Below, piece after piece: positions 1 to 64,000 of a stretch of DNA of 64,000 bases (position 1 is the first letter of the stretch; the number at the start of each line of letters is the position of its first letter). The stretch spans positions 9,920,001-9,984,000 of the forward strand of contig CM102287.1 in assembly GCA_046563655.1 (NCBI GenBank), written 5' to 3'. Below the pieces are notes generated by a model. That model ran no database searches. It worked only from the letters and a program-made list of their open reading frames with translations, and was not told where the DNA came from. The translations under genes were made by a program, and so were the position numbers. The stretch comes from Yuukianura sp. NJ FZ-2021. Taxonomy: Eukaryota.

Positions 1-197
1 TTAGTACAATTTGAAATCTAAATTTAACAGAAACGCCCGAGGCGTTTTCAAATTTCTTTGGATTGCATTAGAGGAGTATTCTATTTACCTTGGGATTGCA
101 TTAGATTTTTTTACCTCCCCAAACCAGCAGGTACCCATTTTTCAAAAGTTGAAATTTTGAAAAGTTCCTATAACACCGATTTTGAAAAGTCGAAATT

Positions 198-428
198 TTG
201 AAAATGTACAACAACATTAGTTGTAGTGAAGTTAAGAATCTGAAGAAACTAATAGTCAGCGTGGCAGTACTATGGTTTGATATTACGGAAGAATTGGACA
301 GGTTAAGAGAGGGCATGTCGTCGCCTCAAGATTTCGAGTCATTCTATACGGCAAAAACGAACAAACGAGTTGTTGAAAAGTTATATGTACAGCTTAAGAA
401 CGTCGTAGGAAGAGTTAACGAAGAATAA
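198..428 (+). CDS. Possible small orphan ORF or last exon of a gene starting before the window
   Basis: 76-aa ORF with helical/charged character, followed by AT-rich DNA and AATAAA near 506; no recognisable domain. Confidence 0.25.
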   Translation: MKMYNNISCSEVKNLKKLIVSVAVLWFDITEELDRLREGMSSPQDFESFYTAKTNKRVVEKLYVQLKNVVGRVNEE

Positions 429-560
429 GATTTACAAAACCTAATTTTTTATAAAAGATTAGCCTCATTTTGTTTTCGTTTTACAGTTAAAACGTTTACT
501 TTTAAATAAAATTTTTACGTAAACTCATTTTGAAGAGCGTGCAATTTCTAAAAATTTACA

Positions 561-1516
561 CTACGGTTGATTATGGTGAGTTTCTGGCGTTTTTTTGTTA
601 GGGTCAGCCGGGGTCACTGGATTTGTGTCCACTTTGACTTGGTTGATGGATTCCAGTTGTTCTGGAGGAATGTTGGCCTGTGATTGGTCCAGATTTGCCT
701 CCGAAGGCGGGGCATTCGTTGGCTGTACTGCACTGCGAGTCTTCTTCAGCTTGATGTCCTTGATGAGCAGAAACATGAGCACTGCGTCCAAAATTCGAAA
801 TGCCAAGATGACGCCAAGCATTCCCCAGTAAGCCACTTTTTCCAAAGCCGTGACATTGCCGAACGTAAAGATGTAGCTGCATGGCACAAAGTTCAGCACG
901 GTAATCACAACAATCACGAAACACCAAGCACGACCCATTGTGTGGTTTTCCTGAAACAAAAACAAGGCCAAAGGTCAAAAGTTTTTCCAAAAAAAAAAGT
1001 TTGAAGTGTTACCTGCCAGCCAGCAAAGGTGTAGACAATGTACACCATGACAGAGAGAGTGAAGATGATGACTTGCCAAGTCCAAAAAATCACTAAAATG
1101 AAACATTTTTTCAACAAACGGTTTCAAAATTTTGAAATTCCAAGATGACCTTTGACCTCTGCGTGGACTTACCACGAACAGTGACCCCAATGACTTCGTG
1201 CAGGCGCTCTTGGACATAATCTTTGGTGAAGGTGGAGGACGGTTTTGTACAATTGTCATGGATTGACAGCGCTTCCTTTTCAGTGTCCCGTTTTTTTTCG
1301 GCGTTAGACAGGTACACGGCAGACACAATCGTCAGAATGACATAGAGGAGCTGGAAGGTCAAATCAAAATTTTGAAAACCGAAATTTTGAAAAATGGATT
1401 TTTAAAATTTTGAAACTCACCAAACCCAGTCCTCCGGCGATCATCACCCATTGACCCTTGGTCAACTGCGACAGCGATTTCCGTTTCCTCTTCGGCAGTG
1501 TTTTAGGTGGAGCCAT
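561..1516 (-). CDS. Four-exon, ~4-TM membrane protein (tetraspan/LAPTM-like topology), copy A
   Basis: Hand-spliced exons 1516-1421, 1350-1173, 1092-1013, 950-561 with GT..AG introns, phases 0/1/0 and an open frame: MAPPKTLPKRKRKSLSQLTKGQWVMIAGGLGL|LLYVILTIVSAVYLS...|VIFWTWQVIIFTLSVMVYIVYTFAGWQ|ENHTMGRAWCFVIVV...; four hydrophobic segments. Confidence 0.75.
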
Positions 1517-1831
1517 TTTTAAAGTTTAGAAAATCCTAAAAATCTTAGAAGAGTTTCTAAAAAATTTCGAAATTCTAAAATTCACTTCCAAAGGTTGAGT
1601 GAAAAGACACTTTGCGTTTGATAGAAAAATGAAAATGGATAACTGTTGCGTGTTTGCCAGGACATAAAAAAGTCAATAAAATGTTATTTTTAAACAAAAT
1701 CAAAGAAACTCGTGAGAAATTGTTGGTTGCTACGACAACAACAACCAATGGGAAACGGAATTTGGTTTCTGAAATGATCTGGTATGGTTTTGGCTAAACC
1801 AAATCTGGTACAAAACCAGAAATTTTGGTAA

Positions 1832-2662
1832 CTACTGCTCAAGTTGGTTCCTAGCTATGAATCTGTCCAGAATTTCTTGTCTCAGCGCTGCTTCCTGTTC
1901 ATCTGACCAGATTTCTGTCGTGAATGCTGACACAACCGTGATTTCCAAAATCGATCGAACAACGTTCCAAGTCAAACTGTAGAAGTCCAGTTGCGGATAA
2001 ACCATCAACAGAGCAGTTAAGTTCAATGTTGTCATCCACAACAGCCACTGGTGACACTTCGGGGCAGTGAACTCGTTTTTCTAAAAAAAAAAGTGTCAAG
2101 GTTTTCAAAAGTTTGAACTTTAAAAAAGGTAAAAACGATTTAAAAACGATTAGTACCTGCCCTATCCCGTTGGCCAAAAACATTCCCAGGGCACAGCAGA
2201 CGGCTTGGTAGGCAGTACGACAGGCAAAAGGCATAACTGTTTGGACAAAAATGTTAAATTAAATGTTAAGTTTGAGTTAATTGTTAAGTTAGATGTTAAC
2301 TTTTAGTTAATTGTTAAGTTAATTAACTTACTTAAGTAATCGAGAGCTTCTGAAGGAGTCTTGATTTGTCTGATTTCGCTGTTTTCAGTGGAGTAGGTTT
2401 GCCGATGACGACTTTCCATGAACCATTCCTTGAAGTGACGAACAGTCAAGTATCCACCGGTAGCCTGTCGAAGTTCAAAATCCAAAATTCAGAAATTTTA
2501 AAAAATTTTTAAAACTTTTGAGAAAAAGTGTCTTACGAAGTGGTACAAGGCTACGATGAAAGCCAGCGTTTCTAAGCAACTTGTAGTTTGTCGATGAAGC
2601 GGAATGTTTTGACGGTAGCCCAGAGGTGGAGGTGGAGCGTTTCGGCGGAACTGATTCAACAT
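1832..2662 (-). CDS. Four-exon, ~4-TM membrane protein, copy B (diverged paralogue of copy A)
   Basis: Exons 2662-2537, 2464-2332, 2236-2157, 2080-1832, GT..AG, phases 0/1/0; MLNQFRRNAPPPPLGY...LAFIVALYHF|ATGGYL...|MPFACRTAYQAVCCALGMFLANGIGQ|KNEFTAPKCHQWLLWMTTLNL... Confidence 0.7.
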
Positions 2663-3053
2663 GTCAACGATTGATTGATTGACTCAACGAATTTGAAAAA
2701 AAAAGTTTTTCAAAATTTTGAAAACGGTGTTTTCAAGTTTGTTTAAAAAAGAGTAGCTGTTTGACATTGCAGTGTACTAAAGCAGTTTCCATAAGAAATG
2801 AAATTGAAAAATTGACTTGTCTCCTTTCTTTTTAATTTTGCATGACATGACCTTGCAACGTTGGTTTTTGAATCGCTGAAAATGTTGGAAGCGCTCAACG
2901 CTTGAGATACTTGTTATCACACTAAGTTAAATTAACGTAAACGTCAACGAAACGGTAACGTTTACAGCAAAAGTTCAACGAAAAAGATTCAGTGGGGATC
3001 GGATTACTACGTTTGACTTGGAAATAAATCGTCGTGGTGTCGTCGTCGTCTTT

Positions 3054-3627
3054 TTAGTGGGGTTGGGCTGGCTGTATCGCTGGTTTCGGTTTCCGTCCAA
3101 CAACGAATTCTTGGTACATTGAGTACAGGACCCCCAAGGTCACTGCGCCCACAACTGCCCCTTGGGCCATCAGTCGAGTATGGATGAGGTACACGGACAC
3201 TTTCGTATTGCCTCGGTTCTTGAACTGACGGGCCGAATAGGCCAGAGCCGCTATACCACCAGCGATTCCTATCGATTAAAGTAAAATTATGCATTAATAT
3301 ATTATTTCAATCATACTTTTATCAATAGTTGACCTTTGACCTTCTACAGTGACATTCTACTCACTCTTGTACTTGTTACAGTATTATCATTGCATAAACG
3401 ATTACTCAAACTGATTACTCACCTATAGGAAACATTGGGTTTGACTTGATTTTTGCCATGAAGGAATTGTCCGTTTCCTCTTGCACTGGAACGTAGCCAT
3501 AATCCGGTACCTAAAGCAGCATTCAATACCAACAATCGTTACAATTTGGTCAAAATTTTACAAAAACTATGCAATTTTGAAACTAATTTAGCATTTTACT
3601 AAAACTTACCCCTGTAGGAAGAGCCAT
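3054..3627 (-). CDS. HIGD1A: HIG1 domain family member 1 (mitochondrial hypoxia-inducible protein)
   Basis: Exons 3627-3610, 3510-3423, 3268-3054 (321 nt) give MALPTGVPDYGYVPVQEETDNSFMAKIKSNPMFPIGIAGGIAALAYSARQFKNRGNTKVSVYLIHTRLMAQGAVVGAVTLGVLYSMYQEF..., matching the HIGD1 pattern PIGIAG...RGNTKxSxxLIHxRxxAQGxVVGA. This frame is absent from the ORF track. Confidence 0.92.
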
Positions 3628-4234
3628 AACGTTGACGTTGAGTGAGATTGACCAATTGACAAACAGGCTGTAACTGTAGAGTCTAGACGAACGTTTCTTA
3701 CTGAATCAAAATAAACTGAATGGGCAAACAAGCTGACCTTTGACCTTTCCAATAAAACTAAGGTCAAATTTATGAATTACTTAATTGATTTTTGAGACGA
3801 GTTGCACTGCACGTACGCCTTTCTTCAGTGACAGCTGAAAGCCAAAAGGACCTTCAGCACAAAAAAAAATTCTCTCCTCACATGCTTTTCCTTTACGTCA
3901 CCCATTTCTATCTTGTACTTTTCCATACAGACATGCAGGGTTCTCACGTGACAATTGGAAAATTAATCAAACATTAACCTAATTAACAATTAACAATTAA
4001 CAATGAACAATTAAATTTAACACTTTCAATTAACTGGGTCAACATATTTATTAAACTGAGTTATAGAAACTTAGGACTTACGACGTCAACTGGACAACGG
4101 ACGACGTTTCATGGACGTCACGGGGATGACCGATTGAAGTTGACATAGTCGCCATGACATAAGTGACAAGTCAATTGGTTGACGAATGACATCGGCGACG
4201 AGGTCAAGTGACCTCGTATAAGTTGACCTCGAGG

Positions 4235-6161
4235 TCACAGAATTGGCGAAACATAGTCAGAGTCATCTTCCTTCTTCTTTTTCACTCCAGGTTTGGTTCC
4301 AGGCGTTCTGGAAGGCTTGACGACCATGGCCGCTGCTCTGGCAGCGGCTTCCGCCGCTTCTTTTTCTTCAACCTTCATCATCCATTCTTCTTCATGATCA
4401 AAAAAGAAGATCGTGTCTTCTCTTTCTTTCAAATCCTTCTTGATTTGTTGATGTTGCAACAGCAGTTGAATTTCCTTGAATCGCTCAATTTGTCTATCCA
4501 GCTCCACTAGTCTCTGCTTCTCCCAATCTTCATACAGTTTTTCCATTTCTGATACTTCTTGGTCACTCCTCTGAGTTATGGCTGAATCCAACTGTTCAGT
4601 GACCTTTGACACCAAAGTGACCTCTGATGTAGTGAATTTGGATGTTTGCAAAAGTTCCTTGACTCGTGGAATTGGTTCAGATGTTTGAGAATTCCAGTTG
4701 AGCCGGTCAAATGCTGCTGCAACCTCGGCTGGTTCCGGATTCATACCGATGACTGGACGTAGATTTGGTTTGGCCAGTTTCTTATCCGGAGAACCCTCGA
4801 TTTGCGCTAGTCGAGCTTCAGCAAGTGCTTCAACTTTTTTCAACTAAAAAAAAACAAAATTGGTTAACTTTTTAGAAAATGTAAAAAATGTGAGATTGGA
4901 CGTACAACTTCGGAGTAAATCGGCTTCTTTGTGTCTCGAAGATGACTGAGACGCTGTTCCAATTTGAGCCATTTATCATACAAGGCCCAACCGTAAACTT
5001 CAACTGAATTTGCAAGAACTTCGTCTTCCTGAATTTGGAGTCCAGCGTAGGCTAAAGTCTTGCCAACTATTGACTGTGGCTCCGTAAGTTCAAAATGGTC
5101 ATCAAAATATGGATTTCGTAAAAACTTGACACGGTACTTGACCTGCGGAAAAAATTCAAGGTCAAAAAATGTCAAAAGACAAACTTTTTTTTCTTACTTC
5201 TTCCTTGTTATCATCTTCTGCTTCCGGTTCTTGTTCCCAAGCTCCAACTGGAACATCGGTTTCCAGTAACTTGAGGCAAGAAAGAATTGCAAAGAATTTT
5301 GTAGTCGGTGGCCCAAAATCTTCTTGTAACATCAGCAATCCAGCGACCTTGGCAGAATCTACGAGAAACTGGAAAAGTGAACCTCGACGGAACAAAAATA
5401 CTGGAACGTAAACGAATTTAAAACGTTACCTTTGTAGTTGCCTTCACTTAGGAACTTGTCCATGAGGAGATTAGCGGTGTAGTAGTCTAGAAAGACACCG
5501 TAATTCATCCGATCGTTGAGAATTCTAAACAACATGTCTGTTTTGTCAAGATGAACAAGAGTTCTTATGAAGGCATGAGAAGTGGATGGGAGAGTGTCAA
5601 TTGCAGATGGAGATTTCCGAAGTCTGTAGATCAATTCCTCCATTTCTTCCAGATTTTCTTCTTCAGTGACTTTGTTGACGTACTGCAAAAAAAAAAAATT
5701 AGTATTTCATGTGTCGACTCTCCTAAATAATATATTTTTGTGGATTTGAAAGCTAACCAAGTCAACGTCAATGGGACTAATGACTTTGTCTGGCTGGTAC
5801 TTCAAGTCCATTTGGTAAAACATGTCCTCTGCAAATCAGGAAATCAAACAATCATCAATTCACAATGTGAATTTCACATTACTTCAAAGCAATCACAATT
5901 AGTATTAGTGGTCATACCGAGTTCCACTTTTCTGAGAATCGGTGTGTCCAGCCTTCCTTCCCATTTCTGTTGACACAAATATGTCGGTGGTAGTTTGGGA
6001 CCAAGAGAAGTCTTTCCAGTTTCAGATTCCGTCGACTGGAATGTTGGACAGGACAAACTGAGTTTACGAATGGAATAACCATGGTGGCAGTTTTGATGTC
6101 GCTGCAATGTAATGGCAGCAAAGCATCCTCGACGCATTAATCCTCCTAACTTCCAATTCAT
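4235..6161 (-). CDS. MRPS27: Mitochondrial small-subunit ribosomal protein S27 (PPR-like)
   Basis: Exons 6161-5918, 5828-5758, 5682-5430, 5358-5198, 5142-4906, 4843-4235 (~524 aa); motifs SPIDVDL, LPSTSHAFIR, NYGVFLDYYTANLLMDKFL, VKFLRNPYFDDHFEL..IVGKTL; basic N-terminal presequence. Confidence 0.88.
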
Positions 6162-7318
6162 CGTTCAGTCTATCTGAAACAAAAAAGAGAAACTTTTTAC
6201 AACAATCGATGCAAATTAGAAAAATTGAAGTCTTACATTGAATTAGTACCTGAGGTCAACTGATAAGTGCCGCCTTGTAGGACACTGGACAGTAATCAAT
6301 CGCTTCTAGTAATCCATTAGTTTCTTAATTAATCTGGATTATCCGTAATCTTAATTAAAAACTTATTAACAATTGATCAATCATGGTGCATTGAACAATT
6401 CACAAAACATTCATCGGTGCGGTCAGATTTATGTTACTATGTATTGTTATTTGTTTTTGTTCCATGATTTTCGCGCTAAGTAAAACAGTCCCACTCGTGC
6501 AATTTTTAACCTAGCGAATTTAGGAACAATAGTCGCTGTTGTTCTCAAATTTCTTAAAATTTGTACTTTACTTGACCTTTGACGTTGAACTGACCTCAGA
6601 GGTCAATTGAAAATTTTGATCAGGACCCTTTGAGGGTACTTTGGAGAGTCTAGAGCCAGTAAGTAATTGAAGTGGTCGTAACATGGCGGCAGACCGGCTG
6701 GAGATTTGAAAAAGTCCATCGTGTGTGGCTCCTTGGCCAAGTGCCAAGAGGTGTACACTTGATTCCACAAGGGTACTTAAGGGCCCTTAAAAAATTCAGG
6801 TGTGAGATTCAGGTGAACAAAAAAAGAAAAGTTTTTTCTTTCAAAATTCTAAAAAAATGGTTCAGATTAGAAGCCAAAAGTGTGATTTTCATTTAGGACA
6901 AGTGCCCTCAAGGGCCCTACTTGTCACTTGTCACCTTACTAAGCCTATTGTCTGTAGCCTTATGCTTTATATTTAGTAAGAATCAAATTTTGAGTACCCT
7001 TAAGGGTCCTCACTTCCAGAAACTCTATTTGCGACACTTCGATGGTCATTGTCTTCTCGACGCTTCACTTAAACGGAGGTTGAAGCACTTCCAAGTCACT
7101 TACAGAACACAAAAAATGGAACTAGTGCAAAACTCAGCTTCAAAGGTACATTGTTCGACAAGCCAGTTTACTTATTAATTTATTTTGTTTTAATTGCAAT
7201 TTTATTCTAAATTACTTTTTTACATTAGTTGAACAAGCACAAATTAAAAAACTCGAAAGCATGTTGTAATTTTTTCATTTAAAAAATCTTTGTGGGATTT
7301 CAGGCAGTAGCGTCGGGA

Positions 7319-7878
7319 ATGAGTGAAAGAACAGCGAGATTTATGCGGGTAAGTTCAAATCGCTGATTTAGTTACATTGTTGTTAATTATAGTAATTAAT
7401 TAAATTAAAACTAATTTAAACTTAGAATAATTCAAACGTAATTGAAATTGGCAGTTGTTTGCTGAGAGACCGTTGGGTGCTGCAGTGGAGCTGGAGCTGC
7501 GTGACTCCAGTCAGCGTCCCGCTGGAATCGAGAATCCGTTTGTGATCACAACACTGATCGCTGGAGTGGGCGGAGTCACGCTCACAATCATCATAATGCT
7601 CAGCATCTGGATTCTGAGGAAAGCAGCAGTCAGAGGTCAAAGGTCAAGGTCAACTGAAAGGTCGGCAGAGGAAGGACAACGTCACACTGTCACAAACACA
7701 CAAACTCAAATTTCAAAATGTGCTGACCCTGCTGACCTTCCAAGAGCGTCAAATCAGTCACAACTTCCAAAATGGCCTAAAGAAACTCCAGGTAAAACAC
7801 GATTTTCAAAAATCTGTCCAAAGATTTTCAAAAATTCCAAACTAAAGTTTCTGAAAAATCTCTCTTTTTACAGTTTAA
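7319..7878 (+). CDS. Small single-pass membrane protein, unknown family
   Basis: Exons 7319-7348, 7455-7791, 7874-7878 (GT..AG, in frame); TM segment FVITTLIAGVGGVTLTIIIMLSIWIL followed by RK. Confidence 0.55.
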
Positions 7879-8073
7879 ACCAACTAACCAGTTGAATTTG
7901 GAGAACAATGCAAAATCCAAAAGCCCGAGTTTATAAATTTTGGAATTTTAGTTTCAAACTTTAGTTCTATTTTTAATATTTATTAAAAATTGATTGATAA
8001 GTTTAGTTAATAAATATAAGGAACGTTGTTAACAAACTTTATCAAAAAATCTTAAAATTTCGAAATTTTGGTT

Positions 8074-8337
8074 CTAACTTTTTTCGAAATCGTCCAGATA
8101 AGGAATGATGATGGTTGAAATTTGGTTGACCTTTGACATGACCGTGGCTGTCCAAGTATCTCTTCGTTTCCTTTTGGCATTTGTGTTGAGCACTTCTGGA
8201 AAAACGATTAGCAGAAAAATGAACGCCACAAAAATCACGACGGCAAAAATGAGTGCCAATTTTAAACAGTCCACAAGAAACTGATTTCCAGACACATTCA
8301 AAAACCAAGGTCTCGAACGGACTTGTTCCACTTCCAT
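8074..8337 (-). CDS. Small single-pass membrane ORF, unknown
   Basis: 87-aa ORF with AAATGG start context, TM segment LALIFAVVIFVAFIFLLIVF and a basic patch KRKRR. Confidence 0.4.
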   Translation of the reverse strand: MEVEQVRSRPWFLNVSGNQFLVDCLKLALIFAVVIFVAFIFLLIVFPEVLNTNAKRKRRDTWTATVMSKVNQISTIIIPYLDDFEKS

Positions 8338-8682
8338 TTACAAATTTTTCGAAATTTTGGAAAAAATTTGAAACTGAAAATCTTAGATCTCAAAATGGAT
8401 ATCCGGAGACAAGACGCTCAGAATAAAAAGTAGGATTTGCAGAGCCGAATTTTTGAAAAATTTAGTTTCAAGTTCTTTTTCTTTTGTTTTTAGTTCAATG
8501 AGATTTAAATTTAAAAAATTTTAATTGCCCAGCAATTATTTTTTTGGTTTACAGTTAGTTTTTAGCAAAGTTTTGTTTTTGAGGCCTTTCGTTTCTGTTT
8601 GAGATTCTGCGAAACCTAAATTATTGCTTTGTTAGCATAAAATGAAAAAGAAGTTTTTTGAAATTTTTTGAAATTTTGAAAA

Positions 8683-10570
8683 TTAGACTTTGAGGGATTT
8701 AGGATCGAGTAAAATTTCAGCGGTGTCGGTTGCTTGTGCTTGTGCTAACGCTGCTGCAGCAGCTAAGCGCTCTTGCTGCAGTCGCTCCAGACGCTGATTG
8801 AGCTCCATCTGGTGAGCACGGTGGGCTTGGGCCATTGACCTTGACATCTCACTCTCAAACTCATCTTCGTCGCTAGAATCTTCTGGAAGGTCAAAGGTCA
8901 AAGTCAAAGGGTCATGGGTTAATGGTTAAAAGTGAAGGGTTAATTCTGCGAGGGTCAAGGGTTAACGTACCGATGAAGTTAGGTACGGTAGACTGAGCTC
9001 GTTGAGTTGTTTGAGAAGATTGACCCGATTGACCCGTCAAGGTCACTCGTGGGGTAAAAGGCTCCACCCCTTTTTGTTGTTTAGTGTTTGTGTTACTCGT
9101 GTGCCCATTCTGGGGTACCATACTACTTCCAGCCACCACTTTAATGCTCTCAGAGGCAGTCAATTTCGAACGTCTTCAAAAAATTCAAATTCAAATTAAA
9201 AAAAAAATAATGCAAAATTTTGGAAATTTTTGGAAATTTTAGTGGTTTACCTTATCTTTGGCCATTGAAATAACCTGGGGCAGGTACATTGCATAATCTT
9301 GTACACTACGCAAGTGAGTCCCACCAAACACAAAATAGGACCAATCAGCTTCAGCTCTAAAGTTTTGAATCCTTGGACACAAAAACTCGAAAAAATTTCA
9401 AATTTTTTTCAAAATTGTTCAAAAAATTTTGCTTTCTAAAAGATTTACCTTTATCACCCAATCCAACAAACGTTATAACAGATCCCATGCACACTGAAAA
9501 AATATTTCAAAAATACACGCCTTTTGAAAAACAGTCAAATTTCGCTTAACAGGTTTCGGAGATCTCGTAGGTGCTTGGGGCATTTGAAGAGTATTGATAT
9601 TTTTCCAAATTTTTGAAACAACAAAATTTTCAAAATTTTGAACAAAATTTGAAATTTGAGCATACCTAAAACAAGGCCAATGTAGACAACGGAGTATGAC
9701 TGCTGTGATTCGAAATTTCCATCTGGTTCGCTCCCATCGAAGGACTGTGACAGAAGCTGCGAAAATGAAAACAAAAATTATCTCGAGGATAATTTCGGGA
9801 TAATTTGATCAAAATTATCCCACTTTCGATAATTTGACTTAGATTTTTTACCTTGGTTGTTTTTTGAACAAATTCAGTTTTACTGTTAGATTTTTTGAGA
9901 GAAGTTGGTGACTTTCGGCTAAGGTCAACAGACGAGTCAAAACCATCTTTACTTGCACTGTTGTACACAACCTACACAAGAATAAACATCAACTACTACA
10001 ACAAACAACTAACTTCAAGGTCAAAGGTCACGCACCAAAAAACAAAAAAGTCTTCCAAAACTTTTTTCATAATTTCGAAAACCGAAATTTCGGTTTTTAC
10101 CCAGTTCGGCCGGAACTGTGGGAACGGAGCTATAGAGACATAAGCTAAATGCGGAATCAGTTCCGCCGCTGCTCCTACTGCATTTTTCTTTTGTTTCTTC
10201 TCCTTCACACCAACTTTCTTCTTCAACATGGACGCAATCACAGCCGCCATTTTCAAATTTTAGCAAAGGTCACGAGGTCACACAAGCACAAAACTCAAAC
10301 TCAAAGGTCAAAGGTCACACCGACTTTTTACAAAAAACACAAAGACAGAGACAGAAAACAAAAACAAGAACTTTCTCTCCTCATCTCATCTTTCACTTTT
10401 TAGAAATACTGTTTTTGCAAACTTTTTTTGCGACTTTTTTTTTGCAAATTAAAAATTGCAAAGATTGAACTCACCTCTGCCAAGCTTTCTTCTCGATTGG
10501 CCTCTGCACTTTCGTTTCTTTTGCGCTCACGCTCTTTTCGCGTTCGGATGATCGCCCCTGCCAGGGCCAT
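8683..10570 (-). CDS. TMEM200-like two-TM protein with two candidate first exons
   Basis: First exon 10570-10475 or 10250-10101, then 9971-9852, 9756-9666, 9493-9449, 9371-9251, 9173-8971, 8882-8683, all in frame; core VVYIGLVLVCMGSVITFVGLGDKGFKTLELKLIGPILCLVGLTCVVYKIMQC is a TM-loop-'KLIGP'-TM hairpin resembling TMEM200-type proteins. Confidence 0.7.
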
Positions 10571-10859
10571 TGTTGCAAAAATTCACAATTTAAGAATTCC
10601 GTGGTTTTTGCAAATCTTGTACTCAGAAGGTCACACACACACAGGAAAACAGTTTTGCAAAAAAAGTAATCCGTTTTTTGCACAAATTTTTGCACGAATA
10701 GAAATATGGATCAATGTCAAGAAAAAATTGGCGTGTAAAGTTGGAGGAGCTCCGTCCAGGAAGAAATTCAGAGTCCAAGTTAGGCCGTATGGACATAATA
10801 GTGTGAGAGAAAGCAAAGACTGCTCTACTGCACGCTAGGCAAAGTGAAAGTTTAAGTTG

Positions 10860-10879
10860 TCGGTTGCCATGGCAACCGA
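10860..10879. promoter_or_regulatory. Perfect RFX X-box palindrome
   Basis: TCGGTTGCCATGGCAACCGA, a 20-bp perfect palindrome containing the canonical X-box GTTGCCATGGCAAC, between divergent genes. Confidence 0.7.
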
Positions 10880-11312
10880 TACAATCCAAACAAAAGAGAG
10901 TTTCAAAATGTTTGCAAAAATTGGCACACATGCAAAAATAATGGATCTCCGGACTCGGACAAAACCATGCTCCACTGCTAAATTATTTACACTCCCTCAT
11001 GTCCTTGGTTCCTTGCTCCTTCATCAAAATCAAAACAAGGTTTTTCCAAAAACTTGCAAAAAACGCAAAGGATTTTGGTTTTTAGCTCTTTTTTAAAAAA
11101 AAATTGAAGTTTTTCTCAAAAAATTCTTTGGTCAGTTTAACGCCATCCATCAAATTAAAAGTGAAAAGTAGCCATGACGTCCATAGAAGAAATAAAACTT
11201 TTTTGTTATGGAATTGAAACTGAACATGCCAAAATTTCAAAAATTGGAATTTTTTTTTTTCAAAATTTTAAAATTATGTAACACTTTTAGGTTTTAGAAA
11301 AAGTGGGCAGAT

Positions 11313-14256
11313 ATGGATTCTGAATCTGCCCGAGAGAATGAAATCGGCAGCGTTCCGGTTCCTGAATCCAACGAAGTGGAAAGTGAAAGTCAGTCCAGTG
11401 AAACCAGAAACGACGAAAATTTTGGAGTTTTGGCGACAAGTGAAAATCTGGTTGATGCTGTTCAAAATGTCACTGATGTTGTTCAAAATGTCGCCAATGT
11501 CGTTCAAAATGTCGTCGATGTTATTCAAAATGTCGCAGAAGATGGAACTCAAACGCTAGCAGAAGAAGGGAATTCTGTAAAAAAAAAAAAACTTTCTGAA
11601 ATTCTTGAAGATTTTTAAATTGTTAGAAACACTTTTGCTTAAAATTTTTTAGAACACAGTCATTCCTCGGACGTTTTCGCACGACACGAATCTGAATGTC
11701 GTAGAGTGCTACGACATTTTTTGGGATGCACGCTGCGACGGTTCGTCCAAGTCGCAACTCCACTCGTTTCTGCATCAAGACGCTCCGTGTCGGTTCATCG
11801 TTCCTCCCGATCTGGAATTTCAAATCTACCTAGAAACTAATGGTAACGTACAAAAATGCTGACTTTGCTGACCTTCTGACTTTGCTGACTTTTGATCTTC
11901 TGACTTTTTCAGGTCAGCCTAGCAAGGTCGCGAGCCCTCCAGCATCGGAAGAGACAAGCATTTACTACGACGCTCTTGAGACGCAGGCCGAAGACGAGAG
12001 CGACGACGACAGTGTGTCGTACACCATTGGAGGCGGAGTTAAGCCGAGAAAGAGAAGTTGTGTGGCGGTGAGCTGGTTTCAAAATAAAATTTTATGAAAT
12101 TTTTCGAAATTTCGGAAAACCCTTTTTTTGAAATCTCAATATTGGCGACATTACCTAGTCCAGAAATGGTGCTGTTGCTGTTGTCGTAAACCAGAGAAAT
12201 ACGAAGAACCGGAAGACGACATCGATGACACTTTGTTTCTAGCGACCGACGACACCAAATCGACAACGCAAGACAAGGCCACATCTGACACCAACACAGT
12301 TTCTAAAGCGTACGTCAAAAGTCATCACAAAATATGTTAAAACGAAGTTAAAAGTTAAAATTTTGTGTTAAAAGTCGGAGCAACCGCAGACTTCGCTCAG
12401 CCAAGAGCAAAGTTTCTTCTAAAGCTGTCAACGTCGCCTCGAGAGACTTCGGCCCCGCGAAATTGCCACACGAACGACGCAAGCGCGTTCCAGAAAGACC
12501 TGACAAAAACATGAGTTTGTGGGGCGTCCTCAAACATGCAATGAGCAAAGACATTTCACGGTAAGGTCAAAAGGCAAAAGTCAAAGGCAAAAAGTCAAAA
12601 GGCAAAAGTCAAATGCAAAAAGTCAAAAGGAAAAGTTGAAGTTAAAAGTTAAAAGTCAAAAGGCAAAAAGATGAAAGGCAAAAGTTAAAAGGCACAAGTT
12701 AAAAGTCAAAAGTCAAAAGGCAAAAGTCAAAAATTAAAAGTCAAAAAGCAAAAAGGAAAAGGTCAAAATTTTGCCTTCCACGTCAAATCCTTGTGTTGTT
12801 TCTAGGAGTCCACTTCCAGTACATTTTTCTGAACCGCTGTCCATGCTGCAGCGATTGGCAGAAGACTACGAATACAGCGATTTGCTGGACAAGGCTTCCA
12901 GATCGGAGGATGCACTGGAACAACTTTGCTATGTCGCAGCGTTCACTGTCGCAAGTTATTGCAACACAGCAGTAAGTAATTCCTGGAAACTAATTTTAGA
13001 AAAGGTGAAATTTTTTAAAATTTTTACTTTTTTTTCAAAATTTCAAGATTCGAACTTACAAGCCTTTTAATCCTCTGTTGGGTGAGACGTTTGAACTGGA
13101 CCGTATGGATGACATGGGATTTAAGTACATCAGTGAACAAGGTAGGCGTGACCTCTTGACCTTTCAATTTTTCTAGAAAACGTCTTTTAAAACAAGTTTT
13201 TCAAAAAGTAAGCCACCATCCACCAACGGCTGCTACACACTGCGAAGGCGCTGCTGGCTGGATATGCTGGCAGGATTTGACAATGTACAGCAAATGGCAC
13301 ATGAATACTTGCGATTTCAATCCTACTGGAGTTGCTCACTTGACATTTACCGCCAGCGGTAAGTAAACCTTGATCTTTTGTGACCTTGACCTTTGATGAC
13401 CTTGACCTTTCGTGACCTTGAAGGTCATCACTACACTTGGAAAAAGGTGACGACTGTGGTACATAATCTAATCATGGGGAAGCTTTGGGTTGACCAAGTT
13501 GGTGACGCGGTCGTCATCAATCACATTACCGGAGATACTTGCAAGCTCCAGTTTCTACCCAACGGAAGAAAGCAGGTAACTTTTTTGACCTCCGAGGCCA
13601 TGCTGGATGCTGACCTTTGACCTTTGCAGGTCACTGGGACAGTCGCAACAAAAAGTGGACAGGTCAAGATGACAATTTCTGGAAACTGGGATGATCAGCT
13701 CACCGCAACGCCCAAACCATCAGGATATCCCCTACTTCTGTGGAAAATCAAACGCCCTGCGTACGATTTCTGCAATTCAGAGGAAAAGTGTGACCTGCTT
13801 GACCTTTCTTTTATTTAGATCTGGCTCTGACAAGTACTACTACATGACCGAATTTGCATGTCAACTGAACGAAATGGAACCGGGAATAGCTCCGACCGAC
13901 TCCCGCCTTCGTCCAGATCAGCGTCTCATGGAGAACGGTCTGTTTGATGAAGCCAACGCTGAAAAGGGGAGACTGGAAGACAAGCAGCGACGAGAAGCGA
14001 AGAAGTGGGAATCAGATGAGCCCAAAAGTGTATCGAGTAAGTTGAGCTGGACATGGAAATTTCAAAGGTCAAAGGTCACGGTTCGTCTTTTGAATTTTTA
14101 GGTAGCAGTGTCACAGTTCAGAAGAAACCATACACACCTCGATGGTTCAAAAAAGGGAAGGACGACACAACTTCTCAAGTTGGTTTCATCTATACTCAAA
14201 TGTACTGGGAACGGAAACGACAAAAGAATTGGTCAATGTGTCCTAACATTTACTAA
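11313..14256 (+). CDS. Oxysterol-binding protein family member (ORD domain, no PH domain seen)
   Basis: Multi-exon; ORD motifs [58 protein letters not shown] (split by intron 13142-13208), [39 protein letters not shown]. The N-terminal exons (11313-~12310) are less certain. Confidence 0.9.
11452..11538 (+). repeat. In-frame 21-bp coding tandem repeat (VQNVxDV x4)
   Basis: GTTCAAAATGTC...GAT/AAT units repeated with period 21 in the first exon of the OSBP-family gene. Confidence 0.8.
12562..12770 (+). repeat. Intronic degenerate ~6-7/13-bp tandem repeat (AAAGGC/AAAGTC)
   Basis: aaggtcaaaaggcaaaagtcaaaggcaaaaagtc... fills most of an OSBP intron. Confidence 0.85.
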
Positions 14257-14433
14257 ATTTTTAAAATTAATTGGAATTGTACGACTCACCAAGTTGTGGT
14301 ATGCACGTTTTTATTATAATTGAGAATATAAGCGGAAAATTTGAAGAGGCGGGAACAAGCAGCGAATGAAAGCTTACTTCAACCATTAACAAAAGATGCA
14401 TGGAGCAGGAGCACATGTGACGAAGGATGAAAC

Positions 14434-14770
14434 CGGTTGACCTTGACCCGGAAGGAGTTGCCCCACCGGGATGATATTCAATAGCGAACATCACCGGGTC
14501 ACTAGGTGTCCACCGGTGAAAACAGATCCCGGAAATGTTGAGCCGTTTCGGAGATAATTGACGTCGACGGACGGACGGACGGACAAACAGACAAGGTCAA
14601 ACCATAAAGTAACTTAAGAAGGGACAGTTCAAAGGTCAAGATGGAATTGACACACAAGAGACTAGTACAACTTCCAAGCCATACTACACTTTTTTTCTAG
14701 TGGAACTAGGCACACCACTTTTCTCAAACGCCTCAGGCGTTTCAAACACAAATTCCAATGATGCGTGGAA
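14434..14770. mobile_element. Helitron/Helentron (DINE-1/HINE-like) non-autonomous fragment
   Basis: GCCGTTTCGGAGATA followed by a (GACG)n/GACA microsatellite (14565-14592) typical of HINE-type elements; then a ~150-bp block with hairpin AAACGCC-TCA-GGCGTTT that is repeated at 16284-16441. Confidence 0.5.
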
Positions 14771-14973
14771 CAGGCATCATTGGAATTCTAAACAGAAATT
14801 CTAAACAGCGCCCAAAAACAAAAAAAAAAACTTTTGTTCTAATCTTTGAACAGAAAAAAAACATGACGGCGGCGGAGTAAAAAAGTTATCAGTTATTTGG
14901 TCATTTTGAAAATTAAAAAGCTGAAGACTGCGCATTCGCTGTTTTGAGCTCTTTAGTAACAGTTTGAGATTCA

Positions 14974-15505
14974 ACTGAAATTACTTTATTAATTGATCAC
15001 AACTAGCAGCGGACTTTGCATTTTTGTTGGTCGTCAAACTACAAACTATAACTTAGTGAATTAATTACGACTTACTTCGTTGCAAATTACTTGACTTTGT
15101 AAAATCGTGTCATGCAAAGTACACAAAAAAAAGCAATTCCAGAGAAAAAAAGTTAGATAAATTATAAATGTAATTTATTTTAACAATGGACTTTACTACT
15201 AACTCACTTCTTCAAAATGAAATGTCAATTTTTCATTTTTAAACCTGAAATTTCAGTTTTTATTTTTCATCGAATTAAGTTGTGGTGACTTGGATCATGA
15301 ATTACTTTGAATTACTTCATCAGCATCAACATGCATAAACACGCAAAAAACTAAGCAAAATGTTTTTTTAACTGAAATTACTTTGTTAATTAGTCACAAC
15401 TGCAGCGAAATTTGAATTGTTGGTTGTCCAACTACAAAGTATAACTTAGGAATTACGAACTACCTGAAATTACTTAATTACGAATTACTTGAATTACTTC
15501 AGCAT
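14974..15505 (+). repeat. ~110-bp direct repeat pair (14974-~15090 and 15371-~15480)
   Basis: actgaaattacttt.ttaatt..tcacaact.gcagcg...ttggt.gtc.aactacaaa.tataacttag occurs twice. Confidence 0.75.
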
Positions 15506-15573
15506 TTAAAGGCCTGATGAAAAAAGTAGGACTGAAACGCGATTTGAGCCGAAGTTGTGTGGATCGAGATTCG

Positions 15574-16004
15574 CTAGTTAGCTTCGTCCACTTCCTTTTT
15601 GAGTTGTTTGAGTGGCTCCCGGAGCATTTGTAGTCCTTCCTGCAAAGCGTTGGCCTTCGCCTCCTTTGCCGCTATGGCGCGTTCTAGTTCGTCGGAAGGC
15701 GGGGATCCTTGCATCTCCTTAATATCTTCGCGAAGATCCCACAGCTCACCGCATTTTGAGTTCTTAAAGTTTTGAAATGCCAGTAGTCCTACATTCACTC
15801 CTTCTGCATTCCTCTTCTTCATCTGAAAAGATGAAAAGTACAACGTTAGTCACAACATCAAATCAAATTTAAAATTTAAACAAACATTTGTTTCCCAACT
15901 CCTACCAGAAGGTCAACTCTGGCATCCCACCAATCCGAATCCGAAATTTTTAGAGCCTTAAAAGCTTCGCAAACAGCTTTTAGTGATTCATTGTCACTGT
16001 CCAT
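15574..16004 (-). CDS. Two-exon orphan coiled-coil protein (~115 aa)
   Basis: Exons 16004-15906 and 15822-15574, phase 0: MDSDNESLKAVCEAFKALKISDSDWWDARVDLL|MKKRNAEG...LREPLKQLKKEVDEAN*. Confidence 0.55.
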
Positions 16005-16283
16005 GACTGAGCTTCTAACAACACTGACTTCGCACACTTTGTAACAGTATGTCTCTTGACCTCTCCAAAATTTGACTCAATTTTAAGAAACTACCTCGTT
16101 TCAATTCTAGATGACTTCTGACCAAAACCAAAATGTCCGTTCCGTCTTACCTGTCTAATTTTTATCAATTGGGAGGATGTAAACTTGGTCTTACCTTGAA
16201 TAGAATCGGAGTTCCCCCTAGTCTTTGTCCGTTTTTGTAAAAAGTACTACAAATTAGATTAACTCAGGATTAGAGGTCAAGTA

Positions 16284-16441
16284 GGGGACAGTTGGAAGGT
16301 CAAGACGAAATTGACACACGAGAGTCTAGTACAACTTCCAAGCCATACTACACTTTGTTTCCCTGTCGACGTGGAACTAGTCACAGGACTTTTGTCAAAC
16401 GCCTCAGGCGTTTCAAACACAAATTCCAATGATGCGTGGAA
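16284..16441. mobile_element. Second copy of the ~150-bp hairpin-containing repeat
   Basis: Direct repeat of 14620-14770, including ctagtacaacttccaagccatactacac and aaacgcctcaggcgtttcaaacacaaattccaatgatgcgtggaa. Confidence 0.7.
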
Positions 16442-16747
16442 TAGGCTTCTGAACAACCAAAACAACCTGTTCTAAAATCTTTAAACTAAAACTTTTAAAC
16501 CTAAAAACAGTACACACAACATAGCCGGTTTCAAGGCTGATTGAAGAAAAGGAATGCCCTTTAATAATTTCTAAGAGTCAAATTAAAAAATATATCAACA
16601 TTCCCAAAATTTGCCATCATGAAGCCGAAACATCCAAATTTTCCAAACTTTCAAATTCTGCGTCGAGTACACTCGAAGGTCACGAAGAAGATTGTTGAGG
16701 AAGTATGACGGCAGTCTGGATTCGTTTCTTGCGATACTGGATGCTGT

Positions 16748-17268
16748 TCATAACGTCACGTTTTTCAACGGTTCTTCGATGTGTTGGACGATTGCATTTG
16801 CTTTTGCTTGAAGCAAGCCTATGGCCGTATCGGCTTTGGCATAGAGACACAGAAGTACGTTTGCGACAGCCTTGATTGCGACACGTCCCTCCTAAAAATC
16901 GCAATGTACAGAGTTAATTCTCTAAAGTCGACGTTAACCAATTAGTTTGTGACTAATTAACTTACACTGCAGTCCAGGAGTACAATCGACAGCTTATCGT
17001 CGGTCAGGGCACTGCGACCAACTCGTTCGTAAATGTTCCAAATGTTGCTGGCAATTGCTGCCGTGACCCGGGCATCTCCATCGCCATATCCACTGTAGGC
17101 TAGTAAAGACCCTTCGCGAGACAAAAGCCTAGTACACAAATCAATTGATTAGTTGTAAACTTAAACTTTGTGATTAATCAATTATTGATCAACTTACAGT
17201 GTGTTTTGTACTCCTGCAGTGTTTGCTTCGCTCAGTACTTTCGTAAGTGCCTTTGGTTTTAACATCAT
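16748..17268 (-). CDS. LAMTOR2: Ragulator complex protein LAMTOR2 (p14, roadblock fold)
   Basis: Exons 17268-17198, 17128-16966, 16891-16748: [53 protein letters not shown]...[19 protein letters not shown]...[10 protein letters not shown]. Confidence 0.96.
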
Positions 17269-18322
17269 CTGGAAATAACAAGGAAAGATGTAACAAAAAA
17301 GTTAACGATTAACGAACAGTTGTGTTTTTTGTCGAGTCTCATATGTTGTCTTTGACCTAATTAACAAGATTAATCGAAGGATTTGTTGGTAAACAAAAAA
17401 CGAAGGCGTATAACGGAATTTAATTCCAGTAGATTGCCTGAGGCTGTTTTTTTTAAGTCTGTGCCTTTCCATAACATGTGAGTCACATGAGTCATATGAT
17501 TCAAAGGAAGGAGATGCGTATCAATTATCTCCAAAAATCCGCATCTCAAAAGTAGCGAAAGTTATACCTTTCAAAACAAAATCCAAATTTTGAATACTAA
17601 TTAACTACGATTTACGATGGAAATTATCCTCTGCTAAAATGATGCTAATTTGTAGAAAAATGAAATATATGAGTCCTTCCGGAAATTTGCAAAAACCATT
17701 GTTGCAAAATCCGATTTTTCAAAAATCTTGTATGTTTCAACTACAAAAAATTCCTGGAAGTATTAATTATTTTGACATTTAAACCTAGTAATTGGACTTC
17801 TGGCTTGCTACGTCATTTTATTTGTAAAAGTAATTGTTCCTTTCAGCAATTGCAGAATTAGCAAGAGTCGAGTCGTTCCAAAATCTGTACAGGAGGACAG
17901 AGCTACAAAGAGTTTTCATATAGTAGGTTACATAGTGTCCTTTCGTTGCCATGGTGATGTGTGATCATTCGCTTGTCCGTTTGGAATGTTGTAGATGTGG
18001 GTGAAAGTGTTATTGGGAAGTGACGTCAGGTTCTTCACCTTCCTCCTTGTTCGTCCATCCGTGTTCACTACTTTGCAGATTCGTTCAATTACTAATTGAT
18101 TAACTTGTGAACACACGGTGACTGCATGTGTTACTACACTGTTGAGTAACTTTGAGGGGCCAAAGTTTGTGATGAAGGGATTGGATACTAACCTGCTACT
18201 GACTTGTTAACGGTTAAGCTAAGAAGTTAATTTATATCAACTAATTAGTTTAGCTACGCAGTCTATCCAATTTACTGTAACGGTAATCGGAGTAACTACG
18301 ATCATCTGTTATCATTGCTACG

Positions 18323-19396
18323 ATGGATAACTTCAAATCAGCTGAGGATGCAGCTCGGTTCTGGATGGAACAGGCCAACAATTACAAAGCGCAGTGAGTC
18401 AATTGCCTTAAAATTAAGCTAATTGTTGATTAACTAATTGAGTTCAACTAATCGTTTGCAATTCTGCGTACTGTAGATTAGAAGCCGTTAGCCGAGAATA
18501 TGCCGAATTCGTAGAGGGGTCAAAGGCCCTTGAAAACGAACTTGAACTTGACTTGCAACAGAATGTGGCCAAAAACAGGGACTTGAATGCGTGTGTGATT
18601 AAGCTCAAGAATGAAAACGAAGGACTAAGGGTAAGGAGAGGTCAAAGGTCAATGGTATTCTCAATCTCAAGTACTTGAAGGTAAATATTCTGTCGTTGTA
18701 TTTGTAGCATCGAGTAGACGTTCAGAATCAGAACGAAATTCGTCAACAGACGGAATCTTCACAAGAAACAGCCGCTCTTAGGAAGCAACTGGAGGAACTC
18801 AAACGTCAAATTCGTCAATTGGAACAAAACAACGACGACCTTGAGAAAAGAAACAGAGCTGCCCAGCAAAGTATCGATGACCTGGACACTAAAATCAACG
18901 GGATCATTGAAAGAAACGCTATTCTGGAAAGTGAGTTGGACGAAAAGGAGCAACTGAAGATTCTTGCACAACGATTTCGAGACGAAAGTAGAGGTAACGT
19001 ATACAGAACTTCTCAATTAACACAATTAATTGAGAATTTGCTAATTAACTGATTAATTGTTTGTCCTTTGCAGATCTCCGTTCCGAACTGCAGGTTATTC
19101 GACAGCAAGCTCAAACGCCAGCTCCGCAAGATTCAAATCGGACTGAAATTCAAGTGCCTCCTGCAGGTAATCAGATTCTCCAAAAAACTAACATTTTTCA
19201 GAATTTTTTGAAAAAGTTGATAACTCGTTTTCGTTTTTTCTCTTTTTTAGTTCGTGTCAGGTCAAATCCGATTTCGATTGTGAACGATCTACTAAGAAAA
19301 GTTGGAGTAATTGAGAACAAGCTGGCTGCTGCTGCCTGTCATCGCAGAGAGGATCAACCTTCCAAGAGGTTCGTCCTTTCTAACAAAAACAATTAG
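18323..19396 (+). CDS. nudE: Nuclear distribution protein NudE (NDE1/NDEL1 family)
   Basis: Five exons: EYAEFVEGSKALENELELDL, IRQLEQNNDDLEKRNR, IERNAILESELDEKEQL..QRFRDESRDLRSELQV, ISIVNDLLRKVGVIENKLA. Confidence 0.93.
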
Positions 19397-20782
19397 AAAA
19401 TATCCAATTATCTCAACTTAGCTGAGATAATTTATCTCCAATTATCTTCAATTATCCCTGGCAGTCTAAGATCTCTCTCCGCACAGCTTCTTAGTTTCTT
19501 CTTGTAGCATAGAAAGCACTGTGTAGTTAGCTCTATTTACTCTGTATGTCTTGTCTTGGCTTTTACTCACACATTTATTTTTTGAAAACGTTTTTCTGCT
19601 TCTATAAAAACGTAGTTTTTCAATAATCGTTTTTGACAGCTCTTGATTCTTCCTTTTGTCTTGTTTCTTTTTACTCTGTTCACTTTGTAGACAGAAACGG
19701 TGGACGGCTGAGAAAGTGAATTAATCAAGGAATGCATCAAATTCAGAAAAAAAGTCGATTTTTGTCCCTTGTCCTTTTCAAAAACTTTTTTGTAGAAAAG
19801 TATTTCCTGCTCCCACCACAACAAATGCTGGCAGTACTCCTGAACCACGAATACACTTTACAACAGTAGGCGGTGTGGGAACGATTAATTCAGTGAGCAA
19901 CCACACGGCCCCTGCCATGACACCGTTCTACGTTGACAAAAAAGACACCGACAGTCGCCGTAGTCCTTTCTGTTGTTTCTCTGTAATTAACTAAAATCTA
20001 ATTAGTTTCACTTTTAAGTTACACCCGTAAACTATTACTAAAATTGCGCAATTTTAGTTACAACTTACAACGCATTAACACCTCAAAAGTAGTAAGGGCT
20101 TGAGAACGTTAAACTGCGGAGGTCAAAGGTCACGTTAGGTCAAGGTAATCGTAAACCCTAACATTGTAATAACAGCCCCTTTTCTGCATTTATGTTTAAA
20201 TTTTTAAATAAGTTAAAAAATTTAATTTAAAGTTAATCCATTTAATCAAAACCAGTCATTAATTGGACGATCAATTATTTTCTAGTTTATATTTTAAAAC
20301 ACACAAAGTGTTACTAATCGAGAAAAAAAAAATTTCAGCCCGGCATGTAATGAACTATGGTTGTTTGTTGGGAATAAAATCAGGCTATTTTGATATTTTT
20401 AAAAACGTTTTAAATTTTCAATCAACCAAACGCAAACGTTTTTTTCACAATTTATTACCGGACTTGTTTCAAACGGGTTTCAAAAGTTTGAAGTTTTACA
20501 ACGAATTAAACTTATTTTAAATACAATTACACTACGAAGCTCCATTTAGGTACATTTTCTACATGTTTTACATTTACACATGTGCTAAATTTACACATGT
20601 GTGTAAATGTGACATCTAAATTACATGTGTGGTGAATTCGTTTTCTGCGTTGAAAGCAAATTGAAGGATTCTCGGTTACAATTAGTCTGTCTTTCTCTTG
20701 TAGTTTCTCGAATTTTCAACTTTCGAAAAATTTTTCAATTTTTGAAAAAATTTAAATCTGAATTGGTTCCATTGTGAGTGAT

Positions 20783-22153
20783 TTAAATTGAGGATGTCTG
20801 GATGTTATTAGTGAGGTCAGGCAGATTCGTCGTTTCTGTTGCACTGACCTTGTTCCGTTTTCTCCAGAACATCAAATTGCGAAATGTCCAGGATGTTGAC
20901 GATGTCAACTTGGACTTGGCCGGATCCAATGCATGTCCATTGTGTCCATGTCCATTCGACACGTCATAATGTTGTAGACGTCCGTTCTTGGTAATAGTTG
21001 ATGGTCCACTATGGGCAGAATGCGTTGGTAGGCGAGGAGTTGGTTGATTGAGATCAATTTCCGTCATCCTGTTCCACGTCAGATCTTGATTTTGGTACAT
21101 TTGAGCCGGAAACTGCTTGGCAACATTTTCATCCAGCACAGTCAGTTCCTCTTCTTGCAAGCATTTGGTCATTTTCTCTGCCACTTCAGACTTGGTCGAT
21201 TGAATTGATTTTGAGGGTGACGGGATTCGGTGGTCCGGTTTCAAGTATTCGTAAGTCGTCATTCCCTTGGCACAAATGTAGACATGAAAAGCACAAAGAT
21301 GAGCCAAGGTCACGAAGATCACGAGCAGCATGAACAGACTTGTGCCAATGGCAATCGTTTTTCCGATTTTATCTTCCGTTGGTTCCTCAAAATCCAGGAT
21401 TTCCAGTGCCGAATGGTTTCCGGAACGGTCGGTATCGTTGGTACCGGTTCCGATACTTTCTAGATTGTAGAAATCAGATGCATTGGGATTAGATAGTTGT
21501 GAGATGTTGAAATTATTTGGTGGTCTGACGACCGGTAGATGAGGTGGATCGTGATTCCAAATGTAAATGAGTGACATGACAAAGCAGACGGCGACCACCA
21601 GAGAGCCAATGGTAGCCGTGACGACAGATCCAAAAAAGAAAACGTAATTGCGACGTCCAATGCAATGGTTGAGCCAGCGACAGTGATGGTCAAATCCCTC
21701 CACACATTTGTTGCACAAACTGCAGTGTTTCGTGCGTGGATTCGTGACGGAGATGTTGCAAAGGTGACACCTTCCATTCTCAATGACATGCTGATGTTTC
21801 GTTTTGTCAAATTCTGGAACCTGTTCCTTCGTATTTCCCACTCTGACGTCCGGATGTGCTGGATCCAGCAGCATCGCGAGCAAGTATAAAGTCCAAATCA
21901 AAGTAAAGAAGAATCCAGTGGTGCAGTAGAAGGCTGGAAATGCTTCTGGGTAGATGTTGGACGAAATGACGGTGTATGAGAAAATGGGAAAGAACAGGAG
22001 ACAGATCCAGCCACAGATTTGTTGCGGGTGAAGCGGTAGTTGAATACCGTTGATTCGGCGCCATTTTCGGTGTTGTGGTTCCATCTGAATGAGGTTGTTC
22101 TGGAGCGAGCAAGTGTTGGACAGGCAAGCCGAGCAGCCTTTCTCTTCAAGCAT
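20783..22153 (-). CDS. DHHC palmitoyltransferase, ZDHHC1/ZDHHC11-like; single coding exon
   Basis: 456-aa ORF with CHLCN...[36 protein letters not shown], four TM segments, and N-terminal [14 protein letters not shown] typical of ZDHHC1/11. Confidence 0.93.
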
Positions 22154-22944
22154 CTAACAAAAATCGACCAAAACTGTTAAAAATTCGTTTTGAAATCGTT
22201 TTCAAATTCTTGCCAACTAATCAGACCAACTGAGCTCAGCATCAACAAATTCCTCACCGTCGTGTCGCTTAGTGACGAAGTAAAGGTTCATGGACTACTG
22301 CAGCTACTTAAGTTTGTGATGCGGTAAACTTTTGTCCACCGACCTGTTGACCTGAAAAACAAAACAATAAGGAAGTTATGACTTGTTCCAGATGCTTTAG
22401 AACTTAAAACTTTAGTTGCCTGACAACAATAGTAAGTAATGAAATGGTGATTTGGTACCCTATGGAACTATTTGTTTCCTGGTCACGTCACAAGTCAGTT
22501 ATCTCGTTCCATGGTAAGCTCTACTGCTGTAAGTATGTCAGTTTAGGTACGAGGACGCCGAGTCGACTGTCTTTAGTTTATCACTATTTAATTTCCTTTT
22601 GTTTTTCTTCGTAGCTCTTCCTCCAGCAAGCAGAAGAGTCCACGACGACGATTATCAGACGACGATAGCAGACTTTCGTTTAGGTATGACTTCTTAGAGA
22701 GGATTAGTATGTTCCGCACCAAGGACTTCCAGAATGCGACTTAGAGAAGCTACAACATGAAGAGAAAGGAATCAGTCAATGTCAATGTGTCACTTATTTC
22801 TGAGAATTGGTCACGGGAGAGAGTATTACCTTGAGTAAATTCCTAAGTTAATTAGTAATTGATCGATCCATCTGCTGAGATGTTTACCTGAGATAATGGC
22901 AGGAGTTAAACTTTTACACCTGGAAGTGGAGCTCTGGAACTCTC

Positions 22945-22985
22945 AGCCAATCAGAGAGCTCCATTTTCAAATCTGGAGGCGGGAA
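22945..22985. promoter_or_regulatory. CCAAT box plus E2F-like site in the ZDHHC/POFUT1 divergent promoter
   Basis: AGCCAATCAG at 22945 and GGCGGGAA at 22978, between head-to-head genes. Confidence 0.5.
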
Positions 22986-23206
22986 CCTGTTTGTTGTGCT
23001 TTTTCCACTGTCAGCTGATCTGTCAACGGTCATCATCCGGCTTTCTGGAATTCGGGGTCAACGAAGGTCACAACGGTAAGATAAGTTACTTCGATTATCT
23101 AATTTCAATTAATTGATTAACGATAACGTACTTGTACCGTTTTTGTATCCAGGAAAACATCCACAGATCCGACACATTCAGAAAACCGGAAAGTTATCAG
23201 GGTGCG

Positions 23207-24873
23207 ATGGAATCTGGAATAAAGATTTCCATTACTTTCTGGATACTGCTTTTTAGTGACCGGGTGACAGCGACGACAACGACATCAAATCGATCTGCTG
23301 ACGTGCCCCTTGACCCCAATGGATACGTTGCTTACTGTCCTTGTATGGGTAAGTCAAAATTTCAATTCTACGAATTCCAAAATCCAAATACTTTAACATG
23401 AAGCCTTCAGTAAAAAACGATTTTTAACGATTTTTTTAAAATCTTGATTTAGGTAGATTTGGTAATCAAGCGGACCAATTTCTTGGGGCGTTGGCTTTTG
23501 CTAAGAAGGTCAATCGAACGCTGATACTGCCACCATGGGTTGAATATATTCCGTACAAAGCTGGCTCGGTAAGATTCAGTACTTCCTTTGCTAAACATAA
23601 TTTTTGTTTCGATGTCAGAAGCTAATTTTTTTGTAAAATGTTTAACTTCAAACTTATTTTTCAGCTCCAAATTCCATTTGACACGTACTTTGTACCGGAA
23701 GCTGTGGAGAAATTCCACAGGGCAATCACAATGGAACGATTCATGCAGCAGTTGGCACCCAAGATCTGGCCACCGGAAAAACGAATCTGTAAGATTAGTT
23801 GCGTTTCAAGACAATCCAGAATTTTAAATGTTTTTCTTTTATGTCCACAGCATTTTGCTATGCTGAGAGAGCGAAAGGAAAAGGATGTGATGCCAAAGAT
23901 GGCAATCCATTTGGACCATTTTGGGACAATTTTAACGTAAGATTCTCAATTTTTTAGATTTTGTGCAATTCTTGACTAACTTTTAACGAAAACAGATTGA
24001 CTTTGTGGGTTCTGAGCTGTTTGGACCGGATCTGCATTACACAACGTGGATCAACGGAGCAAGCTGGGCAAAGTATGACGGAAGTAGTTGGCCAGGTAAG
24101 GTCACATTTCATATCCAGACTTCAGCTATTAAATCTAGAGTTAGTCCAAGTTAATTAAATGTTACGATTGATTGATTGATTTGATTTTACCAGTGTTGGC
24201 ATTTGTCGGACCTCCAAGTTTGTTTCCAGTAGAAGAAGGCAACGTTCACCTACAAGAATTTTTAGTCTGGAACGACGTAATTGAAACCAAAGCTAACGAT
24301 TTCATCCGAACGTTACCGAAAGGACGATTTGTAGGAATTCATCTTCGAAACGGAGTGGATTGGGTAATCTCTTAGCGATTTCTAGATAAAAAACTTGCCA
24401 CTGCCAGTGTACTGATCCAGTTTTTTCAAATTTTTCAGACACGAGCATGTGAACACCTCGAACTTGGAAGTTCTCTGTTCGCTTCTCCACAATGCACCGG
24501 ATATCACAACGAACATGGTCCCCTCACACACGAATCTTGCCTTCCCTCACTTCCAACGATCTTGAATCAGTTAAAAAGAGCTGTGAAGTCCATCAATGCA
24601 ACGTCGATATTCGTCGCCTCGGACAACAACCACCTCATTTCAGAAATCTCACGAACATTTAGTCCCGAAGGGATCACTGCTCACTCTCTACAGTATGCTT
24701 CCCCCCATGTGGATCTCGCCATTCTTGCAAAATCCAATCTCTTCATTGGAAACTGTGTCAGTAGCTTCTCGGCTTTCGTCAAGAGAGACAGAGACATCAA
24801 GGGATTTCCATCCCAATTCTGGGGCTTCGAACCAAAACAAAAATCAAGTATCCCGGATCATCAAGAGCTCTGA
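23207..24873 (+). CDS. POFUT1: GDP-fucose protein O-fucosyltransferase 1
   Basis: Signal peptide; [98 protein letters not shown]-terminal ER-retention-like HQEL*. Confidence 0.96.
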
Positions 24874-25135
24874 TATCGAAGATAATATCGGAGGGTAATG
24901 ATATCGAAGATACTGATATGGAAAGATCGAAGAAGCTCTAAAAGTATTTCAACTTCCTTCAACTCTGTACTCTGTACGACAAAATACTTAACGAATCTCT
25001 CACTTGAGACAGTATATTTTAAGCTTTAGATCTCAAGAAACTTATGTTGTAATTGTTATATGAAATGAATTTAAATAAATTAACTGAATTAACTTAACTA
25101 ATTATTGGTTACAATACGCTGTATTTACGTTTAGT

Positions 25136-25427
25136 TCATTTGGCCAGGGCAAGTAACGTTTGGAGTCCAGTGTCGGGCCACTTTTGTTCCGGTTGTTTCG
25201 TAGTGAGTGCCGGAACTTGTTCTGAGTCTGGTTCCGGTAAATCAGTTACCGGAAGATCCGCCTAGAAAGGAGATTAATGAACAACAATAACATGAATTAA
25301 TTAATACGTTCGATTAATTGATTGACTTTAAGCAGAAACCCACCTCTCCGGGCGGTAACATGTCACCTCTCCATCGGTTATCGATGATATTCCCTCGATA
25401 CCAATCCAGCTTAATTTGCGAATCCAT
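25136..25427 (-). CDS. ANAPC13: Anaphase-promoting complex subunit 13
   Basis: Exons 25427-25344 and 25261-25136: MDSQIKLDWYRGNIIDNRWRGDMLPPGE|ADLPVTDLPEPDSEQVPALTTKQPEQKWPDTGLQTLLALAK*, matching the APC13 pattern MDS...IDxxWRxDxLP...LPEP...ExKWxDxxLQ. Missed by the ORF track. Confidence 0.85.
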
Positions 25428-25813
25428 TTTCTCAGAAGACTGTTATGTAATCGATTAATTAATTAAGTACACGTTAGATTATCTAATTCTAAGGCTTTAG
25501 ATAAAACTGGGATATAACGGTAAACGTTAACTAAATTCTTATCTCCGCATCAGCTGATTTACAAAAGTTAAAGATAAGAATAAAAACAAGTGGGAAAATA
25601 ACAGTGGTTTTTCGTAGTATCTTGAGGAATTTGAAAAACGAAGGCGGTTTTTCGCCACGTGCAATTTTTTAGCAATTGACAGCTGAAAATTCAATATTTT
25701 TAATTAACTTTATAAGTAATTCAGCGTTGCGAAAATTAAATTTTGGTAATTCAATTATTAGTAAATTGGAACTGGAGCTTAATACGTAAACAGCTAATTA
25801 AGAAGTAAGAACT

Positions 25814-25823
25814 AGCCAATCAG
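25814..25823. promoter_or_regulatory. CCAAT box in the ANAPC13/THADA divergent promoter
   Basis: AGCCAATCAG about 90 bp upstream of the THADA ATG; same 10-mer as at 22945. Confidence 0.5.
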
Positions 25824-25911
25824 AGATCAGCTGTTCTGGTTTTGCCTACTGCTGCTGCCGGTGCTGGTCTCATAAAGTATTTTCGTCTAGCATTTCTAGC
25901 AAACAATCGCA

Positions 25912-28900
25912 ATGCCGTCGACCAGAACGATTAAATTTGAGTATTCTGCAGCATTACCAATGTCACAGTTGGATTCATCTCAGCCACTATTTAACGAAGG
26001 AGCATTCAAATCTAGGTGAGAAGGTCAAAAGGTCAAATTAGTTAACACAATACACAACTACGTCGGACGTACGAACAGCGAGCTTCGCCAACCTGTCGCA
26101 ATTTTAACATTTTGGGTACAATTTGATGAACAAATTTGTATTCGGTTGTTTTGTTTTACAGACTAAAAAAACTGGAGCCATCTTCAACTGAAGAATGCAC
26201 CGACCTCCGTCACTTCATAACATCCGAACTTAGGTCGACGCTGACAGCGACCACACCAAGGACATTAGTCAGCGTCAACAACAGCGTTGCCATGTTCAAA
26301 ATCGCTTTTGACTTTCACATTCCAAAAACCAAGACGCTGATCGCTGCCGATGGAGATTCTCACTCGGATCCATTCTTTGCCCTTATTCTGGAACCGATTC
26401 TACCCGAAATCGTTTCGTTCTGGACCAATCATGTCCTGTCCTATTGTCACCTCGGTGCTCAACAACTAGTTGACATAGTAGCTGATTCCCAAGCAACTTC
26501 CAGTCATCAGCTGATCTGTCTCATCCACAGAGCACTAAGAACTTTGCTGTGGCTGCTCAAGCGGATGCTGGATACTGGCAATACTTTCCTTCCTTTGAAG
26601 CATCAGCTGACTCATCTACAAACATCTTTCGTAGGACTCATGAATTTAGCACATCTAGAACTTCCGCTAGACGTCAAGTGTAACTTAGCACTCGGAATTT
26701 GCTACATTTTTAAAATAGTCGACAATCACCGTGTTCCAGATTTACTGAAAACAGCATTTTCAGCAGCATCTTTTGTGGGTGACTCGCCAGTGAACCAACT
26801 TGCATTTGCCTTTGGAATTCTCAGCATTTCTTCTACCGATCCTGCCCAAGATGTCACTTTCGAAACCAGGATGGTCCAAATTGCTCAATTTCTGTTTACA
26901 ATTGACCATGGGTGAGACATTTCTGAAAATTTTAGAAATTCACGCTGAAATTTTCAAATTTTGAAATTAATTTTTTTGCCTTACTTTTATGTAGGTCCAA
27001 AGAAGCTCTGAATCTTGGTACTGGAAGAGTACTGGAACTGTGGATGGAGAAACTAGTTCAAAGCGAAACCGTTCCGACTAAATCTCTGAAAAATCTGTTT
27101 CCAGACATTGAATTCTTCATTTTCAGTTACCTTCCAGGCCACATTGATGCTGTCAAATGCTGTTGTCGGAATATTCTCAAAGGGCTGACGAAAATCTACG
27201 ACCGGATGGAATCTGCCGATGGATCGCCCCAGATCCGGCCTCTTCTGGAACGAATTTTGGTCAAACCGGAACATGTGAAGTGGATTTCCGTGTGGTGTGT
27301 GGCTATAACTACCCGGAAATCGCTGGAACTCCTGAAAATCAACGCCAAAACGCCTCAGGCTCTACTAAGAAGTCAGAGAACCATGAAGAATCCAGTAAGA
27401 CATTTTCAAAAATTTAGGAATTTTCGAAATTTTTGATTTTTTTTTGAAATTCCAGGCCAGTGATGTTTACTTGACACTGATGGAACACCATCTTCCAGAA
27501 GTAAGTGCAGAAGACTTCGGAGTGACCTGGATCGCCCCTCTTTTTAACACCCAACTTCAGTTGAGTCCAAACGAAACGAATTGGCCTCAAAAACGATCCA
27601 TCATTCGCTCAATCCTAAAAGCGGGAAATTCAAAAATCATTCAACTCGTCATGGATTTTGTAATTCGAAAAATGAAACTTGCAGCGACAGAATCCATTTG
27701 TACCGAATCCACTCTTCTGGCAGTCGAAGCAATCAAATTAGCCACGGAACTTAAAATTGATCTGCCTTTGGCAGTCAACGATGCTGACCAAGATGCTGAT
27801 GCTGCCAAGTATTTTCGTGGACTCGTTCCGCGTGAAGTTCTACACACATGGGCTACCAGCAGCAGAATGCAAATCCGACTCGCCTGTTTCAGTTTACTAA
27901 TCGAAACGAAACGAACAACTGAGGTCATTTCGGCTCCAGATTTCGAATCGATCAAAATTTTACTCAAGTATAACATTGTCAGTCAAAATCCTGCTTTTCG
28001 TCAACAGTTTTTCTCGTATTATAAGAGGGTAAGTTGAAATCAAAATTTTGAAAAACTTTCAAAATTTTAAAAGTTTTTTTTTTTGACTAGCTCGTGAGAA
28101 GACTGCGAGACAGCGTAACTGTACTGCAAAGGACCAAAGATTTGCAGAATTTGGAAAATTACGAAAACTTCTTCCGTTGGCTCTGGAATTTTTTGACAAA
28201 AGATGAAGGAATGTTCCCTGGAGCCAATTTCGGACGACGCTGCCAATCGCTGGAATTCATTTCAGAACTGCTGGAGAAATTTGAGCTGGAAACGCTGAAA
28301 ATTCAGCGTCCTTCAAACGAAGATGTTTCTTACCTACGCTGGATTTTCGACACTTACGAGTACAACAAGAAACTGATGTTTCCAATTCTACTAAAACTTT
28401 ACCAAAATCCGTTAGAGGTAGGCAAAAATTTCAAAAGTTCTAAATTTTTAAGAAACTATTAAAAAAAAGTTATCCAAACTTTTTTTTATCTTAGGATAAA
28501 GATCTTGGGATAAGGATACTGGAAACAGCGTTTCGTCTCTGCGAAAGCGTTCATCCACCGGACACAGTCACTGGAAGATACTTGGCTCTTTTCTTGATTC
28601 AACATCGATCCCACGGTGCACCGTGGATAACCGCTGCCAAAATGCTGGAAACCGTTTTGACTCGACTAGTTTCCATCAAAAATGATATTGTGGAAACTTC
28701 TTTGATTGAAGTTGCTTCCAGAACTCAGATGTACGGCTATCTACGATTGATTCGATCGCTGTTTACCGAAGATTCTTCCATCAGTTCCTGTCAAAATATG
28801 GAACCTTATCGACCAATCGCTGTTGAACTTCTTAAATTGTGTTTGGAGATCAACGAACTACTGCTTCCAGTGCTAGGCGACGCTGCTCCAGAGGGGTTCT

Positions 28901-31900
28901 TGCCTGGTAAGTTTCGACTTTCAATGTGGATCCAGGTTTTGAACAATTTTGAATTCGTGCGATTTCATGTGAAATTTAAGAATCGAAGCATTTGAAGTTG
29001 AGATTACACGGATTTTTCACTTTTTCAAGAATTTCAAGAAACACGAATTTTTCACTTTTTCAAGAACTTTAAACAACTCTGAAAATTTTTTTCCGAAGAG
29101 CTACTGCCGCCTCGGGCTTACACCAAAATGTTGCCACGAATGGTGGGATCACGTTTTGGTGGGTTTCATTGGGGCGTTCATGTGAAATTCAAAAACAGGA
29201 CCATTTGAAGTTGAAATTAACATGAATTTTTTAAAAAATTAAAAATCTAACTTCGCAAATTTTTTTCTTAGGTCTTCCTGACTCTGACCCTCGAAATTCG
29301 CGCGTCGTGCGTTCAATCAACGCCCAGCGTCTTTTGGTGTGTTCGTGGCGTTCAATGCGTGACATTTGCATGCTGCTGACTGAAATGCTGGAAGTATTTC
29401 CAACACAAGGAGAGCGGGATCAGTTCGTTTTTAATGTTGAAGAAGTGGAGATGATCGGAGATCACTTGCTCTTTCTCCTCAAGAACGTCATGCACCGTGG
29501 CGTTTTTGAACAAGTTTTTACTGGATTCAAGCACTTGGCGTACCGTCTGTTCAAATCCACTTGTGGCAAATTGAATGCTCTGCCGCTGAAATGGTTGAAT
29601 GACGCCTTTGATCAAGAACTAATTAGCACCAAGTGCTTTACTCGCAGGAGTGCTGGTCTCCCATTCATTTTTAAAGTAACCAAAACTTCAAAATTTCAAA
29701 AGAATTTCAAAATTTTGGTTTTTGAGTAAAATTTTTCAATTTTTGTTTGAATTTTAGGCTCTCTTGTCTCCAATGCGTCTGAACGAACCGTTCATAGCAA
29801 AACACGTTGATAAAATTTTTGAAACTTATGAAAATGCAGCGATTTCCAGCGATTCCAGTTACGTTCGGATTCACTGTACAAATGTGCTGCGTGGGTTGTT
29901 CAAAGACGCTGATTTTTCGCGTGTGATGATGCCATATGTACCTAAAGGACTCAAATTAGTTTTTGATCAATTGAAATCTCACAACTGGAATGTAAGTAAA
30001 ATGTTAGATTTTTGAACTTTTTGGAATTTTTTGGAAAAAACTATGATTTTGTCATTTGCTGTTTCTTTTTAGGAATGCAATGCTGGGCTAATGTTATATG
30101 GATCGATTATTCGAAGAACATTTGGACCTGAATTGAACCTAATGACGGCTCCAACGTTCTTTAGAAGATTTCCAGAAATGTATGAATTTCTACTGGAACT
30201 GGTCCGGAGTTGCGCAGAAGCGGTGACCTTTGACCTCAAACTGCAGCAAAAACAGTATCGACCGGCAGATGACTTTACTTATCAAGTTTTACTTTTGTTG
30301 TCAGCGTTTGCTGTGACTGGAGTCGTGGAATATGGACCGCTGAAGGTAAAAAGTGTGACATTATACCTGGAAAATTTCGAAATTTTGTAAAATTTCAATT
30401 TTTTTTGTTGCTTTTTTGGTAAATTTTTAGATTTCTGAATTCGTTGAACCAATTCGAACTTGTGCTGCCAGTGCGGACTACCAAGTGAGAGAAATGGCAG
30501 CGAAAGCACTGAAACCATTTTTGATTCAAAACAGTTCCAAAGTGGATCTCATTTTGAAAATTTTGGAAGAATATGCTGGACGCCATTTTAAAAAAAGCTC
30601 GAACGCTATTCATGGAGATTTTCTACAAGTGAGTTTGTTCTGCGGTTTCGAACGTCTTTTCGAATTTTGTTAAAATTTTCAATTTTTCAAAATTTTATTT
30701 TTTCCAGATTTTACAAATTTTGAAAAGTCTGCCCCAAGAAGAACCGAAACAAAAAATAATTGATGCTTTTCGATCCACTTTTACAATCCAAAGTCCGTTG
30801 TGGGAATGCGTATGTCCGACGGTATACGAATCTTTAGCTGAGATTTGTCTCTACTTTGGACCAACTTTGAAATCCGTCCACACCAATCTTCAACATTTTT
30901 ATGCCGTGACCTTTGACCTTGACCTCTCCGTGACCTTTGACCTCAAGGTCAGTCGCTGCTCATTCCCAGGCCTGGCAAATGCTGATGATGTTCTCGCTCA
31001 AGCAGAAGTTGAATTTACTCTGCACGAATCTAATGCTGAAGAAGTGATTTATGATTGGGTGAATTCCAGACCGTGGGAATTTTTAGTCCAACTGTTCAGT
31101 GTTCTCTGTTCAAAAAAATACTTGGACAGCTCAAATCCAGAAGTACTGGTGATATTTGATGCTGCCGTGAGAAGATACTTGCAAGAACAGTTTCAGTATC
31201 CAGCACAAATGGTTGCGGAGGAAGCAGTGTTGGAGTTTTTGGCCAGGGGAGATTCAAATATCTACGAAGTTTGGAGTCAAGTGAAAATCGCTGAAAATTC
31301 AGCGATTACGAAGCATTTGCTGCAAAAAGTTTTGGAAATTTGTCAATCTGAGGTTGGCACGATGGAATGCAAAGCTCGAGCGCTGATTGTGCTTGGGAAA
31401 TTGTCGTTCCAGACAAACCAAACGCTGCTTACTTCAGTAAGACTAAAAAATTTTGATGTTGTTGGTTGTGGATGAGCTTTAAATTGTAACTTTCAAAATT
31501 TGTGATTTTTAAAATTTAGAATTTTTTTTGAAATTTAGACCGAAACGGGAGCCTTGTGTGAAATTTTGAGTACTTTGTGTGACTCCAGTTATGACTTGGA
31601 TCTGAGACTGGGTGTAGCAAAATCGCTTCCGTCGCTGCCGTTTACCCAAATTCAAAATTTTACCGGTACGAAAATACTTTTTTATGAAAAAAGTTGGGAG
31701 TTCCATCTTATCTGTGTGTTAATTTTGAAATTTGACTTTAGTTTTGGAACAATCTAAAATTTGGTATGCCGTTTTGACGCTGATGCTGGATGACGAAGGA
31801 GCAGTACGAAATGAAATCAATGCGAAACTGGGAGAAGACGATTCAGAATTTTCTGAAAGTTTAGAACCTTCTGAAGGCGGCAAAAGTCGATTTTGTGAGA

Positions 31901-32451
31901 GAAAATCTTGCGAATTGATCGTACGCCAATTTCTGACCGATTTTGGTACAAATCACACCGTGGATGCTCTCGTTCTCATTGTTGGCCTCACTCTACGAGA
32001 TGACTATGAAGTACAAGTTACTGGACCTGATGATGTAAGTTTTAAAAAAAAAGTTTTCAAAATTTTGAATTTCAAAATTTTGGTAATTTTGACTTTGCAG
32101 TGTGACGAAGAACATCTTTTCGAAAAAAGCGAAATGAACGCCTATGCTGAACCACTTTTGCTGGCCAAAGTCCTGCATCACGAACTCCAATCGCTTCCAG
32201 CGCTTCAAGCATCTTTCCAGCGTCATTTCCAAACCACAATACTAAACGCTGACCAAGTGAAACTGTTCCGGTTTGCATCCAATTCCGTTTCAGACAATTC
32301 CGAGGAATCGCTAACCCTCTGTGATCTGGCTTCTTCCAGTGTTTCAGTGGAAGAAGGGCCCCCCTTTTCCTCTGAATTCGGGAATTTGTGTGACAGAAGC
32401 CAAGTGCAGTCCCATATTTTAGAATTCCTTTGTTCCTTTCTGGAGTGTTAA
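25912..32451 (+). CDS. THADA: THADA / Trm732 homologue (DUF2428, HEAT-like)
   Basis: Multi-exon; motifs MFPGANFGRR, LLVCSWRSMRDI, MHRGVFEQ, FTRRSAGLPF, IHCTNVLRGLFKD, FFRRFPEMYEFLL, VREMAAKAL, NAIHGDFLQ, LFEKSEMNAYAEP. Confidence 0.9.
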
Positions 32452-32619
32452 GAGGTCAATTAAGAGTAATTGTCACTTAAGCGCCTGTCACAACCATTTC
32501 AGTCAGCAGTTGTGCAAAGTATTAAAAGTCTCCAGGGAAAGAGAAAGGGAGAATTTTAATTTTGGATTCTCTAACTAACTTTGAAAGAAGGAAATAATCG
32601 TAAACAGAAAAAAGAGGGG

Positions 32620-32685
32620 GGAAGGGGAATCGAACCCGCGGAAACTAAAAACTCAATGGCCTCGGAGTGTACTGAATGAGCAAAA
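32620..32685 (-). other. Degenerate tRNA-like (Pol III B-box) element
   Basis: Reverse strand ...GCGGGTTCGATTCCCC; weak A box; no clean cloverleaf. Confidence 0.3.
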
Positions 32686-32809
32686 AACGGAGAAAAGTCA
32701 AAGAATGGAAATAAACGGAACAAAAAGTTAATTAAAGAATTTTCTGGAGGGGTCATAATTTTTGGGTTGGTGTTTTTCGTAAAATAACTCCATTCCAACT
32801 TCTCTCCTC

Positions 32810-33345
32810 TCATATAGTTACTCCCTCCACTTTTCCCGCTCTTTTTCTCTTTCATAGTTGCTCCTCTCTCACCTCTCTCATTTTTCTCATAGTTACTCCC
32901 TCCACTTTTGAAATTTCTCATAGTTACTCCCTCCACTTTTCCCGCTCTTTTTCTCTTTCATAGTTACTCCCTCCACTTTTGATTTTTCTCATAGTTACTC
33001 CCTCCACTCTTTTCAGCCTACTAGTTACTCCCTCTACCCAGTGTTGCCGGATGGATAAAATATTTCTTCCACCTACATCAAGTTAGGTGGAAGTATCCAT
33101 TTATATCCAGCCATTTCTTCCGGATAAAACCGGATGAAATATACTGGATATCCAGTGGACGAAATGTCAAAAAAGTGGATATCCAGCAACACTTCCTCTA
33201 CTCAATCCAACCTTTCTCATAGTTACTCCCTGCACCTCTCTTATTTCTCTCATAGTTACTCCCTCTGTCTCAGTTTTTCCCGCTCTTTTCTGTCTCCCGT
33301 CGTTACTCCCGCTCTTTTCTCGGTCTGATAGTTACTCCCTCCACT
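32810..33345 (+). repeat. Array of CATAGTTACTCCCTCCACT-based degenerate repeats (~10 copies)
   Basis: Motif recurs at ~30-45-bp spacing; the reverse complement GGAGGGAGTAACTA also occurs x4 at 41498-41603 and at 57421, and the forward form at 62018. Confidence 0.85.
33039..33194. mobile_element. hAT-type MITE (156 bp)
   Basis: TIRs CAGTGTTGC...GCAACACT(T); 8-bp flanks CCTCTACC / CCTCTACT form a TSD with one mismatch; the element interrupts the repeat array. Confidence 0.75.
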
Positions 33346-34499
33346 TGGCATGGCTCATTCCACTGAAATGGGTGAAAGTAAAAGTCAGAAGTTAGTTGAT
33401 CGGGAATATTGGAGGGGCTATGACAAATGAGCACTTAGCGTCAACTCCATATTCGTCCTATTTTTTCATTTCCGTCAATAGGAGCCCATTGTTTCCAACC
33501 CATTTAACCATTATTACCAATATCTCTCTCCCCTCTTATTCATTTCCCTACTTTCCGAAAAACGTGTGTTTTCTCAAAATTTTGAAAATGCTTAGGAGAA
33601 AGCATTTTTTAGAAGAAAGCTGGGAGGAAGATGATGATGGAGGGGAAGCGATACATGGGGAGACCTTAACTGCAGGGACAGTGACAAAGTGCGACTCTAA
33701 ATATTCTTCTACCTCACAGATCCACTGAACTACTTTCTCCAGCTACTTTCTCCAGGAAAGTAAAAAACTAATGTAAAAAAGTCTAACCTAACGAAAAAAG
33801 TCAAGTCGAGAGTCAGTCAAGCAAAAACTAAAAAATTATGGAACTAAAAAGCTCCAGCCCAACCTTCTCTTGCCATTTTTCCTGCTTTAAAAAATTTCTA
33901 GACAGTTTCCGATTTAAAAAACTGGATTTTTTAGAAAAGGGCAACAAATTTATAACTCTACATTTTTTAATCAATATTGTCCTTTTTTTTATGTACAGAT
34001 CTATAAACAAGGTCAAAGGTCAATTTTTGCAAAATTTTGAAAAGCTGCAGAACAAACCTCCAGGCTTTGACATTAGCCTGAAGGATTAACTTTTTTTTAA
34101 ACTTTTTTTTTCTAAATTAAGCTTCCTTTTTAAGTTCTTTTTGAAGTTTTGGCATATAAAGACAAAGAAAATTCTAAAATTCTTTTTTTCGTTTTCATTT
34201 TTCCTCAAAAACTTTCCTTTTCATCTAAAAACTGCCTGACTTTTTAATTTTAAGCAAGTACGAAATTAAGGCACATTTTCTCTCTCATCTCCTCATAACA
34301 ATTTCTATGGTTTAAAAAAGTTGGGGAATGGACTTTTTAGGAAATCTTTAATCGGAGTTGCTAAAAACCGGAATGACCTTTGACCTTTTGCTCCAGAGGT
34401 CAATCGTGCATAAAAAGAAGTTGAGTTGGACGCATGCGTAGAATGGGAGGGAAAACGACCGTGTTGCGGATGGTTTCGTAAGGAGGGTTGTCGGTATCA

Positions 34500-34900
34500 C
34501 TCGGGAAATTTCGTGATTTCGTGATTCTGGACTTTCTGGATACTAAAAAACTCACGAATCACGTGAAGTCTATCAACGGGAAATCGTTTTCACTCGGGTA
34601 AAATCGTGATGCTTCGGGAAATCACTCATGTAAATCGTGATGCTTCGGGAAATCACTGATATCAGTTCGTGATGCGTCGGGAAATCACATGTGTAAATCG
34701 TGACGTTTCGCGAAATCACACATGTGATTCGTGATGTTTCGGGAAATCACTCATGTCAGCTCGTAATTCCTGGGAAAATCACTCTTAAATTCGAGATTCT
34801 TCTGGATTTTTGAAATTTGAATTCGTGATGCTTGGGAAAATCAGTTGAATTCGTGATTCCTAATGATTCTACTCGTTTAAATTCGTGATTCTTCGGGACT
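34500..34900. repeat. ~30-bp degenerate minisatellite (TCGTGATGCTTCGGGAAATCAC) just downstream of the LRR gene stop
   Basis: Units at ~34603, 34635, 34666, 34698, 34728 and others, each with an internal inverted GTGAT...ATCAC. Confidence 0.8.
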
Positions 34901-34930
34901 CCGACTTCCAGTGGAGCCCGCCTGGTCATA

Positions 34931-37900
34931 TCATAATCTCTCCAGCTCCGTAGTCGTCGTCAGAGACGGATGAAGCCCCGTTTCTGTCGCAAGTGAGTAG
35001 TGACGATACGTCAAGAAGTCTGGACTCATGTGAGTAGGTGGAGTCGTGCCGTTGCCGTTTCTGTGCGGAGTGTAGGACTGATGATGATGATGATGATTGT
35101 TGTGGGACTGATGATATCCACCCAGTGTCCCCACATTGTTCGTCTCCTGAATCACATCACCCACTCGGTGGTCAATCTTCCCATTCTGAAATCACAACAA
35201 AGGCGTCACGAAATCAAAATTCAATAGAACCAAAACTGATTTGTCCACAAGATGGTCGTAACTTTCTCAAAAAACCGAATTTTTTCAAAACGCCTGCTTT
35301 TTTCATCCTACCTGTTGTTGTCTGAACCGTCTTCTTTTTCTGACTTTGACACAAGCGAGAGTCGTGACGAAAATAACAAAAACAACTAAGCCCACGACTG
35401 CTCCCACCAGCACGCCCATCCGACGGTGTAAAATTGACACTTTCTCGCTCTCGTCTTCGCCCAGCGTCCGAATCTGACAAAAAACAACAAAATTGACATT
35501 TGGAAGAAAAAAAATAGTTTTTTTGCAACTTTTTTTTTTTTTGAAAAAACTGACCTGAGCACATTTTGAAAGCGGAGAATCTCGAAGAAGCGATGATGCT
35601 GGTCGTGTTGTCAACGCAGTTAAGACGCTGGAGTTGTTGACTTCGTGATGTGACAGACCAAGGACACAGACCAAGTAGGGCGTGTCCGGCTCAAGGTCAG
35701 GGAGCAAGTAGAATCGTGATGTGGCCGGAAGGGGGCGTGTCCGCACGATGTCGTTGTGATTCAAAGCGTGAAATGCTATGACATAACCTTGCATTCCGGA
35801 ATTGTTGCGACCTTGCCAAGAAACTACTGCAGAAGACGGTCTCACATCCTGCAACATTAAAAAAAAATTTAGAAATCCAAAATTTTAAATCTCCAAATTC
35901 TCAAGTTTCAAGATTCTTTGAAATTTCAGGGTATTTGAGTTTCTAATTTCTAGATTTTTGCACTACTGCATGAGTTCTGGTGGGGAAAAAAAAACTTTTT
36001 CTCTGATTTTTTTCTGTCTAAATTTTAGTGAAAGTTGAGATTAGAAAACAACATTTTTTTTAAAAATCTGCGCACGTTTTGGTGAAACATTTTGACAAGA
36101 CTGTTGAGAAGCGTTGTTGAAGCACGTAAAAAGTGTGTTGGATGGAGAGGTTCCAGCTTCAAGTTGAACGCTGAAAAATTAATGATCATCAAAATGATTT
36201 CACTCTTCCGCTTTTTGTTTCATCGGAACAGCAACTGAGAAGTTGGAGAAAGTCTCTCCACACTCCAGGATTTCTTCCGACATCACGAGAACTAAAAAAA
36301 AATTTCTGAAATTTTTTTTTCAGAAAACACATTTTGTGAAACTCTGTTACAACTCTAACGTTTCCCCCAGAGAAAAAGAAAGCATCCGTTTCCTGTATCT
36401 TCTCACCAAGGGGTCGCTCATTAATTAGACAATTCACAACACACCACCATCAATCTCCTCTTCCTCTTCATTTTAACTTTTCTAAAAAATCCACTTCAAC
36501 ACAATTTCAATTTCCTTTTTCAAAAAAAAAATATAGATTTTTTCAAAAACTAACTTTTGTCTTCTGCCTACTTTTCAACTTTCTCCAATTATTTCTAAAA
36601 CACTCAGTTTTTCTTCTCTCTTTTTTCTTTCTCTCTTAGCTCCTCCCCTTTTTTAAATTTTGGTTCTTCACTTTTTACTTTGGTGAAAGTTGAAACTTGA
36701 AAATTCAAATATTGGCGCGTAAAAAATCAATATGGAGAAAGTTTAGAGCGGTTGAAGGGAACTGTTGATGAGAAGTAAAAAAGAAAGGAGACGAGGGTTG
36801 AAGAGGTCGTTAATTCTGATGATGACTTTCACTTGCCACGGAGCATCTTCACTCCTTTCACTAACCTAACCATAGCCTAATGTTAGCCTAACGTTAACCT
36901 AACCATAGCCTAACCAAATCCTAACTTCCTGGAAGAAGTCCTAACGGAGTATCTCAACATTAAAACTTTGGGAGTTAAAATTTGCATGGAAAGTTGAGTC
37001 ATTTCAAGTGTAGTTTCACTTGCATTTTGTAAAAGAAAAGTCAAATTTCTCTCTTTTTCCTCAAAACTTGGCTTTTGATATCCTCTACATTCCTAGTCCA
37101 CACTTAATTAACGCTCATAAATCATGTTTTCAGAAATTAGGACAGATTTTGAGAAGAAAAAATTTTGGGAATAAAAATGATGCTATGGAGTTGATGACAG
37201 GAGACTTTTGATGACCAAAGTTTACAACTTGTGACGAGGAGAAAGTTAAAACTTTGCTAGTTGGAGAGAAAAACTCTCATTAAGCTCCTCACTTTCATCC
37301 ATTTAATACCGTAACTTCTCTCTAACGAAGTTTTCAAAAAAAAAAACGGGAGTTTTTTTGATCATGGTAGGGATTTGGTCTACAGAAATTTAACACAGAA
37401 ATGGTTTAGAGAAGGGTGGCAATGGTTACCTGAATAGCGAGTTTGACAATTGCTGGCATCGAGCACAGTGTTGGCAAATCCGCATCCAGAATGAGGCGGC
37501 CACGACGCTCCTCGGGTCTTTCGCAGTGAAAATTCGGCACGCCCGGCCCAGCTACCGAAGTTGCAAAAACTTTCGGATGGGCTGACAACCACTCCCAGAA
37601 GTCCTTGCTTTCACAGTCACAGCTCAGTGGATTCTCTACAAACAACAAAACACAAAGGTCAAAGGTCAATGACCTCAAAAGGTCAAAGGTCAAATTTTCG
37701 AAGGTCAAGTTAGAAAAAGAATCACCGGGCGAAGAAGATCAACTTTTAGATTTCAATTGAACCCAGTTCAGTTTCTTTTCTAGAAAATCCTGTGCCATGT
37801 TAAGACCTAAAAAAAGCGCGGGAAAGTCTTAGAATTTGAAAGTGGGCGGGAGAGACAAATGGGATTTAAGCACTTGGAATGATGAGACGGACTTTGGGCT

Positions 37901-40900
37901 TTTCTAACCAAAAAGAAAGACTTTCCCCTGAAAAGAAAGTAGAGTGACACTCAGGTGGCACTTTCACAAGGATGTCATGTCACCCCCCCCCCTTCTCTAA
38001 CCCCCACCCACCAATTTGTTTCCTCCCGCCATTTTTTTTGTCCTTGCACCAGGCTAGCCTCGATCCTGCGTCCCCATTAACTTTCTCCCCACGAGAAAAC
38101 CCATTTCCAATTCCTCGCACGACAATAATATCCTCTTAACTTTCTCCCTGTCAAACACCCCCCGTCTTCAACCCCCTCCCACCTAACCCCCCCCCTCTTT
38201 TCTAGACCCCCCCCCCTTCAACTCACCTTCCCAAATAGGATTTCCATCATCCACTAAGGTGCGGACCGGCAAGAAAGCACAAATCGTTAGTTTACCTTTG
38301 CTTTTTCGTGACTGCCAAAAAGTGAAAGTCCTTCCGCTCTTTTTTCTTTCAAAAGAGAAAGTACACACAAAGCCTTTTTTGTCATTCTGAAAATTACATT
38401 TCCCGGTGAATTGAGCGAGAAAGTGAAGAAAAAGGTTTACGTTCGGTTTTTTCAACTTTTTTGAGGTTAGATTTTTTTTAGGTTTTTGGCGTAAATTGGT
38501 GTCGTCCTCAGTGGAGAGGAAACTGCGACAGCTCAATCATAGTGGCGTAGAAAGAGGCTTAGTTCACTTTGACCTGACAGCTCAATCATCCATGACCAAA
38601 AGAACGGATTCACACAGGAGCAAAAAGAGAAAAGTATTTCTTGTTCCGGGAAAGTTGGAAAGGCATAGACTGAGAGTGGACATTGCAGAAAAGACTACTT
38701 TTACTAAAAGTTAGACCTAAAAAAGTAAAGTAAGAGCCGATGGAGCGCAGAAGTTATTCCCGTGGCCACCGGAAGTGAAAGTCGGTGGGTTGGGGCAGAT
38801 AGGCTCCGCAGAACCATTTCTCAAGACGAAGGTTCAATGCCAAAGTGTCGTCAAATCTTCTTAGGAGTTCCAAAAAAGCTCAGGAGGGATTAGTACAGTG
38901 GTGGTGTCATATCCAGAGTCACACAGTCACACTGCTGTCAAATGTCACACCAAAAGTCACAAAGCCACTGGAGACTTTTCATCTGTCAAGTTCACAGGAT
39001 AAACAAGAGGTCAATTTATTACAAAAATTGAAAAAGTTCGGCTCAACGAATCCACTTTTTCAGAAAAAAAAAACTGAAATCGACACGGAGAAAGTAAAAA
39101 CTGAAATTTTTCAAATCACCAAACATGTCATGATCACTTTTTAGAAGAAAAAAAAAGTCACGGTACTTTCCACTTTTCAAGTGTCAAAATCAAACCACAA
39201 GAAAACCCAATCTGGACAGTTTTTTTTTTTGAACAACGGAAAATAGTTACTCCCGCCGCCGTTTTGTTTGAAAAGTTTTTTTTTTTTGTAAAAAATTGAA
39301 TAACTGACCACCAAACTTGATTTCACGAAAATAGTTGCTCCCGCCGTCCTGCCGTAAAATTAACCTGAAAGTCATTTGTAGCTGGGTGGAAACCCTTTTA
39401 TGGTTACAATAAATCGGATCGGAGTGCACGAATGGCCAAAACAATAATTAGATCAATCCAGGAGGTCCAGCGTACCTCTCTTGCAAGCACGAATTATCCA
39501 GAAACTGTTCTCTCCAGGAGGAATCTTTGAAGATTTTAATTAGAGACAAAGCGGACAGTTGCCTCTCTTTTACTTTATTATTCAAACCTCCCTCCCTCCT
39601 CCCTCCTCCTCCTCCTCCTCCTCCTCCTCCTGCCTCCACCGTTGACTGTGAGCAGTTGGAGATAAAAGCTACGGAATACCGTTGTGCTTGGCATTTAACG
39701 TCTTCCTTTCGCAATGAATTAGAAATTAGTGGCACAATTTATGCCTCACCAGCCTCTGGACCAGAAAAGTTGGGCTGGAACAGGAAGTTCCAGCAGAACG
39801 TGACCTCGATCCCACTCTCTGATCATTCCATGACCTCCTTCTACTATTGTAGCAACTAATTACAAATTAGCTCTCTCTCCCGCACTTTCAAACGAGACCT
39901 GCCTACCTAAAACGAACAGAAACCAACACAAAGTCCTCAAAAACCACCAATGTGTGTCCACAACTCAAAATCTACCGAGCGATTTTTAAGTATCGCAGCA
40001 ATTTAAAGCGTAACTGAAATTTTCCACACTCGAACTTTCTTCTTTTCACTTTTCATCTTCATTTCTACTAATTTTCCAAAGTTTCGGTTTTTGCACTTTC
40101 GTTTTTCAAGTTTTTAAAAATGGCTCTGTACATTTCCCCTAAAATTAACACGCCTCAAGCATCTTTAAGCTTCCATTTAAATCTGTTCTTCCTCCTGAAG
40201 CTTTTAGGAGGAAAATCGTGCAACGTTGACTCAATTTCAACCTTGTTTGAAATCAAACCGATTTTGAATTTCCCTGGAGCGCTTTTCCCGCTCCCAAATC
40301 AAAGAATCGGCTTTCAGTAATTTAATTTCCAAAAATACTCAGACAGAAGACTAGCAAAGTTCACTCAAAATTCAAAAAAAAAAGAGAATCCTATTCTCGT
40401 TTCCCCAAAATTTAAAATTCTACCGAAATTCCCATTTTATGCGCTCTTTTCCCCCTTCAACTTTTCCAAATGTATGACTTTCTCCTTTAACCTAACCAGT
40501 TAGGTTTTTAGCCTACTCTTGGTTAGGTTTTAGCCTATTCTGGTTTATACTCCGATACTTCCTTACTATTCATGGGACGTGATTCCCTGTTGCCTTGTTT
40601 TCCCTGCCACATCTCTCATCATCTCTATTACTTTCCATTTCTCTTGAAATCCAAAACCAACGAACATTCGGAACAGAAAAAGAGCATCGATTTCTCCTTT
40701 TTTCTTGATCTCATCTTCTCTGCACCAAAAAAAGATCCTAAGAGAAAGCAGATCTCTCGCAGAGATTTGGAGAGAAGAAACCAGGGGAGAAACGTGATTG
40801 TATTGTCTGATTTGATCTCTTCGGATACTTTTAAGAACTAAGTCCGAAAAACCCGGGCATCAGGAGATGATGAAGGACCAACCCTTTCCCACACACGTCC

Positions 40901-43900
40901 TTCAATTTCCGCCTTCCTTTTCTCTACGAATCACATTAATCGGACTTAAACTTCCCACCATAACCTAACCGTTAGGCTAAAAACCTGTTTCGTTAGGCTA
41001 AGAAAGCGAAGTTAGGCTAACTTTAGGCTAAGGCAGCAGCTGGATCGGGATCAAACTGGAATTTAAAGCCATTTCGACTTGAGCTCAACCTAAAAAAGTA
41101 AGCTTTCTCTTGTTTTTTTCTTGGCTTTAACCTGCAGTCTGTCCATTATTGCTCAACTGCCAATCACTGCTCACTATTCTCCGCTTCAGGAATCAATTCC
41201 ACCGACTTGTGGACCAAGAAGAGAGCAGTTGGCGTAATAGGACTTTTACGATTATTGCTACGACTCACAAAAGACAATGGGATCCTAAAAACGCTTCCTT
41301 CCCACAACCTAACCTCAAAAACCACACAAAATCACAAAAAGTTCTCAAAAAGGCTTAAAAAAGAAAGGAGAAAGTTTGGGCGATTCTGGCGAAACGTAAA
41401 CCCCCTCATAAAAATTTGTATCGCCCATAAAACCCTAAAATTTCCAATTAATTAGACCAGTTTCCCATTAATTCCCTGACTTAAGTCCTGTGGTGAATGG
41501 AGGGAGTAACTATCTATACTTTCTAAGATGGAGGGAGTAACTATATGCCTTTTCTTAGTTGGAGGGAGTAACTATGCCTGTTCTTGGTTGGAGGGAGTAA
41601 CTATCTGCTTTCAGCAAAGGAACAAATTAACCTCAATGGTCCTCTTTTAACGTCGTCGTTTGGTCTTAAACCCACCAAATGAGTACTAAAAAACAAAAGA
41701 AAACTTTCACCAAAAGGCAATCGAATTCCTAATTGCAAATTACGAAAACCTAACTCAGTTTCAGTAAAACATAATCAAAAAATTTCAAAAAAAAAAACAA
41801 CAAAATTTTGAACTTCAAAAACAAAAATGGAGAAGTTCCTCACAGTATAACGCAACAGATCAACTAAGGATAGCGAGGTTTTCTGGAATTTTCGTTTTCA
41901 AAATTTTGAACGACTCTGAACCTAGGCATGAGTTTGACGATTGTCATATCCATTAGATTGGCCCAAAAATAAATAAATTTCTGAAAATTTTAAAATTTAA
42001 AATTCTGAAATACCCGAAAAAATTTTCAAAATGTGTTACCTTCTAGTCGAAATGAGGTGATGCGTGTTTCGAGATGGGTGAGTACAGAAGTAGCGACAGT
42101 TTCGATGAAGTTGTGACTCAAATCCAGTACAGACAGTCTGGCCAGAGGAGCAAAGAGTTCTGGCGGGAGAGCAGTAATCCAATTCCCACGAAGTCTCAGG
42201 CTCACAAGGGAGGTCAAATGCTTCAGAGCATCCGGAAGGACTGTTGACAGTTGGTTGTAACTCACGTCCAAATCCTGTCAACACAAACATCCTCAATAAA
42301 ACATTTCATCCACAACAGTTTACCTCAACACTCATTTCCTAATCCACCCTAATCCCTGTCACACTAAACTTTCACTCATTCCACACTTATTAGCTCTACA
42401 ATGTTCATTTGCATTAACTTTCTCCCGCCACTTTCTCTCCACATTTGAAATTTTGAACTTCCCACCACTTGATTCCCTCCGAATTCGAAAATTTGAACTT
42501 CCCGCCATTTCCGTGTCCAATTAATCACTAATCCTCCACTCCTGACTAAATTCTGTGCCAAATTCAGTCACAGAAGGGGCGGGGCTAAAGAAAAACAAAA
42601 GCTTTTGCCAAATCCCATTTAGAATTCATAGTTCTGAACTAAATAGATAATCCAGTTCACAAAGTGTGCACATGCACTATGCACACTTTCCCTCTCTTTT
42701 CTCCAAATTTCAAAATGTAATGAATGTATTTTGGATTTATCATGCTAGCATAGAGTAAGTAGTTCCTTTGATGATTTATGGATCATCTCCATATGCAGAA
42801 AGTAGTTCACATATTGTGAACACGAGACTCTGTGCACAAAGGAATCTGGATAAACCTAACATGGAAAGTACTGCCAGCACATAGAAAGTACTGCCAGCAC
42901 ATTTCAGTACTTCTTCAACAGTCTTTTGTCATCCTCCTCCACTTTTCAATTACTTGTCAACCCTCTCTTCGCATCTTGTCTACTCCCAGTGGACCACCAG
43001 AATCATTTTGAATTTTCCCACAACATTTTGAATTTTCCCGCCACACAATGGCTCCTTCTCCTAACAAAAGTTTTCAACTTGACAATAACATTACACATGC
43101 TTTCTCCAGTGCAAGATTACACAAAAACTTCAACAGAAAATAAGCTTCACTCTTCCTTCTGGGCATGAATTCAAAATTTAAAAAAAAAGAGAAAGTTTCC
43201 CGCTTTTTTTAGTTTCCCGCTTAAAAAATACAAGACAAGCTTTCACCACCGGCACACCTTTCACCATACAAAATATTAGAGGCAAAATTCAAAACCAAAA
43301 TTCAAAATCAAAGAAGCGCCAGAATTGGAAAGTTTTAAAACCAAAAGTAAAAGTGGGCCGATGCGGCTCATCGGAAACGAATTTGGGTCCATTCCGTGCA
43401 TATGGCGTGAGATAGAAGATAGAAGCGATGCTACTTTGAAGTCGTGTGCTGCTGAATCCGATGTGGTTGTGGATTAGGGCGTTCGGAGTAGGATTTGAAC
43501 CAGTGGAGTAGAAATGATGAATTGATGGTACGGAGGGATATGGAAGAGTGTGGAAGTGGGACGGAAGCCAGGAGAAAGTGTATTGCGGCTCTTTGGTTTT
43601 GATGGAATCATAAAGATAGAGCAGGGATCGATGGATCAAGACATGAGACAAAAGGCGGAGTGGAGGCTGTTGATATCTTTATGGCATACTTAGCCTAGGC
43701 ACTCTCCAACCCAAATGGATCAATCCAAACATCAAACATAATGTGAACACCAAACAAAGTACCAACGTTACTCATTTTATCCAAAAACGAACAAAAAGTC
43801 CTGCACGACTAAAAACATTTCGTAAAAGCCTATTAAAAGTTCTGCATCCTGGACAAAGTCGTGCAAAACTGAAAAAAGTTGGGCAAAACTAAAAAAGTTG

Positions 43901-46900
43901 TGCGAAACTGGAGAAAGTTTTGGGAATCTATGAAATGTCATGCCTACCTGGAAAAAAGTCGTGCAAAACTGGAGAAAGTTGCTCCGAGCTACACTAATCC
44001 TCGGAAAACTCAGAAAACGTGATTTTCTTTGGAAATATTTTCATTTTTGGGCAGTAGGTTTTCCTTTTCGGTTTTGTTTTTAGAAAACTTTCATAAAAAA
44101 CTTTGAATTTTGAAAACAGTGAAACATTGAACGAACAGACAGACGTTTCCGACAATTCAGATTTTTAGGAAGACCTACTTTTTTTTCTTACTTTTTTTGA
44201 AACGATGCCTTTTTTCCTGCTAACTTTCACTTTCTTTGTTCTTTTTAGTTTTGAGAAGAGTAATGAAGTCTTTGGGGGGAAAAATTATGAAATTTTTAGT
44301 GTTTCCCCTGAGTATTTTGTGAGCTCGGAGAAGAAAAGTCAAAGCATCAAAGTGAAAGTAGACCAAGTGACTCTCGTAAGTCTTCTTCTTGAGCGAGAAC
44401 TGGACTCTCCTTGCATACAAATTGCTCCTTACTCTGCGCTTCTCCTTTCAAAGGCACAAGAACATCCAGAACAGGATGAGCAAACTTTTTCAAATGAGAT
44501 TTGGATCCATGTCTCAGTTTCAAAATTCCGAACGAGTTTGAGTCTTCGTTTTTTCTCTTTTTTAAAAAAGTATCAAAGCTTCCAGGAAGTCCAAAGAGCT
44601 TTAGTATCTGACATCCGATAGTTGCTGACCAGGAAACCAAAATCCTATTTCACCTTAGTGATTAGATTAGTAACTCTGTCTCTCCTCTCTTCTGTGTCAT
44701 GTCATCAAAGACTTCACTCTTTTTTAAGAACACTCAAAATTTGATCAAACCAAGAACGCGCAACGAAGGTGCGTGTCAGAAATCTAAAAGTTCCAACCGC
44801 AAGTCCTCCACTTTCTAAGAAAAAACTGTGTCTGAAAAATCTGAAAAATTCTGAGAAAAAGGCATCTCAGAGCTCCGAAAATTCCATGATGCCAATCCAA
44901 GTCCAAAGACTCAAACTAAAAATTATCTGAGAAATCTGTCAAATCGGAGTAAAAGTGTCTCTCAGCGTGTTTCTGAAAAATTCTGAAGATTTACACTAGA
45001 AGCGTTATGCAAAATCTGACTGCCTGGATAAGCGTTTCTGAAAAATCGAATAATTTTAAAATAAAATCCATTTCTGTCAAATCTGACAATTCCGAGTAAA
45101 AGTGTGACCTGACGCTTTCGCTTACTATTGGCTTTAACTGTGATGAAAATTCCAACCACACTGCAATTCAGTCTCAAACATTCAAAAGCCCAATTTATAC
45201 TTTTCGTTTCCCTGTCGTTTCCCGGGCAAAAGTTTGTCGTAGACGTCTATAACAACCGAATTTTAAATACAAACGTCATGAAGTTTTCGTTAAAATCGTG
45301 TCCTACGACAAACTTTTGCCCGGGAAACGCCAGGGAAACGAAAAGTATAAATTGGGCTAAAAAAACAAATTATCTGAGCAATCTGAAAATTCAGAGTAAA
45401 AGTGTGACCTGACGCTTTCTTTTACCTGAAGTCCTCCCAGATTTTGATGAAATGGTCCAAGACTTTTGATTCTGTTGTGACTCAAATTGAGACTTTTCAA
45501 CTGAGTTAGTCCTTGAAACGACTCTATTTTCACATTTTCAATGTCATTTTCACTCAGATCGAGTAGATTCAGATTAATCAGAGGAGCAAACGCTGCTGCT
45601 GGAATGACCTTGATCGGATTGTGTTTGATCACAAGTCGATGTAGTTTCGGATAAATTCTGAATTCATCTGAAGTCAAAAACGAAACATTCGTGTCACTCA
45701 GAGATAAATCCATAACGTTAAAGTCCACTGTAGAGTGATTTTCAGTATAAAAATTCAGCAGTGGATTGCCACTCATGTTCAACACATAAGGTAGAGTCAT
45801 GTATGATCCAGAGAAGCCCCAGGGGATCTTCTGGAGACTGTTCCCACCAAGGTTCACTGAGGTCAACGATCCATTTTTAAACAGGTCATCCGGTAAACGC
45901 GAAATGTTATTTTCACCAAAATCTACAACTTCTAAACTTGGAAATGATTTGACCAGGCTTGATCCGCTGACTTTGCTAAGCCGATTGTCATTCATGTCAA
46001 ACTGCTTGAGCCGAACTAATTTTAGCCTAGAAAGTTCTAATCCATTGATTCTGTTTCCAGACAAACTTAGAACAGCCAATTGCGAAGCATTTGTTAGCGC
46101 TTTGTACGGAAAATTCCGGAATCGATTGTGTCTCAAATGGAGTTCACGAAGCGGAAGGGGCGTGGCTTGTTTTGTACCGAAGTCAGTGATTGGTGATTCT
46201 GGATTGAAAATGGCATCGGGAATCCATGTTAACAAGTTATCACTTGCTCTCAACACAGCTAGATTCGGCGTTCCTCGGAACATTTCGGCCGGTAATTGAC
46301 TTAATGAACATTTTTCAATTGCTAGAAAACTGAGAGATGGAAATCCGTTGAGCGAATTTTCGTCTAAATCGGTTAAATTGTTGCCCGATAATTGCAAAAC
46401 TTCTAGCCTGGGCATTTCCAAATGACGGAGATTTAGAGCCGAGAGAGCGTTGTCACGGAGGTCAAGTTCCTTCAAGCTGATTGGCTGCGGACCGCCGCGG
46501 CCAAGTTCAACTAAACCGTTGCAGCACAGTTTGAGCGTTTCCAGACCGCTGAGCTGAAAGTTAATGTTGTACTGGAGTCGAAGTAATTGATTTGATGATA
46601 AGTCAAGAAATCTCAGACTTCTCAAATTCGTAAACGATCCATCCTGAAACACCAGAAAAACGAAAATCCGTCAAATTCCGAGGTTTAGCCAACCATTGTG
46701 CTTCAACTTTCTAATCTCACCGTTTCCAATTACTTTAGTACAAGAAATACCCTATTTATCTGCGTATACCCCACACAAAATTATAAAGAATCCTAAAGTT
46801 GAAAATTTCGCTTTAATTTATGTCCTAGGAAAAGTGTTGGTGGATCCACTGGACGAAACGTCAAAAAGTGGATATCCACAAACACGGCCCAGGAATAATA

Positions 46901-49900
46901 TTTTATAAAAAAAAATTTAATGCGAAGAATTTTTTTTTATATTTTAATTCGCGTTATAGTATAACGCGAAGAATATCCTGATATTTCTCGAGCAGACTGC
47001 TCGAAGAATATCCTGGTATTTCTCGAGCAGACTGCTCGAAGAATATCCTGGTATTTCTCGAGCAGACTGCTCGAAGAATATCCTGGTATTTCTCGAGCAG
47101 ACTGCTCGAGAATATCCTGGTATTTCTCGAGCAGACTGCTCGAAGAATATCCTGGTATTTCTCGAGCAGACTGCTCGAAGAATTATCCTGGCATTTCTCG
47201 AGCAGACTGCTCGAAGAATATCCTGGTATTTCTCGAGCAGACTGCTCGAGAATTATCCTAGTATTTTTCGAGCAGACTGCTCGAAGAATATCCTGGTATT
47301 TCTCGAGCAGACTGCTCGAGAATTATCCTAGTATTTTTCGAGCAGACTGCTCGAAGAATATCCTGGTATTTCTCGAGCAGACTGCTCGAAGAATATCCTG
47401 GTATTTCTCGAGCAGACTGCTCGAAGAATATCCTGGTATTTCTCGAGCAGACTGCTCGAAGAATATCCTGGTATTTCTCGAGCAGACTGCTCGAAGAATA
47501 TCCTGGTATTTCTCGAGCAGACTGCTCGAAGAATATCCTGGTATTTCTCGAGCAGACTGCTCGAAGAATATCCTGGTATTTCTCGAGCAGACTGCTCGAA
47601 GAATATCCTGGTATTTCTCGAGCAGACTGCTCGAAGAATATCCTGGTATTTCTCGAGCAGACTGCTCGAAGAATATCCTGGTATTTCTCGAGCAGACTGC
47701 TCGAAGAATATCCTGGTATTTCTCGAGCAGACTGCTCGAAGAATATCCTGGTATTTCTCGAGCAGACTGCTCGGAGAACATCCTGGTATTTCTCGAGCAG
47801 ACTGCTCGAAGAATATCCTGGTATTTCTCGAGCAGTCTGCTCGAGAAAAAACCGAAAAAATAATCATCTAGTAAATCACAGCTCTTTTGTTATTTTGGAC
47901 TTCTCTCGCTGCGTTATACGCCGATAAATAGGGTACAAGTTTTTGGCAAAAATTTCTTTAAAAAATTCCGAAAAAATTAAAAATTCCATAAAATTTTATG
48001 ATTCAAGAAATTTCAGCCTCCAAAATTTTTTTCAGTGATTCTGGATATTACCTCTACTGCAGCGATTTGATTCGAAGCCAAATTGAGTTCTTCCAGGAAC
48101 GGCAACTGGGAAAACAGTTTGGCCTGGACAGTTCGCAGCGCGTTGAAGCTCAAGTCAATGTACTGGATCGCTTTCAGCGATTGGCTAAACGCTTGAGCAT
48201 GAATAGAACTCAGATTATTTTTGGGTAAGTACAGCCTCTCCAAGTTATGGAGTCCAGTGAAACTCAAAGGGCCGAGCCATGACAACAAATTATTTCCCAA
48301 AAAGAGAATCGTGAGTGAACTTTGATTAGCAAAAGCCCCGTCGTCAATGACTTTAATTTGATTGTGTCCAAGCGACAGCGACGACAGTTCAGTCCCTGGA
48401 AGGCTCTCGGCCGACAGTCGCTCAAGGGCGTTTCTACTCAGACTTATATGTCTTAGGGTCTTCAGGCTGTCCAGCCCTTCGATGATACTGAGTCGGTTGT
48501 TTTCCAAGTACACCTCTTCCAGTACTGGCAGCACATCCAGTACTCCGGACAGTATCGTCGTGATTTCGTTATTTTGGAGTCTCAGTTCCCTTAAAGACTT
48601 GCAGTTATGAAATGTTCCTGGAACTATTTTGGAAAGGAGATTGCCATCCAAACTGAGTGAAGTCAGGAATTCATTGTACAAAAACAGATCTTGTGGAATG
48701 ACGCTCAAAAAGTTATCTGAAAGTCGAATTTCACTCAAATTTCGAAACGGACTAAACAATCCGGCTTCTACAAATCGAAGTGCGTTTTGTTGCAAGTAGA
48801 TGACTTGGACTTGACTTGATCCCTGAAAAGTCCCGGCTTGAAGATGAACCAAATTATTTCCATTTAGAAACACTTCTTTCAGTTCTGTTAGATTGTTAAA
48901 CACAATTTGAGGAATCGTGTGAATGTGATTGTTGCTTAAATCGATCGTAACAATGTGTGGAGTTGATCTGAAGATGAATTCCTTCAATTCCTGGATCTTA
49001 TTGTGACTCATGTCCAGAGATTCCAGAAAAGTTAGTCCAAAAAGAGCATCTTCTGACACAACCTCAAGTGAATTCAAATGAAGTGAAAGTGTTCTGAGGT
49101 TTCCCATTCTGGCAAAAGTGGCTCCATCTAGTTTCTTCAAGTAATTGGAGTTGAGGTTGAGGTGTCTGAGTAGTGGCCAGTCCAAGTCAGCATGACTTCG
49201 GGAAATGCTGGAACTACTGGCAGCATTTCCAGTATCTCCGACGAGTACTGACAGTTCGGAGAGCTCATTCCAGGCCAAGTTGAGCGTAGACAGGAGACGG
49301 AGACGCTTGAGTGCTAGGAATGGGAACAAGCGGAGTTTGTTTTCTGACATGTCAATGTCCATCAAAGTCTCCTCCAGGCCCCAGAAAGCGTGTTCAGACA
49401 CGTTCTCTAATTGATTCCCCTTCAACACGACCTCAAATTCAACAAAACGAAACGATTTCAGCAAAAAAATTTAAAAGATCCAATTTCGGATACTCCTGAT
49501 GCTTGGATTTGTCAGAGGTCAAAGGTCAAGGTCACTCTCGGGTCAAGCTCTATAGCTTACCTTCTGAAGCAGGATGTTGTGGAAACTGTACGGACCAAGT
49601 TCCTGGATTTGGTTTCCTTCAAAGTCAAGCTGAAACAAAAAATTTAAAAATTAATTAATTTAAAAAATAATAAAAAAATAAAATTAATTAATTAAATTAA
49701 CTAATTTTTAAAATTAAGTCCTCGTGATTTCCGTGCCACTTCCTTCTAACTGAACTATCAAAACTTTTTTTTATTAAAATTTTCTCCTAAAATTTTGACA
49801 AACGCCTAACTTTGATATGAATTGAAACACTTTTTTAATAATCGATTAACTTTTAGTCATGTTTTTAATTAATTAATTAAGATTAATTAACTTACGGTTT

Positions 49901-51576
49901 TGAGTCGTTTGAGTGTTGACAGAGTCGTTTGGGGAATAAATCTGAGCTTGGCCGAGATCACTGCAAGGCTCTCCAGACTCTTGGACAGTCCACGCAGACT
50001 CCGTTCGCCCAAATCCTCCAAGGACGAATGTGACAACTGGAAAATATAAATCAATTAGTTAATTGCAATTAAACTTTACTTTAACTAAACTTTTTCTTTG
50101 CTTCGGAGCTTTCAGAGAGGTCAAAGAACAATAAAGTAAGATGGACTTCCTGTAAGGTTAGGCCAAATTAGAATTAATGGAATGCCATTTAAGTTAACCA
50201 CGGGGGAAATAAATCAGAGAGAAAGTGGAGAAAGTGCCTCTTCCCACCACTCACACAATTAATTCCAGAAACTAATTACCTCACTTAATAAATTACTCCA
50301 ACCCTAATCCCTCTTTAACCATCTCTCACCTCTCTTCTACTTTTAATTATAACTACACAATTAATTATAATATCACAATTAATTACTAATTAAGTCCATC
50401 ATTTACTAAAAACAAGAATAAAAAGAATCGAAATCGGAAATGCAACTAAAAGCTTCCAAAAAAGTGACTGAGGAAAGAAAATCTTTGATTTGAACGGCGT
50501 TTAAGTTGAGCTTTTTGAATTTTATGAAAATATTATGAAATCTTGAAACTGTTTTTAAATTTTGGAAAACTTTTTTTTTCAATTGATTTTTCCGGGTTGT
50601 TGACCTTTGGTTTTGACACTAATGAAGAGCGGCTTTCGTAAAAACGGAAAACAAACAATACCTTTTTCCGTCAAAGTTGATTTAAATCAAACCCCGCACT
50701 TTGTTTTCTTCCAGAGAAAGGAAAAGATGCTGGTGGCTATATGGTTAAGGTTCACCTTAACAAAAAGGGTAGTCAGGGTTCGAATCCTCCAAGCAGGAAC
50801 GTTCCGCTTGAAGCTTCACGAGAGAAAAACGTCAGTTTCAATCAAATCCTGAAACCTTTCTCCTAATTTATAGGATTCTACAATCATAGAATTCCTAAAA
50901 AAGTTGTTAACCCAAACCCAACGGGTTTTAGACAAAAACCTTCCAGAAAGTTGACTGAGGCGCCATTTTGAAAATGTCAACTCAAATTTCGATTCTGGAG
51001 GAACTGGGAGAGGGGTGCACTTCATCTGCATAACAAGATTAACTTTCTCCACTTTTAGCCCCGGGGCAAACATTTTCAAATTAACCTTACAATTTTTCGA
51101 AAACTACTTTTTGAAAATGATTTCTTGGAAATGTCAAAGTGTGGCGTTTGGGAACAGTCCCGCCCCATCTTTAAAGAATGGGGCCTGATAGCTCAAGGGT
51201 TAGAGTGCTTCCTGGATAGAAGAGATGTGGGTTCGAATCACACTCGGTGCATTATTTTTAAGATCAAGATACTTACCGAAAAGTGGAGAATTGGCGATGT
51301 TACGTTGTCTGTGAGTCCGTTGGGCAGCACTGTAGCTCGACTATCAAGGTCGTAGACGCTGAAACTCTTGACTGGACCGTTGAGCACCGTCAGCGATTTT
51401 TCCAGCGTCTGAATATCATTTCCAGAGCACTGGAGATGCAACTGATCGTCCAGCACAAAACAGGAACAAAACGGGATTTCAGTGTACGATGGACAACTGA
51501 TTTCTGCAACTCCGAGAGTCATTTGGTGGGCCAACAGAACCACCAAAATCAAAATTGGCGCCACGTGAGGTGACAT
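34931..51576 (-). CDS. Large type-I membrane protein: signal peptide, LRRNT, many LRRs, LRRCT, FN3, TM, short tail (~1419 aa; chaoptin/artichoke-like LRR class)
   Basis: Exons 51576-51277, 50036-49896, 49629-49561, 49431-48052, 46643-45426, 42274-42040, 37635-37430, 35848-35555, 35473-35312, 35185-34931 join in frame (4260 nt); LxxLxLxxN repeats, ENPLSCDC..FWEWL (LRRCT), LEPDTPYLVCVLG (FN3), TM MGVLVGAVVGLVVFVIFVTTLACV followed by KVRKRRR. Confidence 0.9.
39588..39638 (+). repeat. (CCT)n microsatellite
   Basis: cctccctccctcctccctcctcctcctcctcctcctcctcctcct. Confidence 0.9.
45187..45358. mobile_element. MITE with ~55-bp terminal inverted repeats (PIF/Harbinger-like)
   Basis: AGCCCAATTTATACTTTTCGTTTCCCTGTCGTTTCCCGGGCAAAAGTTTGTCGTAG ... 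CTACGACAAACTTTTGCCCGGGAAACGCCAGGGAAACGAAAAGTATAAATTGGGCT, flanked by AAA on both sides. Confidence 0.8.
46832..46887. mobile_element. Nested ~56-bp deletion derivative of the hAT MITE
   Basis: AGTGTTG...TGGACGAAACGTCAAAAAGTGGATATCCAC.AACAC matches the right end of 33039-33194; 8-bp flanks CCTAGGAA / CCCAGGAA. Confidence 0.6.
46968..47845. repeat. 35-bp minisatellite, ~25 near-identical copies, each with a hairpin
   Basis: Unit GAAGAATATCCTGGTATTTCTCGAGCAGACTGCTC; TCGAGCAG-A-CTGCTCGA is an 8-bp inverted repeat; no spacers. Confidence 0.97.
50729..50797 (+). other. Degenerate tRNA-like/SINE-head element
   Basis: A-box-like TGGCTATATGGT and B-box GGTTCGAATCC at tRNA-like spacing. Confidence 0.4.
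51180..51251 (+). other. tRNA-like element (pseudo-tRNA or SINE head)
   Basis: TAGCTCAAGGGTTAGAG (D arm/A box) and GTGGGTTCGAATCACAC (T arm/B box); acceptor and anticodon stems imperfect. Confidence 0.5.
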
Positions 51577-54500
51577 TTTTCGCACTTTCACTTTTTTACC
51601 AGCAGAGGAAATGCATTTCCTCAACAGGTGAGGAAAGTTTTAAATTTCAACGCTTTCACAGGAAAAAGTGCATGAAAAGTTAAAGTGACTGACACTTTTC
51701 ACTTTCTGAAAAGAAAACTTCCTGCGTTTAGAATATTAGAAAAAATTGTTCTCTTCCCTTCACATATCCAGTTCCAGACGTTTATTGGGCGCCTTTTTTT
51801 AACTTTTTTTTTTTCGAAAAGTTCGTTTTTTCAAAAAATGCAACCACTGGTGAGCCCATCCATCTTCTTCTTTCTCCAAAATAAGGTAAGGCTCAAGCCA
51901 GATTCTGATTGATCGCTGAAACACTGCAAGCGAGGAAACGGCTTCTGAAATGTAAAAAAAACGAGATTTTGTTTTAGAAAAAACGAGAAAGAGATTTGGA
52001 ATTTTTAAATTGACAAAAATCCAATTCTGGTATGACACAAACGGATTGAGCGAGGGGATGAATAGCGGAGTTTCAGATTTTAAAAAAATTCAAAAGCGGG
52101 CTTTTGTCTCCTCCGTTTTTGAAATTTTTCCAAAGAAGGGCTTTGTTTTTTGAAAAACTGGAAGTTCGTTTTGAAAAAGTGGTAGTTTCTGAACACAGTG
52201 GGGCCCATTAATCTCGTTTTGTTGTGGAACAATAAGCTTCTACTGCAGTTGTTGACTTTTTTTGAAAAAAGAAATAAGCTGTGCCAAGTGTCTCTCGCTT
52301 TCACTTTCCCGCTTCTTACTGGACAGGGATTAATGAAAGTTAGAACAAAAACACCAAATTACGATGAAAGTTCGCAATTTTGAAACCCAAAATTTTATAT
52401 AAACAAAAATGAACCAAAAATATTCCTTTTCTTTCGTAAATCACCATAGTTCACAACAAACCTTGACAGTGATCAAAAAGTGTCGAAGTTGAGAGTATTA
52501 AAGAAAATAGACAGCGTCTAAATCAGAAAATTTGACACTTTTTGAAAATTTCCGTCCTTCTAGGAATCAATGAAGGCCGACTCTCAAAAAACATGTTTTA
52601 ATTACTTGTTGTTTTGAAAAACCAAAATTTCAAGGGCACTGGAGCCCTTAAGTCGCCGTTCTTAAGGGGCTCTTGGCGGCTGGCTTTTGTTTTAAAATTA
52701 AGACGCCTTTTCCAAAACAATTAAAAGACTAAAAGAGATGCAGACAGACTTTCAAAGGGCCCTTAGTTTTTCCTGGGATTGTCGTGACCCTTGACCTTGA
52801 GTCAAAGGCTATCGAAGGGCCCCTGAGTCAAGGGCTATCGAAGGGCCCTTGATAAAGGGAAGTGACAGGATGTGGCTCATCTGTCACTTGTCACGTCCCT
52901 TCAAAACAGGAACATAACTATGGGAAAATATCATCCACTTCTGTGTTATCGAAATGAATGGGAGCAACAGTTGTCATCTAACGATAGAAACACTGAAGTA
53001 TCTTCTGAAGTGACCTCGTGACCCCTTGACCTCATCACTAAAGGTCATCTTCATAGTTTCAGAAAAACTACTCTTCTCAAAGTTCTGAAATGATAAAAAC
53101 GAAAGTGGAAGTTCTAGAAAAGTTGAGAAGAAAATTTTCTCAATTTAATTTCATCCGTCGGCGTCTTCCGCTTTTCCAATTTCCCGCGCGTCACTTTCAC
53201 TCTCACCACAAAACTTAATTTTCTCCCAAAAATCATTAACCCATCAACTGTAGCCCACGAAACATAACCTAAAACGTAACCTTAACCTAATCTTTACCTT
53301 AACCTATTCCTTAGCCTACTCTAACCTTAACCTAACATCCACATGCAAGCAATATCGTCCAAATAACAAACTAAAAGCTCAACTTTCTAAAAAATTTGGG
53401 CAGAAATCTTTTTTTTTTCAACGAGTGCTTTCACCTTTCATTTTTGTGTCAGTAATTCTTCCGCAAAATTCAAAATTCTCGCAACTCTTTTCGAAAATTC
53501 TTTCCTTTGATTTTTTCTTTTTGAAAATTCAAATGACGGTAGGAAGAAAGGACGAGAAATTCTTTTTTTCAAAGAGATTTCGTTTCGCGGCGGGCATTTT
53601 CTTCTCCAGAAGTGGTTTTTCTCCAGGAGTTCCAGGAAGAAGAAAAGAATGCCACAAGATTTTGAAAAGAAAAAAGAGCGGGCATTTGCGGCCTTTCATG
53701 TTCTCTGTTCACAAAAGACGAGAAAGAAAGGAAACCTCATGCATAGGGAACTTTCTTCACTTTCTCCAGCACTTTCTCCAGCATTTCCAGGACTACTGGA
53801 ACTACTGGAGTGGTTGGTCCATCCTCAAACTTAGTTTGATGATGAGAAATGAATTCGGGTTGTTCCACAAAGTCTTAGATCTTGAGCCAGGAAGGAGCAG
53901 AACACAAAATTCCCAGGGAAATGCCGCACTCTCTTGGGAGCGGCTCCACTTTCACTTTGTTTGCTCTTCAGCAGCATTTTGAGTGAAGAAAATACTGGAG
54001 CAGCAGCTAGCTTGTTGGACCATAGCTAGGTCCAACATAATCGTCCATACTTTATATCTTGCTTTTACTTTTTTTACTTTTACTTTTGGAGAATATGCCA
54101 ATTTCGACTGTGCAGAGGAAGAAAGCGTTGAATGTAAATAAGGAAAGCAATAAAGCGAAATTTAATATTACGGAAAAGAGCGAGGAAGAGAAAGGAGATA
54201 GAAACGGAGTGTATTAATAATTATGAAATCCACCTCAAGACTTTTTCTTCTTCCTCGGAGAAAGTTGGCGGGAAATTAAATTTCTTTTTTCAAATTTCAA
54301 AAACCGAAAAATTTCCTTCCCGCATTCATTTCCGCCGGCCACAATCACTCTCTGCGCTCTTTTACTCGTGAAGCAGGAATCTCCAGAAGCTTTTTTTGGA
54401 AGTCTAAATTTTTCCTTGGTCTAAAAATATTTTTGAAAAGAGAAATCTTTTCTTTTCAAAAGATGAGGAAAACTCGTTTTTCCGCTCAGATTCACATCTT

Positions 54501-55224
54501 CCACAAATTATTCACTTGAATAGACAAATATTTCAAAAGAGAAGAATTTTGTAGCAAAGAACAAGCAGCCTAAATAAAAATTGAACAATTTCAGTTTCTT
54601 TTTGTGCTTTAAAATAAACATGAGCTCAAATGTTTTTTTATTTTTGAGAAGAAAACGAATTTAAATTGAAAAAGTGGCAAACAATCTGTTTTTGCTTTTC
54701 CTTTTAAAAGTGCAGAAGAAAGTGGGTTAGGGTTTGCGGAAAAATTGAAGGCTTTTGAGTCGGAATGGGATTGAAAGTGGCATTTTTTTTCATTTTTTGA
54801 GCCAAAGTTTGAATTTGTGTTGAAATGGTAAAAAAAACTGACGTCTTTGGAATGTGGAACTGCTGTCTAGCGTCTCAAGTCTCTTCTGTAGTCTGTCTAA
54901 AGTGGCTCTCCCAAGGAGAAAGTCAACACTTTTATGCAAAAAGTGGCAATAACGTAGAGAGAAAGTAAACTGGGAGAATGCTTTCTCATGGGAACCTTCA
55001 CTCCGCATCCTCCCTCCTCCTCCTCCTCCACTTCATTCAACCTCATTTCCGACTCCCGTTTGCACAACTACCACTCAACACTTTCCCAAATGACCTCTTC
55101 CTCACTCCTTTCCAACTGTAATTACACTTACCTCAGCTAAAATAACACGAAAGGTCAAACATAACGAGAAACTTATGGTAAAAAGTCGGTCGAAGTAGTC
55201 TCGGGTTAGCTGGAAACAAAAAAG

Positions 55225-55700
55225 CAGCTGATCAGCTGAACCTGTCGAGGATCGGCTGCCGAACCACAAACATTTGCCGATCAGCTGACTGAAATTGTCT
55301 GCGATCAGCTGACTAGCTAAAGGCATGCTGTTCATCTGTCTAACTGAGTTGATCAGCTGATCAACTGAAACTGTCCAACAAAAGTTTTTTTGCGATCAGT
55401 TTTCTAACTAAGTCTGCGATAAGCTATTCAGCTGAAGTTCTACGCGATTAGCTGATCAGCTGAAACTGTCTAACGGAAGTTATCTGCGACCAGCTGTCTA
55501 ACTAAGGCTGCGATAAGCTATCCAGCTGAAGTTCTACGCAATCAGCTGATCAGCTGAAACTGTCTAACGGAAGTTATCTGCGATCAACTGTCCAACTAAG
55601 TCTGCAATCAGCTGTCCAGCTGCATTTTTTGCTGAAGTTGTCGCCAGCTAGCAAACCAGCTACGTTGTGCACGGGTAGCAAAACTAGCTGAAGTTGTGGC
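55225..55700. repeat. ~95-bp tandem repeat rich in CAGCTG (E-box) / CAGCTGATCAGCTG palindromes
   Basis: Units begin near 55351, 55446 and 55540 (gatcagctgatcagctgaaactgtc...gaagttctacgc) with degenerate flanks. Confidence 0.85.
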
Positions 55701-58544
55701 CGGTGGGCTGACGAGCTCGATTTTGACTCATTAAGGTGAACCTTCTATCGTTCTCAATCACTTCAAATGAAAGTCACGTTAATCGGATTGAACAAACCGA
55801 AAGTTGACTAATTTCGAGTGTTTGAATTCTTTTGAACTCTTTTCCCTCCAAAACTAACTTCAACCGTCGGTGAAGTTTAAATTTCTGGATTTCCCTTTTC
55901 GTTTGAGTTTAATCTGCCTGGAAAGTTGGTGATTAAAAATGGATGTGCGACTGTCTGGGAAAAAGAGTGGAACTTTTAAATTTCCCTTTGAAAAAGAAAC
56001 TCTAGCTCGTTTTTGGAGCAGCTCAAAGAGGCTCAATCAACCACCACTTCCTTTTATCTCTCGCTAATGGACCTGAGTGGATCCACTTCAAGCTGTCCTC
56101 GTCTCCGAACCCTCTTGACCCGCCAATTTCAAATTTTCCAAAAAAAAAAAATTCAAAAAACTACTTCCAGATACAAAAACACACAAAGTGTACCCTGGAT
56201 AGAAAGAAAAACAGAAGCTTTAACCCTGGATACCAAAATTCAGAGTTTTAGCGTCCCCCTCTGCCTGTTTTTTTTTTGTTTTAACGGAAGGAAGTTAGTT
56301 TTTCTAAAAACCCCGTTTGAACAGCTTCTCTTTTTTAAAAAAGGAGAAACAGTTCATTCAATTTCAAATCAGTTTCGCCCTTCGCTCCACAGTTCATGAA
56401 CTTCTCTTCACTTTCTTGTCTACAATTGGATTTGTACTGAACAACCTCAACTGCATCTCACGACTTTTTGTATCTCCGTGTCTGTTTGAACCCAGAGTCG
56501 TAAACATTTCAACAAAAACGCTTTCATAAAAAACTGAATGAATTCACACATCCAGAAAAGTCCATTCATTCACTTCAAAAGCACACTAAATCTCTGAATT
56601 GTCAGATACTCCTCCTCGTGACAAATTTTAATTTAATTTTCTCTTTCATAAATTTATCAAAGTTGTAAACAAGTTTAACCAAGCAGCGAAAGTGTGCTGA
56701 ATAGGATCTACCAAGGTTCGTAAACAAAAAAAAATGTTTTTTTCTACACCAGGTTGTTCAATAACTCGATGTTTTTTTTCCATTGTGTTAAAAAATTTGA
56801 AAATTTTTTTCCCATGTAAATATTTTTATGTAACGCAATTGGAGGATTAGGGGAAAAAAATAATTTGAAGCAATTTTTTTTTGCAAACCTCGAGTTATTG
56901 TACGACCTATTGTAGGAAATACTATTCGGTTGTCAAGGAACCTTGGGATGGACTAAATCTCGGAATTGTCAGATACTTTCTCTTGAAAATCAAAAATAAA
57001 TAAATAAATACTTATCACTTAAAACGTAAATCACAGTGTAACTAAGCTAGACCGAATGTTTATAAAGTAAAAATGTTATCGAAATTTTTCTTTTTGAGTT
57101 TTTTCTTCCTTTTTGTGAAATATTTTGTAAAAGTTTAGGTAAAGAGAAAGTTTTGTGTGAGTTTTGTTGGGAAGATTTTGGTATTATCTTAAAGATGGAA
57201 GTTGTAATTTTGGAAGTTGCCTCTTCCACTTTGTTCTTATCTTTATTCTTTATACTGGTTCATTTCCAATGTAAATTCCACTCTCTCCGTAGGGAAAGTG
57301 TCTTCCTCAAAAGCTCATCTCCTGCCATCATCAAATTTCTCTTACAAACCCACCTTCAAAATGAAAATCTCTCCCGAACTGTACTTTCTGCTGACTCAAC
57401 TTTCTTTTAAAAGTGGTGGTGGAGGGAGTAACTATTCCTCAGAACTCACCGTTTCCTTATTCCATCAGATCCAATTTCAATTCAAAGAGAATGGAAAAAG
57501 GGGATAGACTTTTCCTCAGAAGTGTCAAATTTTCTCCTTTTAGACTTCCCCTATAAAACTTCACTGTGACAATTAAATTTTCTAATTTCCAGAGACAGAG
57601 TTAAATTCAGTTTATTTTGAGCGGGCGGGAAAATTTGAAATTCAAAAATGAAAGTGAAAGTTCTTGTTGCTGTTCTGCTGTAGTAAAAGCGCGCCAAAAG
57701 CGCGCGACTGTTGAGAGGAAAAGGAGTAAAGGAATTTGCCCTTGTCTGACAAAGTGCACTCCATTAATCTTTTGTCTTCTCTCTCTCTTCTCTGCAAAAA
57801 AAAAAGTTTAAAGCCCTACATTCTTTTGTTTTTAGGCTAAAAAAGAGTAAAGAGGCAACAAAAATCTAGAATTTCCTAAAAACTCGCGATTTTCGGATTT
57901 TCTAAGACAGAAAAACGGAATTCGAGACTTTCTCTTTGAATTTTTCTTAAGGAAGAAAGTGACCAAAACGAAACTGGCAATTTGCCAAAAGTTTTAAAAA
58001 GGGCAATAAACTCTTGATTTTAGTCAGTTGCTGAACTGACTATTTCTGAAACTGGGTCAGACCAAAAGGCAGACAAGGCCGAAACTGTCAGACTCTGAAA
58101 GAAAAACGGAAGTCAGACAATTAGTGAGGTCCCGGTCAAGTAAAAAGACGCCGGTTTTCAAGAAAAGAACAAAAATTGCGTAGAACTTGAATTTAAAGTA
58201 GCGCTGACAGTGAAACAAATTTCTCATTTTTTAAAGACTTTTTTTGAAACATGCTGTACATTTGTGTTTAAGTACAGAGTGTTCCGGACAAAAGGCTTTG
58301 AATGCTGGTGTATGATTAATGTGTTGTTGTGCCTGAAGCAAAGTTGTGACAACAATTAAGCGCTAATTTCCTCTTCATTTTTAAAATGCACAACAGGAGT
58401 CCTTCCAGGAAAAAACGAGGTACATCCCAATTAGTCTTATGATTTATGACAAGTCAAAGCAACAATAGACGCTCATCAAAACACTTTTTCAACAATCAAC
58501 ATTTCAAACAACTTCTGATTGTTCAAAAACTACTTTTAAAAAAA

Positions 58545-58611
58545 GCCGGGGAGTGGGATTCGAACCCACAACTACAGTTACAGGGTAATCGCTCTCACCA
58601 TTGAGCTACAC
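58545..58611 (-). other. tRNA-like element (pseudo-tRNA or SINE head)
   Basis: Reverse strand GTGTAGCTCAATGGTGAGAGCG...GTGGGTTCGAATCCCAC: good A and B boxes and D/T stems, poor anticodon and acceptor stems. Confidence 0.55.
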
Positions 58612-61600
58612 AACACTTTTTTTTATCCTTCCTTTCAACCAGAAAAAAACTCTAAAGTTAAACCCAACAACCTGAAAACACTCAAAACCAAAAGTTAAAA
58701 GAAATTATTCATTTTTCTTTTAAAGTAGCGGCTGCTTTGCTCCTGCCGAGAAGCGAACCACCGACGCAAAAACAAACAAGAACAAAAGTTTTGGCGCTTT
58801 TTGTCTAAACTTTTTTCTTAACTTTCTCCCGCCAAGTTTTGGATTTGTGTGTGGTGCTGGTTGGTCTATTAGATTAGACAGAGACATTAAGATGTAAATA
58901 TGCGAACGGAATGGAGCACACTAAGCTCTCTCCTTGTTCCAAAATCTTTTTAGAAAATCTTCAAAAACTTTTTTTCAAAAAAAATTCTTGAAGAGAAAGA
59001 GAAAATGGACCAGAAAAAAATGGGTGTCTTGATTTCCTTTTCAATCCTAATGGCCAAAGTTAACTTTTTCTTAACCTCTTCCAATTTCCACTACTTTCAC
59101 CTTTTCTTTTCTCAAATTTTTTCCCGCCCAAATTTTTTTTTTCGAAAACAAAGCTTTCGCGCCACACGGAATTCAAACTTTCACCGCCAACTTTTTCTAG
59201 CGGAACAAAGAAATCCAACTTTCTCCACTTTGTCTTATTGAATTCCTTCGCCTGCCACCCGCCACTCTATTTTCGTTTTGGAGAAAATTACACTCTGCTT
59301 TTCGTTTTTGGCGGGAAAATTAAACTGAATCATTTCATTTCCTAAACCGCAAATAAATAGTTTTTGGAGAGGTGAAATTTCAAGAGTGTTTTCATTTTGA
59401 AGTGGTGGGTTTTGTCTTTTCAAGTGTGGAATTTTGTGGTTTTTAGTTGACGTGTTTTGTGGTCATCAACTTATAAAATACAATGCATCTGTCTGTTTGG
59501 ATGGTCTAACATTTATTTCGACTTGGAGTTGATTAAACTTTGGAAATCAAAATTCATTCCCTGTTCTCATGAATTTCAATTCCAGTCAAGTGCTCCTTGT
59601 CTCAGTTTGACTCATTACATTGATTAAGGGCCCCCAGAAACACTCAAAATTCAACAAAGGGCCCCCCTCACCCGCCAAAAGTTGACACTGTCCCCCATGA
59701 GGACCCTTGAAGGGCTCGAATCAAAAAAAGTAGTCGTTTTCTGAAATTTTAATTCTTTGGAAAAGTTGGAACGGCACTTTGCAGTGTTTTAGGTGTGAGG
59801 CGGGCCGCCCTTGAATGGGGCCCTTGAAGTACCCCCTCTGGAGTGACTAATGAGCCCTACCAGGATAATTACAAACCGGTTTTTTTGAAATTTTGAAGAG
59901 TTCAAATTTCAAAATTTGAGGTCAAACAGCTTTTTTCCCGGGGGTCATGAGGTTGAACCTTTTTCATTTTCCAAAAACAAACAAAGCCCGTTTTTTAAGC
60001 AAAAAATGAAAGAATGGACGATTTTTCAATTTCAAAATTGAAATGTTTAGAATTTTTTGCTTTTTTAAAGAAAAACTGTAGAAAGATGGATTGCTCCACT
60101 GTTTATGTTTTTTAGAACATGAATTTTTCCCACGGTGGATTGAATTTGAAAAGTGCTGTTTTTTGCTGAAAGTTTAAACATTAATTTCCGTTTTCCTCCT
60201 CTGGAGAACTCCGACCACAGAAGTTTCCGTCCAATTAAAATCAGATGGTAGCTTTTTAGAAAAACAGAAAGTATGTTGCAACATAGGCAACATACAAGTA
60301 TGTTACAGAAGCAACATACAATGTTATAGAAGCAACATACAATTTTCAGTATGTTATGAACATTAGTTTGCTCAGAGAGAAAGAGGAAATGTGGCTTCTG
60401 GAATTTTTTAATTAGGTTTCCCCCTTTATGAGGAAATTTACACCCACCGCAGGAAATTTACACAGTTTTCGGAATGACACACTTTCAAAAATTTCTAAAT
60501 TAAAACTCTTTTTTTTTTCAAAACCGGCCATTTCAAATTGAAATTTTAAATTTTCAGTTTCCTGCTTTCCCCAACTTACACAAAAACAGAAAAAATTTGA
60601 AACCACCATGATTCTAGCCTTGGTCTTCCAAAAACTCTTGAAAGTAAAGCCCCAGTATACCCAAAATTTGAAAAAGTTCAACCCGGCCTGAAGTGAAATT
60701 CAAAATTTAGTTTTTGAATTTTGAAAAACATAAATTTTAAGTGAACTTTTGAAGTTTGTGTTCATGCGACTGTTAATTAAGTTTCTCTTGGAAGAGAAAG
60801 CACAAGATAAATTATTGCACTGCATCGCCTTCTTGCATGTTCAGTCGACGTAGCGTGACTGTTGAGCAACCGTGCGGAAACTTTCTCTCCTTTTCAGAAT
60901 TAGGTTATGGTTAGGCTAAGAATTAGGTTAGGTTTCTTACGTTAGGTTATAAGAACCTAAATTTCTCTTAGCCTAACACTTTTAAGTACAGAAAGAAACG
61001 AATTAGATTCAAAACGATTATTTTGCGCCTTTCCTTTGACACGAGGTCACTTTAAAGTGATTGATTTAGCTTTTTAAAACATGCAACCTTTTGTTTTACA
61101 TTTTTAAAGATCATTTTCAAGATTAGCAAAAGTTGAAATTTCTTTGAATTATGAAAAATTTTGAATTGAAAAGTTTTTAGTCTTTCTGCTCTCATTAATC
61201 CCCGTTTTTTCTTGCGTAACTTTCTCTCTTCCTTTGAGAGTTTTTGTAGAAAAATAAAAGTGGAACGAAGAGTTTTGTGGAATTTTTGGATTCCAGGATT
61301 TTCAAAAAACTGAAAAAAAAAAGTTCAAACAATGCCGTTTTTGAAAAAATTCTGCCCCTCTAGTCAGTTTGAGAGTTTCCTGTGTGGTTTGAGAAACAGG
61401 AAGAGAATTATGAGCTTCGTGGCACAAAAGATTTCACCACAAAAATCACCACCAAAACTTTCAGTTTTCCAAAAATTTCAAACAAAAAATGAAAGGAGAA
61501 AGTAAAGTTTAGTGAATTTTAGTTTTGGCGCATCTTCTTCTTTCAAAACAGAAGTTTTTTTTTCAAAGTTTTTTTTTGTGGTGAATTTTGATTGGTTGTG

Positions 61601-64000
61601 AAATGATGCGTGTAGAATTCTGCCCAATTTGTTTCTTTCTCTGTCACCTTTGCACAGAAGACAAATGGATTTTGTTCAATGCCAAATGCAAAGCAGATGG
61701 AAGAGAGAAATTTTGAGGTTGACTAAACCTCAGAACTGCACAATTTTTTTTTCTTACTCAGCCTAACACTAAAAAATTGAATGGATTTAGGGTGACAGTT
61801 TTTGCCAAGAAAAAAAAACGAAAAATTGGCATGATTTCTAGTCTTTCTCAATTTGAGTAATTACATGGGCCACTGGGAAAACCAATGCTGCAGCTACATT
61901 CTTAAAAAAAACTTTCAAAAAAAATTGTCAAATTTTTTTGAAAAACACTTTTTAATAAATGGGATTTTGACAATCCAGAATCTCATGCTTATGTAAACTT
62001 TCCTCAAAAACTGAATTAGTTACTCCCTCCAAAATTCCAAACTTGTCTCAAACGTCATGTTCAGTTTTGTCTGAATCAATTTTAAGAATCAGAAGATCTT
62101 TTGGAACCAATTTTTCAAATTCTAGAAAAAAAATTTAGAAAAAGTGTGTTTCATCTAAACTTTTTTATCTAAAGTTTTTTTTTTTATCTGAACGTATTGA
62201 TTTTTTGTCTGTCGTGTTTCATTTATTGGCGCCGTGAGATCGTCTGGATTTGGCCATTTTCAGTTTCAAAATTCAACTGAGGAAGAAATTCAAGCACCGC
62301 GACGGTTCTGCTGTTTTTTTAATTTCGTTTTTTCGAAACACTTTTCAATTTTTTTTTGTTGGAGGCCAAAGTTCTGTTGACGCCGCTTGCATAACTATGA
62401 TGTACGACGCTATCTGGCTGCCCATCTTTCACCCTGCGTTTTTTCAACGGTTCTTCCCAGGACACACCGTGGAGAGGCGGAGAGGAGACATTCAAAAGTT
62501 GACGCTTAGGAAAATACAGAGAAAAACAACATTGGATCTCTATTTTTAGAACCATCTTCTACTCTACTCTGCTCAATACTCTACCTCTCAAGGCACTTAA
62601 CACTCTACAACTACTTTTTACATTTCAAACAACCTTTAAAAACTGTGTTCTAAAGTTTAAAAATTGTTTTAAAGTCTAAAAAAGTCAATTTATAGTGTTA
62701 AACTTTCATTGAATAAAAATTAAACAAGAAAAATGAGCACTTTTCTGTAATTTATGCACAGTCACGAAGTTAAATTGCAAATTTGCGACATTCTGCGCGC
62801 GCCGAATTAATTTCGCGATTATCTTCACTCAGCTCATGTGTGAAAAAAGCTAATCGTGGTAAACAGAAATTTTGAAAATATTTTGAAAAGGTAAAAAATG
62901 TAAAAATGTTGTTTCGAAAACTAGATTTTTTCAGTTTTGGAATTTTGGTATTATAAATCAGGCTGGAGAAAATGAATCTCTTGACAACAACTTTGGCTTT
63001 CTCTTCGTAATTGCTTTCTCTAACCTAAATCATTCCATAACACCCCCGTTCTACTTTCTGTACTAAATTTTAAATTTTGTTTAAAAAAAAATCTCGTTTT
63101 GAATTTATTTTGAAAAGCTAAAATAATGTTTTTTGTAATCTAATAATCCCAGACTTTCTCTTCTCATCTCACGGACTTTCCAATTTCACTTTCTCCGTGT
63201 CCAGCACATCTTGTTTTTCAGTTGAAAAACAGAAGAAAAAAGACACTCATTTTCAAAATTTGTTCTAAACATGACCTTTTTTTAAAAAAATGTTTTGAAA
63301 AGTACCTTTGAAAAATCTCATCATCCAAAAATCCTTGTTTATTTCCTGTCTGTCGCAATAGTCCTCTCCTCTTTTTCAAAATCCCCGCACAAAAGTCTCC
63401 AACTTTTTTTCTTCGTTTTGTCTATTTTTAGTAATTTAATGGCTCCCGAACTTCTCCTTAACTCACCCAAAATTTACTACTTTCCGTTAACTTCCAAAAT
63501 TTGTTTCTCCAGACTCTTAAATCAACTTCCAAGTCACTTTAGGTTTATGTTAGGTTAACATTAGGCTAACGTTAACATTAGTTTTATTACGTTAGGTTTT
63601 TGCTAAAAACTAACGACCCAATATTGTTCTAATTTCCAAACAGGAAAACATCATGTTTTTCTGTTTTTCAAAAATTCCTCAACTTTTATGACTCCTGAAG
63701 TCCATTCGTGTTTTTGAGGCGGTGAATGCGAATGTCTTGTTTTGCAACAAGGGGGGGGGGGGTAAACCAAGGGGGGGGGGCATAGCAAGATGCGAAAGAG
63801 GGGGGGGGGTACTAAAAATTTAGTAGCAATTCCCTAACCTCTGAAGCAGTGAGGCATAGTTGAGGGGCATTAGGAGAAGTAGGAGCATAAAATAAAGTTA
63901 GTACAAGAGAGGAGAGGGACCATGTTCCAGAAGAACTTTAAATGCAAATCTTTTAGCGGGAGATGCGATGATCTTTGACCTCTTTGTTTTAAATTTTTTA

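Follow-up and report, generated by a model that had tools for sequence, protein, structure and literature searches.

The window, a 64-kb stretch of contig CM102287.1 of Yuukianura sp. NJ FZ-2021, carries genes whose best protein matches were from Collembola. They include a multi-pass membrane-protein gene, a small HIG1-domain gene (HIG_1_N match in exon 3, E = 9.3e-10), and OSBP, NUDE, DHHC, THADA and leucine-rich-repeat genes. The window was scanned on both strands for the 13-base DR1 word AGGTCAAAGGTCA, and 19 letter-perfect copies were located, 11 on the + strand and 8 on the − strand. A sequence-only reading of this DNA had reported at least 19 perfect copies in mixed orientation, and all were recovered at the same coordinates. 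Splice sites at 1146, 8888, 10018 and the other intronic copies are our own reading of the sequence. The copies and related features are as follows.

1146..1158, − strand: exact DR1 in an 80-nt intron of the (−) multi-pass membrane-protein gene, sense, 14 nt past the GTAAGT donor
3330..3342, − strand: exact DR1, sense, midway along intron 2 (154 nt) of the small (−) HIG1-domain gene
3734..3746, − strand: exact DR1 ∼107 nt upstream of the HIG1-domain gene ATG (3627), promoter-proximal
7634..7646, + strand: exact DR1 followed by a DR0 unit, within a 149-codon open frame, read GQRSRS, sense
8888..8900, + strand: exact DR1, antisense to a (−) gene, forming the pyrimidine stretch that adjoins a ..TCCAG acceptor
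10018..10030, + strand: exact DR1, antisense, in intron 1 of a (−) gene with ATG at 10250, ∼21 nt before the first candidate acceptor
10305..10317, + strand: exact DR1 55 nt upstream of ATG 10250, in the spacer that separates the divergent (−) gene from OSBP
13611..13623, − strand: exact DR1, antisense, adjoining TTGCAG and taking up the 3′ end of an OSBP intron of 54 nt
14066..14078, + strand: exact DR1, sense, in the middle of a 65-nt OSBP intron
18639..18651, + strand: exact DR1, sense, in the second NUDE intron (77 nt; gene ATG 18323), 8 nt past its start
20120..20132, + strand: exact DR1 and one further half-site, in non-coding DNA that separates the convergent NUDE and DHHC genes
30224..30236, − strand: exact DR1 in THADA coding sequence, read VTFDL
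30907..30943, − strand: exact DR1 twice in the THADA coding region, at 30907 and 30931 (24-nt offset), translated as VTFDLDLS and VTFDLKVS
34010..34022, + strand: exact DR1 in AT-rich DNA with no coding signal
34374..34386, − strand: exact DR1, non-coding, facing the copy at 34010..34022, 364 nt away
37656..37692, + strand: exact DR1 twice, at 37656 and 37680 (24-nt offset), among six clustered half-sites with an A/C-rich tract before them; low codon score
49516..49528, + strand: exact DR1 with a DR0 unit, antisense, in an intron of the (−) leucine-rich-repeat gene; intron limits ambiguous
13381..13427, − strand: cluster of six half-sites with a 16-nt period (3.4 units), filling most of a ∼64-nt OSBP intron
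12566..12753, + strand: degenerate period-7 array (GTCAAAA)x26, 71% matches, inside the OSBP gene
965..977, + strand: AGGCCAAAGGTCA, one mismatch off the word, antisense, within the 3′ part of a (−) membrane-protein gene intron
6573, 8127, 14626, 52785 and 63969: other one-mismatch copies

By context, 8 of the 19 exact copies are intronic, two are promoter-proximal (55 and ∼107 nt upstream of start codons), and at least 3, probably 4, are coding. The fourth is the copy at 7634..7646, which is probably coding as read from its open frame; its GQRSRS stretch lies directly past a predicted membrane helix, and a Pfam search with the 149-codon frame gave no match. Codon-usage scoring of single copies separated coding from non-coding DNA poorly and gives weak support at most. 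Two GGTCAC half-sites adjoin the copy at 10305..10317, the THADA spot at 30907..30943 holds six half-sites in all, and the last half-site of the cluster at 13381..13427 spans the OSBP acceptor as AG|GTCA. That cluster had been announced at 13380–13425. The proposed near-copies at 965, 6573, 8127 and 63969 each differ from the word by one mismatch and that at 4600 by two, while 26022/26030 is a DR2 pair; the one-mismatch copies at 14626 and 52785 are additional to the earlier list. The unit of the GTCAAAA array is one base off the DR1 heptamer unit and yields AAGTCA-type half-sites.

The excess and exactness of the DR1 word, its two-unit-only format and its invariant CAAAG core were established by direct counting. 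No exact copy was found in any of 100 dinucleotide-preserving shuffles, and with one tandem array set aside the word is the commonest 13-mer of the window. Allowing up to 2 mismatches gave 33 matches (shuffle mean 2.51, maximum 8); copies with 0, 1, 2 and 3 mismatches numbered 19, 6, 8 and 51 against 0, 0.05, 2.35 and 22.1 in simulation. The spacer base is A in 19/19 exact copies, so that each contains CAAAG, the base at −1 is a purine in 19/19, and a third unit 7 nt away is present in 0/19. CAAAGGTCA occurs 31 times in the window against 0.79 expected.

The single half-site AGGTCA ranked top of 2080 hexamers (136 occurrences, 25.4 expected, z = 22), and its 18 one-letter variants ranged from 0.37 to 1.71 times expectation. 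Pairs of half-sites comprised 19 DR1, 5 DR0, 3 DR2 and 1 DR3, with only 1 palindromic IR1; the half-site format is dimer-sized. Isolated half-sites have a purine at −1 in 82/98 and A or C at +1 in 77/98, the same flanks as the halves of DR1 copies. About 100 such single extended half-sites (purine-AGGTCA-A/C) accompany the exact copies, and homotypic clusters of 3–6 half-sites each occur around 15 spots.

Exact copies were confined to 1–50 kb, at about 1 per 2.6 kb, and 0 were found in 50–64 kb. With copies spread uniformly, the last 14 kb would be empty with a probability of (50/64)^19, about 0.009 by our arithmetic, so the earlier description of window-wide saturation was overstated. Half-sites fell likewise, from ∼2.3–2.6 per kb in 1–50 kb to 0.86 per kb in 50–64 kb, a part that is AT-richer and has fewer long open frames. 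Stretches without an exact copy also span 20.2–30.2 kb and 37.7–49.5 kb. The proposal that most genes have a copy in or near them holds roughly for 1–38 kb and fails beyond, where 37.7–49.5 and 50–64 kb are empty. Pairs of copies 287–455 nt apart occurred four times, and 6 gaps were shorter than 460 nt against about 2.8 expected by our estimate, a weak pairing. The two close pairs (30907/30931 and 37656/37680) are both tandem duplicates exactly 24 nt apart.

Flanks of ±250 nt were compared all against all by BLAST, with the motif and half-sites masked and pairs closer than 600 nt dropped. This gave 99 weak pairs, 0 of them in register with the motif, against 26–162 pairs across 20 random sets of 19 sites. 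The flanks are alike no more than chance, and the DR1 copies are therefore not a transposon family, which bears out the earlier claim of unrelated flanks without a transposon. Self-BLAST of the window found no repeat containing a DR1 copy. An 88% local duplicate (14621–14775 and 16285–16446) carries only degenerate versions on both sides and is silent on gain or loss. A search of metagenome contigs for two DR1 copies within 30 nt returned at least 120 loci; among those listed, many were period-7 arrays of 3–9 units in unrelated, often high-GC organisms, and another group consisted of repeat families with conserved flanks on JAAUXW/JAAUYA contigs. Inspection of these flanks covered pairs with a spacing that is not a multiple of 7. 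Among the loci listed, none was akin to the window beyond the motif (9 short blastn and 4 low-complexity tblastx matches), and Pfam searches with 18 of the 32 longest ORFs of these contigs gave only generic eukaryotic domains.

Simpler origins of the word were rejected. A heptanucleotide microsatellite (AGGTCAA)n is contradicted by the lack of a neighbour 7 nt away (0/19) and by the spacer A in 19/19, and generic slippage by the low counts of other period-7 13-mers, none above 3 once the DR1 phases are set aside. Interstitial repeats added by telomerase were dismissed on the fixed phase and length, the lack of 3-unit arrays and the TTAGG-type repeats that the window bears. A sequencing or adaptor artefact is at odds with the frames, which stay open through the coding copies, and with inserted blocks that are multiples of three. 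A core-promoter element was rejected on the distance of most copies from start codons and the presence of TCAGT within 60 nt downstream in 1/19 (random mean 1.3); one TCAGT word lies 15 nt downstream of the copy at 3734..3746. Drosophila core-promoter Motif 1, of GGTCACACT type, is bound by M1BP. It shares the GGTCAC core with the window, where C directly follows DR1 in 7/19 exact copies and GGTCACAC occurs at 10276 and 10313 in the divergent promoter gap, but the window holds only 6 GGTCACAC words, and the DR1 copies are mostly far from start codons with no fixed relation to an initiator.

Enrichment extends into coding sequence. In a strict set of supported stretches (3672 codons), 20 half-sites were counted against 5.3 ± 2.2 in synonymous-codon shuffles (rank 2); a lenient set (4126 codons), which includes half-sites 13791 and 13800, probably in a tiny intron, gave 28 against 7.7 ± 2.4 (rank 1 of 2080). 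With DR1-bearing stretches removed from the strict set, 12 half-sites remained against 4.2 ± 1.9 (rank 11; 0/400 shuffles reached 12), 5 of the 12 from one leucine-rich-repeat gene. Coding half-sites are enriched ∼3-fold over synonymous shuffles; in strictly defined coding sequence they are about half as dense as in non-coding DNA.

The DUF2428 exon of THADA retrieved 9 homologues. The C-terminal THADA ORF used as query found no homologue, and a comparison of the THADA exon with genome contigs and viral contigs gave no match. The copy at 30224 falls in a length-variable loop, opposite an 8-residue gap of Orchesella THADA, and that at 30907 opposite a 9-residue gap, as placed by alignments of 24% and 55% identity in variable regions. 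The loop that holds the copy at 30224 varies in two further relatives too, and the pair 30907/30931 reads as a duplicated 8-codon unit. From these alignments, the three THADA copies appear to lie at or beside short in-frame insertions in variable protein stretches.

Within introns, 7 of the 8 exact copies could be placed and 49516 was ambiguous. The four sense copies (1146, 3330, 14066 and 18639) lie at relative positions of 0.10–0.63, and the three antisense copies (8888, 10018 and 13611) in the last third, two adjoining the acceptor; the antisense one-mismatch copy at 965 is likewise in the 3′ part of its intron. Orientation in introns appears to follow splice constraints. Such polarity could mean that the word is itself a splicing signal, the pyrimidine-rich strand UGACCUUUGACCU supplying a branch point and polypyrimidine tract, and the purine-rich strand acting close to donors as an intronic enhancer; the antisense strand does contain UGAC branch-like words and no AG. 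This is highly improbable. The sample is small and includes the ambiguous 49516, at least 11 of the 19 exact copies are non-intronic, and a single RNA-level role is ruled out by copies of both orientations in one gene. Under the AG-exclusion rule, this polarity would also arise if introns simply admitted the motif only at places where no AG is thereby put ahead of an acceptor.

The HNF4α DR1 consensus, 5′-AGGTCAaAGGTCA-3′, is equal to the motif of the window, and HNF4 binds DR1 as a homodimer, needs the CAAAG core and is present in all animals examined (PMC3252374). The proposed identity with the textbook DR1 consensus was thereby upheld. Two AGGTCA-class half-sites in direct repeat, the 1-nt spacer, the CAAAG core, the 5′ purines and the half-site clusters were all found as in a canonical DR1 element. 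COUP-TF/Svp, RXR/USP and TR2/4/HR78 are also DR1-type receptors. We tentatively favor, at a probability of roughly 0.45, a dense landscape of predicted high-affinity sites for an NR2-type receptor dimer. The 13-mers would be independent sites that arose in place, and the putative reader a dimeric DR1-binding nuclear receptor of the NR2 group (HNF4, Seven-up/COUP-TF, USP/RXR or HR78/TR2-4 type). Exact copies and the ∼100 extended half-sites would together form a binding landscape across a gene-rich domain, with sites persisting wherever they do not clash with other codes: orientation in introns would be set by splice-signal constraints, and the THADA copies would sit at short in-frame insertions in variable stretches. 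Binding may feed into transcription, selection may keep the sites, and the pattern may reach beyond the 64-kb window. A search of the window found no nuclear-receptor gene, and a literature search found nothing linking AGGTCA with Collembola, the related work being on vertebrate HNF4/PPAR.

Several findings count against a receptor. DR1 elements are textbook gene-specific switches, but the window has, over 1–50 kb, about one perfect consensus per 2.6 kb, a spacing far closer than that of ordinary hormone-response elements, with copies in internal introns and coding sequence and half-sites enriched at the synonymous level. Since copies and half-sites also occur there, the pattern is unlike a few gene-specific response elements, as the sequence-only reading had argued. 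The coding copies count against the receptor, as does the coding enrichment of half-sites, because ordinary cis-regulation does not predict enrichment there. For many copies, located in late introns or in 3′ regions, the nearest start codon is kilobases away. Real transcription-factor site populations usually consist mostly of degenerate variants, unlike the 19 exact against 6 one-mismatch copies found here. The classical weaker half-sites GGGTCA and AGTTCA are at 1.57 and 0.76 times expectation.

The exactness could instead reflect a lineage-specific process, acting non-adaptively on DNA, that writes or drives the word into all kinds of sequence through short templated insertions, local tandem duplications or motif-favouring biased gene conversion; constraints of splicing and protein would only filter what survives, and protein binding would be optional. 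Exact copies far exceed near-copies (19/6/8) as in bacterial uptake sequences, all three THADA copies are at or beside the 8- and 9-residue gaps, both close pairs have the 24-nt spacing, one as the duplicated 8-codon unit, related arrays exist ((GTCAAAA)x26 and the 16-nt unit x3.4), and coding half-sites exceed both sets of synonymous shuffles. On the other hand, generic slippage is insufficient and 3-unit arrays are lacking, the match to an exact textbook receptor consensus is left unexplained, the THADA gaps come from the alignments of variable regions described above, and the single leucine-rich-repeat gene weighs heavily in the strict set. We know of no eukaryotic mechanism that writes one specific 13-mer. 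We regard such writing as rather unlikely; the active motif seeding proposed earlier gains some support from the THADA gaps and tandem pairs and stands as one rival among several. In the bacterial uptake sequences DUS/USS, exact copies far exceed near-copies and flanks are unrelated; they lie within genes in permitted frames and are visible against synonymous shuffles. The window resembles them in having more exact than one-mismatch copies, copies in coding sequence and counts above synonymous expectation, but it belongs to an animal nuclear genome without DNA-uptake biology, its word is a receptor dimer site, and its strict coding density is about half the non-coding one.

A word that recruits an architectural, insulator or dosage-compensation machine over a domain or chromosome, read either by a nuclear receptor or by a zinc-finger protein specific to the lineage, would account for the domain-like density of copies and half-sites, for their occurrence in gene bodies, 3′ regions, exons and near promoters in both orientations, and for the four pairs 287–455 nt apart. 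Yet nothing in the window identifies a chromosome or domain boundary, site pairing is weak, and the drop in the last 14 kb may simply track gene density. We hold this mark to be improbable, and the earlier suggestion of a structural code was not borne out in its particulars, as nothing in the window points to a mark for insulation, pairing or dosage compensation. Chromosome-wide recruitment motifs include the MSL recognition elements of Drosophila, with CLAMP, and the rex/MEX motifs of C. elegans. They too are short words that show enrichment across a large domain, gene bodies and 3′ regions included, in both orientations, but they are degenerate, their strong sites are far sparser and they are defined by enrichment on one chromosome; the count of the present word covers 64 kb. 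Decayed remnants of one mobile-element or satellite family (a MITE, Helitron or SINE tail) with eroded flanks were largely refuted and are very doubtful as a source. The DR1 word does ride on repeats elsewhere, as in the families on JAAUXW/JAAUYA contigs, but the masked flanks of the 19 copies match no better than random sites and out of register, the window shares nothing with the metagenome families except the motif (9 short matches), and a perfect core amid fully eroded flanks would itself need selection. In human Alu, HNF4α and RAR sites were spread by repeats and very many receptor sites are scattered through genes, but these lie in a recognisable transposon and are mostly off the strict consensus (PMC3252374), whereas the window copies are perfect and have no common flank.

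A region with a perfect DR1 consensus every 2–3 kb, coding sequence included and with no transposon vehicle, would be new. It would point to a nuclear receptor as a global, domain-wide reader of DNA, or to some process by which a specific word gets written into animal DNA; both would offer a concrete system for how binding-site landscapes are built and kept, with four candidate receptors and one 13-mer. Should whole-genome counts prove the density local or neutral, little more than an oddity of one gene cluster would be left. An unlikely but wider reading is of an animal genome in which a letter-perfect 13-base word is kept at kilobase density across a whole domain or chromosome, in introns, exons and spacers alike, as a self-propagating element or as a chromosome-recognition mark. 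Self-propagation might proceed, for example, by biased gene conversion for a tightly bound, break-resistant site; recognition might serve, for example, sex-chromosome dosage or chromosome-elimination control, with a co-opted nuclear receptor as reader. Both forms of control are present in springtails. Consequences could extend to how early-branching hexapods compensate dosage or recognise chromosomes, matters that to our knowledge are unstudied at the sequence level and, if true, a domain-wide word would be a eukaryotic counterpart of the bacterial uptake or Chi-type genome words.

The 19 perfect copies of the DR1 word AGGTCAAAGGTCA reported by the sequence-only reading were recovered in the window, exactly that number and all at the reported positions, 11 on the forward and 8 on the reverse strand. 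Over the 50 kb that contains them, this corresponds to about one exact copy per 2.6 kb. Dinucleotide-preserving shuffles of the window contained no exact copy (0 in 100/100), and 33 matches with up to two mismatches were obtained against a shuffle mean of 2.5. With one 35-nt tandem array set aside, the word is the commonest 13-mer of the window. Its half-site (AGGTCA/TGACCT) occurs 136 times where ∼25 were expected from a second-order Markov model, ranking first in over-representation among all 2080 strand-collapsed hexamers (z ∼22), and the 18 one-letter variants of AGGTCA stand at 0.37-1.71 times expectation. The excess is genuine, and its statistical support is overwhelming. Near-copies and half-site clusters named earlier are also present. 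The saturation is not window-wide as had been claimed: every exact copy falls within 1-50 kb, exact copies are missing from 20.2-30.2, 37.7-49.5 and 50-64 kb, and half-site density, about 2.3-2.6 per kb up to 50 kb, drops to 0.86 per kb thereafter.

The mismatch spectrum of the word is bimodal, with 19, 6, 8 and 51 matches at 0, 1, 2 and 3 mismatches (0, 0.05, 2.35 and 22 simulated). Direct repeats with a 1-nt spacer (19) are the dominant arrangement, beside five DR0, three DR2, one DR3 and one palindromic IR1, and the DR1 spacer is A in 19/19 exact copies. A further 98 half-sites lie beyond the exact copies and are mostly true singles, because the adjoining sequence fits a second half no better than background. 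Purine precedes 82 of these 98 (position −1) and A or C follows 77 (position +1); these flanks equal those of each DR1 half, with purine at −1 in all 19 exact copies. The unit therefore looks like purine-AGGTCA-A/C, occurring singly or as a head-to-tail pair with a common middle A.

Gene content was assigned by Pfam, and the contexts of the exact copies (named by start position) by reading splice sites and start codons from the sequence.

Genes of the window (Pfam) and contexts of the exact DR1 copies
MRP-S27
HIG1-domain gene
Oxysterol-binding protein (OSBP)
NUDE
DHHC
O-fucosyltransferase
THADA/Trm732
fn3 protein
Leucine-rich-repeat (LRR) genes, three
1146, 3330, 8888, 10018, 13611, 14066, 18639, 49516: short introns (54-154 nt)
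3734: promoter-proximal, ∼107 nt 5′ of the HIG1 start codon
10305: promoter-proximal, 55 nt 5′ of the start codon of a (-) gene, within the spacer it shares with the divergent OSBP gene
20120: between two convergent genes
34010, 34374, 37656, 37680: DNA without coding signal
30224, 30907, 30931: THADA coding sequence
7634: probably coding, reading GQRSRS after a membrane helix

Window proteins gave best matches of 51-56% in the protein collection searched. For the DHHC palmitoyltransferase ORF (456 codons, single exon), the top named matches are springtail proteins, from Orchesella cincta (52%), O. dallaii (55%) and Folsomia candida (35% over 94% of the query), followed by those of insects and crustaceans; the best named match of the THADA exon is also O. 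cincta (51%). Short CCTAA/TTAGG-type repeats at internal positions 36862-36925 and 60923 match the arthropod telomere unit. On the strength of the protein matches and these repeats, the source was taken to be a springtail-like hexapod, with its own proteins absent from that collection. A 35-nt unit repeated 25 times at 96% identity (46967-47844) lies between two LRR genes and is open in all six frames throughout.

An earlier claim that the copies lack transposon flanks was borne out by all-against-all BLAST of ±250 nt around the 19 copies, with the motif and all half-sites masked, pairs <600 nt apart left out and 20 random 19-site sets as control. This gave 99 weak flank pairs, none in motif register, compared with 26-162 in the random sets. 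No duplicated segment bearing an exact copy was found by self-BLAST of the window. A microsatellite reading was rejected: the format is strictly two-unit, none of the 19 copies having a third unit 7 nt away, and among all period-7 13-mers of the window none beyond the DR1 phases exceeds 3 copies. Elsewhere in the window, a local duplicate of 155-162 nt (14621-14775 and 16285-16446, 88% identity) carries a degenerate DR1 version in each copy, and a degenerate period-7 array within the OSBP gene, (GTCAAAA)x26 at 12566-12753, yields AAGTCA-type half-sites one base off the DR1 unit.

Intronic orientation tracks position for the 7 of 8 copies that could be placed (49516 is ambiguous), a small sample. 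Those in sense orientation (four) occupy relative intron positions 0.10-0.63; the three in antisense are all in the final third, two of them directly abutting the acceptor, and the one-mismatch copy at 965 is placed in the same way. The antisense strand of the word is pyrimidine-rich and free of AG. Such polarity would be expected if the word could persist only where it leaves splice signals undisturbed, as under the AG-exclusion rule. No fixed relation to initiator words was observed (1/19 copies, random mean 1.3). A half-site, AG|GTCA, spans the 3′ splice site of two successive OSBP introns (13422-13427, 13628-13633), made up of the acceptor AG and the opening four bases of the exon. A candidate 31-nt OSBP intron (13788-13818), needed for joining two conserved coding frames and one that would be unusually short for an arthropod, is largely two TGACCT half-sites and a T-rich tail. 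Four half-sites of alternating orientation lie immediately 3′ of the MRP-S27 stop codon (4201-4237).

All three THADA copies read VTFDL because the antisense strand has only one frame without TGA. BLASTP against Orchesella THADA placed an 8-residue gap exactly facing VTFDLKLQ and a 9-residue gap facing VTFDLDLSV. The 30224 site is a loop of variable length in a multiple alignment, differing also in two further relatives, and the 30907/30931 pair is a duplicated 8-codon unit with 24-nt spacing, as in the 37656/37680 pair. The gaps, variable loop and duplicated unit suggest that the THADA copies sit at short in-frame insertions in unconstrained stretches, as judged from alignments of 24% and 55% identity only.

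Coding half-sites were counted against shuffles preserving each protein and its codon usage. A lenient set of 4126 codons contained 28 (7.7 ± 2.4 expected; rank 1 of 2080 hexamers), and 20 with DR1 exons removed (6.6 ± 2.2; 0/2000 shuffles reached 20), two of these 20 probably lying in a tiny intron. A strict set of 3672 codons, covering only stretches with a Pfam or homologue match, contained 20 (5.3 ± 2.2; rank 2), and 12 without DR1-bearing stretches (4.2 ± 1.9; rank 11; 0/400 shuffles reached 12), five of these 12 from one LRR gene. Density in the strict set is roughly half that of non-coding DNA. Since the excess persists with DR1 copies aside, half-site pressure reaches coding sequence, and is weaker there.

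Two other words recur. GGAGGGAGTAACTA(T), a second long exact word, occurs 14 times, at 32814-33345 (-), 41498-41604 (+), 57422 (+) and 62017 (-), with most copies in two clusters, where they are spaced ∼31 nt apart by variable spacers, and two standing alone; the pattern suggests another homotypic binding-site array. AAATTTTGAA occurs 40 times, often as the palindrome TTCAAAATTTTGAA (e.g. 152, 1123, 1367-1405, 2709, 9629, 32056-32071, 34032), with many copies within short introns, and two DR1 copies (1146, 34010) each have it within a few bases.

A metagenome scan for paired DR1 copies returned at least 120 loci, none of those listed resembling the window. The matches listed were period-7 arrays in unrelated organisms or conserved-flank repeat families in JAAUXW/JAAUYA contigs, and show that the word elsewhere rides on repeats or microsatellites, unlike the window copies. 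The JAAUXW/JAAUYA contigs (GC about 0.40) carry 2-4 copies 19-23 nt apart in at least two such families (one comprising L011, L012, L014, L040, L057, L065, L068, L109 and L112; another L017, L026, L034, L036, L041, L066, L081, L083 and L098); their host is a eukaryote in which mobile or satellite-like elements carry the motif. Protein-guided scans of genome and viral contigs gave no match. Literature searching for AGGTCA together with Collembola returned nothing, and further searching only vertebrate HNF4/PPAR work or unrelated topics; no published description of such a DR1 pattern was found in the literature searched. In PMC3252374, the DR1 consensus is given as 5′-AGGTCAaAGGTCA-3′ with a CAAAG core as its most important part, HNF4alpha is described as occurring in all animals examined and binding DR1 as a homodimer, and the human genome is reported to contain >1 million HNF4 sites within Alu repeats.

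The identification of the word as DR1 held up, with a 13/13 match to the textbook consensus and the CAAAG core in every copy. Together with its dimer size, the preference for head-to-tail over palindromic arrangement and the half-site flanks, this points to a DR1-reading nuclear-receptor dimer as by far the most economical putative reader; that an unrelated word should match the consensus by chance is very unlikely. COUP-TF/Svp, RXR/USP and TR2/4/HR78 also favour DR1. The unusual feature is the make-up of the site population: more perfect than degenerate copies, the density, the depth inside genes and the coding signal.

The leading reading, held at a probability of roughly 0.45, is that the copies would form a dense landscape of putative high-affinity NR2-type sites, under selection, across a gene-rich domain. 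The main rival, that DNA-level seeding or drive writes the word while splicing and protein constraints merely filter it, was judged unlikely overall, and accounts for the surplus of exact copies, the insertions in coding sequence, the 24-nt duplications and the enrichment at synonymous level at least as well as the selected landscape does. A chromosome or domain mark is a more doubtful proposition still. A pure splicing role is highly improbable, leaving the non-intronic majority of copies unexplained, and a transposon origin is just as improbable, being essentially excluded by masked flanks no more alike than those of random sites. The DR1 word of this window belongs to a known type of element that occurs here in an undescribed manner.

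What the first reader, a model, noticed from the sequence alone, without database searches (positions are those of the whole stretch)
30224..30951. DR1 motif written into THADA coding sequence (VTFDL peptides)
Seen: inside open THADA exons, GTGACCTTTGACCTC (30223) and GTGACCTTTGACCTTGACCTCTCCGTGACCTTTGACCTCAAGGTCA (30906-30951) translate as AVTFDLKL and AVTFDLDLSVTFDLKVS. The same happens in the 7319-7878 gene (RGQRSRST, 7634), and imperfectly in MRPS27 (~4600) and the 8074 ORF (~8127). Inference: the DNA motif is imposing peptide sequence in tolerant protein regions, analogous to bacterial DNA-uptake sequences, which would imply strong selection or drive at the DNA level.
Basis: partly seen in the sequence, partly recalled or inferred. 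Interest (0 to 1): 0.75.

Follow-up and report, generated by a model that had tools for sequence, protein, structure and literature searches.

The report
Dispersed DNA motif translated inside THADA
A 13-letter DNA word that is scattered through this small animal genome far more often than chance also sits three times inside a protein-coding gene, where it is most likely just read through as the peptide VTFDL in loosely conserved loops.

Summary
TGACCTTTGACCT, a perfect nuclear-receptor DR1, occurs 19 times exactly and 6 times with one mismatch in 64 kb, against 0.16 expected. Flanks are unrelated. Three copies lie in frame in two Pfam- and homology-supported THADA exons and read VTFDL, the only stop-free sense frame.

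The cause is at the DNA level:
- All three VTFDL use the same codons (P about 1.6e-7 if the peptide were selected).
- The other 16 exact copies lie elsewhere: one in another likely exon, three in inferred introns, twelve where no coding frame is supported.
- Five homologues lack VTFDL at site 1, which is a variable-length loop.

The family is mostly non-coding. All five inferred introns of the neighbouring OSBP gene carry half sites, and several sense copies sit just upstream of 3' splice sites. So a 42-nt micro-intron or exitron at 30906-30947 remains a live rival (about 0.17). Its length, weak donor and open 3n frame count against it. No RNA run was available.

How the motif spreads or persists is unresolved: insertion or duplication versus selected binding sites. 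Exact copies outnumber near-copies 19:6, and none extends to a third unit.

I found no description in print of this motif as a dispersed repeat. The closest named homologue is springtail THADA.

The parts
26130..32448 (+). THADA (Trm732-type) gene, at least 12 exons. The 5' end is not defined.
   Evidence: Pfam TPR_Trm732, DUF2428 and TPR_Trm732_C hits in colinear ORFs. tblastn of O. cincta THADA P0003 residues 111-1783 covers 26364-32445 in order.
30073..30345 (+). THADA exon carrying site 1. Inferred borders are TTTTTAG|GAA and AAG|GTAAAA.
   Evidence: Open frame. Pfam TPR_Trm732_C matches residues 3-81. Five homologues align on both sides of the motif.
30223..30237 (+). Site 1: GTGACCTTTGACCTC, read V-T-F-D-L.
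   Evidence: It lies in a loop of 13-26 residues between conserved blocks. VTFDL is absent from P0001-P0005.
30708..31436 (+). THADA exon carrying site 2; poorly conserved (24% identity to O. cincta).
   Evidence: Open frame. BLASTP to P0003 gives E 2e-13 and is colinear on both sides of the motif.
30906..30951 (+). Site 2, a composite: DR1 + DR0 half site + 5 nt + DR1 + 2 nt + inverted half site. It reads VTFDLDLSVTFDLKVS. The alternative reading is a 42-nt GT..AG segment at 30906-30947.
   Evidence: BLASTP places a 9-residue gap in O. cincta opposite VTFDLDLSV. The two DR1 copies start 24 nt apart, so they share a frame.
7634..7652 (-). Antisense DR1 plus a DR0 half site, read RGQRSRS. It lies in exon 2 of a small gene (about 7320-7885, + strand), right after a hydrophobic segment.
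   Evidence: The flanks score as coding with no stops. No Pfam family and no homologue was tested.
13359..13423 (+). OSBP intron (65 nt) made almost wholly of TGACCT half sites. Its 3' splice site is TGACCTTGAAG|GTCA.
   Evidence: Sequence. TRF reports period 16 x 3.4. The flanking exons continue the Oxysterol_BP profile and human OSBP1 chain 7v62_A.
13611..13623 (+). Sense DR1 6 nt before the 3' splice site of OSBP intron 13576-13629 (TGACCTTTGACCTTTGCAG|GTCA). The motif carries an in-frame TGA here.
14066..14078 (-). Antisense DR1 in the middle of OSBP intron 14037-14101.
18639..18651 (-). Antisense DR1 9 nt into NUDE intron 18631-18707.
   Evidence: NUDE_C Pfam hit in the next exon.
8888..8900 (-). 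Sense DR1 (for a minus-strand reading) followed by TCCAG and then an acidic, coiled-coil-like open frame. Probably the 3' end of an intron.
   Evidence: The exon is not supported by Pfam.
37656..37692 (-). Composite DR1-N11-DR1 with an inverted half site, 20 nt upstream of TTTGTAG| and an NPLSCDC... open frame. Many contigs of four runs align to it and then diverge.
   Evidence: read laying tables 4 and 7. The exon is not supported by Pfam.
26022..26035 (-). DR2 pair AGGTCAaaAGGTCA, about 100 nt upstream of the first long THADA open frame.

Best explanation
The three THADA copies are translated, in-frame passengers of a genome-wide family of an exact 13-14-nt DNA word, TGACCTTTGACCTY. This word is a perfect direct repeat of the AGGTCA half site with a 1-nt spacer (DR1).

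Shown:
- The word is about 100-fold over-represented, with unrelated flanks, on both strands.
- Most copies are in introns and other DNA with no supported coding frame.
- Only one sense frame of the word is stop-free, and it spells TFDL.
- The THADA copies use identical codons and are absent from homologues at site 1.

Inferred:
- The copies arose by a DNA-level event, meaning insertion or local duplication of the motif unit.
- They survive in THADA because they fell into variable inter-helix loops, in the open frame, with lengths that are multiples of three.
- The family's strict two-half-site form and its dominance of exact copies are most simply explained if the word is the site of a dimeric DNA-binding protein of nuclear-receptor type that constrains or promotes it.

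Which of insertion-driven spread or site selection dominates is not settled.
For: Enrichment and form of the family:
- 19 exact plus 6 one-mismatch copies against 0.16 expected.
- Flanks are unrelated; the next base is Y in 19 of 19; 8 copies are on the + strand and 11 on the - strand.
- The Hamming spectrum at 0/1/2/3 mismatches is 19/6/8/51, against 0/0.05/2.8/22 in simulations.
- Same-strand half-site spacing: 19 pairs at 7 nt and none at 14 nt, so no copy has a third unit.
- 18 of 19 exact copies lie in the first 38 kb (P = 0.0007; 0.0018 counting clusters once).

DNA-level cause of the peptide:
- The chance that a VTFDL is written GTGACCTTTGACCTY is 0.0054, so 1.6e-7 for three. The expected number of VTFDL in 1750 aa is 0.002.

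Tolerant sites:
- Site 1 sits between blocks invariant in five homologues. The loop differs in sequence and length (13-26 residues), and the closest homologue (66% identity) has no VTFDL.
- At site 2, O. cincta has a 9-residue gap opposite VTFDLDLSV, in an exon that is only 24% identical.

Exon status:
- Coding-potential flanks are clean for the three THADA copies and for 7634. At 13611 the flanks also score as coding with no stops, but the motif itself carries an in-frame TGA and lies in an inferred intron.
- 19 inferred introns at this locus are 54-104 nt, plus one of 365 nt. The candidate spliced segments are 24 and 42 nt.
- All three sense copies in THADA are in the one open frame; the chance is 1/27 if placement were unconstrained.

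Genome-wide hint:
- More than 20 contigs per run align to the 37656-37692 composite and run on into unlike sequence on both sides. This holds in three runs of one sample and one run of another study.
Against: - No RNA evidence exists that the THADA copies are in mature mRNA.
- The same architecture (DR1, short spacer, AG|GTCA) forms real-looking 3' intron ends in OSBP, so site 2 could be spliced.
- No target-site duplications, terminal repeats or longer shared sequence were found that would show insertion.
- At site 1 the window's loop is only 2 residues longer than the nearest homologue's, so there is no clean insertion footprint.
- Protein binding is untested. A density of one perfect site per 3.4 kb is unlike ordinary transcription-factor sites.
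- All statistics come from one 64-kb window; the whole genome was not available.
- The depth figures are sums over contigs and are not copy numbers.
- The window's organism is inferred only from its best named homologue.
Confidence: 0.5

Rival explanations
1. Site 2 (30906-30947, 42 nt), and less plausibly site 1 (30223-30246, 24 nt), are spliced out as micro-introns, or are alternatively spliced 'exitrons' built from the motif. VTFDL would then be absent from some or all THADA protein.
For: - Both segments start with GT and end with AG.
- The motif contains a branch-point-like TTGAC/CTGAC plus pyrimidines. The branch-point consensus is recalled, not tested.
- In inferred introns the same arrangement ends the intron: OSBP TGACCTTGAAG|GTCA and TGACCTTTGACCTTTGCAG|GTCA. 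Probable further cases are at 8888 and 37656.
- All 5 OSBP introns carry half sites, whereas none of the 9 listed THADA introns does (two further THADA introns were not delimited).
Against: - 42 and 24 nt are shorter than all 19 inferred introns at this locus, whose minimum is 54 nt.
- The donor gcc|GTGACC lacks -1G and +5G and matches the consensus worse than any inferred donor.
- Both segments are 3n long and stop-free in frame, although two of the three sense frames of the motif carry TGA (1/27 by chance).
- At site 1 the loop length with the segment (18) is close to that of the 66%-identical homologue (16). Without it the loop would be 10 residues, shorter than in all five homologues.
Confidence: 0.17
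2. The copies, including the exonic ones, are functional binding sites of a nuclear-receptor-type dimer kept by selection as enhancer or architectural sites. They did not spread by insertion. The exonic ones arose in place because the loops could afford it.
For: - The word is the idealised DR1 used as a receptor-binding oligonucleotide. By their titles and abstract openings, most of the 15 papers holding the 13-mer concern nuclear receptors.
- It has exactly two half sites and never three.
- Exact copies dominate near-copies.
- Extra half sites cluster in DR0, DR2 and everted layouts. Convergent pairs outnumber divergent ones, 32 against 5 within 60 nt.
- DR1-DR1 spacings are 24 nt twice in the window, and 22-23 nt in many contigs.
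- Copies concentrate in the gene-dense 38 kb, some near gene 5' ends: 26022, 23055 and 49516.
Against: - The density and perfection are unlike known receptor cistromes.
- Copies also lie in 3' intergenic DNA and in the middle of introns.
- No binding data exist.
- Building an exact 13-mer in place by point mutation, three times in one gene, is improbable without a templated process.
Confidence: 0.3
3. VTFDL is a peptide motif selected for THADA function, or the matches are chance or an assembly artefact.
For: The peptide occurs three times in one protein.
Against: - Identical codons give P about 1.6e-7.
- The same DNA word occurs in non-coding DNA on both strands.
- VTFDL is absent from five homologues at site 1.
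- 0 of 100 shuffles reach the observed count.
- Contigs of two independent studies hold this DNA.
Confidence: 0.02

Closest known systems
DNA uptake sequences (USS/DUS) inside genes of Haemophilus and Neisseria (Findlay and Redfield 2009, PMC2817400; abstract read)
   Same: An exact short oligomer is far above chance. It is also present inside coding DNA, where it raises the frequency of the peptides it spells. It sits preferentially at poorly conserved residues and genes.
   Different: This is a eukaryote with no known uptake or drive machinery. Most copies here are non-coding, and the word is a protein-dimer-type direct repeat. Frame and codon biases cannot be measured from four likely exonic copies.
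Nuclear-receptor DR1 response elements and their amplification by repeats (HNF4alpha sites in Alu, PMC3252374; title and abstract start seen)
   Same: The sequence is the canonical AGGTCA-n-AGGTCA DR1, and there are many copies per genome.
   Different: No carrier transposon is visible, and flanks are unrelated beyond the half-site cluster. Binding is untested. Copies occur in exons and as the bulk of short introns.
Introners, intron-generating transposons (Gozashti et al. 2022, PMC9860276; listing and one passage seen)
   Same: A repeated short element populates short introns and lies at their splice-site ends.
   Different: There are no terminal repeats, target duplications or family-wide similarity beyond 13-14 nt. 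The THADA copies appear unspliced. The passage search found no mention of springtails or arthropods other than copepods.
Heptanucleotide microsatellite (TGACCTT)n
   Same: DR1 equals two units of this 7-mer. Longer arrays of it occur in many metagenome contigs of other organisms.
   Different: In the window 0 of 19 exact copies continue into a third unit, so the copy number is fixed at two.
MITE-like element in metagenome contigs (loci L037, L054, L062, L065, L104 and others)
   Same: Its interior, GTGACCTTTGACCTTGACCCATGTGACCTTTGACCTCGAGGTCA, is 87-89% identical to THADA 30905-30951.
   Different: That element has conserved flanks and inverted ends and belongs to another, unidentified organism. 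Nothing of it beyond the half-site block is present in the window. The match was picked from 120 loci that were selected for holding two DR1 copies.

Membership tests
THADA / Trm732 protein gene | TPR_Trm732, DUF2428 and TPR_Trm732_C domains in order | tested here: met
   Pfam E-values 7.5e-12, 1.2e-30 and 3e-09 in colinear ORFs. Colinear tblastn to O. cincta THADA.
Nuclear-receptor DR1 response element | Two AGGTCA half sites as a direct repeat with a 1-nt spacer | tested here: met
   19 exact TGACCTTTGACCT copies.
Nuclear-receptor DR1 response element | Bound by a receptor dimer (HNF4, RXR/USP, COUP-TF/Svp, TR2/4-type) | not testable with these tools
   No binding assay or receptor gene was examined. 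The receptor names are recalled.
Nuclear-receptor DR1 response element | Lies in regulatory DNA and controls a nearby gene | tested here: inconclusive
   Some clusters lie near gene 5' ends (26022, 23055, 49516). Others lie in introns, exons and 3' intergenic DNA.
Microsatellite (TGACCTT)n | Head-to-tail units with variable copy number | tested here: not met
   Same-strand half-site spacing gives 19 pairs at 7 nt and 0 at 14 nt.
Transposable element / MITE / introner | Copies share sequence beyond a core, with terminal repeats and target-site duplications | tested here: not met
   Flanks of the 19 copies are unrelated, and no duplications were seen by eye. No systematic TSD search was run.
Spliceosomal intron (micro-intron or exitron at 30906-30947 and 30223-30246) | GT...AG borders | tested here: met
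Spliceosomal intron (micro-intron or exitron at 30906-30947 and 30223-30246) | Length and donor strength within the range of the locus's introns | tested here: not met
   The segments are 42 and 24 nt, against 54-365 nt for 19 inferred introns. The donor is gcc|GTGACC.
Spliceosomal intron (micro-intron or exitron at 30906-30947 and 30223-30246) | RNA reads across the junction | not testable with these tools
   No run on record as RNA was listed.
Uptake-sequence-like over-represented oligomer | Exact oligomer far above chance on both strands, also in genes at poorly conserved residues | tested here: met
   For site 2 the evidence is only one distant homologue.
Uptake-sequence-like over-represented oligomer | A machinery whose sequence preference matches the oligomer and drives its accumulation | not testable with these tools

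The most novel reading that the evidence does not exclude
An animal genome maintains an exact 13-14-nt word (a perfect DR1) at roughly one copy per 3-4 kb through a DNA-level drive. The drive could be templated insertion, or biased repair or conversion, linked to a sequence-specific dimeric binding protein. It would be strong enough to overwrite tolerant coding loops and to build whole short introns. That would make it a eukaryotic counterpart of bacterial uptake-sequence dynamics.
Probability: 0.2. Interest if true: 0.85.

Novelty: new variant of a known kind. Interest (0 to 1): 0.6.

Why it matters
Short exact words that saturate a genome are well known in competent bacteria but hardly described in animals.

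If the whole genome behaves like this window, it would give a tractable case for asking how a DNA-level process shapes protein sequence, intron content and possibly the binding landscape of a nuclear receptor. The process could be insertion, biased repair, or selection for a binding site.

There is also a practical point for annotation. The same word can be exon (THADA), intron body (OSBP) or splice-site context, so gene predictors and homology-free readers will misjudge it without RNA data.

Tried and rejected
- Whole genome: not held for this window, so no genome-wide census was possible.
- RNA: no RNA holder was listed among 5 runs.
- Read laying on 20001-40000: the tables shown gave no insertion or deletion rows at 30224 or 30906-30951, and the listed pieces of the second organism's run did not include these sites. 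Presence or absence in the relative therefore remains unknown.
- Homologues of exon 30708-31472: three searches (longer, near and shorter lengths) found none at E <= 0.001. Only the distant O. cincta protein could be aligned there.
- AlphaFold of that exon with a 2-row alignment gave mean pLDDT 42.8. The coil it draws over residues 70-91 is not usable.
- OSBP fourth intron: whether it is 58 nt or only 31 nt could not be settled. The PDB search with exon 13621-13818 found nothing, and Pfam spacing is ambiguous.
- Earlier scan notes: 5 look-ups gave nothing relevant.
- ESM Atlas on the DHHC ORF gave no useful taxon.
- Literature: the 13-mer as a word gave 15 papers. Judged by titles and abstract openings, most concern nuclear receptors, and none describes a dispersed repeat. 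Collembola plus motif terms and introner plus springtail terms gave no paper on such a repeat.
- MITE terminal repeats: rejected. The only convergent full-motif pair (13611/14066) encloses a Pfam-supported OSBP exon.
- Simple microsatellite: rejected, because no copy has a third unit.
- Longer intron ending at 30947: considered and rejected. The 72-nt option has the donor GTCCAC and would delete 24 residues. The 101-nt option breaks the frame (read).
- Pfam support for the exons next to 8888 and 37656: none.
Full report
**What is there.** The window is eukaryotic, with about 39% G+C and short introns. GTGACCTTTGACCTC lies at 30223-30237. The 46-nt composite GTGACCTTTGACCTTGACCTCTCCGTGACCTTTGACCTCAAGGTCA lies at 30906-30951. 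Both lie in long open frames that read AEAVTFDLKLQ and YAVTFDLDLSVTFDLKVS.

These frames are THADA exons. Pfam finds TPR_Trm732, DUF2428 and TPR_Trm732_C in colinear ORFs. The THADA of the springtail Orchesella cincta (P0003, named) aligns in order from 26364 to 32445. That protein is the closest named homologue: 54% identity on one conserved exon and 24-51% elsewhere. The organism is therefore probably a collembolan or a relative, but this is an inference.

**More than chance.**
- The 13-mer TGACCTTTGACCT has 19 exact and 6 one-mismatch matches, against 0.16 expected; 0 of 100 shuffles reached 25.
- Single half sites number 136 against 30.2 +/- 5.9 expected.
- Flanks of the 19 copies are unrelated. 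Eight copies are on the + strand and 11 on the - strand. The next base is C or T in 19 of 19.
- The mismatch spectrum at 0/1/2/3 is 19/6/8/51, against 0/0.05/2.8/22 in simulated sequence. Exact copies outnumber near-copies three to one.
- Same-strand half-site spacing shows 19 pairs at 7 nt and none at 14 nt. The word is always two units, never three, so it is not an ordinary heptamer microsatellite.
- Eighteen of 19 copies lie in the gene-dense first 38 kb (P = 0.0007; 0.0018 counting the two close pairs once).
- More than 20 contigs per run align to the composite at 37656-37692 and then run into unlike sequence on both sides. This holds in three runs of one sample and one run of another study. 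It suggests the family is genome-wide. The summed depths there are not copy numbers, and one sample may be the assembly's own source.

**The peptide is a by-product of the DNA.** On the sense strand two of the three frames of the word contain TGA, and the third spells TFDL. The antisense strand is open in all three frames (read from the sequence).

With this locus's codon usage, a VTFDL would be written GTGACCTTTGACCTY with probability 0.0054, or 1.6e-7 for three. The expected number of VTFDL in a 1750-residue protein is 0.002.

At site 1, five homologues from a search of 1.84 billion representatives align on both sides. The blocks FFRxFPxMYxFLL and DFTYxVLLLLS are conserved. Between them lies a loop of 13-26 residues with no VTFDL; the 66%-identical fragment reads differently and is 2 residues shorter.

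At site 2 only O. cincta could be aligned, at 24% identity over the exon. BLASTP puts a 9-residue gap opposite VTFDLDLSV. Three further homologue searches for this exon found nothing.

**Where the other copies are.** A codon-usage score of the flanks marks the three THADA copies and 7634 as lying in clean coding context. The flanks of 13611 score the same way, but that copy interrupts the frame with an in-frame TGA and lies in an inferred intron. At 7634 an antisense DR1 plus a further half site is read RGQRSRS just after a hydrophobic segment of a small two-intron gene.

The neighbouring OSBP gene was decisive for my reading. Its exons follow the Oxysterol_BP profile and human OSBP1 (7v62_A) in order. 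All five inferred introns (54-67 nt) carry half sites:
- One, at 13359-13423, is almost entirely a half-site array and ends TGACCTTGAAG|GTCA.
- One ends TGACCTTTGACCTTTGCAG|GTCA, with the DR1 at 13611.
- One holds an antisense DR1 at 14066.

A NUDE intron holds an antisense DR1 9 nt from its donor. The copies at 8888 and at 37656/37680 sit 5, 20 and 44 nt upstream of AG|open-frame junctions on the minus strand. Pfam does not support those exons.

By contrast, the nine THADA introns listed hold no half site (two further introns were not delimited). They are rich in a second dispersed word, the palindrome around CAAAATTTTGAAA (38 matches against 2.5 expected).

Half-site clusters have a polarity: direct repeats are followed by an inverted half site. 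Convergent pairs within 60 nt number 32, against 5 divergent.

**The rival for THADA.** Site 2 has the same layout as those intron ends: GCC|GTGACC ... TGACCTTTGACCTCAAG|GTCAGT.

Four things count against it:
- The 19 introns I could infer here are 54-104 nt, plus one of 365 nt; the candidates are 42 and 24 nt.
- The donor is weaker than any inferred donor.
- Both segments are multiples of three and stop-free, although only one frame in three allows that.
- At site 1, removal would leave a loop shorter than in all five homologues.

Whether a 31-nt motif-built intron exists in OSBP, instead of a 58-nt one, could not be settled. No RNA run was available. I put the spliced reading at about 0.17 for site 2 and lower for site 1.

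**How it most likely works.**
- Shown: a DNA-level family, its spelling constraints, its mostly non-coding distribution, and the lineage-specific, loop-located THADA copies.
- Inferred: the copies entered THADA by insertion or local duplication of the motif unit, and persist because they are in frame and in tolerant loops.
- Also inferred: the fixed two-half-site form, the dominance of exact copies and the recurring DR1-DR1 spacing of 22-24 nt point to recognition by a dimeric DNA-binding protein of nuclear-receptor type. That protein could act as the constraint or as part of the spreading process.
- Against insertion: I saw no target duplications or longer shared sequence.
- Against ordinary regulatory sites: their density and perfection.
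- The sense strand also looks like a branch point plus pyrimidine tract (consensus recalled). That may explain why sense copies sit at intron 3' ends, but it does not explain the antisense or intergenic copies.

**Elsewhere.** Many are (TGACCTT)n microsatellites of unrelated, often G+C-rich organisms. A second group carries a MITE-like element whose interior is 87-89% identical to THADA 30905-30951. That match was picked from loci selected for two DR1 copies, and nothing else of the element is in the window. I treat it only as a sign that half-site blocks of this kind can ride on mobile DNA.

**Known and new.** The word itself is the textbook DR1. Fifteen papers hold it, and by their titles and abstract openings most concern nuclear receptors. 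Receptor sites amplified by Alu (PMC3252374, listing seen), uptake sequences shaping bacterial proteomes (PMC2817400, abstract read) and introners (PMC9860276, listing and one passage) are the nearest known phenomena. None fits in full; see the membership table. My three searches found no description of this word as a dispersed repeat, or of such a repeat in springtails. Unsearched journals and supplements may hold one.

**Verdict.**
- Observation: confirmed.
- First reading: partly supported. The DNA-level cause and the tolerant sites hold; drive or selection is unproven; the splicing rival stays open for site 2.
- Novelty: new variant of a known kind.
- Interest: 0.6.

Noticed in passing
window, e.g. 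1122-1137, 28041-28072, 29705-29717, 32055-32082, 34027-34042: There is a second dispersed word, the A/T palindrome around CAAAATTTTGAAA: 38 matches at up to 1 mismatch against 2.5 expected. It fills the THADA introns. One near-copy lies in THADA exon 9 (30553-30565). Two copies abut DR1 copies (1146, 34010).
   Followed up: partly
window 12566-12768: About 26 degenerate copies of GTCAAAA sit just upstream of the OSBP domain exons. This unit is close to the AGGTCAA unit of the antisense motif. They give Lys/Ser/Gln-rich open frames whose coding status is unknown.
   Followed up: no
window 46967-47844: A 35-nt tandem array with 25 copies at 96% identity lies between two LRR genes. It is open in several frames and produces spurious Pfam hits.
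   Followed up: no
window 28672-29338 and 32674-33340: Summed contig depth here is 8,700-14,400, against a few hundred nearby, in the runs laid. This marks high-copy repeats: one inside the 365-nt THADA intron, one just past the THADA 3' end. Neither carries the DR1 word.
   Followed up: no
loci L037, L054, L062, L065, L101, L104 (metagenome contigs): A MITE-like element with inverted ends (gagcccacctg ... caggtgggctc), an internal block of DR1-type half sites and a (GACA)n-like tract occurs in an unidentified organism of a few metagenome assemblies.
   Followed up: partly
window 13788-13818: A possible 31-nt intron, GTGTGACCTGCTTGACCTTTCTTTTATTTAG, lies in OSBP. The alternative is a 58-nt intron starting at 13761. 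Both keep the frame, and the choice could not be settled.
   Followed up: partly
window 51182-51251 and 58553-58608: A tRNA-Ser(GGA) gene was found by ARAGORN and Rfam (31.9 bits). A second, weaker tRNA-like match (30 bits) was found by Rfam only.
   Followed up: no
window 36865-36925: A short array of an 11-mer (CCTAACCATAG) contains the arthropod telomere-like unit CCTAA. That this unit is telomere-like is recalled, not tested.
   Followed up: no
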